This document shows, piece after piece, positions 1-64,000 of a stretch of DNA of 64,000 nucleotides. Below the pieces are notes generated by a model. The model was not told where the DNA came from, ran no database searches, and saw only the letters and a program-made list of their open reading frames with translations. The translations under genes were made by a program, and so were the position numbers. Source of the DNA: an uncultured Planctomycetia bacterium (GTDB lineage Bacteria > Omnitrophota > Gorgyraeia > VGKH01 > JBHPFN01); contig CAYOSQ010000002.1 in assembly GCA_964406665.1 (NCBI GenBank), positions 118,219-182,218 of the forward strand, given 5' to 3'. Numbering within the stretch: position 1 is the stretch's first letter; each line of letters starts with the position of its first letter.

Positions 1-574
1 CAAGAATCTCTCGTTCTCTTAAAATCTCCCTGGAGATATCGGTAACAAGTGATATGCGGTTTTTACCTTTTTCCTTAGATACATATAAAGCTTTATCTGC
101 TAAGTCAATCAATCTTAGTGTATCTTGTGCATCGTCGGGATAATTGGCTATTCCTATGCTTAGATTGATTTTTAAGCTCACCTGAGCAGATTTTAAATTA
201 AACTTATTTCCAGATATTGCTTTTGAGATTTTCTTTGCAATATTCAGTGATTCGGTTAATGAGCCTCCAGGCAAGATAACAGTGAACTCATCTCCTGCGT
301 AGCGGACAACAGTATCTTCAGATCTGACGCACTCGCTTATGATTTCAGCAACCGTCTTTAAAACTTCATCTCCAGCCAAATGGCCGTACTTATCGTTGAT
401 TAATTTAAAATCATCTATATCAATCATAAAAAACCACATGTTTCCGCCAGAGCTTTTAGTGCGAGAGATCTCTTCGGGTAGATATTGATAGAGGTATCTC
501 CGGTTAAAAACATTGGTTAACTCGTCACGGAATACTAGTTGCTCAACTCTTTTTTTTGGCTTATTTTCTGCCAT
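1..574 (-). CDS. GGDEF-domain diguanylate cyclase. The N-terminus lies at 574; the C-terminus runs past the window start.
   Basis: My translation of the minus strand from the ATG at 574 gives MAENKPKKRVEQLVFRDELTNVFNRRYLYQY...DIDDFKLINDKYGHLAGDEVL...RYAGDEFTVILPG. This is a GGDEF fold with an AGDEF active-site variant. The frame stays open to position 1. It is absent from the ORF track because it is edge-truncated. Confidence 0.7.
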   Translation of the reverse strand, partial: MAENKPKKRVEQLVFRDELTNVFNRRYLYQYLPEEISRTKSSGGNMWFFMIDIDDFKLINDKYGHLAGDEVLKTVAEIISECVRSEDTVVRYAGDEFTVILPGGSLTESLNIAKKISKAISGNKFNLKSAQVSLKINLSIGIANYPDDAQDTLRLIDLADKALYVSKEKGKNRISLVTDISREILREREIL

Positions 575-592
575 AGTTTTTTGACGTTTTAA

Positions 593-1486
593 TTATACAG
601 CTTCTTCAGAGCCGTAAATGCATGCTCTATCTTTACCGAGGCACTTTGCTTGGTAAAGTGCTCTATCAGCTTTTTCAATAAGCTCCTCTTTAGATGCTGC
701 ATCTGAAGGAAACGAAGAAATTCCCACGCTTACTGTAATTGTAAGATTTTTTCGAACAAGATTTAGTATTCTTTTTGCTGCTGCAATAGCTCCCAGTTGA
801 GGTGTTTGTGGTAGAAGAACAGCAAACTCCTCGCCTCCATATCTAAACACCATATCTACAACTCTGATGGATTCCTTAAAGAAATGTCCTAATTTTCTAA
901 GCATTTCATCACCGGCCAGATGACCATGAGAATCGTTGAACTTTTTGAACCCATCGATATCCAGCATTAACAAAGAAAACTCTTGGGGATATCTCTTGGC
1001 TCGTTCAAGTTCTCTGGGGAGCATTTCATAAAAATATCTGTAGTTATAAACCCCAGTCAGACCATCTATAATAGAAAGTTCACGGTAGTATTCTTTTTTT
1101 CCAGCTTCTTCTAAAAGCCTCTGTCTTTCTGCTGTACGTGAAAGCACTATTCTTATGTCATCAGAATTAAATGGTTCTGTAATATAGTCGTATGCTCCTC
1201 TGCGAATTGCCTCAACTGCTGATTTATCATTTGAAGAATCTGTCGTAGCGATAACGCAGATATTTGGATTTTCTGCTTTCATTCTTTCAATCATGTCAAT
1301 GCTTTTTATGCTGGGAGACCTCAAGTCGATGATTACTATTTGGAATTTATTGTTTTTTGTAAGATTTAGCCCTTCGTCTCCCGAGAGTGCATGCCAAATG
1401 CTGAAAGTTTCTTTGCAAACGCTGGCGATAGCATCCTTAACTTCTTTTGTCTTATCAATTATTAAAATATTATTTTTAATATCCAT
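593..1486 (-). CDS. Response-regulator receiver (REC) + GGDEF diguanylate cyclase, PleD/WspR-like.
   Basis: The N-terminal REC domain shows ILIIDKTKEV...IVIIDLRSP. The C-terminal part shows DGLTGVYNYRYF...RYGGEEFAVLLP, a canonical GGEEF motif. Confidence 0.85.
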   Translation of the reverse strand: MDIKNNILIIDKTKEVKDAIASVCKETFSIWHALSGDEGLNLTKNNKFQIVIIDLRSPSIKSIDMIERMKAENPNICVIATTDSSNDKSAVEAIRRGAYDYITEPFNSDDIRIVLSRTAERQRLLEEAGKKEYYRELSIIDGLTGVYNYRYFYEMLPRELERAKRYPQEFSLLMLDIDGFKKFNDSHGHLAGDEMLRKLGHFFKESIRVVDMVFRYGGEEFAVLLPQTPQLGAIAAAKRILNLVRKNLTITVSVGISSFPSDAASKEELIEKADRALYQAKCLGKDRACIYGSEEAV

Positions 1487-3192
1487 TATTCTACAGATGT
1501 CACCCTTAAAACTTCTTCGAATGTTGTTAATCCTAGGCTGAATTTCTTGATGGCGTCATCCCATAAAGTCAACATACCGTTTTCTTTTACAGCGTAATTT
1601 CTTATTTTATCTTGAGAAGCACCTTTAACTATCATTTCTCTAATGCTGTCGTTAATCATCATAACTTCTAGAAGGCCCATCCTGCCTCTATATCCAGTAT
1701 TTCTACATGATTTACAACCTTTTCCTTTAAAGAATTTTGCATCTTTTCCAGGCTTAAATCCAATATCTTCAAGAGCGGATTCTGAAATCTTTATTGGTTC
1801 TTTGCATCTTTCGCAAATTTTCCTGCATAATCTTTGAGCGCAAGCCATAATTGCAGAAGATGAAACTAGAAAAGGTTCAACTCCCATATCAATTAAACGA
1901 GTAACCGCACCTGGTGCATCGTTTGTATGGAGTGTTGAAAAAACTAAAGTTCCCGTTAGGGCAGATTTAACCGCAATATCAGCTGTTTCAGAATCTCTAA
2001 TTTCACCGATCATTATCATATCAGGGTTTTGCCTGAGTAAAGATCTTAAGCCGCTGGCAAAGGTTAAGCCAATTTCTGGTTTAACATTAAGTTGGGTAAT
2101 GCCGTCAATTTGATATTCTACCGGATCCTCTACGGTAATTATATTTCTTTCAACCTGATTAAGCTGGTTAACTATAGAGTATAGTGTTGTAGACTTACCG
2201 CTTCCGGTAGGTCCAGTAACTAAAATTAAACCGAAGGGAGAAGCTATGGCTTTTTTAAATAGTGCAGTATTCTCAGGAAAAAAACCTAAACCGTCGAGGC
2301 CGATAGACAGATTCGCTCTATCGAGTAAGCGCAGTACAATCTTTTGTCCGTGAGTAATCGGTAAGATTGATACGCGAAAATCGATCTCTTTACCACCAAA
2401 CCTAATTTTGAATCTTCCGTCTTGAGGAAGTCGTAATTCTGTAATATCTAGATTTGTCATAATCTTTAATCGTGCGATAATAGCATTTTGATTCTTTTTA
2501 GGAAGCGACATTGCGTCGATAAGAACTCCGTCTATGCGATATCTTACTCTCAGATCTTTTTCTGTAGGCTCAACGTGGATATCTGATGCTCGCTGCTTCA
2601 TAGCTTCCCTGATAATTAAGTTTACCACCTGAATAATTGGCGCTTCTCCACTCTTCATGATAGTTGAGCTAATTTCTATTTGGTCAGCATCGTCATCAAG
2701 GGTTACCATGTTATCTCTGTCGCCAAGTTCTTTGATTACATCTGAAACAGAATCTTTTTCACTTCTATAGTATTTATTAATTGATTTGATTATGTCTTGT
2801 TCTGTGGACATTGCAATATCAATATCGTATCCAGTCAAATTTTTAATATCATCAAGCGCAAAAATATTTAAGGGATCTGCTGTGGCAAGTGTGATAGTTG
2901 AACCAATTTTGGAAATTGGAACAATGCGGTATTGACGGCAAATTCTCTCAGGGATAACTTTTATAACATCAGGGTCAATTCTGTATTTAGATAAATTTAT
3001 TGGTGGGATATTAAGTTCTTTTGCTAAAATGCCAATCAGTTCTTTTTCAGTAATCAGACCTTTTTCAACCAGAATTTTTTCAAGGCTGATTCCCTTTTGT
3101 TTTTGAGCCTTGATAGCTTTATCAAAATCTTCCTTTTTGATTTTTTTGTTTTCAACAATGATTTCTACTATTCTCTCTTTTAATGTTTTCAT
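1486..3192 (-). CDS. pilB: Type IV pilus/T2SS assembly ATPase, PilB/GspE family, paralog 1, with an N-terminal GspE_N/MshEN-like domain.
   Basis: Walker A GPTGSGKSTT is present, with Asp/His boxes and a tetracysteine CRKICERC...CKSCRNTGYRGR. Length is 568 aa with an N-terminal extension. Confidence 0.9.
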   Translation of the reverse strand: MKTLKERIVEIIVENKKIKKEDFDKAIKAQKQKGISLEKILVEKGLITEKELIGILAKELNIPPINLSKYRIDPDVIKVIPERICRQYRIVPISKIGSTITLATADPLNIFALDDIKNLTGYDIDIAMSTEQDIIKSINKYYRSEKDSVSDVIKELGDRDNMVTLDDDADQIEISSTIMKSGEAPIIQVVNLIIREAMKQRASDIHVEPTEKDLRVRYRIDGVLIDAMSLPKKNQNAIIARLKIMTNLDITELRLPQDGRFKIRFGGKEIDFRVSILPITHGQKIVLRLLDRANLSIGLDGLGFFPENTALFKKAIASPFGLILVTGPTGSGKSTTLYSIVNQLNQVERNIITVEDPVEYQIDGITQLNVKPEIGLTFASGLRSLLRQNPDMIMIGEIRDSETADIAVKSALTGTLVFSTLHTNDAPGAVTRLIDMGVEPFLVSSSAIMACAQRLCRKICERCKEPIKISESALEDIGFKPGKDAKFFKGKGCKSCRNTGYRGRMGLLEVMMINDSIREMIVKGASQDKIRNYAVKENGMLTLWDDAIKKFSLGLTTFEEVLRVTSVE

Positions 3193-3193
3193 T

Positions 3194-4927
3194 TTATTCT
3201 AACGGTTCATCAGGAGTAGTTACTTTTAGTACCTCCTCTAAAGACGTAAGGCCGGCTGCAACTTTTTTTATTCCATCTTCTCTTAAGGTAACCATTCCTT
3301 CTTTCCTACTTTGTTGTTTTAAAACATTATCAGCTGCTCTGGATAAAATTAATTCTCTAATTTTTGGAGAAAGAGGCATAATTTCGGAAATACAAACTCT
3401 TCCCTTGTAACCAGTTTGAAGACAAGTTTTACACCCTTTACCTTTATAGAATTCTATAGAACTTTCCGCATTAGTGGTAATCCCTAACCGCTTAGACATC
3501 TCTGGACTAATATTAAATGGTTCTTTACACTTCTCGCAAATTTTTCTAATGAGTCTTTGAGCTACGATAGCTATAACTGAAGAAGAAATTAAAAAAGGCT
3601 CAACTCCCATGTTCACCAATCTAATTATAGACCCGGGAGCAGTTGTTGTATGAAGAGTGCTTAGAACGAGATGTCCTGTTAAGGCAGATTTGATTGCTAT
3701 GTCAACAGTCTCAAAATCTCTAATTTCTCCGATCATTATAGTGTCAGGGTCTTGTCGCAATATGGATCGTAGGCTTGAAGCAAAGGTAAGCCCAATGTCT
3801 GGTTTAGCTGTTACTTGATTAATTCCTCGTAACTGATATTCCACAGGGTCTTCAACAGTAATTGCATTTTTCTCAGGAGAATCAATGTATTTAAGTATCG
3901 AATAAAGCGTGGTAGTTTTTCCAGAACCCGTAGGACCACAAACAAGTATCATACCATGTGGTTTTAAAGAACACTCTTTTAAAACTTCTAATGGTTTTCC
4001 TTCAAACCCTAGTTTATCAATATCTAAAATTGCATTAGCTTTATCTAAAATTCTAAGTGCAACTTTTTCTCCCCAGCCAGTAGGTAAAATAGAAACACGA
4101 AAATCCACTTGTCTATTTTCAATCATCGTCTTGAATCTTCCATCCTGAGGAAGACGGTGCTCCGCGATATCCAGAGAAGACATAACCTTAATACGTGAAA
4201 CAATTGACGGATGCAGCGTTTTCGGAGGAGAATCAAGAGCCCTTAAAGTACCATCAATTCTAAAACGGATCCTTAATTGCTTTTCCATAGGTTCAATTAA
4301 AATGTCGCTAGCCTTAGATTCAATCCCTTGCCTTAAGATTGCCTCAGTTAATTTAATTACAGGAGCTTCCTGTGTTAAGCGCGTTAGCTCATCTATAGAC
4401 ATAGACTCTTCATCAGCTCCTTTTATTAATTCTAGTTTCTCCAACTTGCTTTTTTCCATAGAATCCATTATTTCTTCTAGTACCTGGTGAGAGTCTTCTG
4501 AATAATAGTTTTCAATTGCTTCTAATATTTCTTTTGGACGAGCAACCACGGTATTTATTTCAAATCCAGTTAATGTTTTTGCATTGTCTATAGCAAAAAT
4601 ATTTAAAGGGTCACCAATAGCAAGGGTTAGAGAATTTCCAATTTTGGAGACAGGAATGATTTGGTGGAATATAGCAACATCTTTGGGAATAACTTTGATT
4701 ACTTCTGGAGGAATTTTGATGCGTGCAAGCTCTATATTGGGGAGCCCCAAGCTTTCGCTTAAAGCAATTGCAAGGTCGTTTTCATTAACAAGTTCTAGCT
4801 TAACTAGTATTTCGCTTAATCTCCCGCCTTTTTTCTTTTGTTCAGCTAAGGCTTTGTCTAGGTCTTCCTTTGTGATGAGCTTATTCTTTAATAAAAGCTC
4901 CATTAAGCGTTCTTTAAGCGAAATCAT
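3194..4927 (-). CDS. pilB: Type IV pilus/T2SS assembly ATPase, PilB/GspE family, paralog 2.
   Basis: Walker A GPTGSGKTTT and a tetracysteine CEKCKEP...CKTCLQTGYKGR are present. Length is 577 aa with a GspE_N-like N-terminus. Confidence 0.9.
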   Translation of the reverse strand: MISLKERLMELLLKNKLITKEDLDKALAEQKKKGGRLSEILVKLELVNENDLAIALSESLGLPNIELARIKIPPEVIKVIPKDVAIFHQIIPVSKIGNSLTLAIGDPLNIFAIDNAKTLTGFEINTVVARPKEILEAIENYYSEDSHQVLEEIMDSMEKSKLEKLELIKGADEESMSIDELTRLTQEAPVIKLTEAILRQGIESKASDILIEPMEKQLRIRFRIDGTLRALDSPPKTLHPSIVSRIKVMSSLDIAEHRLPQDGRFKTMIENRQVDFRVSILPTGWGEKVALRILDKANAILDIDKLGFEGKPLEVLKECSLKPHGMILVCGPTGSGKTTTLYSILKYIDSPEKNAITVEDPVEYQLRGINQVTAKPDIGLTFASSLRSILRQDPDTIMIGEIRDFETVDIAIKSALTGHLVLSTLHTTTAPGSIIRLVNMGVEPFLISSSVIAIVAQRLIRKICEKCKEPFNISPEMSKRLGITTNAESSIEFYKGKGCKTCLQTGYKGRVCISEIMPLSPKIRELILSRAADNVLKQQSRKEGMVTLREDGIKKVAAGLTSLEEVLKVTTPDEPLE

Positions 4928-5382
4928 TCTTTATTTCCTTCTCCATAATATTTATCTATTGAATGTTTAATGTCAGTAGATGTGCTTACAAAAGTTTGTA
5001 TTGTGCATTCAGTTATCATTTCCACATCCTCAATTGCATGTGTATTTAGAGGATTTGACATTGCTAGAGTTAAGCTTTTTCCAATTTTATCAACCGGGAT
5101 AAGGCAGTATTGCCTGCAGACATTTTCTGGAATAACAGAAATAACCTTGGGATCAATTTCGTAGCAAACAAGCGGTAGAAACGGAAAGCCATACTGATCA
5201 GTTAGGGCTTGAACAATATCTTCTTCTTTTGCATATTCAAGAGAAACCAACACCTCTCCAATTAAGCCACCCTTTTTCTTTTGAACTTCAAGAGCCTCAG
5301 AAAGCTGCTCTGGTGTTATAATACCGTTTTCTATAAGGAGTTGACCTAATTGTTTTTTTGTTAATCTATTAAGTTGAGTCAT
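4924..5382 (-). CDS. Standalone GspE_N/MshEN-type domain protein, a putative c-di-GMP receptor.
   Basis: The 152-aa protein carries two tandem 24-residue motifs, LGQLLIENGIITPEQLSEALEVQ and LIGEVLVSLEYAKEEDIVQALTDQ. These match the MshEN c-di-GMP-binding consensus RLGxxLxxxGxIxxxxLxxALxxQ. There is no ATPase domain. Its stop overlaps the pilB2 start by 4 nt. Confidence 0.65.
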   Translation of the reverse strand: MTQLNRLTKKQLGQLLIENGIITPEQLSEALEVQKKKGGLIGEVLVSLEYAKEEDIVQALTDQYGFPFLPLVCYEIDPKVISVIPENVCRQYCLIPVDKIGKSLTLAMSNPLNTHAIEDVEMITECTIQTFVSTSTDIKHSIDKYYGEGNKE

Positions 5383-5391
5383 AAAGTCACC

Positions 5392-6237
5392 TTATGACAA
5401 AATTTGGTTGCTTTCTTCCGGATTAGTTTCTGTTAAAATTCTTTGGGCCTTTTCAATCAATTCTTCTGAGGTCATACCATCAACTGGGTTTTCTGTGACA
5501 ACTCCTGTTATGGTAAGATTTAGAGTTTTTTCTGTTGAAGAAAAAATACTTTCAACTTTTTTTCTGATATCTTCAGCTAGTACAATAGCCTGTTTTTTGT
5601 TTCTTTCTGGAACCACTACGGCAAATTTTTCGTCAGAAAATCTTGCAACTTTATCTATTTCGCTGGTGCAATCTTTAATAATATTAGAGATAGTCTTCAA
5701 TGATTTTTCAGCAGAGCTAAAACCAGATGATGACACAATATTTTTGAAGCGGTCAACTTTTATCAACATGAAAGCGCATGGTCTTTGAAAGCTAATGGCT
5801 CTTTTTATCTCTTCTTCCAGCTTCTCTTTTAAAAAGGAGGGCTTGTATAGTCCCGTAAGGGAGTCCTCGACTTCTAAACTTTTAACCTTTTCTGATAAAG
5901 CACTTAAAGAATTGTTTAGGCTTCCGATTTCGTCGGACCCGCCGATAGTTTTTTTAGCACTTTCATAACCTGCGGCAATACCACGAGCAGATGAACTTAC
6001 ATTAATAATTGAATCAATGACTCCCTTTAGAATAAAGAAGCCCAGCAAGGCAAAAAAGAAAGCCAATGTTAACACAAGACCTAAGTTGTCAGCAATAAAT
6101 GATTTAGAAGCAGAATTGGGAAATATGTAGTTTAGAAGAAGTAAAATCGGAATTATGGTGGTAAGGCAAAAGGCTATTAAAATCTTAGATTTTAAACCAC
6201 TTGAGTTTATAGATATATTTTTTGAAAAACGACCCAT
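5392..6237 (-). CDS. Membrane protein (2 TM) with a degenerate GGDEF domain.
   Basis: N-terminal TM helices are followed by DSLTGLYKPSFL...RFSDEKFAVVVP. This has the GGDEF fold, but the GGEEF motif is replaced by SDEKF, so the protein is probably catalytically inactive. Confidence 0.6.
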   Translation of the reverse strand: MGRFSKNISINSSGLKSKILIAFCLTTIIPILLLLNYIFPNSASKSFIADNLGLVLTLAFFFALLGFFILKGVIDSIINVSSSARGIAAGYESAKKTIGGSDEIGSLNNSLSALSEKVKSLEVEDSLTGLYKPSFLKEKLEEEIKRAISFQRPCAFMLIKVDRFKNIVSSSGFSSAEKSLKTISNIIKDCTSEIDKVARFSDEKFAVVVPERNKKQAIVLAEDIRKKVESIFSSTEKTLNLTITGVVTENPVDGMTSEELIEKAQRILTETNPEESNQILS

Positions 6238-6377
6238 TTTTCGCCTCCCCGTTTATTCTAAGTTATTACTATACATAACATTTGCATTAATGTCAATGAA
6301 TTTTGAATGTTTATCAGCGGGATTTTTTGATTTTATTTATTTAATTGCAGATAGTTGTGGCTTTACTTGATGTAAAA

Positions 6378-7490
6378 TCAGAAGATTTTTCTTTTTTCGT
6401 TGATATTCAGAATGATGCCGATTAAAACTGCAAAAATAACCAATGTAGAGCCTCCATAGCTAATAAATGGAAGTGACAGGCCAACAACTGGACAAAGGCC
6501 TAAGGTCATAGATAGGTTAACCACTACCTGAAAGGCAAATAATCCAATAATGCCAACGATAAGGTATGTGGCAAACTTATCCCTGGTTTGAAAGGCAATC
6601 TTAAAGGCAGATAAAATCAAGATTAAATATAGAGAAACAAGAATTGATGCTCCCAAAAACCCCCACTCCTCACCAATTACAGAGAATACAAAATCTGTAT
6701 GGCGTTCTGGTAGAAAGTTTAGCTGATTCTGAGTTCCGGAAAGCCACCCTTTACCTAGAAGCCTTCCTGAGCCAATAGCGATCTTCGATTGGATCATTGT
6801 GTATCCAGCGCCCAAAGGATCAATGTTGGGATTCATAAAAACCAATAAGCGTTCTTTTTGATATCCTTTAAGAAAATGCCAAAGAACAGGAAAAGAAAGT
6901 AGACCTGTGGCAATCAAGCCAAATAAATATTTTGGTCTTGTTTCTGCGATAAGTAAAATTGATAAAAATATCGGAATTAGCGTTAAGGCGGTTCCTAAGT
7001 CTGGCTGCATAAAAATCAATCCCATAGGAATAAGAATGAGCGAAAAAGGAATTATTAATTCTCTAACCATCGACATGGAATTAGCTATAAATCCTGACTT
7101 AACGCTATAGGATCTCGTTTGACTGAAATATTTACTAAGAATAATGATTACGGAAAGCTTCATCAATTCCGAAGGCTGGAAGTTAAAAAAACCGAGTTCA
7201 AACCAACGTTGAGCACCTAAAATTTCTCGTCCGAAAATCAAAACTAATATAAGAAGAAAAGCGCTTATCCCGTAAAGATAATTAGCAAAGTCGTAAAAAC
7301 GTCTATAGTTAATCCTGCTTATTGCAATTATCACAAGAAAAGAAAATAATAATTTTACCAAATGTTTTATAAAGATATTTTTATAAAGAGGATTTGCTGC
7401 TTGATAAGTTGAGCTGTATACGGCAAGTAATCCAAATACCATTATTGCTGCTGTTAAATATAGAATTTTTAAACTACGCTTGCTATACAT
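6378..7490 (-). CDS. rodA: SEDS-family peptidoglycan polymerase RodA (FtsW/RodA/SpoVE).
   Basis: A 370-aa polytopic membrane protein sits directly downstream of PBP2 and mreBCD. Confidence 0.8.
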   Translation of the reverse strand: MYSKRSLKILYLTAAIMVFGLLAVYSSTYQAANPLYKNIFIKHLVKLLFSFLVIIAISRINYRRFYDFANYLYGISAFLLILVLIFGREILGAQRWFELGFFNFQPSELMKLSVIIILSKYFSQTRSYSVKSGFIANSMSMVRELIIPFSLILIPMGLIFMQPDLGTALTLIPIFLSILLIAETRPKYLFGLIATGLLSFPVLWHFLKGYQKERLLVFMNPNIDPLGAGYTMIQSKIAIGSGRLLGKGWLSGTQNQLNFLPERHTDFVFSVIGEEWGFLGASILVSLYLILILSAFKIAFQTRDKFATYLIVGIIGLFAFQVVVNLSMTLGLCPVVGLSLPFISYGGSTLVIFAVLIGIILNINEKRKIF

Positions 7491-7494
7491 TCTA

Positions 7495-9210
7495 TTAGTT
7501 TTTTAAATCCAACTTCTTTACTTCTTCTAAGATCTTCTTAGCTAAAACGCAGGCATTATAAGACGATCCGCCGTGTTCTAAGAATACACAAAAAGCTATT
7601 TCAGGCTTTTTTGTAGGGCCGTAACCTGCAAACCAAGAATGAGATTTTCCTCTGGAAGCTTGAGCCGTACCAGTTTTTCCCGCAACTGGAAATCCAGATA
7701 TATTAACAATATGTGCTGTTCCACTTGGATCTGAAACAACATTTCTTAAAGCGCTCCTGATGGTTTCTAAAGTTTCGTTTTTAACCGCAATCTTCTTTGC
7801 AGAGTCTTTTCTTACAACTTGAGCGCCATTAATTGAAAGCAGTAAAAATGGTTCAATTAGCCATCCGCCATTAGCGATTGCTGCCATAAGTCGTGCAGCT
7901 TGCAGAGGTGTAGCTAGAAATTCTCCCTGGCCAATGGAAAAATTAATCGTGTTGCCCTTATACCATCTTTCATTTTTGAAAAGTCTTTTTTTGATTTTGC
8001 TTGGAACGTTCCCCTTCTGTTCAAATGGTAAATCTATTCCTGTTAGCTTTCCAAAACCCCAATCAAGTGCATATTTTTCTATTAATTCAGGACCTAAAAT
8101 TAATCCCAGGTTATAAAAATATGTATTACAAGAATGCGTAATAGCATCCCTTAATTCCTGAATGCCGTGATTTCTTGAACATCGAAATGATGCATTTCCG
8201 ATTCTGAAATTACCATTACAAGTAAAGCTTGTATATGGACTAGTTTTATCTTCTTCTAGAGATGCAGTTGCGATAACGATTTTAAATATCGAACCCGGAG
8301 GATAAAGTCCGCTAATACAGCGATTAAGCATAGGACTTCTTTTATCTTTAAAAAGGTTCTTAATTCTATTTTCAGAATTTGCGGCAGTAAAAATATTAGG
8401 ATCGTAACTAGGAGAACTTACCATGGCTAAGATTTCTCCCGAATAGGGTTGTATAATGACAATTGCACCTTTCTTGTTACCTAATGTTTTGGCAGCGATT
8501 TTTTGAATTCTAAGATCGATGGTGATAGCAACATCCTTTCCTTTTTCAGGAGAGCGCATTGCTAAAACCTCTACTTGACGACCTCGGTTATCCGCCTTAA
8601 TTTGAGTTCCTCCGTCTTTTCCTTTTAAAAAACGATCAAAAAATTCTTCAACACCAGTATGTCCTACCAGATCCTTTACGCTATAGCCATATTCTTTTAA
8701 TTTTGATATTTTGGATTTGCTCACTAATCCAAGATATCCTAAGATATGAGAACAAATTTTACCGTGAAGATATGAACGTTCAGGAAAAGTTTCAATGATG
8801 ATTCCCGGTAAGGCTGTCTTTTTTTGTTCAATCATCATTGCTTGTTTTTTCGTAATGTTCTTTTTTATTAAGATCGGAGCAAAAGGGGCATAATAGTTTT
8901 TCTTAAAGTTTTTGTTAAGAGTTTCTTCTTCAACGTCAAGCAGCTTGCTTAAGATATTAAAAGTTGAATCTTTTTCCTTGAATTCTTGTGGAATTATAGC
9001 AATATTATAAGCCAGACGATTTTTTACAAGTATTTCACCATTTCGATCTGTAATAATTCCTCGCGGAGATTTTTGTTCGATTAGCCGGATATAGTTTTTT
9101 CTGCTTAGATTGTAGTAAGAGTTTCCTCTGACGACCTGCAATTTGATAAGACCAAAAAGAGGGAATAAAAATAAGCAAATTAGTATTAAAAGGAATACTT
9201 TGGAGCGCAT
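7495..9210 (-). CDS. mrdA: Penicillin-binding protein 2 (class B transpeptidase).
   Basis: It has an N-terminal anchor, a PBP dimerisation domain and a transpeptidase domain with the SxxK motif (GSIFK) and KTG (AGKTGTA). Confidence 0.85.
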   Translation of the reverse strand: MRSKVFLLILICLFLFPLFGLIKLQVVRGNSYYNLSRKNYIRLIEQKSPRGIITDRNGEILVKNRLAYNIAIIPQEFKEKDSTFNILSKLLDVEEETLNKNFKKNYYAPFAPILIKKNITKKQAMMIEQKKTALPGIIIETFPERSYLHGKICSHILGYLGLVSKSKISKLKEYGYSVKDLVGHTGVEEFFDRFLKGKDGGTQIKADNRGRQVEVLAMRSPEKGKDVAITIDLRIQKIAAKTLGNKKGAIVIIQPYSGEILAMVSSPSYDPNIFTAANSENRIKNLFKDKRSPMLNRCISGLYPPGSIFKIVIATASLEEDKTSPYTSFTCNGNFRIGNASFRCSRNHGIQELRDAITHSCNTYFYNLGLILGPELIEKYALDWGFGKLTGIDLPFEQKGNVPSKIKKRLFKNERWYKGNTINFSIGQGEFLATPLQAARLMAAIANGGWLIEPFLLLSINGAQVVRKDSAKKIAVKNETLETIRSALRNVVSDPSGTAHIVNISGFPVAGKTGTAQASRGKSHSWFAGYGPTKKPEIAFCVFLEHGGSSYNACVLAKKILEEVKKLDLKN

Positions 9211-9671
9211 TTTTTTATTAAATTGATTATTATGGGTGAGACTAGAGAAGTAAACAGGCTCTCGGCCGTTCCTTTTAGAAGTATCTGTGGCACAGCTTCC
9301 AATCTAGCAGAAAACAAAGAAAGCAAGCAAATGATTAGAATGTTCGCAAACGAAATGATAAATACAAATAACGCTTGTTCAAAAAATCTTTCCCTATAAA
9401 TAAAACTTTTTAATCTACGAGCAATATATCCGCAAATAGTAAAACTTATCAAATATGAACCAAAAGCACCAAAGCTAAAGATATCTTTTAAAAGCCCACT
9501 ACAAGAAGCAACTATCTTACCTTCTTTTTTGGAGAAATAAATATTTGCTACAATAGCAATTATCAAAAGAAAATCAGGCTTAACATGGAACAGCCTTAGA
9601 TTTTCAGGATAATTAATTGAAAACAATATTGCTGCAATTGATAAAATAGAAAAAACTACCGGTCTTTTCAT
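9186..9671 (-). CDS. mreD: Rod shape-determining protein MreD.
   Basis: A small 161-aa polytopic membrane protein sits between mreC and mrdA. Confidence 0.55.
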   Translation of the reverse strand: MKRPVVFSILSIAAILFSINYPENLRLFHVKPDFLLIIAIVANIYFSKKEGKIVASCSGLLKDIFSFGAFGSYLISFTICGYIARRLKSFIYRERFFEQALFVFIISFANILIICLLSLFSARLEAVPQILLKGTAESLFTSLVSPIIINLIKKCAPKYSF

Positions 9672-9679
9672 TTGAATAG

Positions 9680-10459
9680 TTACTTGATGACGACTAGGAC
9701 ATCTTCGAGTTTAGATAAATCTGCAGTGGGCTTAATTAAGCAAAAGCGCATGAGACCGTTGGGGTCTTCGAAAATTTCCTCTACTTCTCCAATGAGGATA
9801 CTCTTAGGTAGTAAGCCTCCTAAGCCGGATGTAATTACTTTATCTGAAATACTTATGTCAGAAGATAAAGATAAATAGCTCATGCGGCAGCGACCATCCA
9901 AGGTACCTGCGACTATTCCTTCTTCTCTGTTGCGCTGGACCAAAGAGGCAATTCCGATATTGATATCGTTTATTAAAAGCACTCTGCTTGATAAGCTTCC
10001 GACTTCTACAACTTTTCCAATGAGACCACCATCTGCAATAACTGCAGCGTCAGTTGAAATTCCGAGTTTTTTTCCGCCTCCAATAATTATGTTCGATTTC
10101 CAGTTTGAGGGATCTCTGCCAATTACAGGCACGGTGATTAATTTTAAATTGGAACGCTTTTTGTAAGAAAGTAATTTTTTTAGTCTTTCGTTTTCTTTTA
10201 ATGTTTCTTCGAGTTTAAGAATATCGGATTTTATGCTTCCAAGGTCTTTCCTAAGAGATTCATTTTCTTTTAGACAAGAACCGCAGGAAAAAAGTGACTT
10301 TACTGAGTTTGATATTTTAGATGTTAGTTTTAAGGGGAATTTAAAAATATCAACAACTAAAAGTTTAAATGGTGCTATGAAGAATGGTTGCGCTAGGAAA
10401 ATAAGCGAAAGGATTACAGCAGATATTAAAAAAATAGTTCGTTTTTTGAGCCTGATCAC
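9680..10459 (-). CDS. mreC: Rod shape-determining protein MreC.
   Basis: N-terminal TM, a coiled-coil, then a beta-rich periplasmic domain. It sits downstream of mreB. Confidence 0.75.
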   Translation of the reverse strand: MIRLKKRTIFLISAVILSLIFLAQPFFIAPFKLLVVDIFKFPLKLTSKISNSVKSLFSCGSCLKENESLRKDLGSIKSDILKLEETLKENERLKKLLSYKKRSNLKLITVPVIGRDPSNWKSNIIIGGGKKLGISTDAAVIADGGLIGKVVEVGSLSSRVLLINDINIGIASLVQRNREEGIVAGTLDGRCRMSYLSLSSDISISDKVITSGLGGLLPKSILIGEVEEIFEDPNGLMRFCLIKPTADLSKLEDVLVVIK

Positions 10460-10474
10460 ATGAATTCAGTAAAA

Positions 10475-11548
10475 CTAAAATTCTAATTTGGTGGAAACTA
10501 CAACTCGTTTTAAATATTTAATTTCGTCTAAGACTTTTCCCGTACCAATAGCAACTGCGGTAAGTGGGTCGTCAGCTATGTGAACTGGAAGGCCAGTATG
10601 TTCTGAAATCAATTGGTCAATGCCTCGTAAAAGTGAGCCGCCACCAGCAAGAATGATTCCACGTTCAATTAAATCTGCGGCTAGCTCAGGAGGTGTTCTC
10701 TCGAGTGTAACTTTAGCAGCTTCTAAAATTTCTTGAATTGGTTCAGCTAGGGCTTCTCTAACTTCGCTAGATGATACTTCGACCATTTTAGGTAGTCCGG
10801 CTACCAGGTCTCTTCCTTTGACCTCCATGGTAAGCTCTTCATCTAAAGGATAAGCTGAGCCAATGCGGATTTTAATTTCTTCAGAAGTTCTTTCACCAAC
10901 CATAAGATTATATGACTTTTTCATATATTCGATTATAGCCTGGTCCATTTCATCGCCACCGATGCGTATTGATCTAGAAAACACTATGCCTGCAAGTGAA
11001 ATAATAGCCATCTCTGTTGTTCCCCCGCCAATATCAATAATCATGCTTCCCTGGGGTTCAACAATGGGTAAGCCAACACCTATTGAAGCAGCCATAGGTT
11101 CTTCTACCAAGAACACTGCTCTTGCTCCTGCGCGCTCGGCTGAATCTCGCACAGCTCTTTTTTCAACTTCTGTAATACCTGATGGAATAGCAATTACCAT
11201 TCTCGGGCGTACAAGAACTGTCCTTTTATGGACCTTTTTAATAAAATACCGAAGCATAGCCTCGGTAATTTCAAAATCAGCAATAACACCATCTTTCATC
11301 GGGCGAATAGCAACAATACTTCCAGGGGTTCTTCCTAGCATCCTCTTGGCTTCTTCACCTACTGCTAAAACATGGTTGGTATCTTTCTGTATAGCCACTA
11401 CAGATGGCTCACAAAGAACAACTCCCTCGCCCTTTACGTAAACTAGGGTGGTAGCGGTACCAAGGTCTATTCCCATATCATTAGAAAAAAGACCTAAAGC
11501 GTAGTTTAATATTTTTTTTGCTATTTTGATTAGTTTTTGGAGATTCAT
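10475..11548 (-). CDS. mreB: Actin-like rod shape-determining protein MreB.
   Basis: The N-terminus reads [19 protein letters not shown]. It has the full actin/Hsp70 fold signatures. Length is 357 aa. Confidence 0.95.
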
Positions 11549-11606
11549 TTTTAGCTCCTGTAGATTTAATAATAATATCGTAAAACCTGTTGTCTGTCAA
11601 TAGTTT

Positions 11607-12896
11607 TTAAGCCTGATTAAATTCTGCTCCGAGCTTGGATAAGTCCATGAGGAAGTCGGGATAGGATTTATTGATGCATTTAATGTTGCTTACCGTAACA
11701 CCAATTTTTAGCCCCAGTATGCAAAATGCCATAGCTAGCCTATGGTCATTGTGCGGATTTAAGGTTTTACCAGTGATTAGTTTACAATTAGGATAAATAA
11801 TCAGACTACCTCTCGTCTCTTTAATTCTTGCGCCGACTTTTTCGAGCTCTACTCTTAAGTCGCTTATTCTATTTGACTCTTTTGTTCTAGTGTGCTCTAT
11901 GCCGTAAATTTCAGTTTTGCTATTGGCGAAAAGGGCCAAAACTGACAATATGGGCACTAAATCTGGACAATCTCTACAAAATAGCTTGGCACCTTTTATT
12001 TTTGAAGACTTTAATATGGTTAAGCCGCTTTTGCTAATTTTATATTTAACTCCCATGCTTTTAAGCATAGGCAATATTTTCATATCAGCTTGGACAAAAT
12101 CATCTTTCTTTAAATTGTTGAAATAAATTTTAAAGTTATTTATGGCAGAAGCCACCATAAAAAAAGCACCTAGACCGTAATCGCCAGGAATATTAAAGTT
12201 TTTCAAAGCTTTGTATTTCTGATTTCCCCTAACTTTAAATTCTCGAGAATTACTTTTTTTTACATGAATCCCAGCTTTTTTTAAAGATAAGATAGTCATA
12301 TCGATGTAAGGGTTGGAAACCAAGCAGCTCCCTTTGATTTTTACAATCGAGTCTTTGGATAAAAAAGGACCAAGAATTAAAAGCGAAGAAATAAATTGAG
12401 AGCTGAGCCTTCCGTCAATTACAATGCGACCACCTTTCAGACTTCCTTTTTTTACATTAATAGGAGTGCAGTGATTTTTTCCTGTTCCAGATATTTTAGC
12501 ACCTTGTTTTTTTAAAACATCAATCAGTGGTTTATTTGGTCTAGAATTTAAAGTACCGGAACCTAATATTTTGGTGTTGTTTTTTGTCAGGGATGCTATG
12601 GAAAGCAGAAAGCGTAACGTAGTACCAGATTCTTTTACATTAAACGTTTTTGGAAATTTAATTTTCCCTTCAACGCCAGAAATCATACAAGAAGATTTAT
12701 TCAGAAATTTGATTTTTGCACCAAGTTGTCTACAGACATTAATTGATGCTTCTACATCGTCACATAAAGAAAGGTTTTTGATTGTTGATTTTTTTCCCAG
12801 AGAAGCTATGAATACAGCTCTGATGCTGTATGATTTTGAAGCTGGAGCAGAAATTTTTCCACTTAAGGAAAGATTCGGTTTTAAAACAAGGTTCAT
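11607..12896 (-). CDS. aroA: 3-phosphoshikimate 1-carboxyvinyltransferase (EPSP synthase).
   Basis: It has the EPSPS fold. GKISAPASKSYSIRAVFIA and HNDHRLAMAFCILGL match the AroA DHRMAMAF motif rather than MurA. It lies within an aromatic amino-acid gene neighbourhood. Confidence 0.75.
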   Translation of the reverse strand: MNLVLKPNLSLSGKISAPASKSYSIRAVFIASLGKKSTIKNLSLCDDVEASINVCRQLGAKIKFLNKSSCMISGVEGKIKFPKTFNVKESGTTLRFLLSIASLTKNNTKILGSGTLNSRPNKPLIDVLKKQGAKISGTGKNHCTPINVKKGSLKGGRIVIDGRLSSQFISSLLILGPFLSKDSIVKIKGSCLVSNPYIDMTILSLKKAGIHVKKSNSREFKVRGNQKYKALKNFNIPGDYGLGAFFMVASAINNFKIYFNNLKKDDFVQADMKILPMLKSMGVKYKISKSGLTILKSSKIKGAKLFCRDCPDLVPILSVLALFANSKTEIYGIEHTRTKESNRISDLRVELEKVGARIKETRGSLIIYPNCKLITGKTLNPHNDHRLAMAFCILGLKIGVTVSNIKCINKSYPDFLMDLSKLGAEFNQA

Positions 12897-13666
12897 TTTT
12901 TTACTTTTACGATGTCGCCTTCTTTTACCTTGTTTTTTACCGCGTCATCTAAAAAGCTAGCGACAGACATTGATTCTTCAACTTTTTCTATAACAATATC
13001 TCCGATAGGTTTATCTTTTTGAAAAACGGTAAAAACCAAACCTTGCATTATGTTGTCGCGGGAACCAAGGCTTATGACAATGAAATTATATGGCTTGTTA
13101 ACAACGATTACGCTACCATCTGAGAGATCAGCAGGAACGTCTTCAGGGCTAATAACAATTTTCTCAAGATCAACATCTTTTTGTAGATTAACCTGAGTAG
13201 ACTCAAGCTCTTTAACCTGTTTTTCCAGTTCTACTTTTAGCTCTTCACTTTTTTTGAGCTGCTCCTGAACTTTAGATAAATTTGCATTTAGATCGGATAA
13301 ATTCTTTAGCGCACTGTCCTTTGAGGCGACTTCATTTTTTAATGATGCTTTTAAATCGGAATTTTCATTAAACAGCCTATCAAAACCTTCTTTTGTAGTA
13401 TTTAGTTCTTTGGCGATTGCTACATTTTTGAGGTTTGATTCTTTCAGTTTATCATTATATTGATTGATGCTTTTTTGCAAACCATCCATATTCTTCTCAA
13501 GTCTGGCTTTTGCAAGTTCAGTTTTTTCAAGGGCTTGTTCAACAAGTACTCTCTTATCCATTTCTAACTTTAGGAAATACAATGAAGCTCCAGAAACCAA
13601 AAAGAAAAGAATTGCGATAATGGAAATTAAAACAGTAGCCGCCCCTAAGGATTTTCTTATGTTCAT
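12893..13666 (-). CDS. Hypothetical membrane-anchored coiled-coil protein with a C-terminal beta-rich domain.
   Basis: An N-terminal TM is followed by a long heptad-rich segment and a C-terminal segment VIVVNKPYNFIVISLG...GDIVKVKK. I do not recognise a confident family. Confidence 0.35.
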   Translation of the reverse strand: MNIRKSLGAATVLISIIAILFFLVSGASLYFLKLEMDKRVLVEQALEKTELAKARLEKNMDGLQKSINQYNDKLKESNLKNVAIAKELNTTKEGFDRLFNENSDLKASLKNEVASKDSALKNLSDLNANLSKVQEQLKKSEELKVELEKQVKELESTQVNLQKDVDLEKIVISPEDVPADLSDGSVIVVNKPYNFIVISLGSRDNIMQGLVFTVFQKDKPIGDIVIEKVEESMSVASFLDDAVKNKVKEGDIVKVKK

Positions 13667-13737
13667 CCTTCCTCCTTTTTAATTTACTTAATTTTGAATT
13701 ATTATATATTATTTACATGGGTAAAACAAGAGTATTC

Positions 13738-14628
13738 TTACAATTCTTCCAGATTAAAAGGAACTTGAGAATCAAACTTCATTAGCTCTTTCTTTTTTGG
13801 ATGAAGAAAAGCAATGCTTTTTGCGTGAAGGCACATCCTTCCTGATTTTCCTCCGCCGTACTTCAGGTCACCTAAAATTGGATGTCCTAAATGAGCGAGA
13901 TGGACTCTTAGTTGATGAGTTCTACCAGTAAAAGGCGTTAATTCTAATAATGTTGCATTCTCGAATCTTTTTATCACTTTGTATTTTGTTTTCGCATCTC
14001 TGGCGTTAAAAAACTTTACAGCAATTTTTTCTCTATTACGAGAATCTCTGCCTAAAGGTAATTCGATTATATCCTCGTTAAATTGTACAACACCCTTTAC
14101 AATAGCAATATATTTACGTTCTATTGTATGTTTTTGAAACTGTTTTGCTAATCCTATATGAGTGTAATTATTTTTTGCTACAACCAAAAGTCCTGAGGTA
14201 TCTTTATCTAATCTGTGGACGATTCCCGGCCTTAAGGGATGATTTACGTCTGAAAGGTTTTCGTAATGAAAAAGCAAAGCATTTACTAACGTACCCGAGT
14301 AATTTCCCGGAGCAGGATGAACTACCATGTTAATGGGTTTGTTAATAACTAGCAGGTCTTCATCTTCAAATACTATATCTAATGGTATATTTTCAGGCAA
14401 AACATTTGTGTCGTATTTCTGAGGAGTTACTTCTATGCTGATTTCATCTCCTGGCTTAACTTTATGGTGAGGTTTGATTATTTGATTATTGTTTATGCAG
14501 ACTTTTCCTGAAATAATTAATTTTTGAATAAAGCTACGAGAGCCGATATCCTGCAAGTATTTAAACAAAAAAACATCTAGTCTAGCTGAGCTATCTTGTT
14601 CAGTAGCTTTTAGGGTATAGTTTTCCAT
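13738..14628 (-). CDS. rluD: 23S rRNA pseudouridine synthase, RluA family (RluD-like), with an S4 domain.
   Basis: The catalytic motif HRLDKDTSGLLVVAKN is present, and the N-terminus is S4-like. Confidence 0.9.
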   Translation of the reverse strand: MENYTLKATEQDSSARLDVFLFKYLQDIGSRSFIQKLIISGKVCINNNQIIKPHHKVKPGDEISIEVTPQKYDTNVLPENIPLDIVFEDEDLLVINKPINMVVHPAPGNYSGTLVNALLFHYENLSDVNHPLRPGIVHRLDKDTSGLLVVAKNNYTHIGLAKQFQKHTIERKYIAIVKGVVQFNEDIIELPLGRDSRNREKIAVKFFNARDAKTKYKVIKRFENATLLELTPFTGRTHQLRVHLAHLGHPILGDLKYGGGKSGRMCLHAKSIAFLHPKKKELMKFDSQVPFNLEEL

Positions 14629-15071
14629 TTTGGAGTTAGTCTTAAGTACTGAATTATGATTATTAAAATACCGACAGTTATTGCAGAGTCAGCTACGTTG
14701 AAGACAGGCCAAATCCTAAAATCAAGAAAGTCAATCACATATCCAAATCTTAAGCGATCTATTAAATTGCCAATTGCACCAGCTAAAATTAAAAAAAGTG
14801 CAAACTTTTCCCACTTGTGAATTTTTTCTTTCTCTCTTCTGTTTATCACGCAATGGATAATAAAAGATATTGTTATAATTGATAAGAAGGCAAAAAGATG
14901 CGCTTGGTTCTTAAACATTCCAAAAGCTATTCCAGTATTGTGAACCAAGGTTAGATGGAAGACCCCTTTAATCACGGGGATAGTTTCACCGTAAGCAAGG
15001 AATATTGTTACGATGTGTTTGGAAGCTTGGTCAAGTGCAACAATTATTATTAAGGCGATTATCTCGAACAT
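14610..15071 (-). CDS. lspA: Lipoprotein signal peptidase II.
   Basis: Motifs NTGIAFG and FNVADSAITVG in a 4-TM protein. Confidence 0.9.
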   Translation of the reverse strand: MFEIIALIIIVALDQASKHIVTIFLAYGETIPVIKGVFHLTLVHNTGIAFGMFKNQAHLFAFLSIITISFIIHCVINRREKEKIHKWEKFALFLILAGAIGNLIDRLRFGYVIDFLDFRIWPVFNVADSAITVGILIIIIQYLRLTPKWKTIP

Positions 15072-15100
15072 TTATGATAATCGAACTGCCAAAAAGCAGT

Positions 15101-15484
15101 CTATTTGCTTTCCTGGAGCTTTTGACATTTTAAGCAATTCCTAGTATAGGGGATTGCCTTAAGGCGAGACTTTGATATATTTTTTTTGCAACTTTCACAG
15201 GTACCATAACTACCATCCTCGATCTTTTTAAATGCTTCAACAATCTCATAGAGAAGCTCCCTATCGTTAGAGGCAAGGCCCACCGAAAATTCTCTATCAA
15301 AAGTATCGGTGGCAGCATCTGCCATATGAAAAGAGTATCCCGAGATATCTCCTGCGGCTTCACGTTGAGATTGGTTCATAGCCGAAGCAGATATGCTTTT
15401 TATCTGATCCAAAAGATCTTCATTTTTTTTCTGAAGTAGTTTTTTGAATACTTGTAGATCCTTTTTTAACATTCTCTTTTTCAT
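15101..15484 (-). CDS. DksA/TraR-family C4 zinc-finger protein.
   Basis: The C-terminus reads CESCKKNISKSRLKAIPYTRNCLKCQ. The likely start is the ATG at 15484, which overlaps the ileS TGA stop as ATGA. The ORF track's longer call (start 15523) runs 43 nt into ileS. Confidence 0.7.
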   Translation of the reverse strand: MKKRMLKKDLQVFKKLLQKKNEDLLDQIKSISASAMNQSQREAAGDISGYSFHMADAATDTFDREFSVGLASNDRELLYEIVEAFKKIEDGSYGTCESCKKNISKSRLKAIPYTRNCLKCQKLQESK

Positions 15485-18285
15485 TGGTCCTCTCCTTTTA
15501 TTACATCTGCGCATCTCTTGCATATGGTTGTATGATCTTTTTCTTTACCTACAGTTTCGCTATAATTCCAACATCTTTGGCACTTTTCTCCACAAGCTTT
15601 TTCAATTTTTATTTTTGTCTCTTCTTTTTCTTTATTTTTATCAATTGCAACTTGAGAAACAATGAAAAGACCAGCTAGTTGTTCTTCAAGATTTTTAAAA
15701 TATACAAAATCGTTGTTGCTTACTAAAAAAACGACTTTGGCTTCCAGAGAACTACCAATTAACCCTTTGGCTCTTTCGTCTTCCAAAGCCTTCAAAACTT
15801 GAGGTCGAATTTTAATTATTTTATCAAGCTTTTCGTTAACAAGCTCTATGTCTTTAATTATTTTATTGCCATCCAAAATTTTGTCAAACGAAGGCCAATC
15901 TAAAACATGAACACTGTTGACTTCTTCAGTTTTCGGAATATGCTTATAGATTTCTTCAGCTGTAAACGGCATGATCGGAGTAACAATTTTAACTAAGGAC
16001 AATAAAATTTCATACATTACTGTTTGAGCTGCCCTGCGATTCAAAGAGCTTTTTCCGGCTGTGTAGAGCCTGTCTTTCAAAATGTCTAAATACACAGAGG
16101 ATAAATCTTCGTTACAAAAACTATATATCGTTTTATATACTTTGTAAAATTCAAAATTATCATAGGCTTCGGTTGTAGAATCAAGGGCAAGTTTTAATTT
16201 GTGCAGCGCCCATTTATCAATATCCAATAATTTTGAATAAGTAATTTTATCATTTTTCGGATTAAAGTCAAATAAATTCCCAATTAAGAAACGAACGGTG
16301 TTTCTTATTTTCCTATAGGCCTCTGTTAAGCGAGACAATATCTCATTGGAAATTCTTATGTCTTCCCTGTAATCACAGGATGAAACCCAAAGTCGTAAGA
16401 TGTCGGCGCCATATTTCTTTATGATTTCTTGCGGAGAAATAACATTACCTAAGGATTTCGACATTTTTCTACCATCTCCATCGACGACAAAACCATGAGT
16501 TAAAACAGATTCAAAGCATGGCTTGTTATCAATTGCCATCGAAGGAATTATTGATGCTTGAAACCATCCGCGATGTTGATCTGAGCCCTCAAGATAAAGT
16601 GAAGCCGGGAGGTCTCTTTTTTCTTTTAGTACGGCTTGATGACTTACTCCTGAGTCGAACCAAACATCAAGAATTTCATCTCCTTTTTCGAATTCATTCC
16701 CGCTACAGCTTGGACAAGTAAAATTGTTTGGTAATAGTTCTGAAATATCTCTTGAGAACCAAGCATCTGTTCCTTCTTTTGCAACCAGATCAGCAAAATG
16801 CTCAACGACTTCAGGAAATAAATCAAAATCGGAATCACATTTTCTACAGGAAATCGCAGGGATGGGTACTCCCCAGTATCTCTGCCTAGAAAGACACCAA
16901 TGAGGTCTATTTTCGACCATTGTGGCAATGCGGTTTTTTCCGATTGCGGGGATCCATTTAACGTTATTGCTGACAACTTTTAGTATGTTATTTCTGAGTT
17001 TATCATGATCAATATTTAAGAACCACTGTTTTGTTGCCCTGAAAATAATAGGAGTTTTGCATCTCCAGCAATGTGGATAGGAATGATTCATCTTAGAGCT
17101 AGACAACAAAATACCTTTTTTGCTTAGCTTATCAAGAATAATATCATTAGCCTTGAATACATGGATTCCACTAAGATCTCCGGCATAATCAGTAAACTTT
17201 CCTTTATTATCAACTGGCATAACTATATCTAGATTGTATTTTAAGCCAGTTTGATGATCTTCTTGTCCATGACCTGGAGCAGTATGAACTAAACCTGTAC
17301 CCTCATCCTTTGAGACATAATCAGCCATTACTACTTTGCAATCATCTTTTAAATTAAACGGGTGTGAATAAGCAATATTATTTAGCTGCTCTCCAGAAAC
17401 TTCTTTAATAATTTTGTAGTTTTGTATATTAGATTGTTCTAGCATACATGAAGCAAGGTTTTTCTCTGCAATTATGATTTCATCAGAACAATCAATCGCA
17501 ACATAGTTAAAGTTTGGATGTGCTGCAACAGCAACATTCGCAAGAAGAGTCCAGGGAGTAGTTGTCCAGATAACTAAAAAAACATCTTTTCTCTTAAAGG
17601 AATCATCTATGTTTCCTGGGTTTTTAATTTTAAATTTAACATATATTGATGGAGACGTATGGTCTTCATACTCTACCTCCGCCTCAGCAAGAGCTGTTTC
17701 ACAAACAGAACACCAGTTCACTGGTTTTAAACCACGGTAGATGTATCCTTTTTTTACCAGCTCGGATAAAGATTTAACGATCCAGTATTCGTAGTTATGA
17801 TTTAGCGTAAGATAGGGATTTTCCCAATCACCAAATATGCCAAGTCTTTTAAATTGTTCTTTTTGTTTGTTAACATATTTTAAGGCATAATTATGTGCTT
17901 TTTTTCGAAACTCAACTTGAGAAATTTGGTTTTTATTTTTTCCGAGTTCTTTAAAAAGCTGATGCTCTACAGGCAAACCGTGGCAGTCCCATCCTGGAAT
18001 ATAAGGAGCATCAAATCCACGCATAGTTTTATATTTAATAATTATGTCCTTTAAAGTTTTATTTAAAGCATGTCCAATATGAATATCGCCATTTGCATAA
18101 GGAGGTCCATCATGTAGGATAAACTTTTTTTTCCCTTTGTGGCTATCTCTGAGAATTTTGTAGATGTCCTGATTCTTCCACTCAGTGAGAATAGTTGGTT
18201 CCCTCTGGGGTAAATTTGCCTTCATGGGGAAGCTGATTTTTGGCAAATTCAAAGTATCTTTATAATTGATTTTATTTTCTGACAT
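15481..18285 (-). CDS. ileS: Isoleucyl-tRNA synthetase.
   Basis: HIGH motif (GDIHIGHALNK), KMSKS, a C-terminal zinc-binding CxxC...CxxC, and 934 aa. Confidence 0.95.
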   Translation of the reverse strand: MSENKINYKDTLNLPKISFPMKANLPQREPTILTEWKNQDIYKILRDSHKGKKKFILHDGPPYANGDIHIGHALNKTLKDIIIKYKTMRGFDAPYIPGWDCHGLPVEHQLFKELGKNKNQISQVEFRKKAHNYALKYVNKQKEQFKRLGIFGDWENPYLTLNHNYEYWIVKSLSELVKKGYIYRGLKPVNWCSVCETALAEAEVEYEDHTSPSIYVKFKIKNPGNIDDSFKRKDVFLVIWTTTPWTLLANVAVAAHPNFNYVAIDCSDEIIIAEKNLASCMLEQSNIQNYKIIKEVSGEQLNNIAYSHPFNLKDDCKVVMADYVSKDEGTGLVHTAPGHGQEDHQTGLKYNLDIVMPVDNKGKFTDYAGDLSGIHVFKANDIILDKLSKKGILLSSSKMNHSYPHCWRCKTPIIFRATKQWFLNIDHDKLRNNILKVVSNNVKWIPAIGKNRIATMVENRPHWCLSRQRYWGVPIPAISCRKCDSDFDLFPEVVEHFADLVAKEGTDAWFSRDISELLPNNFTCPSCSGNEFEKGDEILDVWFDSGVSHQAVLKEKRDLPASLYLEGSDQHRGWFQASIIPSMAIDNKPCFESVLTHGFVVDGDGRKMSKSLGNVISPQEIIKKYGADILRLWVSSCDYREDIRISNEILSRLTEAYRKIRNTVRFLIGNLFDFNPKNDKITYSKLLDIDKWALHKLKLALDSTTEAYDNFEFYKVYKTIYSFCNEDLSSVYLDILKDRLYTAGKSSLNRRAAQTVMYEILLSLVKIVTPIMPFTAEEIYKHIPKTEEVNSVHVLDWPSFDKILDGNKIIKDIELVNEKLDKIIKIRPQVLKALEDERAKGLIGSSLEAKVVFLVSNNDFVYFKNLEEQLAGLFIVSQVAIDKNKEKEETKIKIEKACGEKCQRCWNYSETVGKEKDHTTICKRCADVIKGEDQ

Positions 18286-19135
18286 ATTTTCCTATTAGGA
18301 TGTTTAAGTCTTTTTTGATTTTTTTAGGTATAAAATCTTTATTAGTTATAATGCCATATTTTAAAGCTGACGAGCACTCACAATTCTTTTTATTATCCAC
18401 ATATCTTAAAGTATTTTTAATTATTCTTTTGGAATTCTCAACGTTTTTTAGCAAGTTTTGAATTACCATGTCTACAGTTACATCTTCGCTGGATTCTCGC
18501 CAACAGTCATAATCTGTTATGGCAGCAAGTGTGGCATAACATATCTCTGCTTCCCTGGCAAGCCTGGCTTCTGTCATATTGGTCATACCAATAATATCCA
18601 TTCCCCAGGAACGATATAATTCAGATTCGGCTTTTGTAGAAAAAGCAGGTCCTTCCATGTTTATATATGTACCTCTTTTGTGAACGTTTAAATCCAAGCT
18701 TTTGGTAGCCTCATAAACAACTTTGGCTAACTCAAGGCAAATAGGTTGAGCAAAAGCAATATGGACAACGATACCGCCTGAGAAAAAAGTAGTTGGTCGG
18801 GCTTGATTGGTTCTATCAACGAACTGGTCCGGGATTACAAAATCCAAAGGCTTGAGTTCTTCCTTTAAGCTTCCACACGCTGTAACAGAAATTAATTTAT
18901 CAACACCAAGTTTTTTCATCCCAAAAACATTAGCGCGGAAATTTATCTCAGATGGAGGAATTCTATGGCCCTTTCCATGACGAGGAAGGAAAACAACTTC
19001 TTTGTCCTCCAAGACTCCAGTTATATATTTATCAGAAGGATATCCAAAAGGAGTCTTAACAGCAATTTCTTTGATGTTCTTGAGTCCTTCAATTTTGTAA
19101 AGGCCACTTCCTCCAATAATTCCGATTTTTGACAT
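18272..19135 (-). CDS. mtnP: S-methyl-5'-thioadenosine phosphorylase (PNP/MTAP family).
   Basis: KIGIIGGSGLY and TACGSL resemble the MTAP signature. Confidence 0.8.
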   Translation of the reverse strand: MSKIGIIGGSGLYKIEGLKNIKEIAVKTPFGYPSDKYITGVLEDKEVVFLPRHGKGHRIPPSEINFRANVFGMKKLGVDKLISVTACGSLKEELKPLDFVIPDQFVDRTNQARPTTFFSGGIVVHIAFAQPICLELAKVVYEATKSLDLNVHKRGTYINMEGPAFSTKAESELYRSWGMDIIGMTNMTEARLAREAEICYATLAAITDYDCWRESSEDVTVDMVIQNLLKNVENSKRIIKNTLRYVDNKKNCECSSALKYGIITNKDFIPKKIKKDLNILIGKYVRK

Positions 19136-19137
19136 TT

Positions 19138-19992
19138 TTATCTCCCTGATAATTCTTTTGCCCTGTTTACTGCGGCAACAACAGCTTCTTTTAAACTTCC
19201 CCCGCTTTTAAGAGTATTTATAGCTGCTTCAGTTGTTCCTCCTTTTGAAGAAACTTGTTTTTTTAGTTCTTCAGGAGTTAAGCCATCTTCCAATAAAGCT
19301 ATCGCACCATCAGCAGTTTGCTTTACCAATAAATTAGCTTGTCCTTGACTAAATCCAATATTTTCTGCAGCATTTATTAGCTCAGGGATAAATACTTTAG
19401 TATATTTTTTATAATCTTCTATTTTAGTAAGATTATTAATTTCCAAAAGTTGGCAAAAGTAACCCGAGCCACTTCCAGAAATTGCAGTTGCTTCATCCAT
19501 CATCGCTTCTTTTAAGACCAGGGTTTCTCCTAGGTGCTCGAAAAGGTCTTTTGTGAATTTCAAATCTTCATCAGTTGCCTTTTGACCTTTGCTTAAGCAC
19601 GACATCCCTTTTCTTACTTTTGCAGCTATATTGGGCATAACACGTATTACGCGGACATCATTTAATATGCTTTCGATATCTCTTGTTTTTATTCCTGCAG
19701 CGATAGAAACGACTAGCTTAGAATTTATGCCTGGAACTTCTTTTATTTCGTCTAATAACTCTCTAAAATCTTGCGGTTTGATGGCAAGAATAACTACTTC
19801 GGAATCATTGACTAATTTTTCAATCGATTCTGCCACATCTATCTTTAAAGCTTTTGCGCTGGCAGTCTTTGATTTATCTTTGTCAAAAGCCACGACGCTA
19901 AAATCTTTTTTTATGCTTTCGCAAATAGTAAAACCCATATTTCCAAAACCAATAATTCCAATTCTATTCATGTTTAAAGATAGCCCTTCCAA
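19138..19992 (-). CDS. proC: Pyrroline-5-carboxylate reductase.
   Basis: Rossmann motif RIGIIGFGNMG with a ProC C-terminal domain. Confidence 0.85.
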   Translation of the reverse strand: MEGLSLNMNRIGIIGFGNMGFTICESIKKDFSVVAFDKDKSKTASAKALKIDVAESIEKLVNDSEVVILAIKPQDFRELLDEIKEVPGINSKLVVSIAAGIKTRDIESILNDVRVIRVMPNIAAKVRKGMSCLSKGQKATDEDLKFTKDLFEHLGETLVLKEAMMDEATAISGSGSGYFCQLLEINNLTKIEDYKKYTKVFIPELINAAENIGFSQGQANLLVKQTADGAIALLEDGLTPEELKKQVSSKGGTTEAAINTLKSGGSLKEAVVAAVNRAKELSGR

Positions 19993-20707
19993 TGCGGATT
20001 ATATCAGCACCTTCTTCTATTGCAACTTCAAAATCATTAGACATGCCCATGGAAAGATGTCTTAATTCAATATTTTTTCCGAAAATTCCCTGCTTAGCTC
20101 TATCTCTTAAAACTCTTAGATTCCTAAAGCAATCTCTCGTTTCTTCAGGATTTTCAACAAACGGTGCCATAGTCATGAAGCCTAAAACATGAAGATTGTT
20201 CATTGATGATACATTATCCAAGAAATCAAATACATTTTTTGGGTCAATGCCAAATTTTTGTCTCTCTTCTGAGGTGTTTATTTGAATTAAAACATCAACT
20301 TTTTTTTTTCTCAAGATGGCTTCGCTGTTAATTTTTTCAGCAAGTCCCAGGCTATCTACACTGTGAATAAGGTTGAAAATTTTAACTGCTTCTTTTACCT
20401 TATTAGTTTGGAGATGGCCGATCATATGCCATGTCAATTTAGGCAGTTTTGCTTTTTCAGAGAACTTTTCCAGATAGGTAAACTTAGCTTTAGCATCCTG
20501 GATACGATTTTCACCAATATCAAAAATACCAAGCTTAGCTGCCTCTATAACATCATCTGCGCCTACTTCTTTAGTAACGCAAACTAGTTTAATATCGCAT
20601 AAGCTTCTTCTGCTTCTGGCGCAGGCTTCTGCAATCTTCGAATTCAATTTTTGCAGATTACCTTTAATCATTTGAAATAACTTAACATAAAAGCACTGCA
20701 ATGTCAA
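19964..20707 (-). CDS. yggS: YggS-family pyridoxal-phosphate homeostasis protein (alanine-racemase N-domain fold).
   Basis: A 247-aa single TIM-barrel PLP-binding domain with YggS-like conservation. Confidence 0.8.
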   Translation of the reverse strand: MTLQCFYVKLFQMIKGNLQKLNSKIAEACARSRRSLCDIKLVCVTKEVGADDVIEAAKLGIFDIGENRIQDAKAKFTYLEKFSEKAKLPKLTWHMIGHLQTNKVKEAVKIFNLIHSVDSLGLAEKINSEAILRKKKVDVLIQINTSEERQKFGIDPKNVFDFLDNVSSMNNLHVLGFMTMAPFVENPEETRDCFRNLRVLRDRAKQGIFGKNIELRHLSMGMSNDFEVAIEEGADIIRIGRAIFKHE

Positions 20708-20753
20708 TAAATAAGCCTGTGTGTTTGGAGGTTATTGCTTTAGGGCGGGTTTT

Positions 20754-21083
20754 TTACTTCTGGCTTTTTTTACTTGGGCAGATGTTGATTTTTAAAGAGT
20801 GACAGAAGGCAATTTTAAAGAATTTATCATCATTGACAGTGTAAAGGTTTCCCTTTATTTTGATGAATATTTCTTCTTCTTTTTTTGCAGTATCCTGCTG
20901 TCTAAAAATATAGAACTGCGGCGGATTGATTCTTTTTCTTATGTTTGAAGTTTCCTTTACCTGGAAGATGAATCTTCTTTGTACATGAGAAAATATACCA
21001 TTTTGAGAAAACTCTTCCGTTAAGGAAAGAATCTTCCTTCCTTTTTCAAGTGAAGTTATATTCTTAAAAAGCAGCTCTCTCAT
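20754..21083 (-). CDS. Hypothetical protein (109 aa).
   Basis: The ORF is preceded by an SD-like AGGGGA. I recognise no family. Confidence 0.3.
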   Translation of the reverse strand: MRELLFKNITSLEKGRKILSLTEEFSQNGIFSHVQRRFIFQVKETSNIRKRINPPQFYIFRQQDTAKKEEEIFIKIKGNLYTVNDDKFFKIAFCHSLKINICPSKKSQK

Positions 21084-21098
21084 TTTATCCCCTGTTTT

Positions 21099-21332
21099 AA
21101 AAAAGAAGGCCGAGTTACCAGGAATGCTTTATTGTAGTGTTGTCTCCTTTCAGTAACCCGGCCACCCTCACCCATGGCTGGTGGGATATTTCAAAATGGT
21201 TTACATTTTAGTTTAAATACTTTTTTAAAGAGTTTATTAATACCTGAAAAAAAAGAATTTGCACTAAAAGTATACCCTGAAAAAGAACAAATTCAAGACT
21301 GTTTTGGGCCTTCAGAGAAAGCGCTTTCTTCT
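21099..21332 (-). promoter_or_regulatory. Candidate cis-regulatory leader or attenuator. It is a terminator-like hairpin plus U-tract that abuts the RBS of the 109-aa ORF.
   Basis: On the minus-strand RNA, GGCCGGGUUACUG...(~40 nt)...CUGGUAACUCGGCC forms a ~13-bp stem. UUCUUUUUU, AGGGGA and AUG follow it. Upstream there is a GAGGGUGGCCGGG segment that weakly resembles a T-box motif. Confidence 0.3.
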
Positions 21333-21956
21333 TTATTTAAATATTTTTACTCGAGGTTCCTCCTTCTTTAACATGCGTTTTATATTTTTAGTATGGCGCA
21401 GGTAAATAAAAACACACAAAATTGCACTTAAAATGATTAGTTCAAGTTCTTGACCAAAAAGAACCATTGAAATAGGAAGAGAAAGCGCCGCAATCAAAGA
21501 TGACAATGAAACTATCCCAGTTATAAGGAAAGCAAGTATCCAAGAACCTATGGAAATTAAGACAGCAGGTCTTAGTCCAGCGATTTTAACCGAAAGACCA
21601 ATGAGCGCCCCTACGCTAGTGGCAACACCTTTTCCTCCCTTGAATTTTAAAAATACTGTCCATACATGACCAGAGACAACAGCTAAGCTAAAGACAACTC
21701 TCCAGAGAGAATCAGGTAGATTTACAAGGTCAGCTACAAGAATCGGCGCAAGCATCCCTTTGAATATGTCAAAAATTAAAACAACAATTCCTGGGATTTT
21801 CCCCATGGCTCGGAAAGTATTGGTTGCACCAACGTTTCCTGAGCCAATTGTGCGGATATCTATTTTTCCCCAAAACTTTCCTATGAGATATGCTGTTGGG
21901 ATAGAACCTATTAAATAGCTTATGAGTATTCCGCTACTAATTCTCAGTATCAGCAT
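21333..21956 (-). CDS. plsY: Glycerol-3-phosphate acyltransferase PlsY (acyl-phosphate dependent).
   Basis: GSGNVGATN motif in a polytopic membrane protein. Confidence 0.9.
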   Translation of the reverse strand: MLILRISSGILISYLIGSIPTAYLIGKFWGKIDIRTIGSGNVGATNTFRAMGKIPGIVVLIFDIFKGMLAPILVADLVNLPDSLWRVVFSLAVVSGHVWTVFLKFKGGKGVATSVGALIGLSVKIAGLRPAVLISIGSWILAFLITGIVSLSSLIAALSLPISMVLFGQELELIILSAILCVFIYLRHTKNIKRMLKKEEPRVKIFK

Positions 21957-22500
21957 TTAATATCTTGACTCCTCTTCTGATATATCCCAGGCCAGAAATA
22001 ATTGTAAAGAATAGTGCAATATACCAGATATAATGAGAAAACTGTAATTGTAAAAGAAGACCTATCACACACATTGCTTGAAAAAAAGTAGTAGTCTTCC
22101 CCCATCTGGTGGGTAATACATCTAAATTACCCTGAACCATATAAATAATTCCAGAACCTAAAAGTATAATAGCGTCCCGACTAGCTACAGCAATTACAAG
22201 CCAGAGTGGAAATCTAATTCCAGCAGGAAAATTATCAACCAAATAAAGACAAATAAATGAACTAATCAAAAGCAGCTTATCTGCTAATGGATCTAAAATC
22301 GCGCCAGCTTTTGTTTTTTGTTTCCTAGTCCTGGCTATGTAGCCATCAACAACATCAGAAATAATAGCCATCAGAAAAATTCCCAAAGAAACCAATCTAA
22401 GATAATCATTTTCCGGGGAATAATAAAGCACAGAAGCAATGAATAAAGGAACCGAAACAATTCTAAATATTGAAATTTTGTTAGCAAAAGTTAAAGCCAT
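21937..22500 (-). CDS. pgsA: CDP-alcohol phosphatidyltransferase (PgsA-like).
   Basis: DxxDGxxAR...GxxxDxxxD motif: DVVDGYIARTRKQKTKAGAILDPLADK. Confidence 0.8.
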   Translation of the reverse strand: MALTFANKISIFRIVSVPLFIASVLYYSPENDYLRLVSLGIFLMAIISDVVDGYIARTRKQKTKAGAILDPLADKLLLISSFICLYLVDNFPAGIRFPLWLVIAVASRDAIILLGSGIIYMVQGNLDVLPTRWGKTTTFFQAMCVIGLLLQLQFSHYIWYIALFFTIISGLGYIRRGVKILNADTEN

Positions 22501-22501
22501 T

Positions 22502-23077
22502 TTATTTAGTGATCCTTATCCTATTTAGCGGCCAATAAATAACTAAAGATTTTCCTATTAAAAGATCTTCCGGGACAAAACCCCAATAACGACTATCTCT
22601 GCTAGAAGCAGAATTATCCCCTAATACAAAAAATGAATCTTCAGGAACTTCGAACGTTTGATTTTCCTTTCCAAACTTTCCCCTGTTGTAATAGTGGATA
22701 TGGCGTATAGCCGGATCATCAATAATTTCACCATTAATATATATCTTTCCGTTTTTTATCTCTACGGTTTCACCCTCGAAAGCAATGAGCCGTTTAATAA
22801 AATCTCTGCTTTTATCCTCCGGATAAACAAAAACAATTATATCCAGTCTTTCTGGATCCTTAAATTTTGGAAGTCTTATTGTGGTAAAAGGAATTTTGGC
22901 ACCATAGATAAATTTGTTTACAAGAATGCGGTCACCCTCAATTAAAGTTTGCTTCATCGAACCCGTGGGGATTTTAAATGCCTGGATAATAAAAGTGCGT
23001 ATTACCATAGCAAGAATTAAAGCTACTACAATTGATTCTACCCATTCTCTAAATAAGGATTTTTTTAAATTTTTCAT
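22502..23077 (-). CDS. lepB: Signal peptidase I.
   Basis: S26 boxes PTGSMKQTL, GDRILVNK and GDNSASSRDSRYWGFV. Confidence 0.9.
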   Translation of the reverse strand: MKNLKKSLFREWVESIVVALILAMVIRTFIIQAFKIPTGSMKQTLIEGDRILVNKFIYGAKIPFTTIRLPKFKDPERLDIIVFVYPEDKSRDFIKRLIAFEGETVEIKNGKIYINGEIIDDPAIRHIHYYNRGKFGKENQTFEVPEDSFFVLGDNSASSRDSRYWGFVPEDLLIGKSLVIYWPLNRIRITK

Positions 23078-23082
23078 AATAT

Positions 23083-24873
23083 TTAAATCTTAAGAGCAGC
23101 CAAAAACGCTTCTTGAGGAATTTGTACGTTTCCAACCTGTTTAAGACGCTTTTTCCCTTTCTTTTGATTTTCCCAAAGTTTCCTTTTTCTTGTGATATCT
23201 CCACCATAGCACTTGGCGGTTACATTCTTTCCATAAGCTTTTACTTTAGCGGAGGCGATAATCTTGTTATCAGCTGAAGCTTGAACCGCAACTTCAAAAG
23301 CCTGTCTAGGTATTAACTCTTTAAGTTTGCTAACTAAAGCTCTAGCTTTTTCATAGGCCTTATCTTTATGTACTAAACAAGAAAAGGCGTCACACAGTTT
23401 GCTATTTAGCAAAATATCAAGTTTAACTACTTTCGCAGGTAGATATCCAGTAAATTCGTAATCAAGAGAACCATAACCCCTGGAGATAGATTTTATCTTA
23501 TCGTTAAAATCAACAATTACTTCTGAAAGCGGCAGATCAAAAATAAGGACAAGTTTATCATAAAGATAATCTGTTTTTTTGTATACGCCTCTTCTCTGTT
23601 TTACAAATTCAATTGTTGCATCCATCGATTCTATAGGAACCATTATTTTTACCTCGATGTAGGGTTCTTCGAAAGAAGCGATATCAGAAGAATCCGGAAG
23701 ATCTACAGGATTGTCTATTTCGATAACTTCACCGGTTTTTTTCTTGACTTTAAAAACAACGCTGGGAGTTGTAAGGATTAAATTTAAATTATATTCTCTC
23801 TCTAGGCGCTCTTGAGCAATTTCCATATGCAACAAACCCAAAAATCCGCATCTAAACCCATAACCAAAAGACTGAGACGTCTCAGGTTCATAGACAAAGG
23901 AGGAATCATTCAGTCGAAGTTTTTCCATTGCTTCTCTAAGATTGGGAAAATCTTTAGAGTTGACAGGGTATATGCCGCAAAAGACTAGAGGTTTCATCTC
24001 TCTATATCCAGGCAACGGTTCTTTGGCAGGATTTTTTACACCGGTAATAGTGTCGCCAACCATTACTTCTCGAGGATCTCGTACATTACAGGTAAAGTAT
24101 CCTACAGAACCGCAGGATAATTCTTCGATTTTTTCAGCCTGAGGTTTGAATATCCCAAGTTCCTCAATTTTGTGTTCGCGGTCACCTTGCATCATTTTTA
24201 TGGAACTTTTAGAAGGAAGTTTACCATCAATTACTCTGACATAGATGATAACGCCTTTGAATGTATCATAAGTAGAATCAAAGATGAGCGCTCTAAGCGG
24301 CTCTAATTCGCTTCCCTGCGGAGGAGGTACAAGCTTAATCACATGTTCAAGAATCTCATCGATCCCTCTTCCTTCCTTTGCTGATACTAAAACGATTTCA
24401 TCTTCATTAAATCCGAAAGTTTCTTTGAGTTGATTTTTAACCTCTTCTATATCTATGGAGGGTAAGTCTATTTTGTTTATTACTGGGATAATAGTCAAGT
24501 TTTGTTCAAGAGCCATAAAATAATTTGCGACAGTTTGAGCTTCTATGCCTTGAGAAGCATCTACAACTAATAATGCGCCTTCACAGGCTGTTAAAGATTT
24601 TGCAACTTCATAAGTAAAATCTACATGACCAGGTGTATCAATTAAATTTAGGGAATATTTATTTCCATCTTTTGAGGTATAATCCAAGCATACTGCTGAA
24701 GCCTTGATAGTTATTCCGCGCTCTCTTTCTAACTCCATATCATCGAGAAGCTGATTTTTAAGATTTCTTTTGTCCACCGCACCGGTGAATTCAAGAAGCC
24801 TATCAGCAAGAGTAGACTTTCCGTGGTCGATATGCGCAATTATGGAAAAATTCCTAATATTCTCTTTATTCAT
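23083..24873 (-). CDS. lepA: Elongation factor 4 (LepA).
   Basis: G-domain IRNFSIIAHIDHGKSTLADRLL with the LepA C-terminal domain; 596 aa. Confidence 0.95.
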   Translation of the reverse strand: MNKENIRNFSIIAHIDHGKSTLADRLLEFTGAVDKRNLKNQLLDDMELERERGITIKASAVCLDYTSKDGNKYSLNLIDTPGHVDFTYEVAKSLTACEGALLVVDASQGIEAQTVANYFMALEQNLTIIPVINKIDLPSIDIEEVKNQLKETFGFNEDEIVLVSAKEGRGIDEILEHVIKLVPPPQGSELEPLRALIFDSTYDTFKGVIIYVRVIDGKLPSKSSIKMMQGDREHKIEELGIFKPQAEKIEELSCGSVGYFTCNVRDPREVMVGDTITGVKNPAKEPLPGYREMKPLVFCGIYPVNSKDFPNLREAMEKLRLNDSSFVYEPETSQSFGYGFRCGFLGLLHMEIAQERLEREYNLNLILTTPSVVFKVKKKTGEVIEIDNPVDLPDSSDIASFEEPYIEVKIMVPIESMDATIEFVKQRRGVYKKTDYLYDKLVLIFDLPLSEVIVDFNDKIKSISRGYGSLDYEFTGYLPAKVVKLDILLNSKLCDAFSCLVHKDKAYEKARALVSKLKELIPRQAFEVAVQASADNKIIASAKVKAYGKNVTAKCYGGDITRKRKLWENQKKGKKRLKQVGNVQIPQEAFLAALKI

Positions 24874-24874
24874 A

Positions 24875-25582
24875 TTATTTTCTAAAACCTGATTTGCTAA
24901 TTATTTCTTCAACAACTTCATCTATGGTCATATTGGTAGAATCAATATAGATGGCATCGTCAGCTTTTTTCAACGGGCCAACGCTGCGAGTTAAATCAGA
25001 CATATCTCTTTTTTCTACGTCCTTTTCTATCTGCTTTAAAGAAATATCTTCTTTTTTATCTTTCAATTCTTTAAATCTGCGAGATGCCCTTATTTTTGAA
25101 TCAGCATCTAAGTAAAATTTTTTATCAGCGTTAGGAAATACTACCGTACCGATATCTCTTCCTTCAACAACGACATTATTCTTTTCAGCAAATCTTCTCT
25201 GTAGTTTTACCATTTCTTCGCGAACTTCTGGTGCTCGCGCAATAAAAAATACTTTTTTCGTCACTTCAGACTGACGGATCTCTTTAGAGACGTTTTTGTC
25301 ATCTAAAAAAGTAGTTGAATTACCTTTTTCATCAGCTTTTAAAGAAATATTGGTGTCTGAAAGCAATTTTGCCAAAACTGAAGCATTTTCTATTTCAACG
25401 TTTTGCTCCATCGCTTTAAGAGTTAGAGCTCTGTACATGGCACCGGTATCTAGATAAGTGTAACCCAGGGACTCAGCTACCTTTTTTGCGACAGTGCTTT
25501 TTCCGGCACCAGCAGGCCCGTCAATAGTAATTATAGTAGGTTTATTTGTGGGGATTGAGCTTTTCTCTTTTTGACTTGGCAT
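24875..25582 (-). CDS. cmk: Cytidylate kinase.
   Basis: P-loop ITIDGPAGAGKSTVAK. Confidence 0.9.
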   Translation of the reverse strand: MPSQKEKSSIPTNKPTIITIDGPAGAGKSTVAKKVAESLGYTYLDTGAMYRALTLKAMEQNVEIENASVLAKLLSDTNISLKADEKGNSTTFLDDKNVSKEIRQSEVTKKVFFIARAPEVREEMVKLQRRFAEKNNVVVEGRDIGTVVFPNADKKFYLDADSKIRASRRFKELKDKKEDISLKQIEKDVEKRDMSDLTRSVGPLKKADDAIYIDSTNMTIDEVVEEIISKSGFRK

Positions 25583-26405
25583 TGACTAACTTTTTTGTTA
25601 ACTTTGAATTATTCCCTGAAGAAATTAAGGATTCCAGTTTGAACAATTCAGCTTTAAAAATCTTTATAGCTTTGAGTAATTCGGTTTTATTTGCTATAAA
25701 AATATCTCTCCAAATATCCGGATCAGATGCAGCTATACGAGTAGTATCGCGCATTCCTCCAGAGGCAAATTTAAGGTATTTTTCAGGCACAGCTGAAGTT
25801 AAGCTAAAAGATAAAGCGTGCGGAAGATGACTTACCAGTGCAACAACTTTGTCGTGCTCAGAAGGACTCAATGATACAACTTTTGAACCTAGTAAATTCC
25901 AGAATTTTTTAATTTTCGATAAAGCTAAGGCTGAAGTTTTTTTGCTAGGAGTAACTATACAAATGCTATTTTGAAATAATTCAGAACAAGAAAAATTAAC
26001 ACCTTTTTTTTCTGATCCAGCCAAAGGATGAGAACCGATAAAACTCAGATGCTTAGGTATCAACCTATCTAGGCTATCTACGATTTCACCTTTACAGCTT
26101 CCAACATCAGTAACGATGGTTCCTTCTTTAGCATTTTTAAATACGCTTGGTGCTAATTTGATAATTGTTTTTACAGGAGCAGCGAGAATAATTAAATCAG
26201 CGTTGGAAACAGCTTTTTTTAAATCTAGAGTGCCGATATCAATAGCTTTCTTTTTTAGAGCATTGCTTATTGTCGATCTTCTTCTGGAGAACCCGATAAC
26301 TTTTTTAGCGAACCCACGTTTTTTTATTGCCTTTCCAACGGATCCGCCAATTAGACCAACACCGATAATCGCTACTCGGTTAAACATTATTTCTTTTTTT
26401 CGCAT
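25542..26405 (-). CDS. tyrA: Prephenate dehydrogenase.
   Basis: Rossmann motif VAIIGVGLIGGS with a PDH C-terminal domain. Confidence 0.8.
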   Translation of the reverse strand: MRKKEIMFNRVAIIGVGLIGGSVGKAIKKRGFAKKVIGFSRRRSTISNALKKKAIDIGTLDLKKAVSNADLIILAAPVKTIIKLAPSVFKNAKEGTIVTDVGSCKGEIVDSLDRLIPKHLSFIGSHPLAGSEKKGVNFSCSELFQNSICIVTPSKKTSALALSKIKKFWNLLGSKVVSLSPSEHDKVVALVSHLPHALSFSLTSAVPEKYLKFASGGMRDTTRIAASDPDIWRDIFIANKTELLKAIKIFKAELFKLESLISSGNNSKLTKKLVNAKSKREKLNPHK

Positions 26406-26411
26406 CTTTTA

Positions 26412-27428
26412 CTAAACCTTTCTACCCACTGCTTTTGATATGGCGGACAATTCTTGCATCAAATCGAAAAAGTTTTCCGGAAGTAAAGACTGAGCACCGT
26501 CAGATGCAGAATCCTCCGGCTTTATATGAACTTCAATTATTAAACCATCTGCACCTGCGGCAATTGCAGCCCTTGAGGCTGCAGGAACTAATCCCCATTT
26601 TCCAGTCGCATGGCTTGGGTCGACAATTACAGGCAAGTGAGATAACATTTTAACAACAGCAACAGCATTTATATCTAAAGTATTTCTGGTTGCATCTTCG
26701 AAAGTCCTGATGCCGCGTTCACATAAAATCACATTGAAATTTCCTTCGGATAAAATGTATTCGGCCGACATTAACCACTCTTTTATCGTGGCACTTAAAC
26801 CCCTTTTTAGTAGTACAGGTTTTTTTGTTTGGCCGACTTCTTTTAAAAGGTTAAAATTCTGCATGTTGCGTGCACCAATTTGCAGAATATCAACGTATTC
26901 AGCAACTAGCTTCACATCTCTGGTATCCATAACTTCGGTGACTGTTGCCAAGCCAACTTTGTCACCGACTTCTTTCATAATTTTTAGACCCTCTTCTCCT
27001 AATCCCTGAAAACTGTAAGGAGATGTTCTCGGTTTGAAAGCCCCACCTCTTAAGATGGTTGCACCTGAAGTTTTTACTTTCTCTCCAATAGATAAAAGGT
27101 TTTTCTTGTTTTCAATTGCACAAGGACCTGCCATAACAGCAATTTTTTGCGAGCCAACTTCAATTAGCCCTTTTATTTTTATTACAGAATTATCTTTTTT
27201 GAATTCCCTGGAAACAAGCTTATAGGGAGCTAAAACTGGCATTACTTTTTCAACACCAGGGAAAACCTCAAGAGGAGTAGTCCTTAAAACATCTTCAGGG
27301 CCGATTAGACCAATAATGGTCCTTTCTTTTCCTTGGGAAACATGCGCCTCTAGACCTAATTGTGTAGTTTTCTCAATTATATGATCAATTTGCTCCTGCG
27401 TAGAACCAGGCTTTAGAACAATAATCAT
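26412..27428 (-). CDS. aroF: 3-deoxy-7-phosphoheptulonate (DAHP) synthase, type I-beta, with an N-terminal regulatory domain.
   Basis: The KDO8PS/DAHPS-I-beta core (KPRTSPYSFQGLG) follows a ~70-aa ferredoxin-like N-terminal domain. Confidence 0.8.
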   Translation of the reverse strand: MIIVLKPGSTQEQIDHIIEKTTQLGLEAHVSQGKERTIIGLIGPEDVLRTTPLEVFPGVEKVMPVLAPYKLVSREFKKDNSVIKIKGLIEVGSQKIAVMAGPCAIENKKNLLSIGEKVKTSGATILRGGAFKPRTSPYSFQGLGEEGLKIMKEVGDKVGLATVTEVMDTRDVKLVAEYVDILQIGARNMQNFNLLKEVGQTKKPVLLKRGLSATIKEWLMSAEYILSEGNFNVILCERGIRTFEDATRNTLDINAVAVVKMLSHLPVIVDPSHATGKWGLVPAASRAAIAAGADGLIIEVHIKPEDSASDGAQSLLPENFFDLMQELSAISKAVGRKV

Positions 27429-28504
27429 AAGTGTCTCCTTAAGCTATTAATGAAAGCTTTATTTTCTTTCATAGTAGATATGGTAACTCGCAGGTACGTA
27501 TTTAAGCCCCAAGCTTTCATATCTCTTACTATTATGCCATCACGTAATAAATCTTTAAATACTTTTGTGCTATCCTTGCCTATGTCAATAAGAATAAAAT
27601 TTGTGCAGCTGTCAACGAATACAAGATTTAGCTTCTTTAAATTACCATAAAGATATTTTTTGCCTTCTTTCAGAGATTTTTTTACCATTTTTAAATAGTT
27701 GCTGTCATCTAAACTTGCTAATGCTGCTGCTTGAGCAAGTGAATTTACGTTAAAAGGTTCTCGAACTTTATTTAAACAGCTGATAATTTCAGCAGAAGAA
27801 ATTCCGTATCCTATGCGTAGCCCTGCGAGACTGTAGGCTTTCGAGAAAGTTCTCGTAACAATTAGATTCTTTCTTTTCTTTAAGAGATTTATCGTATTAG
27901 GAAAATTTTCTTTATCAAAAATTTCATAATAAGCTTCATCAAAATAAACCAAGATATCCTTTCTTAATCCTCGTAAAAAGTTACTTACTTCTTTTGCAGA
28001 AACATAAGTACTGTTGGGGTTATCCGGATTAGCAATAAAAACTATCTTGGTTCTCTTTGTCACTGCTTTCTTCATAGCCCCTAAATCATAGCAGAAATCT
28101 TTCATCGGGACTTTCTTAATTTTTGCAGAACAAGTCATTCCAGCGATTTCATAAATGAGAAACGTTTTGTCCGCAATAATGATTTCATCACCAGGGTTTA
28201 AGAAAGCCCTTGCAGCCAAAACAATTATCTCATCAGATCCATTTCCAAAGATCAGTTGATTTTCTTTCACTTTTAGTTTCTTAGCAAGCTTCTTCCTAAG
28301 GGAGAAACAGTTTCCGTCTGGGTATCTATTGATATTTTGCGCTGCTTTTGAAATAGCAGAAAGAGCCTTTTTAGAAGGCGGAAAAGGAGATTCATTGGAA
28401 GCCATTTTAAAGACTTCTTTTAATCCCAGTTCTCTTTTTACCTCTTCTATAGGTTTTCCTGGTTTATAATTTTTAATTTTTAAAATTGATTTTCTTGTTT
28501 TCAT
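27425..28504 (-). CDS. hisC: Histidinol-phosphate/aromatic aminotransferase (class II PLP aminotransferase).
   Basis: SKAYSLAGLRIGY lysine motif; 359 aa. It is embedded among pheA, tyrA and aroF. Confidence 0.8.
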   Translation of the reverse strand: MKTRKSILKIKNYKPGKPIEEVKRELGLKEVFKMASNESPFPPSKKALSAISKAAQNINRYPDGNCFSLRKKLAKKLKVKENQLIFGNGSDEIIVLAARAFLNPGDEIIIADKTFLIYEIAGMTCSAKIKKVPMKDFCYDLGAMKKAVTKRTKIVFIANPDNPNSTYVSAKEVSNFLRGLRKDILVYFDEAYYEIFDKENFPNTINLLKKRKNLIVTRTFSKAYSLAGLRIGYGISSAEIISCLNKVREPFNVNSLAQAAALASLDDSNYLKMVKKSLKEGKKYLYGNLKKLNLVFVDSCTNFILIDIGKDSTKVFKDLLRDGIIVRDMKAWGLNTYLRVTISTMKENKAFINSLRRHL

Positions 28505-28508
28505 TTTT

Positions 28509-29564
28509 CTATACTGGGTATGAGCCCAAAACTTTTAAAAACTTGCATTTTTCTTCAAGTTCATTAACAGCTCTTTGAACTTTTTTATCCAATCTATGGC
28601 CGTCTAAATCAACAAAGAAATAATAATCCCAGGCTTTCTTTTTTGACGGACGAGATTCAATCTTAGTTAGATTGATCTTATTTTTCTTAAAGGGAACCAA
28701 CATATCATGCAAAGCCCCTACTCTATCTTTTATAGAGAACAGTATCGAAGTTCTATCTTTTTTGGTCATCGGACAATCAGTTTGACCAATAACAAGAAAC
28801 CTGGTTATGTTATGCGGGCTATCCTCAATACCACTAGAAAGTATTTTTAGTTTACACTGTTTTGCTGCTAAAGTAGAAGCTATAGCAGCAGCATTCTTTT
28901 GTTTAGCGCAAACTTGAGCAGCCTTAGTTGTACTGGACACTTCAACAGTATCTACTCCGGGTAAATTTTTATCTAACCAGATTCTACATTGTCCTAAAGC
29001 ATTTGCGTTCGAGTATACTTTTTTAATACTTTTTTTAGCACAATTAGCTAAAAGATTATGAGAAATTTCAGAAATAATCTGAGAACAAATCTTTAAATCT
29101 GAATCAACAAACATGTCTAATGTATGACTAACTATTCCTTCAGTTGAATTTTCAATAGGTACCACGCCGTAATCAGCATTTTGTCTTCTTACCTCTAGAA
29201 ACACATCCGTAATATTATTACAAGCGATGTATTTAACCTGTGTGCCAAAATGTCTTAAAGAAGCAAGGTGAGTATACGTTGCCTCGGGCCCGAGATACGC
29301 TATTTTTATTGGTTTCCCTAGAGCAAGTGATGCAGACATTATTTCTCGGTAAATTGCTTCCAAGGAAGCATCGTTTAGCGGACCTTTATTTATGCTAGAT
29401 AACCTTTTAATAATTTGCCTTTCTCTTTCAGGGGAATAAACAGTTTTGTTTTGTTCTTTTTTTGCCTTTCTAATAGTCAAACTTAAATTGGCTCTTTGAT
29501 TTAAAAGCTTTGTTACTTGTGAATCAATCTTGTCTATTTTCTTGCGTAGATTGTTCAGGCTCAT
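28509..29564 (-). CDS. pheA: Bifunctional chorismate mutase / prephenate dehydratase with a C-terminal ACT domain.
   Basis: An N-terminal CM-II helix region is followed by the PDT domain (IAYLGPEATYTH) and an ACT domain. Confidence 0.85.
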   Translation of the reverse strand: MSLNNLRKKIDKIDSQVTKLLNQRANLSLTIRKAKKEQNKTVYSPERERQIIKRLSSINKGPLNDASLEAIYREIMSASLALGKPIKIAYLGPEATYTHLASLRHFGTQVKYIACNNITDVFLEVRRQNADYGVVPIENSTEGIVSHTLDMFVDSDLKICSQIISEISHNLLANCAKKSIKKVYSNANALGQCRIWLDKNLPGVDTVEVSSTTKAAQVCAKQKNAAAIASTLAAKQCKLKILSSGIEDSPHNITRFLVIGQTDCPMTKKDRTSILFSIKDRVGALHDMLVPFKKNKINLTKIESRPSKKKAWDYYFFVDLDGHRLDKKVQRAVNELEEKCKFLKVLGSYPV

Positions 29565-30129
29565 TTTGCACCTCCGACTCTGTAGCTTCTTCTTTTGCTA
29601 TAGATAAATTAACAAATTCTTCTATTTTGGGCAGTTCGTCTAATGACTTTAATCCGAAATATTCTAAAAATTGCCTCGTTGTTCCATAAACGAATGGTCT
29701 ACCTACTGTTTCTTTTTTTCCTGCTATGCGAATTAATCCCTTCTCCTGGAGATTTTTGACAACAACATCAACATTTACGCCTCTGATTATTTCTATGTCC
29801 AACCTTGTAACAGGCTGTTTGTAGGCGATGATTGAAAGGGTTTCAAGTGCTGGCATGCTCAACTTTTCTTTATGTCTTACTTTGTAGAACTTTTTTAGAT
29901 ATTGAGCATATTCATTATTAGTGCACAATCTAAACCCACCAGCGACTTCGGCAACTGTTATTCCGCTTTTTTTCTGTTCATAGTCGGATTTTAATTCTTC
30001 AATTAAAGAGCGGATTTCCTTAGTATCAATTGTTCCGATTACTTCTTTTATCTGTTCTAATATAAGTGGTTTTTCGCTGGCAAATAGCAGTGCTTCAATT
30101 ATTCCTTTAATAGTATTGTTATCGCTCAT
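29524..30129 (-). CDS. scpB: Segregation and condensation protein B.
   Basis: Tandem winged-helix ScpB pattern; 201 aa. Confidence 0.8.
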   Translation of the reverse strand: MSDNNTIKGIIEALLFASEKPLILEQIKEVIGTIDTKEIRSLIEELKSDYEQKKSGITVAEVAGGFRLCTNNEYAQYLKKFYKVRHKEKLSMPALETLSIIAYKQPVTRLDIEIIRGVNVDVVVKNLQEKGLIRIAGKKETVGRPFVYGTTRQFLEYFGLKSLDELPKIEEFVNLSIAKEEATESEVQNEPEQSTQENRQD

Positions 30130-30758
30130 GGTTTTTTGTGTAGTCTTTGTTTGTATATTTCGTTTAAGAGTTCTTCGCTTGAGTTGGTTCCAGCATTTCT
30201 TTCAAGCGCCTTGGCTATCATTTCTTTAGCCTCTTGTTTCTTATACTGCAGTTGAAGTAAAAGTTGCAAAACTTCATTCTGAATATCTTCAGGAATTGCT
30301 GAAGCAGTTTTTACTTTTTTATCTTTGATTAATCCGAATTTGCCAATTTTACCCTGCAGCTTCGCAATAATTTCTCGTGCTCTTTGTTGTCCGATACCAG
30401 GTAATGATTTAAGCATGGCTACGTCTGATTCGTCAATTGCATTTACAATTTCTGAAATTGGACGATTAATTGCTTTTGCAGCAGCCCTAGGTCCAATCCC
30501 GGAAACTGTTATAAATTGTTCAAAGAACTCTTTTTCAACTTCGTTGCAAAATCCTATTAAAACAGGAGTACTTTTTGTTTGATCAGTTTGGTAATAATGA
30601 TAGGTTATGAGGTTGATGTTTCCATCTGAATCGACGTTATCATCTACTCTATTCATTACAGTCGGCGGAATCAAAACCTCATAGCAGAATCCTTGAACAT
30701 CAATATACAAGGAATTAGTGCCTTTTTTAGCAAGCTTTCCTTTTATTTTAGCGATCAT
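30126..30758 (-). CDS. ruvA: Holliday junction DNA helicase RuvA.
   Basis: OB domain, HhH pair (LPGIGQQRAREII) and a C-terminal domain III. Confidence 0.85.
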   Translation of the reverse strand: MIAKIKGKLAKKGTNSLYIDVQGFCYEVLIPPTVMNRVDDNVDSDGNINLITYHYYQTDQTKSTPVLIGFCNEVEKEFFEQFITVSGIGPRAAAKAINRPISEIVNAIDESDVAMLKSLPGIGQQRAREIIAKLQGKIGKFGLIKDKKVKTASAIPEDIQNEVLQLLLQLQYKKQEAKEMIAKALERNAGTNSSEELLNEIYKQRLHKKP

Positions 30759-31237
30759 AAGCTAACCCTTGAGATATTAACATGAGCAAGTGCTATTGCT
30801 ATTGCATCAGTAACATCATCTTTAATTTTTTGGCTTCTGAGATTAAGCGTCATTTGAACCATGTTTTGAACCTGTGATTTTGTAGCATTGCCTCTTCCGA
30901 CAATAGATTTCTTTATTCGTGTTGCACCGTATTCAATTAAATTAATCTTTTCCTGTGCAGCAAGAAGACAAATCGTTCCTCTCACGTGTCCAAGCAGACA
31001 AGCGGTAGTCGGATGTCGATAATGAGCATAAAGTTTTTCCAAGACTAAAACTTTTGGTTTGTGTGTATTTAAAATCTCTTTCAAAGAGCTGTGAATCTTA
31101 ATCAACCTTGATTCTATCGCGGTGTTACTGGAAGTGCTAATATATCCGGCTTCAATTAGTTTAACTTGATTACCTGTTTGCTCTATTAAGCCATAACCAG
31201 TGGTTATTAATCCAGGATCTATTCCTAAAATCTTCAT
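30755..31237 (-). CDS. ruvC: Holliday junction resolvase RuvC.
   Basis: MKILGIDPGLITTGYG RNase H-fold resolvase. Confidence 0.9.
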   Translation of the reverse strand: MKILGIDPGLITTGYGLIEQTGNQVKLIEAGYISTSSNTAIESRLIKIHSSLKEILNTHKPKVLVLEKLYAHYRHPTTACLLGHVRGTICLLAAQEKINLIEYGATRIKKSIVGRGNATKSQVQNMVQMTLNLRSQKIKDDVTDAIAIALAHVNISRVSL

Positions 31238-31242
31238 TCTTT

Positions 31243-31995
31243 TTAAGATCCGGCAGATTGCTCAAGAACGTCATCTGGAATATCAAAGTTAGCATGAACA
31301 GCTTGAACATCATCATGCTCTTCAAGAGCTTCAACTAAATTGAGCACTGCTTTAACATCTGACCCGGTAACTTTTATGGTAGAACTTGGAATCATTGTCA
31401 GTTCTGCAGAATCAGCCTCAATATTGTTTTGCTTCAGAGCTTCTTTTACTTTTTCGAAATCCGGAACTGGAATCGTAATTTCATAATTTTTATCTTCTGA
31501 CTTCATATCTTCAGCTCCAGCCTCAAGCACTATATCCATCAGCTTTTCTTCCTCAATCTTCGATTTATCTACTAATATATATCCTTTTTGCGTAAACATC
31601 CAACTAGTACTTCCTGCACCAGCCATGTTGCCGCTTTTCTTAGAAAAAAGATTTCTTAGTTCTGCGCTGGTTCGGTTTTTGTTATCGGTTAATGCTTCTA
31701 CAAGCAAAGCAACCCCTCCTTGGGCATATCCTTCATAAACAACAGACTCATAAGTAACGCCGGGGAGTTCACCTGTGCCTTTTTTAATTGCTCTATCAAT
31801 GTTGTCTAAAGGCATGTTGCTTTCTTTTGCCTTAGCTACAGCAGAGCGTAATCTAGCATTAGTATCAGTGCTTCCGCCGCCTTCTCTTGCGGCAACACTA
31901 ATTTCTTTAATTAATTTTGTGAACAGCTGGCCTCTTTTTGCATCAGCAGCTGATTTTTTGTGTTTGATGCTTGCCCATTTTGAATGTCCTGACAT
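31243..31995 (-). CDS. yebC: YebC/PmpR-family transcriptional regulator.
   Basis: MSGHSKWASIKHKK N-terminus. Confidence 0.9.
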   Translation of the reverse strand: MSGHSKWASIKHKKSAADAKRGQLFTKLIKEISVAAREGGGSTDTNARLRSAVAKAKESNMPLDNIDRAIKKGTGELPGVTYESVVYEGYAQGGVALLVEALTDNKNRTSAELRNLFSKKSGNMAGAGSTSWMFTQKGYILVDKSKIEEEKLMDIVLEAGAEDMKSEDKNYEITIPVPDFEKVKEALKQNNIEADSAELTMIPSSTIKVTGSDVKAVLNLVEALEEHDDVQAVHANFDIPDDVLEQSAGS

Positions 31996-32120
31996 TCTCT
32001 CCTCCTTAAATTAAAATAATAAAGAAAAAATAAATCAAATTATTTTAACCACATATAAAAAAAGGATGATGATTTTTAAATTTAATCAGATTGAATTGTT
32101 TCTTTTTCATTACTATTTTT

Positions 32121-32560
32121 GTAGGGAGCAGGTTTTTTTTTCTCGCGATTGGCAGGTAAGCCGAGTTCTGTTGTTCGTCCGATTTTTGCGGACTAGATGA
32201 TCATTTATCTCGCCTCTGTGTTGCCACAGAGATCTTGCAGCCTACCCTCGCGACGATCTTTTAAAAAGATACGAGCGGGCCACTCTTCATCCAAAATGGA
32301 TTCATCGCGACTATTTAGCCTTGCTCAGCGCAGAGATTGCCTCGTTTCACTAACCTGATAACACAGGTTACTCGTCTCTGTGGCTCTACTTCTCATGAAG
32401 AGAAGCTACTTTAAAAAGTATATCCTACCCCAGAAAAGTTAACTGGGGCGTCCCGATTTTATCAGGATGCGCCGCCCTCTTGAGCCCGGACTTTCCTGCC
32501 CGACGCGTTGTCGGACTAATCATCTTTCCTGCCCGCGCAGAAAACATAACCTGCTCCTTT
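32121..32560 (-). ncRNA. rnpB: RNase P RNA (bacterial type).
   Basis: The reverse complement contains the universal P4 strands GGAAAGUCCGGGCUC and ACAGAACUCGGCUUA, with a P3-like hairpin GUCCGACAACGCGUCGGGC. Long-range pairing between 5' GGAGCAGGUU and 3' AACCUGCUCC forms P1. Local GC is much higher than the flanks. The ends are approximate. Confidence 0.85.
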
Positions 32561-32949
32561 ACAGCCTGCGTTGCTAAAAAATCAGCGTTTTGATTCTTTT
32601 CTCTGACAATATGAGTTATTTCAAAATGCTTAAAACCAGTAATCGCATGTGTAGCTATTTCAAAAAGGAATTTTATATTTGGATTTTTGACCTTGTATTC
32701 TTTATTTATTTGCTTAGCTAAAAGCTGACTGTCTGTTTTCACGGAAACATGCTTAGCTTTAAGAATGAGCGCGGCTTGTAAAGAAAATATTAAGGCAACA
32801 TATTCAGCAACATTATTTGTCGTATATCCGATATATCTGCCAAATTCTTTGACAACTTTATTATTTTTTAAAATAACAACGCCAACCCCAGCTAGGCCTG
32901 GATTTCCCTTTGAGGCACCATCAATAAAAATTTCAAATTTTTCTTTCAC
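32425..32949 (-). CDS. rnhA: RNase H (type 1, RNase HI-like).
   Basis: IFIDGASKGNPGLAGVGVVI...NNVAEYVALI...KTDSQLL; the RNase H fold ends near residue ~133. The last ~40 codons of the ORF run into the 5' part of rnpB. Confidence 0.7.
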   Translation of the reverse strand: MKEKFEIFIDGASKGNPGLAGVGVVILKNNKVVKEFGRYIGYTTNNVAEYVALIFSLQAALILKAKHVSVKTDSQLLAKQINKEYKVKNPNIKFLFEIATHAITGFKHFEITHIVREKNQNADFLATQAVKEQVMFSARAGKMISPTTRRAGKSGLKRAAHPDKIGTPQLTFLG

Positions 32950-33671
32950 TGTTCATCCTCTATAAATAAAATCCTGGCACAAGCTTCGCAAACTACTATG
33001 CGATCTTTCATTTTAATTTCATTAACAATCTGTGGTGTTACGGTTAAGTGACAACCCATGCAAGCAAAATCTTTAACAGGGCTTAACGCATGTCCATCTC
33101 GACTAATCAATATTTTCTCATACTGAGAAAGAATGGTTCTTTCAATATCGGGTAGAATTTGAGACCTTTGAGCTTCAAATTTTTTTAGAGCTTCTCCTAT
33201 TTCTTTTATTCTGTCGTCAACTTCTTTCTTTTGTGAATTAAAAACCTGCTCTTCCTCATTAAGCCTTGTCTGCTCCGTAGTTATTTTATCACCAAGAGAG
33301 TCCACTTGGTCAAAATTATTTAGAATCTCTTCTTCAAGCACAGACTTATCAGCTTTTGCAGAATCAATCTCTGAGAGCATGGCTGAATATTCTTTATTAG
33401 TTTTTAGTGCAGATAATTGATTATTTAACTTGGCTATTCCTTCTTCTTTTGACAAAAGCTGATTTTCTTTATCTTTTCTGTTTACTAAAAGCTGTTTTTT
33501 CTGTTCTTCGAGTTCTTTCAAATGAGCTTTTTTTGCTTCAAATTGTTCTTTTAATTCAGCAATTTTAGCGGGTTTTTCTTCTTTTTCTTGATTCAAGGAA
33601 TAAATCTGAGAATCGATTTCTTGTAAATCTATTAGTTTTTCTATTTGTTCCTTGAAATTTATACTATTCAC
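32946..33671 (-). CDS. Zinc-ribbon coiled-coil protein (COG1579-like, C4 zinc ribbon).
   Basis: A long coiled coil is followed by CMGCHLTVTPQ...VCEACARIL. The ATG at 33725 in the ORF track lies inside tRNA-Val. The likely real start is the GTG at 33671, which is preceded by AGGAAA. Confidence 0.6.
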   Translation of the reverse strand: MNSINFKEQIEKLIDLQEIDSQIYSLNQEKEEKPAKIAELKEQFEAKKAHLKELEEQKKQLLVNRKDKENQLLSKEEGIAKLNNQLSALKTNKEYSAMLSEIDSAKADKSVLEEEILNNFDQVDSLGDKITTEQTRLNEEEQVFNSQKKEVDDRIKEIGEALKKFEAQRSQILPDIERTILSQYEKILISRDGHALSPVKDFACMGCHLTVTPQIVNEIKMKDRIVVCEACARILFIEDEQ

Positions 33672-33691
33672 AAATTTCCTTTTTTTCAATA

Positions 33692-33765
33692 TGGGCGATA
33701 CAGGATTTGAACCTGTGACCTCCACAATGTGAGTGTGGCGCTCTAACCAACTGAGCTAACCGCCC
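33692..33765 (-). tRNA. tRNA-Val (anticodon CAC).
   Basis: I folded the cloverleaf by hand. The acceptor pairs GGGCGGU/AUCGCCC, the anticodon stem CCACA/UGUGG, and the anticodon loop is CUCACAU. The T-loop is GGUUCAAAUCC. The 3' CCA is not encoded. Confidence 0.9.
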
Positions 33766-33781
33766 TCCTAATAGTATTCTC

Positions 33782-33855
33782 TGGGCCCAAGAGGACTCGA
33801 ACCTCTGACCAGCTGATTATGAGTCAGCTGCTCTAACCGACTGAGCTATGGGCCC
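33782..33855 (-). tRNA. tRNA with anticodon CAU. It is an elongator tRNA-Met or a tRNA-Ile2 (lysidine).
   Basis: Acceptor GGGCCCA/UGGGCCC (G1-C72, so not an initiator). The anticodon loop is CUCAUAA and the T-loop is GGUUCGAGUCC. C4-G69 and C5-G68, together with the anticodon stem GCUGA, resemble tRNA-Ile2. Confidence 0.85.
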
Positions 33856-33972
33856 TGATTATCTTAAACTGAAAAATTATTATACTTGCTTTCTGAGCCT
33901 ATGTAAAGTTTTTTATTACAATAATTTAAATAAACTTTAAGTGTAGTTTTTTGGGGAGATTTAAAGAAATTG

Positions 33973-34560
33973 TTATCTGGCAGAAACTCCGGGCAAACGT
34001 ACCGAAGTAGATATTTCAATTCGTGGATTTTCGATTGATTCTGGTTGCGAAAAATCATCCAAAGCAGCTATGGAAAAATTAATAAAGGGAGACGACGAGT
34101 CTCCAGTATCGTCAAAATTTACAGAAATGATATTGTTCGCAATAATATCATAGTTTAAGCCAGAATCATGGGAAACTCGAAACTGTCCGTTTCCAGCATT
34201 GTAATCGTAAAGTATGCTATAGGTATCAGCTGCATCAACTTTTCCATCATAGGGAAAACTATCTGGTCTAATTTGAACACCTTCACCACCTGCAACTATC
34301 ATAACCCCACGCATAGATCCGTCTCCGGGATCAAGCGCACCATAGCCAATAGCCTTGACTAAATCAGAAACAACACTTTCTGTTGCCAAGCCAACTTCAT
34401 TGGCTATTTGAGATTGTTTGCTGGCATTATGAAGCATTCGCCTGGCAACGATATCAACGCTTGTAGCAGCTCCGATTGCAAGCGCAATTAGACCAGCCGC
34501 AATTATAAGCTCTGTTAATGTAATACCTTTTTTATTAGAGAAGTGTTTAATTTGGCTCAT
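33973..34560 (-). CDS. Type IV pilin-like protein (minor pilin/pseudopilin) with a prepilin N-terminal cleavage/methylation motif.
   Basis: N-terminus KKGITLTELIIAAGLIALAIG, which is a class III signal with Ile in place of Phe. Confidence 0.6.
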   Translation of the reverse strand: MSQIKHFSNKKGITLTELIIAAGLIALAIGAATSVDIVARRMLHNASKQSQIANEVGLATESVVSDLVKAIGYGALDPGDGSMRGVMIVAGGEGVQIRPDSFPYDGKVDAADTYSILYDYNAGNGQFRVSHDSGLNYDIIANNIISVNFDDTGDSSSPFINFSIAALDDFSQPESIENPRIEISTSVRLPGVSAR

Positions 34561-34996
34561 CCCAGGAAATAATTATTTCAACTTTACGCATCGGCTCGCC
34601 AGCAAAAGGCTCGGTAACTTCATATATCACAGATAAGTTTTCAACATTAGTTTTAAGCGGGTGATCTGCCGGAACAGAACCAGCAATTTCTGTTGGAACG
34701 CCCAGCGGCCATAATGGATTTGCTGCATTCTCCCAGAGCTCTGCTCCAACGCCTCTGTTAAAATTTTCTAGAAAATCAGTTGCTAAAGTTGCAGCTTGAA
34801 GTCTACGTTGTGACCGGCTGATAAATTTATTTGCTGCAACAAAAGCACCAATAATTCCTGCTGTAACAGTTGCCAGAAGAATCATTGAGATTAGTATTTC
34901 AATTAGAGTAAACCCTGCCAAACGGTTGTTTTTCGCTAACCGCAAAGCAGGGTTTAATATTTTTTTTCTTAAATCTTTGCTTTTCAAATTACGCAA
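34547..34996 (-). CDS. Type IV pilin/pseudopilin.
   Basis: AGFTLIEILISMILLATVTAGIIG follows an unusually long basic leader of ~28 aa. Confidence 0.65.
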   Translation of the reverse strand: MRNLKSKDLRKKILNPALRLAKNNRLAGFTLIEILISMILLATVTAGIIGAFVAANKFISRSQRRLQAATLATDFLENFNRGVGAELWENAANPLWPLGVPTEIAGSVPADHPLKTNVENLSVIYEVTEPFAGEPMRKVEIIISWDEPN

Positions 34997-34999
34997 TGA

Positions 35000-35386
35000 T
35001 TAAAAAGCGTTTAGAAATGTTCCAGTACCAGAAAGAGATCCGTCTCCACACATTATAACAGTTCCTCCTGCTGCTTCTGTCCAAGTAGCAGTAAGAGTAA
35101 AGTCAGCACTAGCGCATGCTCCAGGTACGACAATTCCATAAGTGAACGCGGCTCCGCCAGCGATATCAGGATCTTCTATATCCAAATCACCTTTATTAGC
35201 AGTATAGGAATTGTTTACGGCAAAATAGCGGAATTCAGCACTTCTTAAAGCTCCAAGGTTTAAAACAGCTTCTGAAGCTGTTGCCTTTCTGGTTGTGTCA
35301 ATAAACCTAGGTAGTGCCATGCTGGCTAAGATACCAATAATAATTACAACTATAATCAACTCTAACAACGTAAAACCTTTTTTCAT
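35000..35386 (-). CDS. pilA: Type IV major pilin candidate (PilA/GspG-like).
   Basis: MKKGFTLLELIIVVIIIGILA prepilin signal on a 128-aa protein with a C-terminal Cys pair (GACASADF...IMCGDG). Confidence 0.8.
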   Translation of the reverse strand: MKKGFTLLELIIVVIIIGILASMALPRFIDTTRKATASEAVLNLGALRSAEFRYFAVNNSYTANKGDLDIEDPDIAGGAAFTYGIVVPGACASADFTLTATWTEAAGGTVIMCGDGSLSGTGTFLNAF

Positions 35387-35472
35387 CTTTCCTCCTTTTA
35401 AGTTTTTTATATATTAAAAAATATAATTATTGTCCTATTGTTTTGTTTAGCTACCACCTCCTTTTGTTTGCC

Positions 35473-36705
35473 CTATCCTCCAAAACCACGCATTGTTGCC
35501 ATGTTAATTATCGGCAAAAACATGGAAATTACAATAACACCAACAAGCAGTCCCATAATTACCAAAGCAATTGGTTCAAATAAAGTTGTCAGACGTTCAG
35601 TGAAAGTATCAACGTATTCTTCGTAAAACTGAGCGATTCTTTTAAGCATGTTGCCTAAATCGCCAGTTTCTTCTCCGATCATGATCATCTGCACAACCAT
35701 TGGTGGAAAGAATCCACTTTTAATCATAGGGTCTACAACAAGTTTCCCCTCACGAACATTATTTTTAATATCCTCAACAACTTTTCCCATGATGCCTTCA
35801 CCCATCATTCTCTGTGTTATTTCTAATGTGTAAAGTATGGGAACTCCACTTTCTATTAAAATAGACATTTGTGAAGTAAACCGTTCAATCATTGCAACTT
35901 TAAAAAAGTTTCCAAAGAGCGGAATTTTAAAAGTAATAGCTTCTATAGTTCTTCTGCCGATTGCTGTCTTGGCATATCTTTGAACAGCATAGATTATAGC
36001 ACAAAAACCTAAAATCAATAACAAAAATTTATTTCTTACAAATTCGAAAAATCCCAAGACTCCCAATGTTAAAGCAGGCAATTGCATGTTTAGCGATTCA
36101 AATATTTTATCGAACGTCGGGATAATCTTATAAGCAAAAAAGGCAACTGCGCCACAACAGAGAACAACAAGTATTACTGGGTAGAACATAGCGGATACAA
36201 CCTTGCCTTGAAAAGCAGCTTTTTTTTCAAGATATACTGCCATTCTATTTAAAACCTGAGGAAGGGTTCCCGAGGCTTCGCCGACTTCACTTAAACTAAC
36301 CCAAAATTGATCAAAAACTTTGGGATATTTTGCTAAGCCACTACTTAACGAAAGACCTCTTTCTAAATCCTTTTTTAGGCTCACCAAAGTTTCCTGCAGC
36401 TTTTTACTTTCCACCTGAAGACTTATTATGTCAATACTTCTTAATAAGGTGACTCCCGCATCAAGCATAGTAGCAAGCTGTCGAGCAAAAGTTACTAAAT
36501 CTCGAAGATTAAGGTTGCCACGTTTAGCTTTTTTTCCAATGACCGTTGTTTGTTTTTTTGGTTCCTTTGCTTCTGGCTCGATTCTGATAACAAAATAACC
36601 TTTTGATTGCAGAGATTGAGCTAGTGCTTCTTTAGTTTTAGCTTCTTCAGAAGCAGTTATTCTTTTACCTGTGTTATCTGTTATCGTGTATGAAAATCTT
36701 GGCAT
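35473..36705 (-). CDS. pilC: Type IV pilus platform protein PilC (GspF family).
   Basis: Two T2SSF repeats and 3 TM segments in a 410-aa protein. Confidence 0.9.
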   Translation of the reverse strand: MPRFSYTITDNTGKRITASEEAKTKEALAQSLQSKGYFVIRIEPEAKEPKKQTTVIGKKAKRGNLNLRDLVTFARQLATMLDAGVTLLRSIDIISLQVESKKLQETLVSLKKDLERGLSLSSGLAKYPKVFDQFWVSLSEVGEASGTLPQVLNRMAVYLEKKAAFQGKVVSAMFYPVILVVLCCGAVAFFAYKIIPTFDKIFESLNMQLPALTLGVLGFFEFVRNKFLLLILGFCAIIYAVQRYAKTAIGRRTIEAITFKIPLFGNFFKVAMIERFTSQMSILIESGVPILYTLEITQRMMGEGIMGKVVEDIKNNVREGKLVVDPMIKSGFFPPMVVQMIMIGEETGDLGNMLKRIAQFYEEYVDTFTERLTTLFEPIALVIMGLLVGVIVISMFLPIINMATMRGFGG

Positions 36706-36708
36706 TTT

Positions 36709-38421
36709 TTAAACCTCTCCGTATGTTACGCTTAAAACTTCTTCTAAGCTAGTAATTCCTGCCTCTACTTTTTTTATACCATTGTCAAAAAGAGACATCA
36801 TACCGGCTTTTCTTGCCTCAGCCTTAACTGTTTGATAATCTACTTTCTTTCGAATGAGACTCTTGATGGAATCAGTAACCGCCATAACTTCACCTAGTAA
36901 AACTCTACCCTTGTAACCAATCTGATTGCATTCCTCACAACCCTTGGCGCGATAAATCGGTCCCTGAGCATTAATTTTGATATCGCCTAAATCATCAGGC
37001 TTTGGTTCGTAGGCCTCTTTACATTTTGGACACAATCTTCTAGCAAGTCGCTGTGCAACAATACACAATAGAGAAGGCATTAAAAGATATGGCTCAACCC
37101 CGATATCTAATAGTCTTGTTACAGCAGATGGTGCATCGTTAGTATGCAAGGTGCTCAATACCATGTGTCCGGTTAAAGATGCTCTAACGCATATTTGAGC
37201 GGTTTCTAAATCTCTGATTTCGCCTACCATTATTACATCAGGATCTTGGCGCAAAAATGAACGCAATGCTGAAGCAAAAGTTAAGCCAATTTCTGGCCGA
37301 ATTTGTACCTGATTTATATCTTCGAGACGATATTCAACTGGATCTTCGATGGTGATTATATTCATTTTGGGATTAACAACTTCATTTAATCCAGCATAAA
37401 GAGTTGTTGTTTTTCCGCTTCCGGTTTGTCCAGTTAAAAGAACAAGGCCGCACATAGAATGAATTGATCTTCTAAAAACCTCAAGCTGCTTTGGTTCAAA
37501 TCCAAGAACAGATAAATCTAAAGGAGCATTCCCTTTATCTAGAATTCTTATTACAACTTTTTCTCCATATATTGTGGGAATACAAGAAACTCTTAAATCA
37601 ACAACGCGATCTTCCAGCTTTACAATAAAAGCTCCATCTTGAGGTAATCTTTTTTCTGCGATATCAAGCTTTGTTAAAATCTTTATTCTTGAGACCAAAG
37701 GCAAGTGCAAATGTTTTGCCGGAGGAGGTATTTCATAAAGAATACCATCAATCCTATATCTAAGGTTGATTTTTTCTTTAAAAGGTTCTATGTGGATATC
37801 AGAGGCTCTTTCATCAATTGCTTGTCTTATTATCAAATCAACCAATTTAACAACCGGAGCTTCTTCTGCTCTGGCAATTAATTTATCAAGGCTCAACTCT
37901 TCGTGTTCAAAAACCCTGTCTTCGATTGAGGTTTCTACCCCATATGACTCCTTGACTGCTTCTCCAAGCATATTTGTTTTAGAATAAAAATCTTCAATCG
38001 CTTTTAGAATATCGGTTCTGGGTGCAACAACGAGGTTAATTTCGCAGCCAGTAAGCTTTTTTAAATTATCAATAAGAATTACATTTAGTGGATCAAAGAT
38101 AGCGCAGGTTAAAGAATTCAAATTTCTTGATAAAGGTAAAACAAGATTTTTTTGAGCAAAATCTTTTGTTATCAATTGATCCAGTTCTTGATCTTGAGAC
38201 GGAGTTAGCAAACCAGAACTTTTTGAAGCATAGGGAATCGAAAGCTGTTTTCCTAGAGCAGCTACCATGTCTTCTTCTTTTATTATACCGAGTCTAATTA
38301 GCACTTCTCCGATACGTCCACCTTCTTGCTTTTGGGCAGACATAGCTTTTTCCAGCTGCTCTGAAGAAATGAGATTTTGCTTAATTAATATTTCGCCAAG
38401 TCTTAAATGTGTTTTTGTCAT
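36709..38421 (-). CDS. pilB: Type IV pilus assembly ATPase PilB, paralog 3, with a canonical MshEN c-di-GMP-binding N-domain.
   Basis: Walker A LTGQTGSGKTTT, a tetracysteine CPKCKEA...CEECNQIGYKGR, and N-terminal motifs RLGEILIKQNLISSEQLEKAMSAQ and RIGEVLIRLGIIKEEDMVAALGKQ. Confidence 0.9.
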   Translation of the reverse strand: MTKTHLRLGEILIKQNLISSEQLEKAMSAQKQEGGRIGEVLIRLGIIKEEDMVAALGKQLSIPYASKSSGLLTPSQDQELDQLITKDFAQKNLVLPLSRNLNSLTCAIFDPLNVILIDNLKKLTGCEINLVVAPRTDILKAIEDFYSKTNMLGEAVKESYGVETSIEDRVFEHEELSLDKLIARAEEAPVVKLVDLIIRQAIDERASDIHIEPFKEKINLRYRIDGILYEIPPPAKHLHLPLVSRIKILTKLDIAEKRLPQDGAFIVKLEDRVVDLRVSCIPTIYGEKVVIRILDKGNAPLDLSVLGFEPKQLEVFRRSIHSMCGLVLLTGQTGSGKTTTLYAGLNEVVNPKMNIITIEDPVEYRLEDINQVQIRPEIGLTFASALRSFLRQDPDVIMVGEIRDLETAQICVRASLTGHMVLSTLHTNDAPSAVTRLLDIGVEPYLLMPSLLCIVAQRLARRLCPKCKEAYEPKPDDLGDIKINAQGPIYRAKGCEECNQIGYKGRVLLGEVMAVTDSIKSLIRKKVDYQTVKAEARKAGMMSLFDNGIKKVEAGITSLEEVLSVTYGEV

Positions 38422-38424
38422 TTT

Positions 38425-39927
38425 CTATCTTCTAAAATTTTTAATAAGATCAATTTTGTCCAGTTCGCTATTTATTTCCCTATAACGCTTTACTGGTTTA
38501 TCTTGCTCCCTTTCTAAGTTATAGGTAGATATCATTGTGTTATTATTGTTCGCCGCTATACTTCTCTCGTTTATTATACGAGGTGTTATGAAAATAATCA
38601 ACTCTCTATCTTCATCTTGACTTTTATCATTATGTCTAAACAATACTCCCATTATGGGCACATCACCTAAAAAAGGAACTTTCGTAACTGTTTGATTTAG
38701 CTGCTTTCTTAAGAGTCCGCCTATGACAACAGTCTGACTATTTTTTATCCTAACAACTGACTTAGTGCCTCTTTCTTCCGGATCTTTAAACGTGGTTCCC
38801 CCGAAGGTTCCGCCCTGCCTGGCTTCACTAACTGTTGGTTCGATAAACATAGTGATTTCGCCGGTTACATAGTTAACCTGTGGGGTGACTTTTAAAGAGA
38901 CACCTGTTGTTGCCCTTTCTGCTTCAGAAGTTTGGCTAGCCGTCCCTTCCGAAGCCTGTGTTGTAGTTTTAAGCCCAATTGCTTCGTCAGTTGTAATTTT
39001 AATCTCAGCTGTTTCATTGCTAAGTGTTAAAAGGCGTGGTCTAGCTAAATATCTTGTTTTTGCATCAGACTTGAGTATATTTATGAGCCCTGTGAATCTA
39101 GATAAATCCAACGTTCCAACAGTATATGTAGTAGGGGTACCCGATTTTGCAACCGCCTCTGAATTTTCAAAAGGCCAGTATGATGTATGCGTTGGACCAC
39201 TATAGCTTATGGGTTGCTCACCAATCTTAAAGCCAATTTTATCAATAAGGTTTTTACTTACATCTAACATTTCAACCTCAATTAAAACCTGAGGAATAGA
39301 AATATCTAATTTTGATATTGTGCTTTCAATTAAAGGGAATTGACTAGCAATATCAGTTACAAGCAAACTGTTTGTACGAGAATTTTCAACCACTCTTCCA
39401 TTTTCAGTGAGCACTTCCTCAACAGCTTCTTTTATGCCGCTGCTTCCTTCTGCGTCATCCGAATCGCTGCTTCCTTCAGCAGAGAATCCTTCAGAGATTT
39501 GTTTTGTTAATCGAGAATTGGTAGTTGTAGCATATTTTAAATAAAAAATCTTAGTAATAGTTTCAATTTTAGGACGATCTATTTCTTTGACCACGAAAAT
39601 ATTTCCACCTTTTTTCATCTCGTATGTTAAATTATTAGCTGTTAAAATGCTCTCAAGCGCTTTCTCGACAGGAACTTTCTCAAGGTAAATAGTGAGGGTT
39701 TTATCTTCAATGGAACTATTGGCGATGAAGTTCATTCCTGACTGCTGAGAGAATATCTTCAGCACATCTTTTAAGTTTGCATCTTTAAAATCCATAGATA
39801 TCTGTTTTGAATATTCGGGATAAATAAAACTATCAAAAGCATCTCCTAGCTCAAGAAAAGAGCCTAAAAAAATGAGCGTAATTAAGAATATCGGTAAAAC
39901 GAAAATCTTTCTTCCTAATATTTTCAT
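38425..39927 (-). CDS. pilQ: Type IV pilus secretin PilQ.
   Basis: C-terminal secretin domain (VVIGGL...VPFLGDVPIMGVLFRH...RELIIFITPRII), an N-terminal signal/TM and secretin_N-like region. Confidence 0.85.
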   Translation of the reverse strand: MKILGRKIFVLPIFLITLIFLGSFLELGDAFDSFIYPEYSKQISMDFKDANLKDVLKIFSQQSGMNFIANSSIEDKTLTIYLEKVPVEKALESILTANNLTYEMKKGGNIFVVKEIDRPKIETITKIFYLKYATTTNSRLTKQISEGFSAEGSSDSDDAEGSSGIKEAVEEVLTENGRVVENSRTNSLLVTDIASQFPLIESTISKLDISIPQVLIEVEMLDVSKNLIDKIGFKIGEQPISYSGPTHTSYWPFENSEAVAKSGTPTTYTVGTLDLSRFTGLINILKSDAKTRYLARPRLLTLSNETAEIKITTDEAIGLKTTTQASEGTASQTSEAERATTGVSLKVTPQVNYVTGEITMFIEPTVSEARQGGTFGGTTFKDPEERGTKSVVRIKNSQTVVIGGLLRKQLNQTVTKVPFLGDVPIMGVLFRHNDKSQDEDRELIIFITPRIINERSIAANNNNTMISTYNLEREQDKPVKRYREINSELDKIDLIKNFRR

Positions 39928-40385
39928 CGTTTTTTCCTCCTGGCTTTTAATTTTGAATCGTCATTTTGATCTTCAGTTTTAACAAAGAATAGGGTATCCT
40001 GATATAAAATCTGAACACCCTCTTTACTAATATCTACGATATGAGCACCGCTAATTTTATCCCCCAGGCTAACCACGGAATCATTTATGATTGCTTGTGG
40101 GTTTTCAGTATTCCAAACAACACCTTGAATTGAAAGGATGGGCGGGATTATTTCAATCTTTTTTTCAGGCAGTTTGAAATCTATTTTAGGTATTTTTTTA
40201 TCAGGCTCAACTTTTTGAGGTTTGGGAATCCAAGATTTAAAAGGACTTCTGGAAAAGTTGAAATTAAAACCAACCGGAAAGTTATTGTCCACTTGAGCAT
40301 ATATTGAAAGCGTGGAAGAAAAAGTAAGATAAGCAATAGATAGAATAAATAATAATTTCTTTATCACTTTATTAAAACACTCCAT
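39924..40385 (-). CDS. pilP: PilP-like pilus assembly protein.
   Basis: A small secreted protein immediately upstream of pilQ with a C-terminal beta-domain (QGVVWNTENPQAIIND...VSLGDKISGAHIVDI). Confidence 0.45.
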   Translation of the reverse strand: MECFNKVIKKLLFILSIAYLTFSSTLSIYAQVDNNFPVGFNFNFSRSPFKSWIPKPQKVEPDKKIPKIDFKLPEKKIEIIPPILSIQGVVWNTENPQAIINDSVVSLGDKISGAHIVDISKEGVQILYQDTLFFVKTEDQNDDSKLKARRKKR

Positions 40386-40912
40386 ATTTTTAATTCAACA
40401 CTTAAATTTTCTTTTTCTTCAACCACGTTTTGCTCTCGAGCACTTTTGGAAACAGACAGGCTGCTAATGAAAAGTGACTTTTTGTTATTTTCCAGGCTGC
40501 TAATGAACTTGCCTAACCTAGCAAAATCAGTTTGAAAACCTAGTCTTATAGGAAATTTTGTATATAAGCCTTTATCAATGGGTACCTCTGGATTAAGTGA
40601 TTGAATTGAAATGTTATTATTTTTTAACGTCTCAGTAGCAATTTTAATTAATTCGTCAGTAGATGCTCCTTCCAGTGAATCTTTTTTGTAGCCGCTAATT
40701 TTGACATCAAGATCAACAATTTCTTTAATATGCTTTTCAAGCTTCAGCTCTTTCGAAAGAGTTTTTCTGAAAGCTGAAATTTTTTTGGATTTATTTACAA
40801 ACATTGATCTTGCGAACAGTAAAGAAACAAGAGCAATGGCAACACTAATTGCAATTGTTTTATTTTTTATGATTTGTTCAACATCAATTTTTTGTAAAGA
40901 TTGAATATCCAT
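40364..40912 (-). CDS. pilO: PilO-like inner-membrane pilus alignment protein.
   Basis: Single TM, a coiled coil and a periplasmic domain; located between pilMN and pilP. Confidence 0.5.
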   Translation of the reverse strand: MDIQSLQKIDVEQIIKNKTIAISVAIALVSLLFARSMFVNKSKKISAFRKTLSKELKLEKHIKEIVDLDVKISGYKKDSLEGASTDELIKIATETLKNNNISIQSLNPEVPIDKGLYTKFPIRLGFQTDFARLGKFISSLENNKKSLFISSLSVSKSAREQNVVEEKENLSVELKIWSVLIK

Positions 40913-40913
40913 T

Positions 40914-42422
40914 TTATTTACATTTAATTAAAAACTTTGAAACACGCCACTGTTCTATGGCAGCTTGACTAATATTGCTAAGAACAATAGATTTAAATTT
41001 TGTTTTAAATTCTGTATTATTTTTTACAAGTGATAAAAAGTTGTTGATGGCATTAAGTTGCTCAGGTTCATCTTCAAGGTAAGCATAGCCATTAATTTCA
41101 AAGGCTAAAGCTCCTGTTGATTCTCCGTAGTTCAATTCAGAAATCCACACGCCATCAGGCATAAGGTGAACAAGAGAATTAAGTATAGGGGTAATAGATC
41201 TGTCAAAATGAAGCTCCTCAAAAACTTTTAACTTTTTTTCAAATTCAGTTTTTAATCTTTCCAGCTGTTTTATATTAGCCATAGCATATTTAGGATCAAG
41301 TTGAGATTTCAAGCTTTCTATTTTTTTTAGCTTTGAACTGACAGAGAAACCCCTTACGAAATTCGACAATAAAATTAAAACAATAAAAGCAACAGCAAAA
41401 ATTCCTACGCGAATTACGATTTGATAATCAATTGGTTCGTCCTCGCTGAAATCCCTAGGTTTCTCTTCAAGGACATCTCTCTTCCTATATAAATTAATAT
41501 CTGACTGTGAACGGAATGACTGCCTTAAGGTAGAGCCGTAAGCCTTAAAGGATCCTAAATCAAAGTCATCGGTAATTTCTAAAGTATTGGTTATCAATTC
41601 AATTGGCGTATCTATTTCATTTTTTAAGTTTCCTAGCATTTCCGAAGTATCTTCTTTTGAGTGAAAGAATATCTTATTTACACTTGAGTCTGAAAACTGC
41701 CTACTGTAATAATCAAACGAAACATGAATTTCGTTTTTCAATCTTGAGATAAGGCTTACCATATCAGCTCCTCTGGGGTCTGAACCGAGATGACGGAATT
41801 TAAAATCTCTTATTAGCTGAGGAAAACCTCTTTCGATGATGCAGATACTTCCTCTTTCAGCAGACACTTCAACAATTGCGATTGTTTCATCTGGCTTTAT
41901 GACTTTCTTAAACAAGAATAATCTAAGCAGGCTAAAAGAAACAGGCTCCAAATAAAGAATTCTTAAGTTAGATTGTTCAAGTATGTATTGAAATTTGTCC
42001 AGGATGGTTTTCTTCATCCCGGCAAATGAACATTTTAGTCTAGCAGCTTTAGGGTCTTTTAGCTTTTGAGTAGCAAAATCAAAGTAGATTTCTTCAAGCT
42101 TGAAAGGAATGAATTTCCTTGATTCAAACTCTATAGCACTCTGCATCTCTGTTTTTGATACCTGTGGTATGAGAAAAGATCTCAATAAAACATCTTCTGA
42201 AGGCAAAGCAGCAATGACATCTCTCGTTTCAATGTTATTGGTTCTTATTGTTTTTTGAAGCAATGCAGTTAATTTGATTTCATCAGTCACTTCTACTATG
42301 TTGCTTTCCTGGCCTTCTGTTTCATAGGCAACACGATAATTCCTTATAATATTGCTTTTTTCTACTTCAACAATATCTAAAGCATCTACACCAAAATTTA
42401 TCCCTAAAAACTTATTGCCCAT
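40914..42422 (-). CDS. pilM: PilM-PilN fusion protein (actin-like PilM fused via a TM segment to a PilN-like periplasmic domain).
   Basis: A ~320-aa actin-like ATPase-fold region, then the TM helix IRVGIFAVAFIVLILLSNFV, then a ~150-aa coiled-coil/periplasmic region typical of PilN. Confidence 0.7.
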   Translation of the reverse strand: MGNKFLGINFGVDALDIVEVEKSNIIRNYRVAYETEGQESNIVEVTDEIKLTALLQKTIRTNNIETRDVIAALPSEDVLLRSFLIPQVSKTEMQSAIEFESRKFIPFKLEEIYFDFATQKLKDPKAARLKCSFAGMKKTILDKFQYILEQSNLRILYLEPVSFSLLRLFLFKKVIKPDETIAIVEVSAERGSICIIERGFPQLIRDFKFRHLGSDPRGADMVSLISRLKNEIHVSFDYYSRQFSDSSVNKIFFHSKEDTSEMLGNLKNEIDTPIELITNTLEITDDFDLGSFKAYGSTLRQSFRSQSDINLYRKRDVLEEKPRDFSEDEPIDYQIVIRVGIFAVAFIVLILLSNFVRGFSVSSKLKKIESLKSQLDPKYAMANIKQLERLKTEFEKKLKVFEELHFDRSITPILNSLVHLMPDGVWISELNYGESTGALAFEINGYAYLEDEPEQLNAINNFLSLVKNNTEFKTKFKSIVLSNISQAAIEQWRVSKFLIKCK

Positions 42423-42597
42423 ACTCTGCCTTTCGTGCCTGAGATCTTAACCACTTATCAATTTCTTTTTTATCAAATCTCCAAACACCGCCAATTTTTA
42501 TCCCGGAAAGCTTCCTTAAATGAAGCCAGTTATAGATAGTCTGCTTCTGTAGTCTTAGGTAGCGAGCTAATTCATCAACGTCCATTAATCGAGTCAT
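42412..42597 (-). CDS. Small helix-turn-helix DNA-binding protein of the excisionase/MerR-like (Xis/AlpA) family.
   Basis: A 61-aa protein: LMDVDELARYLRLQKQTIYNWLHLRKLSGIKIGGVWRFDKKEI. It overlaps the pilMN start by 11 nt. Confidence 0.6.
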   Translation of the reverse strand: MTRLMDVDELARYLRLQKQTIYNWLHLRKLSGIKIGGVWRFDKKEIDKWLRSQARKAEYGQ

Positions 42598-42639
42598 ATT
42601 CTATCCTATCTAGTGTTTTTTATAATAATACACTATAGG

Positions 42640-42675
42640 TATAATTAAACAATAAAATTCTTACCTTGTCAAGTG
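42640..42675 (-). promoter_or_regulatory. Candidate sigma70-type promoter for the HTH-pilMNOPQ-pilB-pilC operon.
   Basis: On the minus strand: TTGACA, a 17-nt spacer, then TTTAAT, about 45 nt upstream of the HTH start. Confidence 0.3.
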
Positions 42676-42778
42676 TTTTTTTACTTATATTTACCTAAAC
42701 TTACTCCTCGTCGATAAAAAGAATCAATTTGCATTGATTTTTGCCCATATTTAGTTAATATTGCAAAAAAGAGAGGTA

Positions 42779-43093
42779 TTAATACTGGGTGTCAATTGTC
42801 CATTCGTCTGTGCCGTCGGGGCCAGCACCTACGTTTTCTGAAAATGTAACAATAATATTGTCAGCAGCGCCTTCTGGAAAAGGATCCACAAGTGGAGCAT
42901 CTCCTTGGATAGCCAGCATTAAATTTCGATTTATAGAGGCTTGTGAGGCAAAGTATGCCTTAAGGCGTTTTATATGCCCTTCGGTGAGGCGTGCCTGGCT
43001 AGTCATTAGAATTAAAGCTCCGGCAGCAACAATAGATACTACTAGGGTAAAAATTATAACAATAGCTAAAACAACACCACGATTATTTTTCAT
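42779..43093 (-). CDS. PilX-like minor pilin candidate.
   Basis: N-terminus MKNNRGVVLAIVIIFTLVVSIVAAGALIL resembles the PilX_N hydrophobic segment. Confidence 0.4.
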   Translation of the reverse strand: MKNNRGVVLAIVIIFTLVVSIVAAGALILMTSQARLTEGHIKRLKAYFASQASINRNLMLAIQGDAPLVDPFPEGAADNIIVTFSENVGAGPDGTDEWTIDTQY

Positions 43094-43304
43094 TGTCCTT
43101 CCTTTGTTTTCTTAGTTCAATTGTGTAATCTTCCCCTTCTTTTTTTGAGACCACGTGACCTTCTCTGGAAAGCCATCCTACGCTCATTAGAATAGCATCG
43201 CGCGACTTATCAAGCTTTTCAGCTAATACAGAAAGCTTTTCTTTACCATGTTCATCTAAATAATGCCAAATTTCTCCGGCTATAATACCAATCTTTGTAA
43301 TCAT
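43083..43304 (-). CDS. DUF2582-like small winged-helix protein.
   Basis: A 73-aa protein: IGIIAGEIWHYLDEHGKEKLSVLAEKLDKSRDAILMSVGWLSREGHV, which matches the DUF2582 wHTH pattern. Confidence 0.45.
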   Translation of the reverse strand: MITKIGIIAGEIWHYLDEHGKEKLSVLAEKLDKSRDAILMSVGWLSREGHVVSKKEGEDYTIELRKQRKDNEK

Positions 43305-43534
43305 ATTTTAACTTCCTCCCTTCGATTATAACTTCTGCATCTTGGACAAACAGAAACACGATCATGTGATGAATAGTCAAAGTATAGATATGTACAGATT
43401 GGACATTGCCATAATTCTTCCATCTCTATAGCTCTTCCTCTATCTTGTCTAGATGTAATCCAGCTTACCAGAATAATAAGTAAGAATAATCCTGTATAAA
43501 TAGTTACTGCAAAAGAAAAATTAATTGTTATCAC
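43301..43534 (-). CDS. Small membrane-anchored zinc-ribbon protein.
   Basis: An N-terminal TM plus CPICTY...CPRCRS. Confidence 0.35.
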   Translation of the reverse strand: MITINFSFAVTIYTGLFLLIILVSWITSRQDRGRAIEMEELWQCPICTYLYFDYSSHDRVSVCPRCRSYNRREEVKI

Positions 43535-43929
43535 GGTTCTTCAATCTCTAATTTCAGCTCTTCTTGATTCCAATCAGGTATGTTTTGTATGTGTTCTTCT
43601 TTTCCCAAGATACTCATACTTTTTCTAGTTGGAATATAGCCAGAAGAAATTTTATCTTCGGCCTTCGCTGAATAAAGTGGCTTAAGAATCTTATTATTGT
43701 CTATAAAATTCACCTTCGGTTTATGTATGTATAGCTGCTCCAAATACTGATTAAGCATTTTTTCCGAAGAAGTATTTCTTAACGAAGCAGAGATGTCAGA
43801 TTCTTTTAAGAAGGATCCCAGGAAGTCTAAGGCTGTCAGAGGATTTTCCTTTAGTTTATCAATAGTTATGTCAAAGAACGACATGCAGAAAATATGACAA
43901 ATTATCGAAATCAATAATGCCGCTTTCAT
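43531..43929 (-). CDS. Hypothetical membrane-anchored protein in the TonB/TolA position.
   Basis: An N-terminal TM, located directly downstream of exbD/tolR. It has no Pro-rich or TonB C-terminal signature. Confidence 0.3.
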   Translation of the reverse strand: MKAALLISIICHIFCMSFFDITIDKLKENPLTALDFLGSFLKESDISASLRNTSSEKMLNQYLEQLYIHKPKVNFIDNNKILKPLYSAKAEDKISSGYIPTRKSMSILGKEEHIQNIPDWNQEELKLEIEEP

Positions 43930-43954
43930 ATTTTTATTTTTGAAGCTAGCTAAG

Positions 43955-44359
43955 CTACCTGCCTTCGTTAGTTGCTATGTTTACTCTGTTAATACCTAGC
44001 TCTCTACAAAGATCCCAAATTTCAACCACGCGTCCTAAAGAAGCTCTTCTATCTGATTTTATCAACAAAGGTTTACTTCTTTTAGCAATTCTCTTTAGCG
44101 CTGTTTGAAGCTCTTTCATTGTGACAACACTCTCGTTAAGATAAATAACGTTTTCCCGCGAGACTGTAATAATTGCACTTTCTTCCTGAATAACTTCGCT
44201 GGTTACGGCCCTGGGAAGATGTACTTTAATCCCTGGATGAAACATAAAAGATGAAGTAAGCATAAAAAATATCAAGAGTTGAAATACAACATCGATTAAC
44301 GGAGCAATATCAATTTGGGTTAAGCCGTGTTCTAATTTTGAGTGGCGTTTAAATTTCAT
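43955..44359 (-). CDS. exbD: Biopolymer transport protein ExbD/TolR.
   Basis: IDIAPLIDVVFQLLIFFML N-terminal TM and an ExbD periplasmic domain; 134 aa. Confidence 0.85.
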   Translation of the reverse strand: MKFKRHSKLEHGLTQIDIAPLIDVVFQLLIFFMLTSSFMFHPGIKVHLPRAVTSEVIQEESAIITVSRENVIYLNESVVTMKELQTALKRIAKRSKPLLIKSDRRASLGRVVEIWDLCRELGINRVNIATNEGR

Positions 44360-44365
44360 CTATTC

Positions 44366-45037
44366 CTATTTTCTCCTACTCTCTTTATATTGAGTAACAA
44401 AATTAGTAAGTTCCGTGGCTGAGCGCTCCATATCCAAAACGTGACTATTTACTCTACTTACAAAGTAGTTATAGGCTAAAAATGTAACGATAGCTACCGA
44501 TAAACCAAATACTGTTGTAATTAAAGCCTCCCAAATTCCACCAGCAAGGTCTCCGGGGTTAACTGGATTAATTGAAGTTGCTTTAATTTGAATTGTATGA
44601 AAACACTTAACCATCCCCGTAACAGTTCCCAGTAACCCCAGTAGCGGAGAAATATGGCCGATTGTCGCCAATATGCTAAGATGGTTTTCCAATCTAGGAA
44701 TTTCGTAAAGACTCGCATCTTCCATCGATTCTTTGATTTCATCACGGGAAGATTCCAAATTAAGCACACCTGCCCTCAAAATATTGGCGACAGGAATACG
44801 GGCATTCGTACATATACCTATGGCAGCTTTAATTTTATTGTGTTTAATTTGATCAACCACAGAATTCAGGAGCTCTCTGGCATTACCCTTAAACTGAATA
44901 TTCAGCTGCCAGAATTTTTCTCCAATTATGGCTAAAGCAACTATTGAACATGATAATATTAACCACATTAATGGCCCACCTGCTAAAAATATTTTCCAGG
45001 CGCTTGAATTCCAAAAACCCATTACTACCTCCTTCAA
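44366..45037 (-). CDS. exbB: MotA/TolQ/ExbB proton-channel protein.
   Basis: A 3-TM ExbB/TolQ core with the ATIGHISPLLGLLGTVTGM conserved region. Confidence 0.85.
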   Translation of the reverse strand: MKEVVMGFWNSSAWKIFLAGGPLMWLILSCSIVALAIIGEKFWQLNIQFKGNARELLNSVVDQIKHNKIKAAIGICTNARIPVANILRAGVLNLESSRDEIKESMEDASLYEIPRLENHLSILATIGHISPLLGLLGTVTGMVKCFHTIQIKATSINPVNPGDLAGGIWEALITTVFGLSVAIVTFLAYNYFVSRVNSHVLDMERSATELTNFVTQYKESRRK

Positions 45038-45047
45038 TTCTTAATAA

Positions 45048-47537
45048 TTAGTTATTTACGTTGTTGTTAATCCATTCAAGGCGTTCTAAAGCGAACTTTG
45101 ATTCTTCGGAATCAACTTGAGAAATCTTCTCATATATTTTTCGTGCTTCAGACCAATCTTCTTTGTCTTCAAAAATCCTAGCAACTCTTAAGTAAGAGCG
45201 AATCATTAATGATTTATTATCAGGATAAAGGTAAGCAATTTTAAAATACGTATCAACTGCTTCTTCCTTTCTTCCGGCCTCTTCTAAAGTTTCTGCAATA
45301 TAAAATTTGATTTGAACATCTTTTATTGTAGAACTTTTTTTTGGGGCATTGATCGCATCTTCGTAAATTTTTAAAGCCTCTTTGGACTTACCCATAATTC
45401 TAAGAATCTTCCCCTTTTTTATATAGCCATCTCTTTTAAAATCAGGGTAATCGTTTACGACACTATCAGCAGCCGCAATAGCTTCTTCATAATTTTTATC
45501 ATTGTTAAGTTTTAAATCAGCGATTTCCAAAATAGCAAAAGCAGTAAATTCACCTTCTGGCCGAGAAGCAACTATTTCTTCCATAGCAATTTTTGCTTTT
45601 TCATTATCGCCCTGTTCAAGAAGCAACTTTGCAATTCTATATTGAGCCTCTTCTACTCTATCGCTATAAGGAAATTCTTCTACAATGCGTTGAAAATGCC
45701 TTATAGAAGTTTCAAAATTCATCGCTTTCGAATAGTAGTCTCCTAAAAACATCAGCGTATCTAAGCCGGCTTGAGACTCCGGGAATTTATAAACAAGAAT
45801 TTTAAGAATTTTTAGCGCTTCTGTATCATTACCCATTCCAAAATAGCACATGGCAATTTCATAATCACATTTTTGAAGAGTAGAGCTTAAGCTAGGATAA
45901 AGTTTCTTGATGTTTATGAAAACATTGATTGCTTTTTTATATTCTTCCAGATTTTTTAAAGTCGAACCTAAAAGAAGCATGGAATCTGGCTTAATTGAGC
46001 TTTCTGATGAAAGGGATTCTACAAAATCTTTTAAGTGTTCTTTTGCAGATGTAAAATTTCCTTTGTTAAAATAAGTTAGTCCAAGATAATATTTTGATTC
46101 ATCGTAAAATTTACTTTCAGGGAAATTCTTCTGAAAAGCCAGGAAAGCAAGTATAGCGTTTTCGAATCTTTCCATTTTCAAGAGGGTCAAAGCTTCTTGA
46201 AGCTGCACGTAGTCACCATAAAAGCTCTCCGGATAATTCTTAAGTATATTATCGTAAACTGTTAAGGCTTTTTCAAAATGTAGCGCTTCTTGGTAAGCGT
46301 CTCCAATTTGGGAGAGCGCACCCACTTTCACAAGATTATCTTCTGCTTCTGTGGCAACATTCTCAAGTACTTCCATTGCCTGGTCTAAATCATCAAGTTT
46401 TAAATATGCCCAAGCTAAACCAAATCCTATTTTTTCATGGTACTTTTCAAATTCTTTTCCCTGTGAAAGCTTCTTGGACACTTCTTTGTAAGTATCAACA
46501 GCATCATCAAACTTCCCAATTTCATATAAAACATTTGCTTTTCCCAAATATGCTTCAATGATCCACTTACTATCAGAAAAATTAGTAATTAAGAATTCAT
46601 AAGAAGCAATAGCTTCTTCGTATTTTGAGTATTCTGAAAATAATGTGGCTTTACCAAGAATAACGGTATCCATATCTGCGCCAATGGAACGAGCCAATTC
46701 TTCTGCCTCATCAAAATACAATTGAGCTTCGGCAAGATTCTTTAACTTTAGATGCGACCAACCCAAGCTTGTTTTTGATAAAATTGCTAATTCACTATCA
46801 GGCGAAAGTTCAATTACCTTCAAATAATCGCTTAACGCATCTGAAAAATTCTCTAAATAATAGCTGGATTCTGCCTTGTAAAAGTAAGCATTTACAATGC
46901 TTTTTGAATCAGTAAATTTGTTAATGAACTCAGTAAAGAGATCCTTCGCCTCCTGATATTTTTGCAGACTATAATTACATTCTGCAATTTTAAAATAAGA
47001 ATCCTCAATCAATTGGCTTTCAGGATAATCAGCGATAATTTTTTTAAAGCCTTTTTTTGCCTCAGACCAATTAGATTCTTCGTAGTAACACCAAGCTAAT
47101 GAATAATATGCATGTTCCAGAAACTCTGAATCGGGAAAATCATCAATGATTATCTTGCAAAATTTCTTAGCTTGGGAGAAATTCTTTCCTTTAAAATGAA
47201 CCTCAGCAATCCAGTAAAGCAAAGAATCTTTGATTCTTTCGCTCTCAGGAAATTCCAAAGCTTGCTGAAGTTTTTCAAGAGCATTTAAGTACTCTGCTTG
47301 CTTAAGGAAACATTGAGCTATCATTAGAAAGGCTTCGGGGCGTTTTTCTGTTTCAGGGAATTCTTTGAGAAATCGCTCAAAATATCCCAAAGAAACATCG
47401 TAGAACCCATCTTCAAATGATTTTTGGGCGATAAAAAACAGCTCTTCTTCCTTATCCGAATCAGCGAAGATTGGAAAAGATAATAAGCAAATAAAACCAA
47501 TTACTAAAAGTAGAAAAGTGAGATTTTTAGTGTTCAT
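45048..47537 (-). CDS. Large secreted tetratricopeptide-repeat protein (829 aa).
   Basis: A signal peptide followed by more than 15 TPR-like repeats (recurring W/Y-x-x-A-x-x-Y/F spacing). Confidence 0.8.
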   Translation of the reverse strand: MNTKNLTFLLLVIGFICLLSFPIFADSDKEEELFFIAQKSFEDGFYDVSLGYFERFLKEFPETEKRPEAFLMIAQCFLKQAEYLNALEKLQQALEFPESERIKDSLLYWIAEVHFKGKNFSQAKKFCKIIIDDFPDSEFLEHAYYSLAWCYYEESNWSEAKKGFKKIIADYPESQLIEDSYFKIAECNYSLQKYQEAKDLFTEFINKFTDSKSIVNAYFYKAESSYYLENFSDALSDYLKVIELSPDSELAILSKTSLGWSHLKLKNLAEAQLYFDEAEELARSIGADMDTVILGKATLFSEYSKYEEAIASYEFLITNFSDSKWIIEAYLGKANVLYEIGKFDDAVDTYKEVSKKLSQGKEFEKYHEKIGFGLAWAYLKLDDLDQAMEVLENVATEAEDNLVKVGALSQIGDAYQEALHFEKALTVYDNILKNYPESFYGDYVQLQEALTLLKMERFENAILAFLAFQKNFPESKFYDESKYYLGLTYFNKGNFTSAKEHLKDFVESLSSESSIKPDSMLLLGSTLKNLEEYKKAINVFINIKKLYPSLSSTLQKCDYEIAMCYFGMGNDTEALKILKILVYKFPESQAGLDTLMFLGDYYSKAMNFETSIRHFQRIVEEFPYSDRVEEAQYRIAKLLLEQGDNEKAKIAMEEIVASRPEGEFTAFAILEIADLKLNNDKNYEEAIAAADSVVNDYPDFKRDGYIKKGKILRIMGKSKEALKIYEDAINAPKKSSTIKDVQIKFYIAETLEEAGRKEEAVDTYFKIAYLYPDNKSLMIRSYLRVARIFEDKEDWSEARKIYEKISQVDSEESKFALERLEWINNNVNN

Positions 47538-47597
47538 CAGACAATTTATTATAACAAGTTTGGTACATTTTTCAATAAGAAAAGCTGTTTTTGAGAT

Positions 47598-50396
47598 TTA
47601 TTTGAACATTGATTTTAAGTAGTGCCCGGTATAAGAATTGGTTTTATTGATAATCTCTTCAGGACTGCCAGCGGCAACCAAGCGTCCCCCTCTATCACCG
47701 CCTTCAGGGCCAAGGTCTATTATGTAATCAGCGCATTTAACAACCTCTAGATTATGTTCGATAACCAAAACAGAATTACCCTTATCAGTCAATCTTTGCA
47801 AAACGTCAATTAGTTTTTCTATGTCTGCGAAGTGTAAGCCAGTTGTTGGCTCATCTAAAAGGTATAGGGTTCTACCTGTTGACCTTTTACTAAGCTCAGA
47901 AGCGAGCTTTACTCTTTGGGCTTCGCCTCCAGATAAAGTAGTCGCAGATTGTCCAAGCTGTATATAGCTTAACCCAACATCATTTAAGGTTGTTAAAATT
48001 TGTTTAATTTTGGGGATATTCTCGAATATCTCTAGGGCTTGCTCAACAGACATTGCTAAGACGTCTGCGATTGAATAACCCTTAAACCTTACTTCTAGAG
48101 TCTGCTCGTTAAAACGCAAGCCTTTGCAAACCTCGCAAGGGACATATACATCTGGAAGAAAATGCATCTCGATTTTTTTAATACCGTCTCCTGTGCAAGC
48201 TTCACATCTACCACCTTTAACATTAAAGCTAAACCTTCCTGGTTTATACCCACGAACTTTTGCATCAGGAAGTCTACTAAAAATTTCTCTTACATGGCTA
48301 AAAACTCCTGTGTAAGTTGCAGGATTTGAACGAGGAGTTCTCCCAATAGGTGACTGATCAACAACAATAACTTTATCAATGTTTTCCCATCCGGTAATGT
48401 TTTTATGCTTGCCAGGATGTTCTTTAGAAGAATAGAGTTTTTGCACCAAAGCTCGAAAAAGGGTTTCGTTGATCAAGGTTGATTTACCTGAGCCGGATAC
48501 ACCTGTTACGCATGTGAAAACCCCCAAAGGAACCTTAACATTGATATTTTTTAAGTTGTGTTCACTAGCACCAGTAATTTCAATAAATTTATTACCTTTA
48601 TATTTTCTTTTCGCAGATATATCTATTTTTAATTCTCCACGAAGATACTTAGCAGTTAAGGACTGTTTAGATTTCAATAATTGTTTAGAGTTGCCGTCAA
48701 AAATTATCCTTCCTCCATGACGTCCTGCCCCTAGGCCTAAATCAATTATCTGATCTGCACTTCTTATTGTTGTTTCATCATGCTCAACAACAATCAAAGT
48801 ATTTCCAATATCTCTTAGTCTTTTTAAGGTGCCCAGTAGTTTCTCATTATCACGTTGATGCAAACCTATGCTGGGTTCATCTAGGATGTATACTACGCCA
48901 ACTAAACCTGTTCCTACCTGAGTTGCCAGTCTTATCCTTTCAGATTCTCCCCCGGATAAAGTGCTGCTTTTTCTATCCAAGGTTAAATAATCTAATCCTA
49001 CGTCTATGCAAAAGGTAAGCCTGCGGATGATCTCTTTTATCACCTCGCGAGCTATAATAGTTTTTTCTTTTGAAAATTTAATGCTACTGAAAAAGCTACG
49101 AGCATCTTTTATGGACATCTGAACAACATCATATATTGATTTACCAGCAATTTTTATTGACAGACTTTCTTTTTTTAGACGGGCTCCCTGACATTCAGGA
49201 CATGGTAGAACAGACATAAATCTAGTGATTTCGTGTTTAAGATAGTCACTATCTGTTTGTTTAAAAAGTCTTTCCAGGTGTGGGATGATGCCTTCAAATT
49301 GTTTTCCCCAAATCCACTCATCTGAACCAAATATAATTGATTTCTGTATTTTCTTGCTAAGCTTATTAAATGGTGTGTTGATATCAAATCTTAATACATG
49401 TGCTAATTCTCTTAACATCCCTCTGTAATACATTATGTAACCGCGACCCCCTCTTTTCCAGGGAAGTATTGACTCCAGGACAGGTTTGCTTTTGTCAGGC
49501 ATTACAAGATCGGGATCAAATTCCATTTTAGTCCCTAAGCCATTGCATGCAGGACAAGCGCCAAATGGTGAATTGAAGGAAAAAACTCTGGGTTCGATTT
49601 CCAAAATACTCGTTCCGCAATTTGAACATGAATACTGTTCGCTGAAAACGTAATCTTTATTTGTGTTTTGATTATGTGCAATGACTAAACCTTTTCCGAC
49701 TTTAATAGCAGTCTCAACAGAATCTGTAAGCCTATTCTTAATGCTCGATTTAATAATCAGCCTATCAACAACAACTTCGATATTGTGAGTTCGGTATCTT
49801 TTTAAATCAATCTTTTCTCCTACCTCAAAGATTTTTCCATCTATTCGAACTCTGACAAATCCAGCTTTCTGGACCTGATTAAGTATATCCCTGTATTCCC
49901 CTTTTCTTCCTTTAACCAAAGGAGCAAGAATATCAATTTTAGTTTTGTCAGGAATTCTTAAAAGCTGATTTACTATTTCCTGTGAGGATTGTTTTTGGAT
50001 TCTTTCCCCGCAGCTAGAACAAAAAGGCGTACCAACGCGAGCAAATAGCAATCGTAAATAGTCATAAATTTCTGTTTGAGTGGCGACTGTTGATCGAGGA
50101 TTTTTGCTAGTAGTTTTCTGCTCAATGGCAATAGCTGGAGACATCCCCTCAATGTGCTCAACGTTTGGTTTCTGCAATTGTCCTAAGAATTGACGCGCAT
50201 ATGCAGAGAGACTCTCTACATATCTACGTTGTCCTTCTGCGTAAATAGTATCAAATGCAAGACTAGATTTTCCTGAGCCGCTTAATCCTGTTATCACAAC
50301 AAGCTTATTCCTGGGAATCTCTAGGCTGATATTCTTAAGATTGTGTTCTTTCGCACCTCGAACGACGATGCTTTCTTTTTTTGTGTTTTTTTTCAT
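47598..50396 (-). CDS. uvrA: Excinuclease ABC subunit A.
   Basis: Two ABC ATPase modules ([12 protein letters not shown] and [12 protein letters not shown]) and zinc fingers; 932 aa. Confidence 0.95.
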
Positions 50397-50404
50397 TTAA
50401 ATGA

Positions 50405-51496
50405 TTATTTTTTAATGCAGCTTATAATATAGTCTTGTTCTTTTTTGGTTAAATACGGATGCATAGGTAAGGCAAGAATATCTTGAGCCATCATTTCAGA
50501 AATTGGAAAATCACCCTTTTTATAATTCAAATATTTGAAGGCAATTTGAAGATGAAGTGGCTTAGGATAATAAATACCGGTTGGAATATTTGCTTTTTTT
50601 AGACGGCTTATAAGTTTTGAACGGTTATTAACCCTGATGCAATATTGTGCAAATACAGATTTATTATGCCCTAGAATTATTGGTGTTTTGACAATATTGC
50701 TAAGTGCAGCGTTGTAGCGCTGAGCCACCTTCTGCCTTAATTTAAGCTCCTGATTAAAATAAGAAAATTTAGCAAGTAAAACTGCAGCCTGCATAGAGTC
50801 TAGCCTAGAATTGGTTCCTACTAAAATGTTGTCGTATTTATTTTTCCCTTGTCCGTGCACCCTAAGCGAAAAAAGTTCTTTGGCAATTTTTGAGCTATTG
50901 GTGAATATCATTCCACCGTCCCCATAGCATCCTAATGGTTTAGCCGGAAAAAACGATGTGCATCCAATATCTGCCAAAGAGCCAGCACGTCTTTTTTTAT
51001 ATGTTGCGCCAAAGGATTGCGCAGCATCTTCAGCAACAAAAAGCTTATGTTTCCTTGCAATTTTATTAATCGTATCATAATCAGCACATTGACCAAAAAG
51101 ATCAACAGCAATTATGCCTTTTGTTCTTTTGTTTATTTTTGATTCTATTTTTTCTGGATCAATATTGAATGTATCTTCTTTTGTATCTATGAAAACAGGC
51201 TTTGCTCCCAGCAAGGCAATTGCTTCAGCGGTTGCGACAAAAGTAAATGGAGTTGTAATTATCTCATCTTTAGGTTTTATTTTTAGTGTCCTAAGAGCCA
51301 AAATGAGTGCATCAGTTCCAGAGGCACAGCTTATTGCGTATTTAGTGCCAACAAATTCAGTCAGTTTTTTCTCAAGTTTGCCAACTTTAGAACTCAGTAC
51401 ATAAGTTGACGTATCTAGAACATCATGAAGTTCTCTATCGATTGAGATTTTGTACTTTTTATACTGTCTTTGAAGGTCTATAAAATTAATTTTCAT
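50405..51496 (-). CDS. DegT/DnrJ/EryC1/StrS-family PLP-dependent sugar aminotransferase.
   Basis: SCASGTDAL and the lysine region; 363 aa. Confidence 0.85.
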   Translation of the reverse strand: MKINFIDLQRQYKKYKISIDRELHDVLDTSTYVLSSKVGKLEKKLTEFVGTKYAISCASGTDALILALRTLKIKPKDEIITTPFTFVATAEAIALLGAKPVFIDTKEDTFNIDPEKIESKINKRTKGIIAVDLFGQCADYDTINKIARKHKLFVAEDAAQSFGATYKKRRAGSLADIGCTSFFPAKPLGCYGDGGMIFTNSSKIAKELFSLRVHGQGKNKYDNILVGTNSRLDSMQAAVLLAKFSYFNQELKLRQKVAQRYNAALSNIVKTPIILGHNKSVFAQYCIRVNNRSKLISRLKKANIPTGIYYPKPLHLQIAFKYLNYKKGDFPISEMMAQDILALPMHPYLTKKEQDYIISCIKK

Positions 51497-51549
51497 TTTG
51501 TCTTAAATTATTTAATTGGCTATTTATTGACTGACATTCTATCATTTTC

Positions 51550-52338
51550 TTAGGTTTTTTCAGCAAAAATTACCGCGAACTTGGTGGCTAACTCTTCATC
51601 TCTATATCTTTCAAAATCATTGTGAATTTTGTTTTTGGACTTAAATTTTAGAAAGTCGTTCATTGCTACATCCCGATCAAGAATTCTTGATTTAAATCCA
51701 GCTTCTTCTAGAATGTTTAAATGATCAATAACCCTAAGTCTAGAAAGTCCCGTGCCTATTCTTCCCCATGTTTTTTTGTTAAACTTATAAAAATGAAACG
51801 GGTATTTAAAAAAATGATCTCGGTAATCAATTCTATGAATCATGCAAGCCCCGGAATTCATAACTTCCTTTAATTGATGGCATAATTCTGAAAAATTTTC
51901 TACATATTCTAGGACACCATTTGATAAAATTATATCTATTTTTTGTAGTTTTAGCGTTTTTAGGTCGGTTATCCTTTTTACTTTATTTAGAATAGATGCA
52001 TATTCAGGAGTTTTTTTAATAATGCTATCATCAAACTTTTTGTTAAATTTAACATAGGGTTCGAATGCATAGCATTCTTTTGCACCTAAATAGGCAAGTT
52101 TATAACAAGTACTACTTGTAACACCGACTCCTAGCTCTAGAATAGTCTTATCTTTTATGTCGCGACCAATTGATTTTATGAATTTTAGGTACCTATCAAT
52201 TATGGTATCGGGTGAAAATTGTGCTGAGGTGATAGTATAGCCGGGAATAAAATTTCCATATTTTACTAAAAATTGATAAGAAAACAAATATTTTCTTACC
52301 AGTCTCAAAAAAATATATTCAATATCGTTCAATAACAT
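51550..52338 (-). CDS. Putative class I SAM-dependent methyltransferase.
   Basis: ILELGVGVTSS glycine-rich motif I and a downstream acidic motif. Confidence 0.5.
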   Translation of the reverse strand: MLLNDIEYIFLRLVRKYLFSYQFLVKYGNFIPGYTITSAQFSPDTIIDRYLKFIKSIGRDIKDKTILELGVGVTSSTCYKLAYLGAKECYAFEPYVKFNKKFDDSIIKKTPEYASILNKVKRITDLKTLKLQKIDIILSNGVLEYVENFSELCHQLKEVMNSGACMIHRIDYRDHFFKYPFHFYKFNKKTWGRIGTGLSRLRVIDHLNILEEAGFKSRILDRDVAMNDFLKFKSKNKIHNDFERYRDEELATKFAVIFAEKT

Positions 52339-52357
52339 CTTTCTCTAATAAAAAAGT

Positions 52358-53746
52358 TTAAAATGGTAACAAAATCAAAGCTTGGTTCCTTAATGCATGT
52401 TCAACACCAATGGGTACTGACCACATTGCACAAAAAAGCAGAATTGAAACTATTATAAATCCACCCAATTTAGTTTTAAAGTGTTTATTAATAAAATCTC
52501 CAATGTTGTGAAGCACAACAGCTGATAAAATTGCAATAGCCGGATATGCAGGAAGCATATAGCGATTCTCTCTCGTATTAAAAATAAAAGATAATAAACA
52601 AAAATATGTCAATATCCAAATAATCAAAAAAGACTTTTTTTCATCAATAAAGCCTTTTATAAATGGTCCAAGTAAAATTACAAAATAACTTAAAAGAAAC
52701 ACAGGTACTAAATATGGAATTGCTATAAGATATAAATAAGCTGGTCTTTGTGAAATAGTCATAAACCAACCCTCTTGCTCCATTGCGCTGTGTTCTGGCT
52801 TAGGGCCAAAAAGAGGATCCCCATAAATATTGTAAACTGAAGCGAACCAATGAAGCGTAATAACGAAAATTCCCAATAAAATCAAAAAATTATTTTTATT
52901 GAGAATTCTTTTGAAAAATTGGCTCAAATTTAAAGAAACTTTTTTTTCGTAAAACAGCGAAAAAATTAAAATAGCAATTACTATAAATCCACCAGTTTGC
53001 TTCACTAGAATAGAACATCCAATAATTAAACCAGTAGCGAAGTAAACAAAGCTATTTAGTTTTTTTCTAGATATAAAATATGTCAAAACAGACAAAGTAA
53101 CTAAAAAAGAAAGCATTGTATCCGCCCAAATTTTTTGTGAAGATAGAATATCAATAGGAGAAATGGCAATTAAAAAAGCTGAAATAAGGGCAATCTTTTT
53201 AGTGTAAAATTCCTTTGCGAGTAAAAAAGTAGTAAAAATGAATAACAAGCTGAACAAAAAAGGTATGAACGCAGCATAAAGCTGCAAATACCAAATTGTT
53301 TGCGCATTAAAAGTTTTTGCATGAGTTTGATTGTTGTAGTATGTAGTTTTTAATGTAAAAAATGGATTATTTCTTGAAAAAATCCTATGAGACAGCATTA
53401 AGCTGTAAGGAAAGAAATAAGGTCTGTGAAATAAAGGTTGGTCGTAATAATGCACTCCTGCTGATTCAAGATTTTTTAGCATGCTCCCTTTTTGCGTTTC
53501 TGAAAGGAAAAAGCCTAGAATTTGGTTATTGAATTTTTCGTCAACATTTCTTAATGAATATCCACTGAATCCCAATTGGTCAAGCTTCATAGCAAGCGAT
53601 AGATAAAAGACTTGATCGCCGTTATCGTGAGGCAATGTAAATGTAGAAAATCTAATGGAGGCTGCGAAAATCAGAATAAGCAAAATAATCGTTGTAGTTG
53701 ATAACAAGCCTTTTTTCATCCTATCCAACCTTTTCCTTTTCTTCAT
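52358..53746 (-). CDS. GT-C fold membrane glycosyltransferase (PMT/ArnT-like, GT39/GT83-type).
   Basis: A polytopic ~11-TM protein (462 aa) whose first periplasmic loop carries acidic residues (HDNGDQ). Confidence 0.5.
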   Translation of the reverse strand: MKKRKRLDRMKKGLLSTTTIILLILIFAASIRFSTFTLPHDNGDQVFYLSLAMKLDQLGFSGYSLRNVDEKFNNQILGFFLSETQKGSMLKNLESAGVHYYDQPLFHRPYFFPYSLMLSHRIFSRNNPFFTLKTTYYNNQTHAKTFNAQTIWYLQLYAAFIPFLFSLLFIFTTFLLAKEFYTKKIALISAFLIAISPIDILSSQKIWADTMLSFLVTLSVLTYFISRKKLNSFVYFATGLIIGCSILVKQTGGFIVIAILIFSLFYEKKVSLNLSQFFKRILNKNNFLILLGIFVITLHWFASVYNIYGDPLFGPKPEHSAMEQEGWFMTISQRPAYLYLIAIPYLVPVFLLSYFVILLGPFIKGFIDEKKSFLIIWILTYFCLLSFIFNTRENRYMLPAYPAIAILSAVVLHNIGDFINKHFKTKLGGFIIVSILLFCAMWSVPIGVEHALRNQALILLPF

Positions 53747-54764
53747 TTTTTAAAAGAAATTCTTTGAGTTCAAAAAGACCACCAAAGCTTGCCATAAAGA
53801 GTGTTATGGAGAAAATAATTAAAGATGTAGCAAGTGCATAAGAAGGCGCGATTTCATATCTTCCTAATAAAACTACAAAAGCACCCTCCCTTACCCCTAA
53901 TCCAGATATGGACACTGGAAGCATCTGGACAAAAACAACCGCAGCTCTAATCCAAACAATTGGTAGTATGGATATTTTAATACCTAGTGACTGTATTATA
54001 AGATAAATAGAGGTAATTCCAAATAAGTGAAACAATAAAGACAGAAACAAAGTAAAATTCAAAGTACACAATGGTAACGAGTGAAACCTCCTAATTGAAC
54101 TCCAAAGATTATCCGATTTTTGTTTCAAAAAGCTTAACAAGTTTAATGAAAATAATTTTGCTGATAAATTCTCTAAGAAATTTGAAATAGGCTCATTTAT
54201 TATGCTTAAGTAAGTCAGAGTTGAAATAAGTAATCCTGTTAATAAGCATAAACCAATTGCTAGAGAACCCAACGGAAGTTCAATCCAGAAAAAAATTATT
54301 CCTAAAACAGCAAGACATAAAACGTTAATGATCCTAGATAATGCGATGCTGATAAATGTTTGAGACCGCATATTATTATCTCTTGAAAGCTTATGCCATT
54401 TCACTAAGCCTCCGGAAAGCTCACTTGGCAAAAATAAACTGTAAAATTGAACAACAAAATTTATTTTTACTAGCTCAAGAATTGTAAAATTAATATTTTG
54501 ATGTTTTAAAAGTAGTCTTAGCTGAATCGCGCTAAAAAAACGCATAGAAAACTGTAGTAATAGAGCTACTGAAACATATGCTATTTTTGCCTGAGATAAA
54601 GCTGAGAAAACTTCACTTATGGGAATTTTTTTAAACAGATAAATAAGTATACCAATGGCAATTGAAATCTTAATAAGGAAAACTAATGTGTTTTTTGTTT
54701 TGTTTTTTTTGCTCATGGATTTTTTTATAATATTTCTACCACTTAACTCGTTCAAACTTACCAA
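53721..54764 (-). CDS. Flippase-like membrane protein (LPG_synthase_TM / UPF0104 family).
   Basis: 8-TM pattern with LRLLLKHQNINFTILELVKINFVVQFYSLFLPSELSGG. Confidence 0.5.
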   Translation of the reverse strand: MVSLNELSGRNIIKKSMSKKNKTKNTLVFLIKISIAIGILIYLFKKIPISEVFSALSQAKIAYVSVALLLQFSMRFFSAIQLRLLLKHQNINFTILELVKINFVVQFYSLFLPSELSGGLVKWHKLSRDNNMRSQTFISIALSRIINVLCLAVLGIIFFWIELPLGSLAIGLCLLTGLLISTLTYLSIINEPISNFLENLSAKLFSLNLLSFLKQKSDNLWSSIRRFHSLPLCTLNFTLFLSLLFHLFGITSIYLIIQSLGIKISILPIVWIRAAVVFVQMLPVSISGLGVREGAFVVLLGRYEIAPSYALATSLIIFSITLFMASFGGLFELKEFLLKNEEKEKVG

Positions 54765-56190
54765 ATATTCTTTTTAACACATAAGGACTAATTTTGATAA
54801 AATTCCAAATTGTTCCATCTTTTATCATTAAAATCAATAAACGGGCAATGTGAGCTGGTCTCAGATAAAATCTTTTATATGCTAAGTTGGTCAAGCGTAA
54901 AACTTCCTCTTTTGGCAATTCTTTACTTTCGCAAAAATTTTCTCTTTCACTTTCTCCTGTAAGAAAATCCATTTTCCGGGGTGTGAAGTAGCCCTCTTTT
55001 ACTGCCAAATCATATAATTCAGTTCCGCGAATAATAGAAACAGGATTAAAGCTAGCCCAATCAGCAATTTCCAGAGTAAGTTTCATAGTTTTTTCAATGG
55101 TTTCTTTGGTTTCTCTAGGATAACCAATCATGATAAAAGCATGTGTTTGCATACCTATTTTCCTACAAATTGCAAAAGTCTCTCTAATTTTTTCAATCGT
55201 TATCCCTTTTTTCATAAAGTTCAAGATTTCTTGATCTCCACACTCCACGCCGAAATCAATTTTATAGCAACCTGCTTTTTTTAGAATTTCTATCATTTCT
55301 TCGTCCACAGTATCAACGCGAGTAAAAATCGTCCAGCGAATCTTCAAGTTCTTCTCTATTATTAAATTGCAAAATTCTAAAACATCTCTTTTCCTAGATG
55401 TAAATGTATCATCTCTAAACCATATTTCTTTAATCTTAAATTTTTCAATGCAATTTTCTAACTCTTCAAAAATCCTTTTACCGCTATTGAATGTAGCATG
55501 AGAACCCCAGACAGCCTGCGTGCAAAAAGCACATTTAAAAGGACAACCACGAGAAACAGTCATGTATGTCCAAGGTTTTAATGCAAGATAGGGCCCGTAT
55601 AGATTATTTTCAAGAAAATGCCTGTCAGGAAAAGGAATAACATCTAAATCCTTTATTCTCGGCCTTTCAGAATTTTTGATAATCTTCCCATCAACTTTTA
55701 CGATTGTTCCAGCAATTTTAGTAGGAATTTTTTTATTCACCCTATATTGATTAACAACTTCTAATAAGGTAGCCTCCCCCTCTCCAATTACACCAATTTG
55801 AAATACATCAAGATTCATAATTTCTTCTGGGTCTACGGACATATGTGGACCACCGATTATCCTAAGTTTTTCAGGAAATAATTCCTTGCACAACACTCCA
55901 ATTTCAATTGCCCCAGGAATAGTTTCAGTCATAGTTGTTATACAAATTATATCAGGATTGAATTTTATGATTCTTTCTTTAGTTTGTTCAAGGCTAAGAT
56001 TTAATGCTTGAGAATCCAGAATTTGAATTAAATCACTTTTTTCATCATTTTTTAATACAGTTGCTAGATAAACTAATCCTAGGGGCGGATAAGAATTAAC
56101 AGCTAAAGGATATCTGCCTGTACCTTTCGAATGCCTTGAATGATGTTTGATAAAGAGTATATTCATATGTTTAATGACTACACCTTTCAT
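54736..56190 (-). CDS. B12-binding domain radical SAM enzyme (class B).
   Basis: An N-terminal cobalamin-binding Rossmann domain is followed by the CxxxCxxC site in VSRGCPFKCAFCTQ. Confidence 0.85.
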   Translation of the reverse strand: MKGVVIKHMNILFIKHHSRHSKGTGRYPLAVNSYPPLGLVYLATVLKNDEKSDLIQILDSQALNLSLEQTKERIIKFNPDIICITTMTETIPGAIEIGVLCKELFPEKLRIIGGPHMSVDPEEIMNLDVFQIGVIGEGEATLLEVVNQYRVNKKIPTKIAGTIVKVDGKIIKNSERPRIKDLDVIPFPDRHFLENNLYGPYLALKPWTYMTVSRGCPFKCAFCTQAVWGSHATFNSGKRIFEELENCIEKFKIKEIWFRDDTFTSRKRDVLEFCNLIIEKNLKIRWTIFTRVDTVDEEMIEILKKAGCYKIDFGVECGDQEILNFMKKGITIEKIRETFAICRKIGMQTHAFIMIGYPRETKETIEKTMKLTLEIADWASFNPVSIIRGTELYDLAVKEGYFTPRKMDFLTGESERENFCESKELPKEEVLRLTNLAYKRFYLRPAHIARLLILMIKDGTIWNFIKISPYVLKRIFGKFERVKW

Positions 56191-57094
56191 TTAGCAATTT
56201 AGTATTGAGTAAATTTGAATGCCCTCCCAAAGCCTCTACTAAAAAAGACCCAAAAGCATTACCAGTGGCAACAGATTTGACTAGATCTTTTTTTTCTAAA
56301 TAAGTTGCTAAAAAGGCAGCAGCAAATCCGTCACCAGAACCAGTTTTATCAACAAAAATGTTGCAAGGATAGGCAGGAAATCTTAAGATCACTTTTCTTC
56401 CCACTATTTTACAGCCTTTATCGCTAAGCGTAGTGATAATGTAATCTATGTTAAAATCAACTAAGATTTTTTTTACTGTTTTTCCAAGTTTTTTTTCTAG
56501 TATTGTGCATTCTAGTTTATTTAAAAAGAGCATATCTGTAATTTTTAAAATTTCCATTAATTCAGTCTTCTTATATGAGCTCATTTCATGTCCTGGGCCA
56601 AATGCTTTTAACGCATTAGGAAAATATTTCATAAATTGCAAATTTAAAGCTGGGCTTCCCGAAGTAGCAAAAACAATCTTGGCATCAACTTTCTTAATAT
56701 GATTAGCTAAAAAACGTTTAATTTCTTCGAGTTTTTCAAACCATAAGCCCGGATAAAAATTGATGATACTTGACCTACGATTTAGAGAAATCAACGCTTT
56801 TGGTAAAGTTGAAGATTTTATTTTTAAAATAGCCGAATCATTAATTCCATTTTTTTTAAGATGATCTTTCAAGCCAGAAGAAACATAGTCAAAACCTACT
56901 GCGCTAACCATCAAAGTGTTTTTTGTAAATAGTCTTGAAGCTGCAATAAAATTGAGCCCTCTCCCGCCAAACAAAATATTGCAATCTTTAATCCTTGAAA
57001 GACTATTCTTTCTTCTATTTTTGTCTGTCTTGCAGAAATTGTCAATTACGCATTCACCAAAACATGCTATATCAAATATTCTTTTTTTGCTCAT
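56171..57094 (-). CDS. PfkB-family carbohydrate/ribokinase-like kinase.
   Basis: An N-terminal GG motif and a C-terminal DKTGSGDGFAAAFL anion hole. Confidence 0.8.
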   Translation of the reverse strand: MSKKRIFDIACFGECVIDNFCKTDKNRRKNSLSRIKDCNILFGGRGLNFIAASRLFTKNTLMVSAVGFDYVSSGLKDHLKKNGINDSAILKIKSSTLPKALISLNRRSSIINFYPGLWFEKLEEIKRFLANHIKKVDAKIVFATSGSPALNLQFMKYFPNALKAFGPGHEMSSYKKTELMEILKITDMLFLNKLECTILEKKLGKTVKKILVDFNIDYIITTLSDKGCKIVGRKVILRFPAYPCNIFVDKTGSGDGFAAAFLATYLEKKDLVKSVATGNAFGSFLVEALGGHSNLLNTKLLNERCSH

Positions 57095-57111
57095 TTTGTA
57101 AACAATTAAAA

Positions 57112-58266
57112 CTAGAAAGCACCCATTTTATTCAATTTGATAATTTCATTTGTTAAGCTGATCCATAAATCCTTAACCTGAGTTTTTTTAATAGCAGAGG
57201 TGCCAATTTTAGAAAAATACTCCATAGCTTTACTTGTATAAATTTTTTCTTTATCTTTATCGATCGCCAAATAAAGCATTAAACTAACCATCCTAAAATA
57301 AACAATTGGTTGAAAATTCCAAAAAAGTTTTAAAAAATTATACTTTTTCAATAAAATGTAACTAATTTTTAACTTTTTATAAAAAAAACAGATTTTGTCA
57401 AAAAAAGGTAAATACGAATTACTCCAAGTCTCATAATACAATATTCCCTCAGCCTCATTTTCTTTGTCCATCGCAAATAAAAAAGTATCTATTAAGTGCT
57501 GTCTTGTTCTTAACCAATATTCGTAGGTTTGTTCAATTGCAATTTTGTCCGTATGTTCAAAAGTAAATTTGTATGCAGCGTTGAGATCACCTAGGAAGTT
57601 TTCTTTGTTAACCACAAATGCACGCAGCTTCCCATTCATTAATTTTATTCTCTCACTTATAAATGAACTATAGCAGTGATTATAAATCGTAATAATATCT
57701 GCACAGGTAAACATCGTTTTTGCAGCTGCGTAACTCAACGATAATAAAGCATCTCTGGAAGATGAATATAAATCATCCGGCGAGCACTTACTGATATTGA
57801 GCATTGTTCTGTTAAAAAAAATTGCTTCAATAGCACCCTTGTCTAAATCTTTTTGACTTACCTTAGGTAAAGTGTTAAGTAGGTTCTTTCCATAAATGAC
57901 CTTAGCAGTTTGGCAAAGATCAAATGAATGCGTATCTTTTGGATAAAGCTTTACTTTTAAAAGAGACTTTATTTTTAAATCAATATTTACTTTTAATCTA
58001 TTCCCGATCTGATTAATTTCGTTAATTAGATTATTTGGAACTTTTCGAAGTGTTTTAGAAATCAGCAATATATCTAGATCCGAGAGAATGTCTACGTCTC
58101 CATTTTTCTCTTTCCAGATACCTTCTCCTCTAGAAAAACTCCCGACTAGCATTATAGAACGAATATTATTGCCAATGTGTTTTTCCGCGGCTTTAGCAGT
58201 CAAATCTATAGCTTCATCGATACGCTGTTGAGCTTCAGGATTATCCTTCCAAAACATTTTCATCAT
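57112..58266 (-). CDS. Nucleotidyltransferase-fold (pol-beta superfamily) protein of uncertain subfamily.
   Basis: LVGSFSRGEGIWKEKNGDVDILSDLDILLIS, a minimal GS...DxD NTase motif, followed by a ~250-aa helical C-terminal region. Confidence 0.45.
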   Translation of the reverse strand: MMKMFWKDNPEAQQRIDEAIDLTAKAAEKHIGNNIRSIMLVGSFSRGEGIWKEKNGDVDILSDLDILLISKTLRKVPNNLINEINQIGNRLKVNIDLKIKSLLKVKLYPKDTHSFDLCQTAKVIYGKNLLNTLPKVSQKDLDKGAIEAIFFNRTMLNISKCSPDDLYSSSRDALLSLSYAAAKTMFTCADIITIYNHCYSSFISERIKLMNGKLRAFVVNKENFLGDLNAAYKFTFEHTDKIAIEQTYEYWLRTRQHLIDTFLFAMDKENEAEGILYYETWSNSYLPFFDKICFFYKKLKISYILLKKYNFLKLFWNFQPIVYFRMVSLMLYLAIDKDKEKIYTSKAMEYFSKIGTSAIKKTQVKDLWISLTNEIIKLNKMGAF

Positions 58267-58270
58267 AATT

Positions 58271-59506
58271 TTAATTGCTGATAATCAAACTTTCTCCATC
58301 CATCTCTGAATAATTAACTGATAACAGATTCAAAATTGTTGGCGTTACATCTTGCATTTTACATCTACTTTTTGAAAACTTCAGTTCTTTCTTGCTCCAA
58401 ATAAGCAATGGGGTAACTGAGGAATCATCAAAATAGCCGTGCATACCTTTAACTTTCGAAGAATGATAGAAGTCCGGAGAAAAATTTATACCTTTATTAG
58501 CCCAAAATATTAATTCTCCGTATTTGTCATTAACTGGTAATCTTTTTTGCCGCAGTTCATCCTTGGAAACCTCTCTGCCATATTTACCCAAAGACCTTAG
58601 TAAAGACCTTACTTCTTTTCGAGCCTCTTCTTTTTCAAACCAAAATCTAGCCATGGGGGAACTCAAAAAAACGAGATAGTCTTTAGCTAGCTTTGCATCT
58701 AATTGCTGCAATTCTTGCCATAAGTCAACATTATCCACAACCTCAACCATATTATGATCACCCATTACAACTAAAAACTCTAATTTAGATTCAACTAATT
58801 CATATATATATTTGATCGATTTATCGATCGAACCAATAACCTCTTTAACCTCAGGTGAATTAGGGCCATATTTGTGTCCAAAGCAATCAGTTTCTCCGTA
58901 ATGAAGAACAATAACTTGATCATCTCTAAGAGCGCACCTGGACATCTTTTTATTTATATGTTCTGCTGTGCCATAGATAGATTCTACCTTAAAGCCATTT
59001 TTTTTCAAAATACCCATAAGGTTGTCTGAAGCTCCAAGCTTCTCTGTTTTTTTTCTTTTTTGAACCGACTCACTTATAGAAAAATAAGGCAATAAAGATA
59101 TAGGGATTTTGGCGAAATCTATCCAAATTCCTGTAAATGCGAAATAGATACCAGTTAAAATCGAAATATCTTTCTGCTCTACCCAAGTCCTGTGTTTGAG
59201 ATAATATAGAAACCTCCAGAGTGGCTTTAAGTTTATTGAATTCTTATGCCGAAATAAATTCTTTGGCAGAGGAAAAATCTTAAGAAGCCGAAAAGGTAAA
59301 ATAGGCTGTCCAAAACAAAAATCAGTAAAAGTGTCTGTTGTTTGGGGTGATCTACCGCTTAATAATTCTATTCGCGTAGCAAAACTAGGAGTGATTTCCA
59401 TGGACAAATATTTTGATTTTTGTTTTACGCTAAAGAGAAAAGGCATAGACCTTTCATTTATATAATCTTCATTGCAGCCATCGATAATAATCAAAATACT
59501 TAACAT
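58271..59506 (-). CDS. Alkaline-phosphatase-superfamily enzyme (type I phosphodiesterase / nucleotide pyrophosphatase-like).
   Basis: LSILIIIDGCNEDYI N-terminal metal-site region plus VVMGDHNM and HYGETDCFGHKYGP. Confidence 0.45.
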   Translation of the reverse strand: MLSILIIIDGCNEDYINERSMPFLFSVKQKSKYLSMEITPSFATRIELLSGRSPQTTDTFTDFCFGQPILPFRLLKIFPLPKNLFRHKNSINLKPLWRFLYYLKHRTWVEQKDISILTGIYFAFTGIWIDFAKIPISLLPYFSISESVQKRKKTEKLGASDNLMGILKKNGFKVESIYGTAEHINKKMSRCALRDDQVIVLHYGETDCFGHKYGPNSPEVKEVIGSIDKSIKYIYELVESKLEFLVVMGDHNMVEVVDNVDLWQELQQLDAKLAKDYLVFLSSPMARFWFEKEEARKEVRSLLRSLGKYGREVSKDELRQKRLPVNDKYGELIFWANKGINFSPDFYHSSKVKGMHGYFDDSSVTPLLIWSKKELKFSKSRCKMQDVTPTILNLLSVNYSEMDGESLIISN

Positions 59507-59532
59507 GATACTACTTTATCACCTCTTGAAAT

Positions 59533-60246
59533 CTATTTATATGCAATGCAGCGTAGATGTTTTGCAAAAAAAAGTAAAGAATTCTTAATGCGTTCAGACA
59601 AAGAAACCTTATTAGAATATTTTATTTTAGGAAACAGCTTAATACGAAAGTTGTGCTGTTTTAATAAGCGCCATAGTTTAATGGGGTTTAGTACATTAAT
59701 ATGATATGGATCTTCTCTTGACATCCATTTAATCCTTATACCTACCATGTTTAATAGCCTGACTCCAAAAAGCATTATTATGTTCCATGAATTAGGTGTA
59801 GTGAGCACTAAATAGCCACCCCTTTTTAAGACTCTCCAAATTTCTTGTAGACAAGCTCCGCCATCATCACTATCTAAGTGCTCAATTACTTCCATTAATA
59901 ATACTTTATCGAAGCTTTCGCTAGCAAAAGGTAATCTAGTGGCCTCTGCTCTAATGACGTATTTATTTCCACCTTGGCTTGCAATCTGGACAGCTTCCTG
60001 AGAATAATCCATGCCTATGGCATGCGCACCATTATTATTGCAGATTTTTACTATTTCCCCTCTCCCGCAGCCGATATCTAGGATTCTATCATCTTTTTTT
60101 GGAGCTAACATATTCGGAACAAATTCATATCCACTAAATACTCCTTCTTTAAGAAAATCGTCTGGGGTCCGGCAAAATTCTGAATAATATTTTTTGTCAT
60201 AAAGTTGTGAGGCGTAAGTTTTCTTATTTCGTTTTTTAATTTTCAT
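59533..60246 (-). CDS. Class I SAM-dependent methyltransferase (Methyltransf_11/25-like).
   Basis: ILDIGCGRGE motif I and LLMEVIEHL. Confidence 0.75.
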   Translation of the reverse strand: MKIKKRNKKTYASQLYDKKYYSEFCRTPDDFLKEGVFSGYEFVPNMLAPKKDDRILDIGCGRGEIVKICNNNGAHAIGMDYSQEAVQIASQGGNKYVIRAEATRLPFASESFDKVLLMEVIEHLDSDDGGACLQEIWRVLKRGGYLVLTTPNSWNIIMLFGVRLLNMVGIRIKWMSREDPYHINVLNPIKLWRLLKQHNFRIKLFPKIKYSNKVSLSERIKNSLLFFAKHLRCIAYK

Positions 60247-60248
60247 TT

Positions 60249-61346
60249 TTATGAAAGTAGCTTTTCATATATAGATATATGATTATCTATTACAGAATTT
60301 AATTCGTGGGTCTTTTTTACATATTCATAGCCAGTTTCTCCAAGATTTTTCCAGCGATTATTCTCTAACAAAAATTCTAGCCCTTTAGCATAGTCATCAT
60401 TTTTTACGTAACATCCGAAACTTTTAGCAAAATCGTCAGGGTCTTGCTCAGTGCCACTTAAAATAGCGCACTTGTGCGCGGCGGCTTCAAGAAAACACAT
60501 GGGTAAGCATTCTCTAACAGACGTATTAATTAAAATCCAACTTTTCTCAAGAATATTTGAAAATTTTTCGTATGAAGAAAACTTATCTACAAAACCAACC
60601 ATTTCTAGATTGGGAATTCGGCCAAATTTTTCTTTCAAGTAATTATCATATTTTTCATCATGGCTCTTACCCAATAGTAAGAATTTCACATTCGGGAATT
60701 GTTTTGCAAGCAGACAGAATAGTTCCGGACGTTTAATAATATCAAGTCTTCCTACGAAACTAACTGTTGGGTTGACAGATTTGCTTAATTGCCTTTCAGG
60801 AATTGATATAGGATTTGGTAAAAATTCTGGGTCTTTTGACAATTTGTAAATTTTCTTAGCCTTTGGTATTACGAACTTAGCTTGACAGAAAACTGCATCA
60901 GCCATTCTAACACTTTGATTATTAAAGTAATTGTGTTCATAGATATATGATAAAGGAAAGGTTATTTTTTTTGAAGAAGTCCAATATTTATGAAAAATTT
61001 CCCAATCATGTTTATCTCTTGGATCCTGACAAGTTATTATGTGTTTTCTGCTCGGCATGCTTTTCATTGCTAGATATGTTCCGAAGGAAGGTTCTTGAGA
61101 ATGATAAATATCGGAATTTGTAAGTTTGTATAGTTTTTTTACAAACAAACAGTGACTGGGCTTAAAACCATATATGGTCATCCCGTCAAGCTTTTCGATA
61201 GGTTTCTGATTTTTCCGCAGAGGGACCACAACGGAGACATCGATGCCTTTTTTAACAAGCTCCTTTCCTATTGTGCGAGCTAAACTACCAAAACCACCAT
61301 ATTTACCATAAGCAAAAATTTGACTAACAACAAAACAAATCTTCAT
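60249..61346 (-). CDS. GT4-family glycosyltransferase.
   Basis: N-terminal ICFVVSQIFAYGKYGGFGSLARTIGKELVKKG and a C-terminal E-x7-E-like region (ECLPMCFLEAAAHKCAIL). Confidence 0.7.
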   Translation of the reverse strand: MKICFVVSQIFAYGKYGGFGSLARTIGKELVKKGIDVSVVVPLRKNQKPIEKLDGMTIYGFKPSHCLFVKKLYKLTNSDIYHSQEPSFGTYLAMKSMPSRKHIITCQDPRDKHDWEIFHKYWTSSKKITFPLSYIYEHNYFNNQSVRMADAVFCQAKFVIPKAKKIYKLSKDPEFLPNPISIPERQLSKSVNPTVSFVGRLDIIKRPELFCLLAKQFPNVKFLLLGKSHDEKYDNYLKEKFGRIPNLEMVGFVDKFSSYEKFSNILEKSWILINTSVRECLPMCFLEAAAHKCAILSGTEQDPDDFAKSFGCYVKNDDYAKGLEFLLENNRWKNLGETGYEYVKKTHELNSVIDNHISIYEKLLS

Positions 61347-61348
61347 TT

Positions 61349-62284
61349 TTATTTATTCTCTTTCATAATAGAATGAAATTCTGACAAAGTAGTAAATTTT
61401 GCTCCCAAACAATTAAAAAAATTCAAAATAGCTTCAATCCTTTTTAAAATTTTTCTAGAGTCTTTTTCTCTTTTAGAATAGGGGCTTACCCCAGGAATAA
61501 TCTCAACACTATGAAACATCATGCAGAAAAATATATTTTGATTGCTGTTAAATTTTTTTAAGAACCTTCTTATCAAAAGTTTTTGTTCTAAAACAGTCAT
61601 CAGGCTTGGTCTTAACCATGAATAATAGAACCACTTGCTAGGTAAAAAGGGAAATCTTTTCCCAGAGATGCTAACCGGAACCTCTAAAATCTCTTTCTCT
61701 ACTCCTTTTTTACCAAAATCTTTTGAATCCACGAAATAAGGTTGTTCTGGGAAATCTCTAAAATTTGGTCCGTTTTTTCTTCGCCAATCTACATGAGGAG
61801 TAACGCTGCTATCAACTAGATATCCAAGCTTAGTCAATGAATTAACAGAACTTAAATCAGCACCAAATCTGCCAGCTCGGTACGACGTTGGGTTAAAGCC
61901 AATTCTTTTTTTAAAAGAGCTTGTTATGTTTTTTAATTTCTCAAATTCTATATCGTCAGAATAATCCAGGCAAGCAAACTTCTCTGCTTTTTTCCCACTT
62001 GATTCTTCAAAATCTTTTTCAGGTTCAACAAATTCAGGATGTAGATGCACGCCGAACTCTTTTTTACCTTTTAGCGATAATAAAGCAGGAATACAGTTAT
62101 CATTCTTGATAATTTCTGGGCTCAAAAAATACGTTGGCGCAACTCCAGCCTTACTGAAAATTGGTTGGAGAAGATTAGGTATCCCATCCGTAACTGATTT
62201 AAAAGTTAACGGGGAGGATCGACTCCAATCAGCGGAACAATCTGGCTCAACGTCTATTGTGACAGCAACATAAATATTACTCAT
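61349..62284 (-). CDS. Putative polysaccharide deacetylase (CE4-like).
   Basis: VAVTIDVEPD metal-site-like motif and FGVHLHPEF. Confidence 0.4.
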   Translation of the reverse strand: MSNIYVAVTIDVEPDCSADWSRSSPLTFKSVTDGIPNLLQPIFSKAGVAPTYFLSPEIIKNDNCIPALLSLKGKKEFGVHLHPEFVEPEKDFEESSGKKAEKFACLDYSDDIEFEKLKNITSSFKKRIGFNPTSYRAGRFGADLSSVNSLTKLGYLVDSSVTPHVDWRRKNGPNFRDFPEQPYFVDSKDFGKKGVEKEILEVPVSISGKRFPFLPSKWFYYSWLRPSLMTVLEQKLLIRRFLKKFNSNQNIFFCMMFHSVEIIPGVSPYSKREKDSRKILKRIEAILNFFNCLGAKFTTLSEFHSIMKENK

Positions 62285-62299
62285 AAAACTTAGCTTTCT

Positions 62300-63421
62300 T
62301 CAAGATAAAGATTCGATGATTTCCTTGTAACTTCTTGATATTTTTGACCAGTTAAATTCTTTTTCAATTCTTGCTTTTGCTTTTTCACCTAACGCTCTTT
62401 GCAAAGATTCATCGTTTATCAACATAAGCAAAGATTTCCTAATAGCAACTTGATTCCTCGGTTCGACCAGAATCGCAGCATCCCCAACAACTTCCCTGCA
62501 TCCTCCTGCGTCGGAACTAATTATAGCCATTCCAGCTGACATAGCTTCAAGTAAAACTTCTGGAAAATTTTCTTTCTCAGAAAGAAAAACAAATATTGAT
62601 GACGTATTAAATAAATCATGAAACTCTTGAGATTCTTTTTCAACTCTACCTTTAAAATTAACTTTTAAATCCAGTCTTTGAGATATTTTAATTAATTCAC
62701 TTAAGTAAGGACCATCACCAACTATATTTATTTCGTAATCGAGGCTTAAATCTTTTATTGCTTCCAAGAAATATTGGAAACCTTTAAATTTAAAGATTCG
62801 AGAAAGCAGCAGTATCTTTTTTTCTTTTTTGCTTTGAAATTTAAATTCATTTATATCAATTCCATTTGGGATAACAGTTAGCTGCGGCACCACATTATTG
62901 GCTAACCCATCATTAATTAAATTACTTAGATATCCCGAAGCACAAGTAACTCTTTCCGAGTTTCTTAAAACAGCTTTCCATAAAGGTAAAAATAGTTTGT
63001 GTTCTAGCTTAAATCTTTCTGTATTATGTCCCGGGACATCCGAACCGTGTGCTGTAATGAAATACCGCAAGCCGGTAAGTTTCTTTATGATTAAGGCTAA
63101 AACTCCGGTTGGGAAGATAAAATGGGTGTGATTAATTAAATATTGATTTTTTTTTACTAATGAATAAACTTGAGGAACGGCAAGAACAATAAAAACTAAC
63201 ATCTCGATAATATTGCTCGAGTGTTTTTTTGATCTAATGCCTGGCATTCTAAAAATATTTATGTCACCAACTTGTTCTTTTCTGGGAAGATTTTTGTATC
63301 CCATGGTTACAACATCAATTTCGTAACCTAGGTCTACTAGTTTTTTGGCTAATTTATAAGATGCATAAGAGCCTCCACCTCCGATCGGAGGAAACTCGTA
63401 ATTAATCAGTAAAATTCTCAT
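62300..63421 (-). CDS. GT4-family glycosyltransferase.
   Basis: YEFPPIGGGGSYASY N-terminal glycine motif and a C-terminal FPEVLLEAMSAGMAIISSDAGG (E-x7-E). Confidence 0.8.
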   Translation of the reverse strand: MRILLINYEFPPIGGGGSYASYKLAKKLVDLGYEIDVVTMGYKNLPRKEQVGDINIFRMPGIRSKKHSSNIIEMLVFIVLAVPQVYSLVKKNQYLINHTHFIFPTGVLALIIKKLTGLRYFITAHGSDVPGHNTERFKLEHKLFLPLWKAVLRNSERVTCASGYLSNLINDGLANNVVPQLTVIPNGIDINEFKFQSKKEKKILLLSRIFKFKGFQYFLEAIKDLSLDYEINIVGDGPYLSELIKISQRLDLKVNFKGRVEKESQEFHDLFNTSSIFVFLSEKENFPEVLLEAMSAGMAIISSDAGGCREVVGDAAILVEPRNQVAIRKSLLMLINDESLQRALGEKAKARIEKEFNWSKISRSYKEIIESLS

Positions 63422-63429
63422 ATTTAGAA

Positions 63430-64000
63430 TTAAAGACTATCCTTCACCAGATAAGTTGGATGATTGCGACTTTCATGATAAATACGAGCCATCATTTCTC
63501 CCAGAAGTCCCATCATTATAATTTGGATTCCCAAAACAGAAAACAAGATTGCTAAATATAGCAAAGGATTTCCAGTCATGTCTTTACCCTGAACCAATTT
63601 TAAAATAATTAGCATTATTCCACATGCGCCACTTAAAAACAGGGATAATATACCCCAGGTTCCAAAAAGCTGTATGGGCTTAGTCGAAAAACTTAAGAGA
63701 AATTTTACAGTGATTAAATCCAGCACTTCACGGAAAGTTCTTGATAATCCATATTTTGTTTTTCCGAACTTTCTTGGGTGATGCTGAACTTGAATCTCAG
63801 CTATGTTAACACCGTTCCAGCTTGCAAGAGCTGGTATAAATCGATGCATCTCACCGTAAAGATTTATATTCTTTACTACATCTTTTTTATAGGCTTTTAA
63901 GGTACAGCCATAATCATGTAAGTGAACGCCAGTAATGATGGATATTAAAAAATTAGCTATTTTTGAAGGAATGCGCTTGGATAGAGGATCATTTCTTTTC
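63430..64000 (-). CDS. GT2-family polyprenyl-phosphate sugar synthase-like glycosyltransferase (ArnC/DPM-synthase-like). The C-terminal part is in the window; the N-terminus lies beyond 64000.
   Basis: My translation upstream of the annotated Met continues in-frame to the window edge: ...IANFLISIITGVHLHDYGCTLKAYKKDVVKNINLYGEMHRFIPALA...KFGKTKYGL. Two C-terminal TM helices follow. Confidence 0.8.
   Translation of the reverse strand, partial: KRNDPLSKRIPSKIANFLISIITGVHLHDYGCTLKAYKKDVVKNINLYGEMHRFIPALASWNGVNIAEIQVQHHPRKFGKTKYGLSRTFREVLDLITVKFLLSFSTKPIQLFGTWGILSLFLSGACGIMLIILKLVQGKDMTGNPLLYLAILFSVLGIQIIMMGLLGEMMARIYHESRNHPTYLVKDSL

What the first reader, a model, noticed from the sequence alone, without database searches (positions are those of the whole stretch)
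1..6237. A c-di-GMP production/sensing block sits directly against tandem PilB ATPases
Six consecutive co-oriented genes run as follows: GGDEF (AGDEF variant, partial), REC-GGDEF (canonical GGEEF), PilB paralog 1, PilB paralog 2, a standalone MshEN-type receptor domain, and a 2-TM protein with a degenerate GGDEF (SDEKF) that is more plausibly an effector than a cyclase. The gaps are 0-20 nt. The gene order looks like a self-contained c-di-GMP circuit that controls pilus extension ATPases. The standalone receptor domain is an unusual element in that circuit.
Basis: partly seen in the sequence, partly recalled or inferred. Interest (0 to 1): 0.7.

Follow-up and report, generated by a model that had tools for sequence, protein, structure and literature searches.

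The report
Split c-di-GMP sensor beside twin pilus motors
In an uncultured Omnitrophota bacterium, the start of a type IV pilus operon interleaves c-di-GMP signalling genes with two pilus-assembly ATPases whose own c-di-GMP-binding motifs have decayed, next to a small free-standing copy of that sensor domain that keeps them, and this layout recurs across the phylum.

Summary
Six co-oriented, tightly packed genes lie on the minus strand. In transcription order they are: a degenerate GGDEF protein, a 152-aa MshEN-only protein, PilB1, PilB2, REC-GGDEF, and a partial AGDEF-GGDEF.

The window cuts the operon. An identical contig shows the partial gene is the N-terminus of a 1415-aa GGDEF-STAND-HEAT protein. 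After it come a second MshEN-only protein (155 aa), PilC, a pilin, PilN/O, and a secretin.

The organism belongs to Omnitrophota. In related loci the MshEN-only gene precedes PilB1 in 20/20 cases, and PilB2 follows in 14/14. The slot before PilC holds a REC-HD-GYP phosphodiesterase, a second MshEN-only gene, or cyclases plus that gene.

The free-standing proteins form two families (n=117 and 118). Both keep the ligand-contacting Gly and Gln of both 24-residue motifs. PilB1 and PilB2 orthologues have almost entirely lost those Gly. A third ATPase in the same window keeps a near-canonical motif.

Best reading: the sensor acts in trans on the motors. This is inferred, not shown.

The first gene is a conserved dead GGDEF without an RxxD I-site, so "effector" is unsupported. 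ATPase-less MshEN proteins already have a precedent (PA3740). This is a new variant of a known kind, of moderate interest.

The parts
6268..6296 (-). Promoter-like site (TTGACA-17 nt-TATAGT) in the 140-nt gap after rodA. A GGGGAGG Shine-Dalgarno sequence follows, 6 nt before the ATG at 6237. This is the likely start of the operon.
   Evidence: It is the best-scoring site in the scan, 11 of 12 matches. The sequence was read directly. It is a consensus match only, not shown to function.
5392..6237 (-). Membrane-anchored degenerate GGDEF protein of 281 aa: TM-TM-HAMP-like-GGDEF, with SDEKF in place of GGDEF. It is non-catalytic and has no RxxD I-site. It is a shortened orthologue of the ~480-aa TM-HAMP-GAF-dGGDEF protein of other Omnitrophota.
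   Evidence: Pfam GGDEF 92.8 bits. The alignment shows loss of DxD, ND, GD and GG[DE]EF in all orthologues, and S/T at the I-site Arg. An in-frame loss of ~195 aa including the GAF domain is shared with L042. Pfam calls HAMP/GAF in the relatives.
4924..5382 (-). MshEN-a: a free-standing complete MshEN domain of 152 aa, with both the N 4-helix bundle and the C alpha/beta subdomain. It is the candidate trans-acting c-di-GMP receptor. Its stop codon overlaps the PilB1 start codon (ATGA).
   Evidence: Pfam MshEN 64.3 bits and NF053729 c-di-GMP_motif 65.5 bits against a cut-off of 38. The AF2 model has pLDDT 86.3, and its best Foldseek hit is 5HTL, MshE-N with c-di-GMP. Across the family, Gly3 is 117/117 in both motifs and Gln24 is 113 and 117 of 117. 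The overlap was read directly.
3194..4927 (-). PilB1: a PilB/GspE-type assembly ATPase of 577 aa. Walker A, Walker B, the His box and the tetracysteine motif are intact. Its N-terminal MshEN motifs are degenerate (RLM... / RLS...S).
   Evidence: Pfam T2SSE 457 bits plus MshEN 60 bits. TIGR02538 scores 659.1 against a cut-off of 675.65, and NF053729 scores 54.3. Among orthologues, Gly3 is 1/24 in motif I and 0/24 in motif II, and Gln24 of motif II is 0/24. The ATPase motifs were read from the sequence.
1486..3192 (-). PilB2: a second PilB/GspE-type ATPase of 568 aa, about 46-49% identical to PilB1 orthologues. Its ATPase motifs are intact and its MshEN motifs are more degenerate (RIV... / SLE...E).
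   Evidence: Pfam T2SSE 441 bits plus MshEN 82.5 bits. TIGR02538 scores 645.3 and NF053729 scores 40.3. Among orthologues, Gly3 is 0/18 in motif I and 2/18 in motif II.
593..1486 (-). REC-GGDEF of 297 aa: a PleD/WspR-like probable diguanylate cyclase. The GGEEF A-site, RVVD I-site and DIDGFK..ND..GD residues are intact. The receiver keeps the phospho-acceptor Asp54, but its acidic pocket and conserved Lys are not canonical.
   Evidence: Pfam Response_reg 58.4 bits plus GGDEF 142.1 bits. Residues were read from the alignments. It occupies the slot that holds REC-HD-GYP in eight related loci.
1..574 (-). The first 191 codons of a 1415-aa protein with an N-terminal GGDEF (AGDEF A-site, RSED I-site), an AAA_16/STAND NTPase, a long helical region and HEAT repeats. 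The rest of the gene lies beyond the window edge.
   Evidence: Translation. Pfam GGDEF 162.8 bits. The full gene is on the identical contig L011 at 10913-15160. AGDEF, RxxD and Walker A are conserved in four orthologues of 46-64% pairwise identity.

Best explanation
This is the promoter-proximal part of a type IVa-pilus-like operon of an Omnitrophota bacterium. c-di-GMP control appears to have been moved off the motor ATPases onto small free-standing MshEN proteins.

Shown:
- The operon order is dGGDEF - MshEN-a - PilB1 - PilB2 - REC-GGDEF - GGDEF/STAND/HEAT - MshEN-b - PilC - pilin - PilN - PilO - secretin.
- The core MshEN-a - PilB1 - PilB2 - ... - PilC is conserved across the phylum.
- The slot between PilB2 and PilC holds a different c-di-GMP gene set in different lineages: an HD-GYP phosphodiesterase, MshEN-b alone, or two cyclases plus MshEN-b.
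- The free-standing MshEN families keep the ligand-contacting Gly and Gln and the hydrophobic triad. They carry hydrophobic residues at motif position 1.
- PilB1 and PilB2 have lost the Gly.

Inferred:
- c-di-GMP is made locally by REC-GGDEF and the AGDEF-STAND protein in this lineage.
- It is bound with high affinity by MshEN-a and MshEN-b.
- These proteins carry the same N1-type docking subdomain as the ATPases. They associate with PilB1/PilB2 or with the PilM/PilC platform, and gate or select which ATPase engages. This would switch pilus assembly on or off.
- The conserved, catalytically dead, membrane-anchored GGDEF protein is an input or scaffold component, not an enzyme or an I-site receptor.
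For: Gene content and order:
- Domain calls.
- Operon continuation on the identical contig.
- Promoter-like site, SD sequence and ATGA coupling.

Synteny:
- MshEN-a -> PilB1 in 20/20 informative loci and PilB2 in 14/14.
- REC-HD-GYP in 8 loci.
- MshEN-b alone in L044 and L045.
- Cyclases plus MshEN-b in the window genome, L042, L043 and L046.

Motif statistics:
- Ma and Mb: Gly3 100% and Gln24 at least 97%.
- PilB1 Gly3: 1/24 (motif I) and 0/24 (motif II).
- PilB2 Gly3: 0/18 (motif I) and 2/18 (motif II).

Published mutagenesis:
- G11L and G40I abolish binding in MshE. The non-binder XpsE has G11V and G40L (PMC5013675).
- Leu at motif position 1 gives KD 2 nM in PilF GSPII-B, and replacing the natural K/L with Arg lowers affinity (PMC11731258).

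Other support:
- Internal control: the third ATPase in the same window keeps RLG.../RIG...Q and scores 66.7 bits on NF053729, against 54.3 and 40.3 for PilB1 and PilB2.
- The free-standing families are more conserved (67% and 65% identity) than the PilB1 and PilB2 N-domains (55% and 43%).
- The M152 model matches 5HTL, the PilF GSPII domains, and the PilB-N domain that binds PilZ in X. citri.
- The cyclases have intact A- and I-sites, conserved in orthologues.
Against: - No binding or interaction data exist.
- Sequence does not predict binding reliably. PilF GSPII-A does not bind even after its consensus is restored (PMC12002112).
- PilB1 and PilB2 still pass the NF053729 cut-off of 38 bits, so loss of binding is not proven.
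- MshEN-a has Q/H rather than R/K/L at motif I position 1, and mostly Lys rather than Gly at motif II position 10. Neither variant has been tested in the literature I read.
- The window cluster has no phosphodiesterase. Variants A and B have no cyclase in the cluster, so 'local' synthesis is not general.
- No PilT or PilM was seen next to this genome's cluster, because the contig view ends first.
- The physiological output of the pilus in Omnitrophota is unknown.
Confidence: 0.5

Rival explanations
1. The cyclases make c-di-GMP, which is sensed directly by the MshEN N-domains of both PilB paralogues, as in V. cholerae MshE or M. xanthus PilB. The free-standing domain and the degenerate GGDEF act as extra receptors.
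For: - PilB1 and PilB2 have Pfam MshEN domains and pass NF053729 at 54.3 and 40.3 bits against a cut-off of 38.
- They keep Arg/Lys at motif position 1 and the hydrophobic positions.
- Cis sensing is the documented mechanism in other bacteria (PMC11656802).
Against: - Gly3 of both motifs is lost in 23/24 and 24/24 PilB1 orthologues and in 18/18 and 16/18 PilB2 orthologues. Gln24 of motif II is lost in 24/24 PilB1.
- G11L and G40I abolish binding in MshE.
- The degenerate GGDEF lacks the I-site Arg.
- The same genome keeps a near-canonical motif in PilB3, so the decay is specific to PilB1 and PilB2.
Confidence: 0.2
2. The free-standing MshEN proteins are ligand-independent structural or assembly subunits. 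They could be N1-type adaptors that dock on PilM/PilC or cap the ATPase hexamers. On this view their motif conservation reflects the 4-helix-bundle fold, and the neighbouring c-di-GMP enzymes act on other targets.
For: [quoted passage not shown]
- Many motif positions are core hydrophobics.
- The C subdomain resembles the GspE N1 domain that binds GspL (hits 2bh1 and 4pht).
Against: - The invariant positions include exactly the ligand-contacting Gly3 and Gln24 of both motifs. The PilB1/PilB2 N-domains tolerate their loss while keeping the fold.
- Three different kinds of c-di-GMP gene (HD-GYP, GGDEF, MshEN-b) alternate in the same slot of the operon. That is hard to explain without a c-di-GMP link.
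Confidence: 0.2
3. The machine is a type II secretion-like exporter rather than a pilus, so the module controls secretion, not pilus extension.
For: - Both ATPases fall below the PilB equivalog cut-off and also score high on GspE: 587-607 bits against a cut-off of 630.
- The 124-aa protein has weak T2SSB and T2SSC hits, and the secretin has a GspD-like N0 domain.
Against: - PilO, a PilN-like protein, a PilM (in relatives) and several N_methyl pilins lie in the same cluster.
- PilT sits inside the cluster in some relatives.
- TXSScan-based work reports T4aP as near-universal in Omnitrophota (PMC10066038).
- PilB scores exceed GspE scores for both proteins.
Confidence: 0.1

Closest known systems
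V. cholerae MshE, M. xanthus PilB and C. perfringens PilB2: extension ATPases with a cis c-di-GMP-binding MshEN N-domain
   Same: The ATPase family and the MshEN fold are the same. The M152 model matches 5HTL best. Both use a tandem 24-residue motif with a 5-residue spacer. c-di-GMP is linked to pilus assembly.
   Different: Here the motif-preserving MshEN is a separate polypeptide. There are two such families, neither attached to an ATPase. The ATPase-attached copies lack the Gly residues needed for binding in MshE. Position 1 is Q/H/L/F/V rather than Arg.
Thermus thermophilus PilF: three GSPII/MshEN modules on one ATPase, with A non-binding and B and C binding
   Same: Binding and non-binding MshEN modules divide the labour within one motor. 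The high-affinity site has a hydrophobic residue at position 1: natural L196, and K167L with KD 2 nM. That resembles the L/F/V of MshEN-a/b.
   Different: In PilF all the modules are fused in one chain. Here the binding-competent-looking modules are separate genes, and there are two ATPase paralogues.
FimX-PilZ-PilB of Xanthomonas citri and P. aeruginosa
   Same: [quoted passage not shown] This is the closest functional analogue of the proposed mechanism.
   Different: No PilZ or EAL domain occurs here. The putative adaptor is itself an MshEN domain. The degenerate GGDEF protein is membrane-anchored with HAMP(-GAF) and has no EAL domain.
P. aeruginosa PA3740: MshEN plus a diverged T2SSE_N1 domain, with no ATPase
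   Same: It is a small ATPase-less MshEN protein that is reported to bind c-di-GMP and to affect surface motility (PMC5013675 main text and Supplementary Table 4).
   Different: The papers I read do not describe PA3740 as translationally coupled to PilB genes or as paired with motif-degenerate ATPases. I did not compare its sequence here.
E. coli DgcJ-NfrB local c-di-GMP signalling to an MshEN domain
   Same: Both involve a dedicated cyclase serving an MshEN-domain effector (PMC8669469, title and abstract as listed).
   Different: The effector there is a glycosyltransferase with a fused MshEN domain, not a pilus motor. I read nothing beyond the listed abstract.
Acinetobacter baylyi PilB/TfpB: two extension ATPases for one pilus
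   Same: Two extension-type ATPases serve one machine.
   Different: Neither paralogue here is a TfpB. NF053534 scores are 461 and 453 against a cut-off of 850. The pair is adjacent and conserved across the phylum.

Membership tests
MshEN domain (PF05157 / NF053729 c-di-GMP_motif), 152-aa protein | Profile match above the curated cut-offs | tested here: met
   PF05157 scores 64.3 against 23.1. NF053729 scores 65.5 against 38.
MshEN domain (PF05157 / NF053729 c-di-GMP_motif), 152-aa protein | Two 24-residue motifs (R/K/L)LGxxhhxxGhhxxxxLxxxLxxQ joined by a 5-residue spacer | tested here: inconclusive
   The spacer KKKGG is 5 residues. Gly3 and Gln24 are present in both motifs and the hydrophobic triad is present. 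Position 1 is Q in motif I and L in motif II. Motif II position 10 is E here and K in most of the family. L at position 1 is validated for binding. Q/H at position 1 and K/E at position 10 are not.
MshEN domain (PF05157 / NF053729 c-di-GMP_motif), 152-aa protein | Fold: an N-terminal 4-helix bundle plus a C-terminal alpha/beta (T2SSE_N1) subdomain | tested here: met
   The AF2 model has pLDDT 86.3 with H-H-H-H followed by alpha/beta elements. The Foldseek top hit is 5HTL with TM 0.75/0.81 and E 2e-11.
MshEN domain (PF05157 / NF053729 c-di-GMP_motif), 152-aa protein | Binds c-di-GMP | not testable with these tools
   This needs ITC or DRaCALA on purified protein.
c-di-GMP-binding MshEN, N-domains of PilB1 and PilB2 | Gly at position 3 of both motifs (G11 and G40 of MshE; G11L and G40I abolish binding) | tested here: not met
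   PilB1 in the window has M and S. PilB2 has V and E. Among orthologues Gly is present in 1/24 and 0/24 PilB1, and in 0/18 and 2/18 PilB2. The domain-level HMMs are still matched.
Type IV-A pilus assembly ATPase PilB (TIGR02538 equivalog) | Score above the equivalog cut-off of 675.65 | tested here: not met
   PilB1 scores 659.1 and PilB2 scores 645.3, a narrow miss in both cases. Both score higher on PilB than on GspE, where they reach 586.9 and 607.2 against a cut-off of 630.25.
Type IV-A pilus assembly ATPase PilB (TIGR02538 equivalog) | Walker A GPTGSGK[ST], Walker B/Asp box, His box and a tetracysteine Zn motif | tested here: met
   Read from the translations. Both have GPTGSGKT/S, DPD(T/M)IMIGEIRD, STLHT, and CxxC...CxxC.
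Type IV-A pilus assembly ATPase PilB (TIGR02538 equivalog) | Genomic context with PilC, PilM/N/O, a secretin and pilins | tested here: met
   PilC, an N_methyl pilin, a PilN-like protein, PilO and a secretin lie on the identical contig. PilM and further pilins are seen downstream in relatives.
Active diguanylate cyclase (GGDEF, PF00990), REC-GGDEF and the 1415-aa N-terminus | GG[DE]EF A-site, the DxD metal site, Asn/Asp for guanine, and optionally an RxxD I-site | tested here: met
   REC-GGDEF has DIDGFK, ND, GD, GGEEF and RVVD. The 1415-aa protein has DIDDFK, ND, GD, AGDEF (first Gly replaced by Ala) and RSED. All are conserved in four orthologues. That AGDEF enzymes can be active is from my own recollection (V. 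cholerae VCA0965) and was not checked here. Activity itself is not testable here.
Active diguanylate cyclase, or I-site c-di-GMP receptor, 281-aa protein | A-site and substrate-binding residues; RxxD five residues upstream of the A-site | tested here: not met
   SDEKF is present in place of GGDEF. KVDRFK replaces DxDxFK, VS replaces ND, AE replaces GD, and SEID replaces RxxD. The same decay is found in all eight orthologues aligned.
Response-regulator receiver (REC), 297-aa protein | Phospho-acceptor Asp, acidic Mg pocket, conserved Thr/Ser and Lys | tested here: inconclusive
   Pfam scores 58.4 against 30.2. Asp54 is kept in 4/4 orthologues. The acidic pair is D-K in the window protein and variable elsewhere. 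The Lys is E in the window protein and K, K and M in the others.
FimX-PilZ-PilB regulatory complex | A PilZ adaptor and an EAL-domain c-di-GMP receptor | tested here: not met
   No PilZ or EAL domain appears in any of the proteins scanned. The resemblance is functional only.

The most novel reading that the evidence does not exclude
Omnitrophota pilus motors may use a 'split receptor'. PilB1 and PilB2 have given up c-di-GMP binding. Two dedicated free-standing MshEN subunits, MshEN-a coupled to PilB1 and MshEN-b placed before PilC, would bind c-di-GMP with nanomolar affinity through a hydrophobic-stacking variant of the motif. They would then dock on the motors or the platform to decide whether, and with which of the two ATPases, the pilus is assembled. 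The PilB2-PilC slot would act as an evolutionarily exchangeable writer/eraser/reader cassette.
Probability: 0.35. Interest if true: 0.7.

Novelty: new variant of a known kind. Interest (0 to 1): 0.55.

Why it matters
How c-di-GMP binding to MshEN changes the activity of PilB-type motors is still unclear. Reviews note that binding does not alter ATPase rates in vitro and that mutant phenotypes disagree between species (PMC11656802).

A natural system in which the sensor domain is a separate small protein, next to motors whose own sensor sites have decayed, would separate sensing from motor function. It would allow direct tests of what the liganded MshEN domain contacts.

It also gives the first concrete regulatory hypothesis for the type IV pili that are near-universal in Omnitrophota. 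These are an uncultured phylum of ultra-small, probably host-dependent bacteria, in which pili are thought to mediate attachment (PMC10066038).

If the hypothesis is wrong, the locus is still a useful catalogue of conserved but unstudied c-di-GMP components: a dead HAMP-GAF-GGDEF protein, a pseudo-receiver HD-GYP protein, and a GGDEF-STAND-HEAT protein.

Tried and rejected
1. Gene fission from a (MshEN)2-T2SSE ATPase as the origin of MshEN-a. The nearest non-Omnitrophota hits turned out to be a MshEN-plus-HD-type protein (L022) and a single-MshEN ATPase with a long linker (L024). They are no closer to M152 than to the PilB1 N-domain. A quick NJ tree without bootstrap puts MshEN-a and MshEN-b as sister families, apart from the ATPase N-domains. 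This origin is not supported.

2. A c-di-GMP riboswitch in the leader. Rfam at gathering threshold finds only RNase P RNA and two tRNAs in the window.

3. The degenerate GGDEF as an I-site receptor. The Arg of RxxD is absent in the whole family.

4. A phosphodiesterase, PilZ, PilT or further GGDEF genes elsewhere in the window. tblastn with domain queries finds only the three GGDEF and four MshEN copies, and no HD-GYP or PilT.

5. PilF GSPII-C as a counter-example to the Gly3 requirement, because of its RLEDT motif. The paper states that GSPII-C has three motif copies, so that copy need not be the one used.

6. The M152 ORF as an artefact of a mis-called PilB1 start or a frameshift. The ORF length of 147-165 aa is conserved in the best 120 homologue clusters. 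In relatives the gene is separated from PilB1 by anything from a 4-nt overlap to about 300 nt.

7. A search for literature on free-standing MshEN proteins or on c-di-GMP in Omnitrophota pili. Apart from PA3740 in Wang et al. 2016, nothing was found. The library does not cover subscription journals.

Full report
**1. What is in the sequence**

The region 1-6237 carries six ORFs, all on the minus strand.

| Coordinates | Size | Content |
|---|---|---|
| 5392-6237 | 281 aa | Degenerate GGDEF protein |
| 4924-5382 | 152 aa | MshEN only |
| 3194-4927 | 577 aa | PilB1 |
| 1486-3192 | 568 aa | PilB2 |
| 593-1486 | 297 aa | REC-GGDEF |
| 1-574 | 191 codons | Open-ended ORF |

Pfam and NCBIfam confirm the domains:
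- GGDEF scores 92.8, 142.1 and 162.8 bits for the three GGDEF proteins.
- Response_reg scores 58.4 bits.
- T2SSE scores 457 and 441 bits for PilB1 and PilB2.
- MshEN scores 64.3 (152-aa protein), 60.2 (PilB1) and 82.5 (PilB2) bits.

The junctions are a 9-nt gap, a 4-nt ATGA overlap, a 1-nt gap, a 1-nt overlap and an 18-nt gap.

Upstream on the same strand lie mreB, mreC, mreD, PBP2 and rodA.

The 140-nt gap after rodA contains the best promoter-like match of the region, TTGACA-17-TATAGT at 6296-6268. A GGGGAGG Shine-Dalgarno sequence follows it. No terminator-like site on the minus strand lies inside the six genes.

**2. The window cuts the operon**

The 152-aa and 297-aa proteins occur with identical sequence on JGI and ENA metagenome contigs. 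The tested 3-kb stretches of the window's reverse complement match contig Ga0118720_1000576 exactly.

On that contig (L011):
- The partial GGDEF is the N-terminus of a 1415-aa protein: GGDEF with AGDEF, then an AAA_16/STAND NTPase, a long helical region, and HEAT repeats.
- Next comes a second MshEN-only protein of 155 aa. It scores 73.5 bits on Pfam MshEN and 65.0 bits on NF053729.
- Then come PilC/T2SSF, a protein with an N-methylation pilin motif, a PilN-like protein, PilO, a small T2SSB/C-like protein and a secretin.

The 'block' is therefore the head of a complete type IVa-pilus-like gene cluster.

**3. Organism and conservation**

All named close homologues are from Candidatus Omnitrophota MAGs.

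The 152-aa protein (family 'MshEN-a') has at least 1400 homologues at E <= 1e-5. The best 120 clusters are all 147-165 aa and 63-80% identical. The 155-aa protein ('MshEN-b') has 288 homologues at E <= 1e-5. Of the best 120 clusters, 118 are 143-159 aa; the other two are 130 and 174 aa.

I called ORFs in 21 related loci and compared them with the window's proteins:
- MshEN-a is followed by a PilB1 orthologue in 20 of 20 loci where sequence continues.
- PilB2 follows PilB1 in 14 of 14.
- PilC follows after that.

Upstream of MshEN-a is usually a ~480-aa TM-HAMP-GAF-GGDEF protein. In three loci it is a PilT-like ATPase instead.

The slot between PilB2 and PilC varies between loci:

| Content of the PilB2-PilC slot | Loci |
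|---|---|
| REC-HD-GYP | 8 loci |
| Neither gene set detected | 4 loci (in L016 a ~1.2-kb stretch there was not annotated) |
| MshEN-b alone | L044, L045 |
| REC-GGDEF + ~1400-aa GGDEF/STAND/HEAT + MshEN-b | Window genome, L042, L043, L046 |

HD-GYP and MshEN-b never co-occur in the loci seen. Relatives show PilM and further pilins downstream of the secretin.

**4. State of the c-di-GMP enzymes**

- **REC-GGDEF.** It has all the catalytic and I-site residues: DIDGFK, ND, GD, GGEEF and RVVD.
- **The 1415-aa protein.** It has the same residues, with AGDEF and RSED. These and a GxxGxGKS Walker A motif are conserved in four orthologues of 46-64% pairwise identity.
- **The first gene.** It is not a cyclase. 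It has KVDRFK for DxDxFK, VS for ND, AE for GD, and SDEKF for GGDEF. All eight aligned orthologues show equally decayed sites (AEDEF, GIGNF, GDNEF, EERIF, GDDEF, SDNQF, DDNEF). The Arg of the RxxD I-site is Ser or Thr throughout. Other segments are conserved (RPCAF, LPEKNKRQA, ENPxDG). This is a conserved non-enzymatic protein without a recognisable c-di-GMP site. The window's copy has lost ~195 residues including the GAF domain by an in-frame deletion, shared with its closest relative L042.
- **REC-HD-GYP proteins of relatives.** They keep the HD and GYP motifs. Their receiver lacks the phospho-acceptor Asp, with K, P or N in its place.
- **Elsewhere in the window.** No HD-GYP, PilT or further GGDEF is found. 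The scanned ORFs contain no EAL or PilZ domain. No c-di-GMP riboswitch is found.

**5. State of the receptor motifs**

Wang et al. (PMC5013675) defined two 24-residue motifs joined by a 5-residue spacer:
- The backbone amides at Gly3 and position 4 bind the guanine.
- Gln24 binds the ribose-phosphate.
- G11L and G40I abolish binding.
- The non-binder XpsE has G11V and G40L.

Conservation of these positions across the families:

| Family | n | Gly3, motif I | Gly3, motif II | Gln24 | Arg at position 1 |
|---|---|---|---|---|---|
| MshEN-a | 117 | 117/117 | 117/117 | 113/117 (I), 117/117 (II) | Never; Q/H (I), L (II) |
| MshEN-b | 118 | 117/118 (one gap) | 118/118 | 118/118 (both) | Never; L (I), F/V (II) |
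| PilB1 | 24 | 1/24 | 0/24 | 0/24 in motif II | Arg/Lys mostly kept |
| PilB2 | 18 | 0/18 | 2/18 | 7/18 in motif II | Not conserved (K/R in 10/18 in motif I; none in motif II) |

The absence of Arg does not count against binding. In T. thermophilus PilF GSPII-B the natural residues at position 1 are K167 and L196. K167L improves the KD to 2 nM, K167R worsens it 25-fold, and L196R worsens it 4-fold. The authors extend the consensus to (R/K/L)LG (PMC11731258).

A third PilB/GspE-type ATPase lies in the same window at 36709-38421. It keeps RLGEILIKQNLI...Q / RIGEVLIRLGII...Q. It scores 66.7 bits on NF053729, like the free-standing proteins (65.5 and 65.0). PilB1 scores 54.3 and PilB2 scores 40.3.

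The free-standing families are also more conserved, at 67% and 65% mean identity. The PilB1 and PilB2 N-domains are at 55% and 43%.

An AlphaFold model of the 152-aa protein has pLDDT 86.3. Its best matches are the c-di-GMP complex of MshE-N (5HTL, TM 0.75/0.81), the PilF GSPII domains, and the X. citri PilB N-domain that binds PilZ.

**6. Most likely mechanism**

Shown: the anatomy, the conservation and the motif pattern described above.

Inferred: c-di-GMP is sensed by MshEN-a and MshEN-b, not by the ATPases' own N-domains. In this lineage it would be made by the two in-cluster cyclases, and in others removed by the in-cluster HD-GYP. Both free-standing proteins carry the complete N1-type docking subdomain. 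That subdomain mediates contacts of PilB/GspE with PilZ or GspL in solved complexes. They could therefore sit on PilB1/PilB2 or compete with them for the platform.

The ATGA overlap of MshEN-a with PilB1 suggests stoichiometric co-production, and so does the position of MshEN-b 4 nt before PilC.

The STAND architecture of the 1415-aa cyclase suggests activation by ligand-induced oligomerisation. This is inference from general knowledge of STAND NTPases and the need for GGDEF dimerisation.

I put about 0.5 on the trans-receptor model as a whole.

Caveats:
- Sequence does not predict binding reliably. PilF GSPII-A stays inactive after its consensus is restored (PMC12002112).
- PilB1 and PilB2 still pass the NF053729 cut-off.
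- Q/H at position 1 and K/E at motif II position 10 of MshEN-a are untested variants.

**7. Comparison with known systems**

Cis-acting MshEN ATPases (MshE, M. xanthus PilB, C. perfringens PilB2) share the fold and the ligand logic, but not the split architecture.

PilF shares the division into binding and non-binding modules, but in one chain.

FimX-PilZ-PilB is the closest functional analogue. It has a non-binding PilB N-domain, a small adaptor and a degenerate-GGDEF partner. It uses PilZ and EAL domains, which are absent here.

PA3740 of P. aeruginosa is a published ATPase-less MshEN protein. The free-standing domain is therefore not unprecedented in itself.

A search of 1.84 billion cluster representatives gave 22,835 MshEN matches. 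By my count from the listed lengths, roughly 41 of the best 150 are single-domain proteins of 200 aa or fewer. Those with names come from Omnitrophota, 'PVC group' or unclassified bacteria, and some are fragments of GspE.

The Omnitrophota survey paper reports T4aP as near-universal but does not mention c-di-GMP, GGDEF or PilB. I found no description of this arrangement, within the limits of an open-access library.

**8. Verdict**

- A c-di-GMP module is indeed built into the pilus operon.
- The likely receptors are the free-standing MshEN proteins rather than the PilB N-domains.
- The dead GGDEF is not a demonstrable effector.
- The circuit is not self-contained.
- The free-standing domain is a phylum-wide feature, not a local oddity.

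Novelty: a new variant of a known kind. Interest: moderate (0.55). The locus offers a clean, testable natural separation of sensing and motor functions, in an uncultured phylum. Every mechanistic step still rests on sequence inference.

Noticed in passing
window 33973-42422, minus strand: A second compact T4P/T2SS-like cluster. It holds a PilM-PilN fusion (40914-42422), a PilO/T2SSM-like protein (40364-40912), a 153-aa protein of unknown function, a secretin (38425-39927), a third PilB/GspE ATPase (36709-38421) with a near-canonical cis MshEN c-di-GMP motif, PilC/GspF (35473-36705) and three N_methyl pilins (33973-35386). The genome therefore has three PilB-type ATPases within 40 kb. Only this one looks able to bind c-di-GMP itself.
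   Followed up: partly
L011 10913-15160 (window 1-574 is its start): A 1415-aa protein with an N-terminal AGDEF-GGDEF, an AAA_16/STAND NTPase, a ~900-aa helical region and C-terminal HEAT repeats. It is conserved at 46-64% pairwise identity in L042, L043 and L046. A STAND-type diguanylate cyclase architecture was not described in the papers I read.
   Followed up: partly
L015 8178-9248, L017 10735-11814, L019, L033-L037: The REC-HD-GYP proteins in the PilB2-PilC slot of other Omnitrophota have intact HD and GYP motifs. Their receiver domain lacks the phospho-acceptor Asp, with K, P or N in its place. They are pseudo-receiver phosphodiesterases.
   Followed up: partly
window 6378-11548 and the related loci: The mreB-mreC-mreD-PBP2-rodA elongasome operon lies immediately upstream of the pilus cluster, on the same strand. 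This neighbourhood is conserved in many Omnitrophota loci (L013, L017, L019, L020, L026, L034-L037, L042-L045). In several of them a ~2-kb stretch that I did not annotate lies between the two.
   Followed up: no
window 5392-6237 compared with L015, L044 and L045: The dead GGDEF protein of this lineage has a clean in-frame deletion of ~195 aa that removes the coiled-coil and GAF domains. TM-TM-HAMP is joined directly to the GGDEF domain. L042 (282 aa) shares the deletion.
   Followed up: yes
L043 4208-14663: In one close relative the cluster is rearranged. MshEN-a still follows rodA, but the segment from PilB2 to the secretin is inverted onto the other strand. MshEN-a is therefore no longer directly followed by PilB1 within the stretch seen.
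   Followed up: no
L014 8894-9964; L028; L032: In some Omnitrophota a PilT-like retraction ATPase (356 aa) sits directly upstream of MshEN-a. In L014 the degenerate GGDEF gene lies just upstream of it. The two lineages with sequence beyond PilB1 (L014, L032) are also the only ones whose PilB2 keeps Gly at motif II position 3.
   Followed up: no
window 32145-32535 and 33692-33855, minus strand: RNase P RNA (bacterial class A, 137 bits) and two tRNA genes lie between the housekeeping genes and the second pilus cluster. The mechanical ORF 32425-32949 overlaps the RNase P RNA and is probably not a gene.
   Followed up: no
window 43955-47537, minus strand: ExbD/TolR (43955-44359), MotA/ExbB/TolQ (44366-45037) and an 829-aa multi-TPR protein (45048-47537) lie upstream of the second pilus cluster. 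UvrA is at 47598-50396.
   Followed up: no

Follow-up and report, generated by a model that had tools for sequence, protein, structure and literature searches.

Two type IV pilus-like machines partly encoded in a Candidatus Omnitrophota-like 64-kb window, one of them with tandem MshEN-degenerate ATPases and stand-alone MshEN proteins

The window analysed here, a 64-kb stretch of Candidatus Omnitrophota-like DNA with a GC content of 35%, encodes exactly three full-length PilB/GspE-type ATPases, all on the minus strand: PilB1 (568 aa; 1486..3192), PilB2 (577 aa; 3194..4927) and PilB3 (570 aa; 36709..38421). As an earlier note on this DNA had recognized, there are three such proteins and each carries a Walker A site and a tetracysteine Zn motif (CxxC...CxxC); Pfam identifies T2SSE (E 1e-132 to 1e-137) and MshEN in every one, and the Asp box and the GE of the atypical Walker B are also present. 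A tblastn search using the three proteins as queries found no further T2SSE-family ATPase across the 64 kb and therefore no PilT within the window. The three proteins are not PilT-like themselves, in agreement with the same note: they score 168-193 against TIGR01420 (PilT) versus a cutoff of 319, their core identity is 29-33% to PilT versus 46-54% to PilB/GspE, and, in the phylogeny with PilT references that had been proposed, the PilT clade splits off at 100% bootstrap with all three paralogs outside it. Identity with TfpB was rejected, the NF053534 (TfpB) scores (453-466 bits) being below the cutoff of 850. The claim that no retraction ATPase is encoded holds only for the window; the clusters of related loci include PilT-clade genes. 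The best reading of the window is that two separate type IV pilus-like machines are partly encoded in it.

Machine A (33973-43093) has the composition of an ordinary T4aP set. It includes a PilX-like gene and, on the minus strand, a PilM-PilN fusion (40914-42422; Pfam PilM_2+PilN), PilO (40364-40912; Pfam PilO/T2SSM_b), a 153-aa ORF assigned to PilP by position (39924-40385), for which no Pfam match was found, the PilQ secretin (38425-39927; Pfam Secretin+Secretin_N+STN), PilB3, the platform protein PilC (35473..36705; Pfam T2SSF, E 2e-56) and three pilin or minor-pilin genes (128, 149 and 195 aa; 33973..35386; Pfam N_methyl in all). PilB3, flanked by the secretin and PilC genes, is indeed embedded in a pil operon, as had been proposed. 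It scores 614 bits against TIGR02538, 66.7 bits against NF053729 and 514 bits against Geobacter PilB.

The 53-residue motif region of PilB3 (residues 7-59; 38245..38403, minus strand) reads RLGEILIKQNLISSEQLEKAMSAQ-KQEGG-RIGEVLIRLGIIKEEDMVAALGKQ. Like V. cholerae MshE, M. xanthus PilB and C. perfringens PilB2, PilB3 has an MshEN_N, MshEN_C, N2D and CTD organization with the Zn motif and two 24-residue motifs separated by a 5-residue spacer, with both RLG glycines and both Gln. It differs from them in having Asn instead of the turn Gly in motif I (KQNLI), the sole deviation in the region, and by its Walker A sequence, which is GQTGSGKT, found in only 2/120 relatives, and not GPTGSGKT. The motifs had been described as near-perfect; the letters quoted were exact and motif II is perfect, but motif I does not deserve this qualification because even the relaxed form of the published pattern is not matched at its position 10. 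Among PilB3-type relatives, the RLG glycines are found in 120/120 proteins at both sites and the Gln in 119/120 and 120/120. PilB3, the single motor of machine A, has an intact MshEN site and, like V. cholerae MshE or M. xanthus PilB, is probably switched on directly by c-di-GMP.

Machine B starts at position 6237 and extends beyond the left window boundary. Within the window it comprises, all on the minus strand, genes encoding a 281-aa membrane GGDEF-domain protein (5392..6237; Pfam GGDEF 2.5e-26), a 152-aa stand-alone (solo) MshEN protein (4924..5382; Pfam MshEN 1e-17; NF053729 65.5 bits), PilB2, PilB1, a 297-aa response-regulator-GGDEF protein (593..1486; Pfam Response_reg and GGDEF) and the first 191 codons (1..574) of a 1415-aa GGDEF-AAA_16-HEAT protein cut by the window start. 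The 281-aa protein, whose ortholog lies upstream of the solo MshEN gene in most related loci, carries SDEKF, a degenerate form of the active-site motif, and lacks an RxxD I-site; the 297-aa protein has GGEEF and an RxxD I-site, and the 1415-aa protein AGDEF and RxxD. The genes from the solo MshEN to the response regulator are coupled: the stop codon of the solo gene, which is translationally coupled to PilB2, overlaps the PilB2 start (ATGA), PilB2 and PilB1 are separated by 1 nt, and the PilB1 stop overlaps the start of the response-regulator gene.

Contigs extending past the window start were found by exact-protein look-up. On the source contig (L081), on which the full 1415-aa gene and its Pfam domains were read, the set runs on from the response-regulator-GGDEF and 1415-aa genes to a second solo MshEN gene (155 aa), a T2SSF gene (PilC2) and a 159-aa prepilin-like protein, and further holds a PilN-like gene, PilO, a PilP-like gene and a secretin. 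The PilB2-PilB1 pair is thus part of a second, complete pilus-like gene set that brings a separate PilC, pilin, PilO and secretin, which bears out the proposal that the paralogs power different filaments, as far as PilB3 versus PilB1 and PilB2 is concerned. A single pilin-like gene of machine B is in view, and it could be a secretion-type rather than a pilus-type device.

PilB1 and PilB2 have the same architecture as MshE-type ATPases, but the glycines and the Gln of motif II are missing. In their motif regions (residues 7-59 in both; 3016..3174 for PilB1 and 4751..4909 for PilB2, minus strand), which read RIV…KAQ, SLE…AKE and RLM…AEQ, RLS…SES, the RLG glycines (G11 and G40) are replaced in motifs I and II by V and E in PilB1 and by M and S in PilB2. 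The loss of a conserved Gly had been noticed in the form of an Asn/Lys replacement; Gly is indeed lost, but the decisive residue is the RLG Gly and not the turn Gly (VcMshE G18), which fails to discriminate the paralogs because motif I of PilB3 also has Asn there. Similarly, the reported loss of the terminal Gln is true of motif II (E in PilB1, S in PilB2), but motif I keeps it in both proteins. The equivalents of G11, G40 and Q61 are each found in 0/118 PilB2-type relatives, which have side-chain-bearing T/Q/K/I and S/K at the two Gly positions, versus the invariant glycines of the PilB3 type. Among the three ATPases only PilB3 keeps the c-di-GMP signature, as had been claimed, and this distinction applies to the families as a whole.

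In both PilB1 and PilB2 the N-domain retains an MshEN fold. As the backbone-donor glycines and the motif-II Gln needed for binding are lost, we infer that these N-domains no longer bind c-di-GMP themselves. G11I abrogates c-di-GMP binding by VcMshE, and XpsE, a non-binder, carries G11V, G40L, R38G and Q61V (PMC5013675). The AF2 model of the PilB2 N-domain (pLDDT 86) superimposes on 5HTL with a TM of 0.79-0.85. Some residual or altered binding is nevertheless possible, since both proteins retain the Leu triads, R9 and Q32 and still pass the domain cutoff of 38 of NF053729 'c-di-GMP_motif' (40.3 for PilB1, 54.3 for PilB2). An alternative reading, in which their degeneracy is tolerated MshEN variation, all three ATPases bind c-di-GMP directly and the solo proteins serve as additional receptors acting on unrelated targets, can invoke this cutoff, the intact fold, the R9, L10, L25, L29 and Q32 equivalents preserved in the 118 PilB2-type proteins and a published consensus already widened once (PMC11731258), but is very improbable given that G11I by itself abolishes binding in MshE, that neither XpsE, which carries changes of this class, nor PilF GSPII-A, in which just one motif is degenerate, is a binder, and that Gly is missing at both sites in every PilB2-type protein.

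The motif region of the 152-aa solo protein (residues 11-63; 5194..5352, minus strand) reads QLGQLLIENGIITPEQLSEALEVQ-KKKGG-LIGEVLVSLEYAKEEDIVQALTDQ. Both RLG glycines and both Gln are present; motif II lacks the turn Gly, and position 1 is Q in motif I and L in motif II. In 120 relatives, the RLG Gly is found in 120/120 at both sites, the Gln in 116/120 and 120/120 and the motif-II position-1 Leu in 120/120, and the six triad hydrophobics vary little or not at all. The 155-aa protein shows LLG…G…Q and VLG…G…Q. The solo model has a full MshEN fold (AF2 pLDDT 86; top Foldseek match 5HTL, E 4e-11); for both the solo protein and the PilB2 N-domain, the AF2 model fits structures of binders and of non-binders to a similar degree, so that structure does not discriminate binding. 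If no ligand were bound, the conservation of the Gly, Gln and triads would be difficult to account for, and the solo proteins are predicted from these residues to bind c-di-GMP.

The succession solo MshEN, PilB2-type, PilB1-type and PilC genes is conserved as a module in at least 13 related loci (L001, L004-L008, L011-L014, L018, L031 and L067). Among ATPases with alignable N-termini, the 24 encoded behind a solo gene (12 loci) all lack at least one RLG Gly, and 21 lack both, versus 19/60 elsewhere, a count drawn from essentially one clade and not from phylogenetically independent cases. Furthermore, one protein, P0373 (765 aa; a single sequence from one contig of 62% GC), is a natural fusion of a solo-like MshEN, a linker and a PilB2-type ATPase with a degenerate signature; downstream of its gene come a PilB1-type gene (RQSPD, TGQLV) and then PilC.

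On balance, we slightly favour a reading in which c-di-GMP reaches the dual-motor machine B in trans and PilB1 and PilB2 are sub-functionalised partners. The operon-encoded response-regulator-GGEEF and 1415-aa AGDEF-STAND-HEAT proteins would be dedicated c-di-GMP makers, and the solo proteins, with their Gly and Gln and a hydrophobic position 1, would bind the product. The c-di-GMP-bound solo MshEN would then act on the N-domains of PilB2 and PilB1 or on the platform and license assembly. PilB2 and PilB1, the two motors encoded by translationally coupled genes, might form a heteromer or work as sequential motors rather than as an extension/retraction pair. Sub-functionalisation, already suggested by the earlier note, is plausible for PilB1 versus PilB2: they fall into two distinct, ancient groups of orthologs (61% and 77% bootstrap in an NJ tree whose deep nodes have <10% support), and PilB1 carries TGT in place of the TGH His box and RQNPD in place of RQDPD.

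Alternatively, the solo proteins could be c-di-GMP-independent adaptors or inhibitors, for example N1 decoys competing for the PilM/PilC docking site, with the GGDEF proteins signalling elsewhere. Their motif-I position 1 (Gln here, Q/H in relatives) fits neither the relaxed [RKPN] pattern nor the extended R/K/L consensus, the MshEN_C/ND1 subdomain contacts GspL/PilM-type partners in solved complexes (matches 2BH1 and 4PHT), and A. baylyi pairs a dedicated motor inhibitor with two extension motors (PMC11656802). This seems rather unlikely in view of the near-invariance of the glycines, Gln and triads and of the location of the solo genes among three GGDEF genes, the second one after the 1415-aa gene. 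It is more doubtful still that one of the two tandem ATPases, PilB1 being the likelier candidate, now performs retraction, making machine B a PilB-type extension/retraction pair devoid of PilT. The window has no PilT, the PilB1-type clade shows its own RQDPD→RQ(S/N)PD and TGH→TGQ/T changes (in a consensus of 15 sequences and in L090), the latter replacing the first His-box histidine, which in GmPilB (H413) packs against T411 at the inter-chain interface (PMC5424180), and the Tad ATPase CpaF is a precedent for a bifunctional or unconventional motor. However, PilB1 retains the N1 domain and tetracysteine motif typical of assembly ATPases and groups with PilB/GspE (100% bootstrap), and L006, L007 and L014 hold a genuine PilT-clade gene in one cluster with both PilB1- and PilB2-type genes. 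L011 has a PilT-sized ORF, left out of the tree, at the corresponding position; in L028, which has no solo gene, two full-length PilB genes, one with a canonical motif, flank a PilT-clade gene.

The favoured reading, c-di-GMP input in trans, has parallels in known systems. In the PilB-PilZ-FimX system of Xanthomonas and Pseudomonas, the PilB ND0 lacks c-di-GMP motifs and the signal arrives via separate proteins docking on the N-domain (PMC8389850). Machine B would resemble it in this respect, and the model of the PilB2 N-domain fits the structure solved for that of X. citri PilB with a TM of about 0.74, but no PilZ or FimX (EAL) partner was seen here, there are two motors instead of one, and the candidate trans-receptor is an MshEN, a paralogue of the very domain that lost its site. 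Thermus thermophilus PilF carries three tandem GSPII/MshEN domains of mixed binding ability: c-di-GMP is not bound by GSPII-A, one motif of which is degenerate; GSPII-B, in which K/L replaces R at position 1, binds it at 6 nM, and high affinity is expected where position 1 is hydrophobic (PMC11731258). P0373 likewise combines a binder-like copy with a degenerate copy and an ATPase; here, however, the family is another one (Omnitrophota, not Deinococcus-Thermus), and the binder-like copy is usually a separate, unfused product of 150 aa. Acinetobacter baylyi PilB and TfpB are two extension motors of one pilus (PMC11656802), and machine B also has two full-length assembly-type ATPases, here encoded by adjacent, translationally coupled genes, each belonging to its own conserved clade. 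The earlier reading of PilB1 and PilB2 had left out the stand-alone MshEN (4924-5382) and the three GGDEF genes (1-574, 593-1486 and 5392-6237); taking them into account, c-di-GMP input to machine B has probably moved to separate proteins and was not simply lost.

Three full-length PilB/GspE-type ATPases are indeed encoded in the window, as the earlier note had claimed, and the open reading frames (ORFs), all on the minus strand, have exactly the limits proposed: PilB1 (1486-3192; 568 aa), PilB2 (3194-4927; 577 aa) and PilB3 (36709-38421; 570 aa). Each matches Pfam T2SSE (E-values from 1e-132 to 1e-137) and MshEN, and the tetracysteine Zn motif (CxxC…CxxC) is kept in all three, as previously proposed. 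The core ATPase motifs (Walker A, Asp box, atypical Walker B with the catalytic Glu, and His box) are found in the three proteins, with exceptions in PilB1 (TGT for TGH, and RQNPD) and in PilB3 (GQTGSGKT at the Walker A site). The near-universal form of Walker A is GPTGSGK[ST]; the replacement of P by Q in PilB3 (37393-37416, residues 331-338) is common to just 2 of 120 PilB3-type relatives. Pairwise identity is 49% for PilB1/PilB2 and PilB2/PilB3 and 42% for PilB1/PilB3. The nearest relatives of solved structure are Geobacter and Myxococcus PilB, and the match to solved PilB structures is better for PilB1 (584 bits) and PilB2 (573 bits) than for the operon-embedded PilB3 (514 bits).

The top NCBIfam model for all three is the PilB equivalog TIGR02538 (645.3, 659.1 and 614.5 bits for PilB1, PilB2 and PilB3, just under the equivalog cutoff of 675.65 bits), closely followed by the GspE model TIGR02533 (587-607 bits, also under its cutoff of 630). 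A choice between PilB and GspE was not made from these close, sub-cutoff scores, nor from a neighbour-joining (NJ) tree whose deep nodes have less than 10% bootstrap support, and the label 'pilus-like' therefore rests on gene context. PilC and alignment/secretin genes accompany PilB3 in the window; they accompany PilB2/PilB1 on L081, the source contig extending past the window start, and in at least 13 related loci. Assignment to TfpB, a second extension motor, was rejected, as NF053534 gives only 452.6, 461.0 and 465.9 bits against an equivalog cutoff of 850.

None of the three is PilT-like, in agreement with the earlier note. PilT and PilU were defined here as proteins of about 340-400 aa devoid of N1 domain and Zn motif, scoring at least 319 bits with TIGR01420 and belonging to the PilT clade. 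The tetracysteine Zn motif is absent from PilT/PilU, and the three window proteins carry it, are 568-577 aa long with N-terminal MshEN domains, and score only 168-193 bits with TIGR01420. Furthermore, in a bootstrapped NJ tree of 115 ATPase cores, which includes annotated GspE, PilT and R64 PilQ references from plasmid records, a 14-member PilT clade is separated from every full-length protein with 100% bootstrap support, and no paralogue groups with PilT. HMM scores, domains and tree thus all set the three ATPases apart from PilT. A tblastn search of the 64-kb window with the three ATPases found no other ATPase of the T2SSE superfamily, besides one short ORF. The claim that no retraction ATPase is encoded therefore holds for the window but does not extend to related loci, as the PilB1/PilB2-orthologue clusters of three of them contain a gene that the tree places in the PilT clade (L006 4293-5798, L007 3787-4875, L014 4253-5326). 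This gene, like a PilT-sized ORF left out of the tree in a fourth locus (L011 3913-5046), lies between genes encoding a membrane GGDEF protein (TM-GGDEF) and a stand-alone MshEN protein. No gene occupies this position in the window, where the corresponding genes (5392-6237 and 4924-5382) directly adjoin. In another locus, two PilB genes flank a PilT-clade gene (L028 3604-4797), and no match to the stand-alone MshEN or TM-GGDEF genes is found in that cluster.

The published MshEN motif, RLGxx(L/V/I)(L/V/I)xxG(L/V/I)(L/V/I)xxxxLxxxLxxQ, occurs twice with a 5-residue spacer (PMC5013675); an extended consensus, R/K/L, was used for position 1 of each motif. Motifs I and II read RLGEILIKQNLISSEQLEKAMSAQ and RIGEVLIRLGIIKEEDMVAALGKQ in PilB3, RLMELLLKNKLITKEDLDKALAEQ and RLSEILVKLELVNENDLAIALSES in PilB2, and RIVEIIVENKKIKKEDFDKAIKAQ and SLEKILVEKGLITEKELIGILAKE in PilB1. 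The replacement of a conserved Gly by Asn or Lys, which the earlier note used to separate PilB1 and PilB2 from PilB3, concerns the turn Gly (G18 in Vibrio cholerae MshE numbering) and cannot tell the paralogues apart, because PilB3 also carries Asn there. The terminal Gln (position 24), said to be lost, is indeed replaced in motif II (equivalent of Q61; E in PilB1, S in PilB2) but is kept by both proteins in motif I; PilB3 and the stand-alone MshEN protein have it in both motifs. The discriminating residue is the RLG glycine (position 3 of each 24-residue motif; G11 and G40 in MshE), present at both sites in PilB3 and in the stand-alone protein and replaced at both sites by residues with side chains in PilB1 (V and E) and PilB2 (M and S). 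The backbone amide of this Gly hydrogen-bonds guanine, a G11I substitution abolishes c-di-GMP binding, and the non-binder XpsE displays G11V, R38G, G40L and Q61V (PMC5013675); likewise, GSPII-A of PilF, in which one motif is degenerate, is a c-di-GMP non-binder (PMC11731258). Position 1 of motifs I and II is R and R in both PilB3 and PilB2, R and S in PilB1, and Q and L in the stand-alone protein. By the published motif criteria, PilB1 and PilB2 are predicted to be c-di-GMP non-binders and PilB3 a binder. The view that PilB3 alone of the three ATPases keeps the c-di-GMP signature is thus upheld by the RLG glycines, partly for other reasons than those initially advanced.

Could this degeneracy lie within the normal variation of c-di-GMP-binding MshEN domains? 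The relatives argue against it. Both RLG glycines are present in 120/120 PilB3-type clusters (65-84% identity; Gln in 119/120 and 120/120 for motifs I and II), versus 0/118 at either site in PilB2-type clusters (60-80% identity), which carry T, Q, K, I or other residues at the first site and S or K at the second and also lack the motif-II Gln (0/118; G, S or E instead). The equivalents of R9, L10, L25, L29 and Q32 are still conserved in these 118 clusters. PilB1-type sequences, from 15 loci, also display motif degeneracy and are more variable than the PilB2-type ones. As judged from these alignments, the degeneracy is a property of the families and not noise. For annotation, a Pfam or NCBIfam match to 'MshEN' or 'c-di-GMP_motif' does not amount to c-di-GMP binding unless both RLG glycines have been checked.

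Directly 5' of PilB2 lies a 152-aa ORF (4924-5382, minus strand), overlooked in the earlier note, whose stop codon overlaps the PilB2 start (ATGA). It encodes an MshEN domain only (solo MshEN; Pfam 1e-17; 65.5 bits with NCBIfam c-di-GMP_motif, on a par with PilB3), with motifs QLGQLLIENGIITPEQLSEALEVQ and LIGEVLVSLEYAKEEDIVQALTDQ. The 120 relatives compared are all of about 150 aa, and every named one belongs to the Omnitrophota; both glycines are invariant, the Gln is found in 116/120 (motif I) and 120/120 (motif II), and position 1 of motif II is Leu in 120/120. The main sequence-level reservation is position 1 of motif I, which is Q (Q or H in the relatives) and thus outside the published R/K/L set. 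GSPII-B of PilF, a 6-nM binder, has Leu or Lys at position 1, and a hydrophobic residue there was proposed by the PilF authors as a predictor of very high affinity (PMC11731258). Modelled with AlphaFold2 (AF2), the solo MshEN and the PilB2 N-domain (pLDDT of about 86 for both) have as best Foldseek match the MshEN-c-di-GMP crystal structure 5HTL (E-values 4e-11 and 2e-10, respectively). [quoted passage not shown] Structural modelling was discarded as a test of binding because both modelled domains have the same fold and, by TM-score, resemble the binder 5HTL about as closely as the non-binders XpsE (2D28) and Xanthomonas citri PilB-N; the longer α1 predicted in the PilB2 N-domain (residues 4-14, versus 12-18 in the solo MshEN) is only a hint. 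Stand-alone MshEN proteins are not novel in themselves. Indeed, an MshEN profile search over 1.8 billion cluster representatives matched 32,121 clusters, and among the best 150 representative matches, 49 have at most 200 aa, and others carry two to seven repeats or are fused to an ATPase.

Scanning a single genome for each GTDB species retrieved 80 loci, the closest of which (50-58% identity) come from Omnitrophota metagenome-assembled genomes (MAGs), including Ca. Gygaella obscura. The order solo MshEN, PilB2-type, PilB1-type, PilC is found in L001, L004-L008, L011-L014, L018, L031 and L067, usually with a TM-GGDEF gene and often also RodA/PBP2 on the 5' side of the module. PilB1-type and PilB2-type proteins form separate clades in the NJ tree (61% and 77% bootstrap), which argues for an old duplication. 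Among ATPases encoded behind a solo gene and having an alignable N-terminus (24, from 12 loci), 24/24 lack at least one RLG glycine and 21/24 lack both, versus 19/60 elsewhere (Fisher p 1.5e-9, with phylogenetically clustered cases). PilB1-type proteins also share clade-specific changes in ATPase motifs that are invariant elsewhere, at the first His of the His box (TGH to TGQ/TGT) and from RQDPD to RQ(S/N)PD, observed in the window PilB1, L001-L018, L067 and L090 and kept from organisms with 35% GC (the GC content of the window) to organisms with 62% GC. The altered His corresponds to H413 of G. metallireducens PilB, a residue packed against T411 in the interface between chains, and the γ-phosphate ligand His (H420 of the same protein) is retained (PMC5424180). 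Two Verrucomicrobiota loci (L009 and L016) were rejected as outgroup cases of the module, since their upstream ORF encodes only TPR and an MshEN_C-like piece. In L010 (192-2624), a 371-aa ORF with two MshEN domains, one solo-like and one PilB-N-like, precedes a 427-aa ATPase core without N1 domain; this split may reflect either a genuinely different architecture or a MAG frameshift.

One protein of 765 aa retrieved by the MshEN profile search, P0373, fuses a solo-like MshEN (41% identical to that of the window) through a Gly/Lys/Asn-rich linker to an ATPase of PilB2 type (49.5% identity with PilB2) that carries the degenerate PilB2-type signature RVI… / SLL…SQG. On its contig (62% GC), the next genes are one of PilB1 type (RQSPD, TGQLVLSTLHT) and then PilC. 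As a Rosetta-stone case, this single sequence provides evidence that the solo protein may work with PilB2.

The PilB2/PilB1 tandem is also bracketed by GGDEF genes that the earlier note had overlooked, all on the minus strand: a membrane GGDEF protein whose motif is degenerate (SDEKF; 5392-6237), a receiver-GGEEF protein (RR-GGDEF) with an RxxD I-site (593-1486), and the start of a third GGDEF protein (1-574), which continues on L081 (12619-16866). The latter protein comprises 1415 aa, with GGDEF (AGDEF, RxxD) at the N-terminus, an AAA_16/STAND-like NTPase domain, and HEAT repeats at the C-terminus; it is encoded between PilB1/RR-GGDEF and a second solo MshEN, and is also found in Ca. Gygaella (L004, L067). 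Receiver domains normally carry a conserved Lys-Pro (KPF). The RR-GGDEF receiver has the phospho-acceptor Asp (IVIIDL), ITEPF in place of KPF and one residue of the N-terminal acidic pair, and may be an atypical or pseudo-receiver.

An exact look-up of the PilB1 sequence retrieved four JGI/ENA metagenome contigs that extend leftwards of the window. The gene order is MreBCD-PBP2-RodA, TM-GGDEF, solo MshEN, PilB2, PilB1, RR-GGDEF and the 1415-aa GGDEF-AAA_16-HEAT protein, then the second solo MshEN (155 aa; motifs LLG…G…Q / VLG…G…Q), a PilC-type T2SSF protein, a 159-aa prepilin-like protein, a 216-aa PilN-like protein, PilO, a PilP-like protein and a secretin. Because these contigs carry their own PilC, prepilin-like protein, PilO and secretin, PilB2 and PilB1 are components of another pilus-like machine, itself complete (machine B), apart from the PilM-N/O/P/Q-PilB3-PilC-pilin set (machine A). 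The earlier interpretation, different filaments or sub-functionalised paralogues, is correct in that PilB2/PilB1 are part of a separate machine; it is incomplete, as it omitted the solo MshEN and GGDEF genes. The machine-B cluster is located directly downstream of the rod-shape operon MreB-MreC-MreD-PBP2-RodA (window 6378-11548), and PBP2 and RodA, the two genes covered by the comparison, also lie upstream at a distance of about 1.8-2 kb from it in L004, L005, L006, L012 and L067.

All the credible genes of the 64 kb share the minus strand; plus-strand ORFs of at least 120 aa are few, and each lies inside a minus-strand gene. At the gathering threshold, Rfam identifies no c-di-GMP riboswitch in the window, just RNase P RNA and two tRNAs. 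The RNase P RNA gene (32145-32535, minus strand; 137 bits) overlaps the final ~110 nt of an RNase H-like ORF (32425-32949, minus strand), whose 174 residues include an RNase H domain only up to about residue 130; the remaining C-terminal tail probably represents either read-through into the RNA gene or a true overlap. The downstream one of the two tRNA genes (33692-33855, minus strand) overlaps the GTG-start N-terminus of a zinc-ribbon/CT398-like coiled-coil ORF (32946-33725, minus strand), and the real start of this ORF is therefore probably further in.

The simplest account of these data, in functional terms inferred from sequence, would be two differently wired machines. In machine A, the motor PilB3 would be gated directly by c-di-GMP. 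In machine B, the paired motors PilB2 and PilB1 would lack a c-di-GMP site, and the signal would arrive through the co-encoded, paralogous stand-alone MshEN receptors, supplied with c-di-GMP by the operon-encoded cyclases. A bolder proposal, which we regard as rather unlikely, is that the solo-MshEN/PilB2/PilB1 operon constitutes a 'split receptor, dual motor' module not described before, common across the Omnitrophota and present in at least one lineage with 62% GC. The PilB2-type N-domain would then carry a new, strictly conserved site (RL[T/Q/K]…Q / [R/K/S]LS…[G/S]) and not be merely decayed, this site docking the c-di-GMP-loaded solo MshEN or binding another ligand, and PilB2 and PilB1 would form a heteromeric or hand-over motor, the PilB1-type His-box change retuning the coupling between its subunits.

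This arrangement has as nearest precedents the PilB-PilZ-FimX system of Xanthomonas and Pseudomonas, in which a motif-less PilB N-domain receives the c-di-GMP signal in trans (PMC8389850), Thermus PilF, which mixes binding and non-binding GSPII copies (PMC11731258), and A. baylyi PilB/TfpB, with two extension motors (PMC11656802). None of them joins a trans-acting MshEN paralogue to a coupled motor pair, as machine B would. The initial observation is real, with corrections at the residue level, and the arrangement is a variant on known c-di-GMP-regulated pilus motors. Literature searches on Omnitrophota PilB and a term search of the main genomics paper (PMC10066038) retrieved statements on T4aP presence, but none on tandem PilB genes or solo MshEN proteins, and no mention of 'c-di-GMP'.

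That paper describes the Omnitrophota as an uncultured and mostly ultra-small group with a presumed lifestyle of attachment to, or predation on, other cells, and ranks type IV pili among the best conserved 'symbiosis' genes of these bacteria (PMC10066038). Two co-encoded motors, with c-di-GMP sensed by separate small MshEN proteins and made by local cyclases, would, if confirmed, provide a testable wiring diagram for the deployment of an attachment or secretion device. They would also bear on the open problem of the need for several assembly ATPases in some bacteria (PMC11656802), and a paralogous MshEN acting in trans would be a third route from c-di-GMP to PilB, beside the in-cis MshEN and PilZ-FimX.

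Follow-up and report, generated by a model that had tools for sequence, protein, structure and literature searches.

A conserved stand-alone MshEN domain protein encoded with tandem pilB genes in Omnitrophota is a candidate trans-acting c-di-GMP receptor

[quoted passage not shown] In the N-domain of Vibrio cholerae MshE (VcMshEN; 5HTL), which is the N-terminus of an ATPase and has a two-subdomain fold, a pair of 24-residue motifs with the consensus RLGxx(L/V/I)(L/V/I)xxG(L/V/I)(L/V/I)xxxxLxxxLxxQ is separated by a 5-residue spacer; the backbone amides of Gly3 bind O6/N7 of guanine, Gln24 contacts ribose and phosphate, the position-1 Arg stacks on guanine, and the substitutions G11L and G40I abolish c-di-GMP binding (Wang et al. 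2016, PMC5013675). Thermus thermophilus PilF has three GSPII domains fused in one chain, with binding copies B and C and a copy A that conforms to the consensus yet, owing to contacts between its subdomains and a capped helix 1, does not bind (Neissner et al. 2024, PMC11731258). GSPII-B (8PDK), an extra MshEN copy besides the proximal N1 domain of the motor, is an Arg-independent 6 nM binder with L196 at position 1 of motif II; a position-1 Leu raises affinity (2 nM for K167L), giving the extended consensus (R/K/L)LG, and Q190E + Q218E abolish binding (PMC11731258). Proteins other than ATPases also use MshEN as a portable module for c-di-GMP: in E. coli NfrB, P. aeruginosa PA3740, M. xanthus FrgA and Bdellovibrio Bd2402 it is joined to an output domain or to an unknown one (PMC5013675). 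Control of PilB by a separate chain is known from the PilZ/FimX cofactors: in Xanthomonas citri (PilB-N:PilZ, 7LKM) the PilB N-domain is non-sensing and a separately encoded receptor chain docks to control extension; in Acinetobacter baylyi two extension ATPases, PilB and TfpB, serve one pilus system (PMC11656802). Free MshEN is not involved in the PilB/TfpB system.

The window analysed here, a 64,000-nt stretch of Omnitrophota DNA, encodes an MshEN domain as a protein of its own, directly ahead of two pilB genes. Predatory or parasitic attachment in Omnitrophota is believed to rest on pili. The phylum is uncultured and comprises ultra-small, probably host-dependent bacteria, in which a survey found type IVa pili to be nearly universal, with no mention of c-di-GMP or PilB (PMC10066038). 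In the literature on stand-alone or single-domain MshEN and on Omnitrophota PilB or c-di-GMP we found no description of the family to which this protein belongs. The core of the locus consists of the following genes.

4924..5382, minus strand: MshEN_A, a stand-alone 152-aa MshEN/GSPII domain protein without ATPase (ORF, profiles and AF2 model)
3194..4927, minus strand: pilB2, a PilB-type extension ATPase of 577 aa with a degenerate MshEN motif pair (T2SSE 457 bits plus MshEN; TIGR02538 659 bits)
1486..3192, minus strand: pilB1, a second PilB-type ATPase of 568 aa with a degenerate MshEN motif pair (T2SSE 441 bits plus MshEN)

The initial annotation had described MshEN_A as a standalone domain of 152 aa on the minus strand, overlapping pilB2 by 4 nt, and these claims were borne out. 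The ORF starts with ATG, immediately preceded by a Shine-Dalgarno-like AAGGTGA, and ends in an ATGA that combines its TGA stop (4926-4924) with the ATG of pilB2 (4927-4925); operonic organization and translational coupling with pilB2 are thus supported. A Pfam scan of the protein returned MshEN (PF05157) alone, with no match to the ATPase domain T2SSE (PF00437), and the chain stops at residue 152. Members of the family are currently labelled "hypothetical protein" or, in JGI annotations, 'type IV pilus assembly protein PilB'. The latter name is an over-annotation, because MshEN_A has no T2SSE domain and scores far below the TIGR02538 cutoff (82.8 versus 675 bits, with only model positions 2-140 covered).

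Profile searches divided MshEN_A into two adjoining parts, with NF053729, the NCBIfam 53-residue MshE-type 'c-di-GMP_motif' model, matching residues 11-63 over all its positions (1-53 of 53; 65.5 bits, cutoff 38), and PF05157 matching residues 64-148 (64.3 bits, cutoff 23.1). The phmmer E-values of 3e-28 against Geobacter PilB and 2.5e-16 against VcMshEN 5HTL (residues 4-146) indicate that the motif match reflects homology and not a chance pattern; N-domains of PilB, PilF and MshE in the PDB matched over the full length of the protein, and NfrB was matched with an E-value of 3.4e-16. The four-helix MshEN fold expected in the initial annotation was recovered in the AF2 model (pLDDT 88.3), in which helices 12-18, 24-37, 41-47 and 53-64 form a bundle followed by a C-terminal alpha/beta subdomain made of a beta-sheet and flanking helices. 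A Foldseek search with this model placed 5HTL, the complex of MshE with c-di-GMP, first (E 2.6e-11), followed by GSPII-B complexes, with 9G1W (TM 0.83), 8PDK and 2D28 among the further matches. MshEN_A is thus, as modelled, a complete, full-length MshEN/GSPII domain. Helix 1 begins at L12 in the model, without an N-terminal extension, although a T8-x-x-Q11 capping box is conceivable in the family. The parts of the domain are as follows.

5281..5352, minus strand: motif I, residues 11-34, QLGQLLIENGIITPEQLSEALEVQ, which fits the Wang consensus except at position 1
5266..5280, minus strand: spacer KKKGG, 5 residues (35-39), of the same length as the VcMshEN spacer
5194..5265, minus strand: motif II, residues 40-63, LIGEVLVSLEYAKEEDIVQALTDQ, with family conservation and a position-1 Leu
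4939..5193, minus strand: MshEN_C, the alpha/beta subdomain, residues 64-148 (PF05157 match, conservation and structural equivalence)

Both peptides quoted in the initial annotation were found in the protein (residues 12-34 and 40-63). Its description of the two motifs as canonical holds for the spacing, Gly3, the Leu clusters and Gln24, all intact in both motifs, but not for position 1, which is Q11 or L40 in place of Arg, nor for position 10 of motif II, where E49 replaces Gly. In terms of VcMshEN, with which MshEN_A shares the fold, the motif pair and the spacer length, Arg9 and Arg38 are changed to Gln and Leu, Gly47 to Glu and, probably, Asp108 to Asn110.

Counted over the best 120 of ~1400 homologs, the two Gly3 residues are invariant (G13 and G42, 120/120 each), as are L40, I56 and Q63 (120/120 each), and Q34 (116/120), L12 (116/120), G20 (115/120) and L60 (117/120) are nearly so. 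The 5-residue spacer between the two 24-residue motifs is kept in 79 of 80 family members. The hydrophobic triads at positions 2, 17 and 21 are likewise retained (L12/L27/L31 and I41/I56/L60); motif II has Ile for Leu at positions 2 and 17, a conservative change at positions that are conserved in the family. Family members have Q or H at position 1 of motif I, after a K10 in 119/120, which places this position outside both the extended (R/K/L) set and the relaxed [RKPN] set of Wang, whereas L40 at position 1 of motif II lies within (R/K/L)LG and matches L196 of PilF GSPII-B. The resemblance to GSPII-B does not extend to position 1 of motif I, which is Lys in GSPII-B, and overall identity is ~25%. 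Position 10 of motif II, Glu in MshEN_A, varies among K, G, N and E, with K or N in most members, and the helix 3-helix 4 turn is still predicted by AF2 at high confidence despite E49. The comparison of family sequences thus supports retention, under strong purifying selection, of the residues corresponding to those that contact c-di-GMP in solved complexes (Gly3 amides, Leu triads and Gln24).

Across 62 genomes compared, MshEN_A has a mean identity of 66.5%, indicative of strong purifying selection. The four-helix region (66.9%) is on par with the PilB ATPase cores (65-67%), and the best-conserved part of the protein is MshEN_C, with 70.7% mean pairwise identity and an invariant stretch YGFP.LPL (residues 64-71) directly after the equally invariant Q63. 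Its structural equivalents in the Foldseek search include the EpsE N1 domain bound to EpsL (2BH1) and the PilB N-domain in complex with PilZ (7LKM), and by analogy MshEN_C is likely to be a partner-binding face.

In the adjacent motors, PilB1 and PilB2, Gly3 is missing from both motifs, in the window and across 64-73 genomes, in keeping with the degraded regulatory domain proposed in the initial annotation. In the window, Gly3 is replaced by M and S in PilB2 (RLMELL... / RLSEIL...) and by V and E in PilB1 (RIVEII... / SLEKIL...), with Gln24 of motif II changed to S and E, respectively. Across loci, position 3 of PilB2 is occupied by K/T/Q (motif I) and mostly by S (motif II), and that of PilB1 by I/L/V and D/E/R; Gln24 of motif II of PilB1 is E in 49/64. 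The four-helix regions of PilB1 and PilB2 are also less conserved than that of MshEN_A (44.8% and 52.3% versus 66.9% mean identity). The nearest relative of MshEN_A in the window is the N-domain of PilB2 (44% identity). The superior fit of MshEN_A compared with both neighbours, claimed from the start, is reflected in the NF053729 scores (65.5 bits versus 54.3 for PilB2 and 40.3 for PilB1) and in the key-residue scores (maximum 16+16), which are 14+12 for MshEN_A, 11+9 for PilB2 and 10+9 for PilB1. The implied rank as the best motif pair of the neighbourhood applies to these two PilBs only, since a third PilB of the window fits better (14+16; NF053729 66.7 bits), its sole deviation being Asn in place of Gly10 in motif I.

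36709..38421: PilB3, the third PilB of the window, with near-canonical motifs

MshEN_A is no isolated curiosity: it belongs to a conserved family with representatives in the genomes of at least 584 species of Omnitrophota. One ortholog, from Ca. Velamenicoccus archaeovorus LiM, lies at 8001..8450 of L032. The best 120 of the ~1400 homologs are all 147-165 aa long, and in each of the 80 loci examined the gene order is MshEN_A - pilB2 - pilB1. MshEN_A and pilB2 are separated by no more than 10 nt in 46 of 79 loci and overlap in 27, with gaps of up to ~200 nt in some. Among ten short representatives taken from a search of 1.84 billion proteins, the four that carry organism names are from Omnitrophota, and one cluster member bears no more than the PilB name from JGI. 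ATPases carrying 2-4 MshEN domains also occur among metagenome representatives, one of them (P0134) a fusion of an A-like domain with a PilB2-like N-domain and a PilB2-like ATPase. What follows pilB1 in other genomes is often MshEN_B, which is another free MshEN paralog, or else a REC-HD-GYP or REC-GGDEF protein, with pilC and pilin genes next, and in ~50 of the 80 loci a degenerate GGDEF protein, usually of ~475 aa, is encoded directly 5' of MshEN_A. The corresponding genes of the window are listed below.

5392..6237, minus strand: membrane-anchored degenerate GGDEF protein, 281 aa, 9 nt 5' of the MshEN_A start (Pfam GGDEF 92.8 bits)
593..1486, minus strand: REC-GGDEF response regulator, 297 aa, directly after pilB1 (Response_reg plus GGDEF 142 bits; GGEEF A-site, RVVD I-site)
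1..574, minus strand: 5' portion of another GGDEF-domain gene, cut off by the window edge (AGDEF A-site, RSED I-site, as read from the sequence)

The REC-GGDEF protein is, judging from its sites, probably an active diguanylate cyclase. We also considered the upstream GGDEF protein as a local source of c-di-GMP or as an I-site receptor; its A-site is degenerate (SDEKF here; GDHEF, GDNEF or AEHEF in homologs) and its whole family lacks the I-site Arg, so that neither role is supported. The gene at the window edge corresponds to a 1200-1390-aa protein found in four other loci (L001, L004, L013 and L023), and MshEN_B comes after it in L013 and L023. A tblastn search for a further free MshEN in the window returned four MshEN regions only, those of MshEN_A, PilB1, PilB2 and PilB3; judging by L013 and L023, MshEN_B is probably located past the window start.

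Collectively, a free single-domain MshEN is newly identified here that is highly conserved and tied by gene order to a PilB pair whose N-domains are, as their motifs suggest, ligand-dead. We favour, with a probability of about 0.55, the reading that MshEN_A serves the extension motor of the type IVa pilus as a detached receptor module for c-di-GMP, acting in trans on the tandem PilB; it probably couples c-di-GMP to pilus assembly from a separate protein. The suggestion in the initial annotation that it supplies in trans the regulatory domain degraded in PilB1 and PilB2 fits the comparative data, because MshEN_A keeps the binding residues while both PilB N-domains have lost Gly3 in both motifs. 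From what was observed directly, namely the domain identity, the predicted fold, the motif residues and their conservation, the degeneracy of the PilB sites and the gene order, we infer ligand binding, its affinity, the partner and the choice between activation and inhibition. MshEN_A would be co-transcribed and translationally coupled with two tandem PilBs devoid of the ligand-contacting MshEN glycines, and its four-helix N-subdomain would hold one c-di-GMP through the backbone amides of G13/Q14 and G42/E43, two Leu/Ile clusters, Q34 and Q63. Stacking on the guanines would fall to the hydrophobic or planar Q/H11 and L40 rather than to Arg, similar to PilF GSPII-B of Thermus, whose high-affinity site is independent of Arg. 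The conserved C-subdomain would dock on a partner, most likely PilB2/PilB1, or on the PilM/PilC platform, and pilus extension would thereby depend on the c-di-GMP level set by the GGDEF and HD-GYP enzymes of the cassette. Gene order by itself does not tell whether the partner is PilB, PilM or PilC; a PilM-N fusion is encoded at 40914..42422. Control of pili by c-di-GMP would not strictly need a trans factor, because PilB3 has near-canonical motifs in cis.

Functionally, such an arrangement would equal a PilF-like multi-GSPII ATPase with one GSPII domain (two if MshEN_B is included) made as a separate polypeptide. As in PilF, where GSPII-B is a copy additional to the proximal N1 domain, MshEN_A is an MshEN copy beyond those of the motors, and presumably binding copies (MshEN_A and MshEN_B) coexist with presumably non-binding ones (the PilB1 and PilB2 N-domains); unlike in PilF, the intact copies are separate genes. 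MshEN_A also differs from NfrB, PA3740, FrgA and Bd2402 in being the domain alone, locked to the pilB pair by gene order. MshEN_A would follow the logic of the PilZ/FimX cofactors with a different receptor fold: FimX, with its degenerate EAL domain, and the PilZ adaptor have unrelated folds, whereas MshEN_A is a paralog of the PilB N-domain. With Acinetobacter, the likeness is limited to the pilB2-pilB1 pair, and both PilB1 and PilB2 score far below the cutoff of the NCBIfam TfpB model.

The conservation of MshEN_C could also be read differently. MshEN_A might be a ligand-independent mimic of the N1 domain, a decoy or adaptor whose C-subdomain competes with, or bridges, the N1 domains of PilB1, PilB2 and PilB3 at the PilM/PilC platform; it could choose the engaging motor or act as a brake, the motif residues serving only to hold the four-helix bundle together. 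The greater conservation of the C-subdomain (70.7% identity), the binding of EpsL and PilZ by equivalent domains (2BH1 and 7LKM) and the presence of three PilB paralogs in one window, with a need to select among motors, all agree with this. PilF GSPII-A, moreover, is a non-binding MshEN domain maintained in nature, and position 1 of both motifs and position 10 of motif II are off consensus in MshEN_A; the absence of both position-1 Arg residues and the replacement of the turn glycine (Gly10) of motif II also count against the receptor reading. However, the invariant residues are exactly the ligand contacts, Gly3 and Gln24 in both motifs, of which Gln24 is surface-exposed and unnecessary for packing of the bundle, the N-domains of PilB1 and PilB2 retain the fold with free variation at these very positions, and the cassette is rich in c-di-GMP turnover genes. 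We therefore regard a ligand-independent role as unlikely.

A role as a c-di-GMP buffer, in which abundant, high-affinity MshEN_A would sequester the ligand without any protein partner, is a good deal less probable. The initial annotation had raised this "sponge" idea, for which we found no specific support, even though very tight binding is predicted from the hydrophobic residues at position 1, the gene for this small protein has a good Shine-Dalgarno sequence, and the isolated N-subdomain of VcMshEN binds c-di-GMP alone. For sequestration the 53-residue N-subdomain would suffice, yet the full C-subdomain is kept and is conserved more than the N-subdomain, and the fixed position next to pilB2 in 80/80 loci, with coupling to it, argues for roughly stoichiometric co-production with a partner. 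The 4-nt overlap with pilB2, together with the metagenomic fusions of an A-like domain, a PilB N-domain and an ATPase, could in turn suggest that a PilF-like pilB with two MshEN domains was disrupted, through a frameshift, nonsense mutation or assembly error, leaving MshEN_A as its N-terminal fragment. Such a pseudogene or split-gene artefact is effectively refuted by the occurrence of a separate ORF of conserved length (147-165 aa), with its own start and stop, in 80/80 independent genomes and 120/120 top protein clusters; the gaps to pilB2 of up to ~200 nt in some loci, the strong purifying selection (66.5% mean identity, 62 genomes) and the complete N-terminus of PilB2, which aligns with PilB1 from residue 1, point the same way.

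Under the preferred reading, that of a detached receptor acting in trans, MshEN_A and the PilB pair would represent a natural "split" form of a receptor-motor fusion, in which receptor and motor lend themselves to separate expression, mutation and titration, making signalling from N1/MshEN occupancy to PilB or the platform directly testable; MshEN_A is also a concrete putative target of c-di-GMP signalling in Omnitrophota. A more far-reaching extension, which we put forward tentatively and consider doubtful as a whole, is a phylum-wide design in which c-di-GMP sensing has been moved off the extension motor. MshEN_A and MshEN_B would be detached, Arg-independent and possibly very-high-affinity receptors, each paired with one subunit type of a hetero-oligomeric or dual PilB1/PilB2 motor with ligand-dead N-domains, and would act as exchangeable, c-di-GMP-loaded docking subunits fed by the GGDEF/HD-GYP enzymes of the cassette and the degenerate-GGDEF membrane protein. 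If true, it would amount to a new mode of type IV pilus regulation, with the first MshEN receptor to act in trans.

Between positions 400 and 6500, no terminator-like sites were found on the minus strand. A promoter candidate, the top match of the region, lies in the spacer between rodA and the upstream GGDEF gene.

6268..6296, minus strand: sigma-70-like promoter candidate TTGACA-17-TATAGT, matching 11/12 positions, by consensus match only

The open reading frame put forward in the initial annotation is present, together with both of the motif peptides quoted for it, and encodes a free MshEN domain, referred to here as MshEN_A. A Shine-Dalgarno-like AAGGTGA lies immediately 5' of its ATG, with the stop codon of the preceding gene 9 nt before it. 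At the other end, the TGA stop (4926-4924) and the ATG of pilB2 (4927-4925) share ATGA, which confirms the proposed 4-nt overlap. The neighborhood is as follows.

4924..5382, minus strand: MshEN_A, ATG start, 152 aa
5392..6237, minus strand: membrane GGDEF-like protein, 281 aa, directly upstream of MshEN_A
1486..4927, minus strand: pilB2-pilB1, tandem paralogs (49% mutual identity) with intact Walker and Zn-finger motifs in both products, directly after mreBCD-pbp2-rodA
1..574, minus strand: partial gene starting with a GGDEF domain (AGDEF A-site variant, RxxD I-site)

By profile, fold and motif layout, MshEN_A belongs to the MshEN/GSPII domain family. As claimed, it has no ATPase, the only Pfam match being MshEN (PF05157, 64.3 bits, residues 64-148), and the 53-residue MshE-type "c-di-GMP_motif" model NF053729 of NCBIfam covers residues 11-63 end to end (65.5 bits, cutoff 38). 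Among PDB sequences, phmmer gave nearly full-length alignments of MshEN_A with several N-terminal domains, including those of Geobacter PilB (E 3e-28), Thermus PilF (three separate domains), Myxococcus PilB and Vibrio cholerae MshE (5HTL; E 2.5e-16, residues 4-146). Being devoid of the ATPase, MshEN_A is not a PilB; several members of its family are named PilB by JGI.

The published ligand motif, RLGxx(L/V/I)(L/V/I)xxG(L/V/I)(L/V/I)xxxxLxxxLxxQ, occurs in two copies separated by a 5-residue spacer (PMC5013675). In MshEN_A, motif I (Q11-Q34) matches at all key positions except position 1, where Gln replaces Arg, and the KKKGG spacer has the expected length of 5 residues. Motif II (L40-Q63) retains Gly3, the hydrophobic positions and Gln24 but starts with Leu, has Glu at position 10, where the consensus has the turn Gly, and shows Ile rather than Leu at positions 2 and 17. 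The description of both motifs as canonical thus holds for Gly3, the hydrophobic positions, Gln24 and the spacer, but is overstated with respect to position 1 of both motifs and Gly10 of motif II. The further claim that the fit is better than in the adjacent PilB proteins stood, with NF053729 scores of 65.5 for MshEN_A versus 54.3 for PilB2 and 40.3 for PilB1. The Gly3 positions are occupied by M9 and S38 in PilB2 and by V9 and E38 in PilB1, and Gln24 of motif II is replaced by S59 and E59, respectively. Binding by V. cholerae MshEN is abolished by G11L and by G40I (PMC5013675); in the GSPII-B domain of Thermus PilF, a Gln24-to-Glu substitution reduces affinity ~80-fold, and no binding is left when both Gln24 residues are replaced (PMC11731258).

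An Arg-less site has a precedent in the same GSPII-B domain, whose two position-1 residues are Lys and Leu and whose affinity for c-di-GMP is 6 nM. Placing Arg at either site (L196R or K167R) weakens binding, K167L improves it to 2 nM, and the authors widened the consensus to (R/K/L)LG, proposing that a hydrophobic position 1 confers very high affinity (PMC11731258). L40 of the MshEN_A family is the counterpart of L196. The counter-case is PilF GSPII-A, where an Ncap-stabilized extension of helix 1 and inter-subdomain contacts account for the lack of binding (PMC12002112), so that sequence alone is insufficient to decide whether MshEN_A binds c-di-GMP.

An AlphaFold2 model built from a 37-sequence family alignment (mean pLDDT 88.3, pTM 0.80) predicts helices at 12-18, 24-37, 41-47 and 53-64 ahead of an alpha/beta subdomain. 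Residues 1-7 come out as disordered; helix 1 begins at L12 and is not extended N-terminally. The best PDB match in Foldseek was 5HTL, "MshE with cdg" (E 2.6e-11), followed by PilF GSPII-A (TM 0.83), GSPII-B c-di-GMP complexes, the Xanthomonas citri PilB-N:PilZ complex and XpsE-N, and the C-subdomain on its own matched EpsE-N1 from the EpsL complex. The predicted fold is therefore that of MshEN, contrary to the structural outcome that the initial annotation had named as refuting.

A search of 5.8 billion proteins yielded ~1400 MshEN_A homologs, the best 120 clusters of which are all 147-165 aa long and 63-80% identical to MshEN_A, and all of those with an organism name belong to Omnitrophota. 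In a scan of species-representative genomes, at least 584 encode a relative, among them that of Ca. Velamenicoccus archaeovorus LiM, which is complete. A cassette of the same Omnitrophota type, at 62-67% identity, is present in many MAG records that bear the title "uncultured Planctomycetales bacterium" (L007, L010, L015, L017, L019, L022 and others), a label that is probably wrong. Across 120 family sequences, G13, G42, L40, I56 and Q63 are invariant, and L12, G20, Q34 and L60 are conserved at ≥95%; motif I begins with Q or H, after K10 in 119/120, and K, G, N or E occupies position 10 of motif II. Long invariant stretches also occur in the C-subdomain (YGFP.LPL, D98, G101, L104-T105, E118, E121 and Q129-F131-V132). 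Cysteines C89, C93 and C126 are kept in 100/120, 116/120 and 118/120 sequences; C93 and C126 are absent from the PilB1 and PilB2 N-domains. When the four-helix region was compared across the 62 genomes with the complete gene trio, pairwise identity averaged 66.9% for MshEN_A, 52.3% for PilB2 and 44.8% for PilB1, compared with 65-67% for the PilB ATPase cores. Constraint on the ligand-site region is therefore comparable to that on a catalytic core in MshEN_A and looser in the two PilB copies.

When ORFs were called and classified in 80 related loci, the order MshEN_A-pilB2-pilB1 was found in 80/80, with a MshEN_A-pilB2 gap of ≤10 nt in 46/79 and an overlap in 27, and mreBCD-pbp2-rodA preceded it in ~70/80. 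Gly3 is missing from PilB2 and PilB1 in nearly all of these genomes. The slot after pilB1 has four alternatives: a second stand-alone paralog (MshEN_B), a REC-HD-GYP phosphodiesterase (~14 loci, V. archaeovorus included), REC-GGDEF plus a large GGDEF protein (in the window and the loci most closely related to it), or no gene of this kind. Further on come pilC and pilin genes.

~12000..12650 in L003, L007, L009-L012, L015-L017, L024 and others: MshEN_B, 3' of pilB1
~16040 in L013 and L023: MshEN_B
12235..13407 in L032 (Ca. Velamenicoccus archaeovorus): REC-HD-GYP phosphodiesterase, gene after pilB1

Opposing c-di-GMP enzymes, the phosphodiesterase of L032 versus the probable REC-GGDEF cyclase of the window, thus share one slot. 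MshEN_B (~150 aa, 36-51% identical to MshEN_A) occurs in 26 loci, directly after pilB1 in 22-24 and after the large GGDEF protein in two; it retains Gly3 (25/26 and 26/26) and Gln24, with L or F/Y/L at position 1. It is absent within the window, and the copy of this genome probably lies past the window start. In this phylum, the cassette constitutes the core cluster of type IVa pilus genes, interleaved with c-di-GMP components.

The GGDEF-like gene upstream of MshEN_A encodes ~475 aa in ~50/80 loci and only 281 aa in the window. Its A-site is degenerate throughout (SDEKF in the window, GDHEF or GDNEF elsewhere) and, with the I-site Arg lost as well, the protein has no obvious role as a cyclase or as an I-site receptor. 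The partial gene at 1..574 encodes the N-terminal part of a 1200-1390-aa protein found in L001, L004, L013 and L023. A sigma-70-like site lies in the rodA/GGDEF spacer of the window, and no minus-strand terminator-like site was found from there down to position 400; a single transcript for the cassette is weakly suggested by these sequence features. Two loci (L044, 6894..7964; L079, 6906..7982) have a ~356-aa ATPase with 27-41% identity to PilB2 between the degenerate GGDEF gene and MshEN_A; the size of this ATPase suggests a PilT-type protein.

The best-supported reading, to which we assign a probability slightly above one half (about 0.55), is that MshEN_A acts in trans as a c-di-GMP receptor for the tandem PilB motor. 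Its N-subdomain would bind c-di-GMP without Arg, and its C-subdomain may dock on PilB2/PilB1 or on the PilM/PilC platform; the N1 fold is an established interaction module for GspL/PilM-type proteins and PilZ. In its proposed working, MshEN_A would most resemble a detached copy of PilF GSPII-B, and PilZ/FimX cofactors offer a comparable regulatory logic, in which c-di-GMP sensing is brought to a non-sensing PilB N-domain. In the chief alternative, MshEN_A would be an N1 mimic or decoy that works independently of ligand. We consider this rather doubtful, because the invariant residues of MshEN_A are surface-exposed ligand contacts that drift in the PilB copies of the same fold. A pure c-di-GMP sponge is unlikely, as MshEN_A keeps the C-subdomain, its most conserved part. 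Origin as a split-gene artefact is ruled out by conservation.

ATPase-less MshEN proteins are already a known class (PMC5013675). We found no account of the MshEN_A family or its cassette in the searchable literature, and a survey of Omnitrophota treats type IVa pili without discussing PilB or c-di-GMP (PMC10066038). Within the window, the nearest relative of MshEN_A is the N-domain of PilB2 (44% identity), followed by PilB1 (38%) and PilB3, a third PilB (35%). Profile matches among 1.84 billion representatives numbered 31,353 at E ≤1e-3. Among the best 150, 71 are single-MshEN proteins, many contain 2-7 tandem MshEN domains without an ATPase (for example, P0125, 1325 aa, and P0131, 1323 aa), and several are PilF-like, with an ATPase plus 2-4 MshEN domains. 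P0171 (394 aa) consists of about six copies of the four-helix half only. P0134 joins an A-like domain to a PilB2-like N-domain and ATPase; such fusions imply that an extra MshEN ahead of a PilB with its own N1 domain is a recurring architecture. In the Omnitrophota cassette, the extra copy is encoded as a separate gene.

The window also contains a second pilus or T2SS-like gene cluster (33973..42422, minus strand).

40914..42422, minus strand: PilM-PilN fusion
40364..40912, minus strand: PilO
39924..40385, minus strand: 153-aa ORF
38425..39927, minus strand: secretin
36709..38421, minus strand: third PilB-type ATPase (PilB3), near-canonical MshEN motifs
35473..36705, minus strand: PilC/GspF
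33973..34560, minus strand: pseudopilin

PilB3, missed in the initial annotation, carries the motifs RLGEILIKQNLISSEQLEKAMSAQ and RIGEVLIRLGIIKEEDMVAALGKQ (66.7 bits on NF053729), which fit better than those of MshEN_A and depart from the consensus solely at position 10 of motif I, with Asn for Gly.
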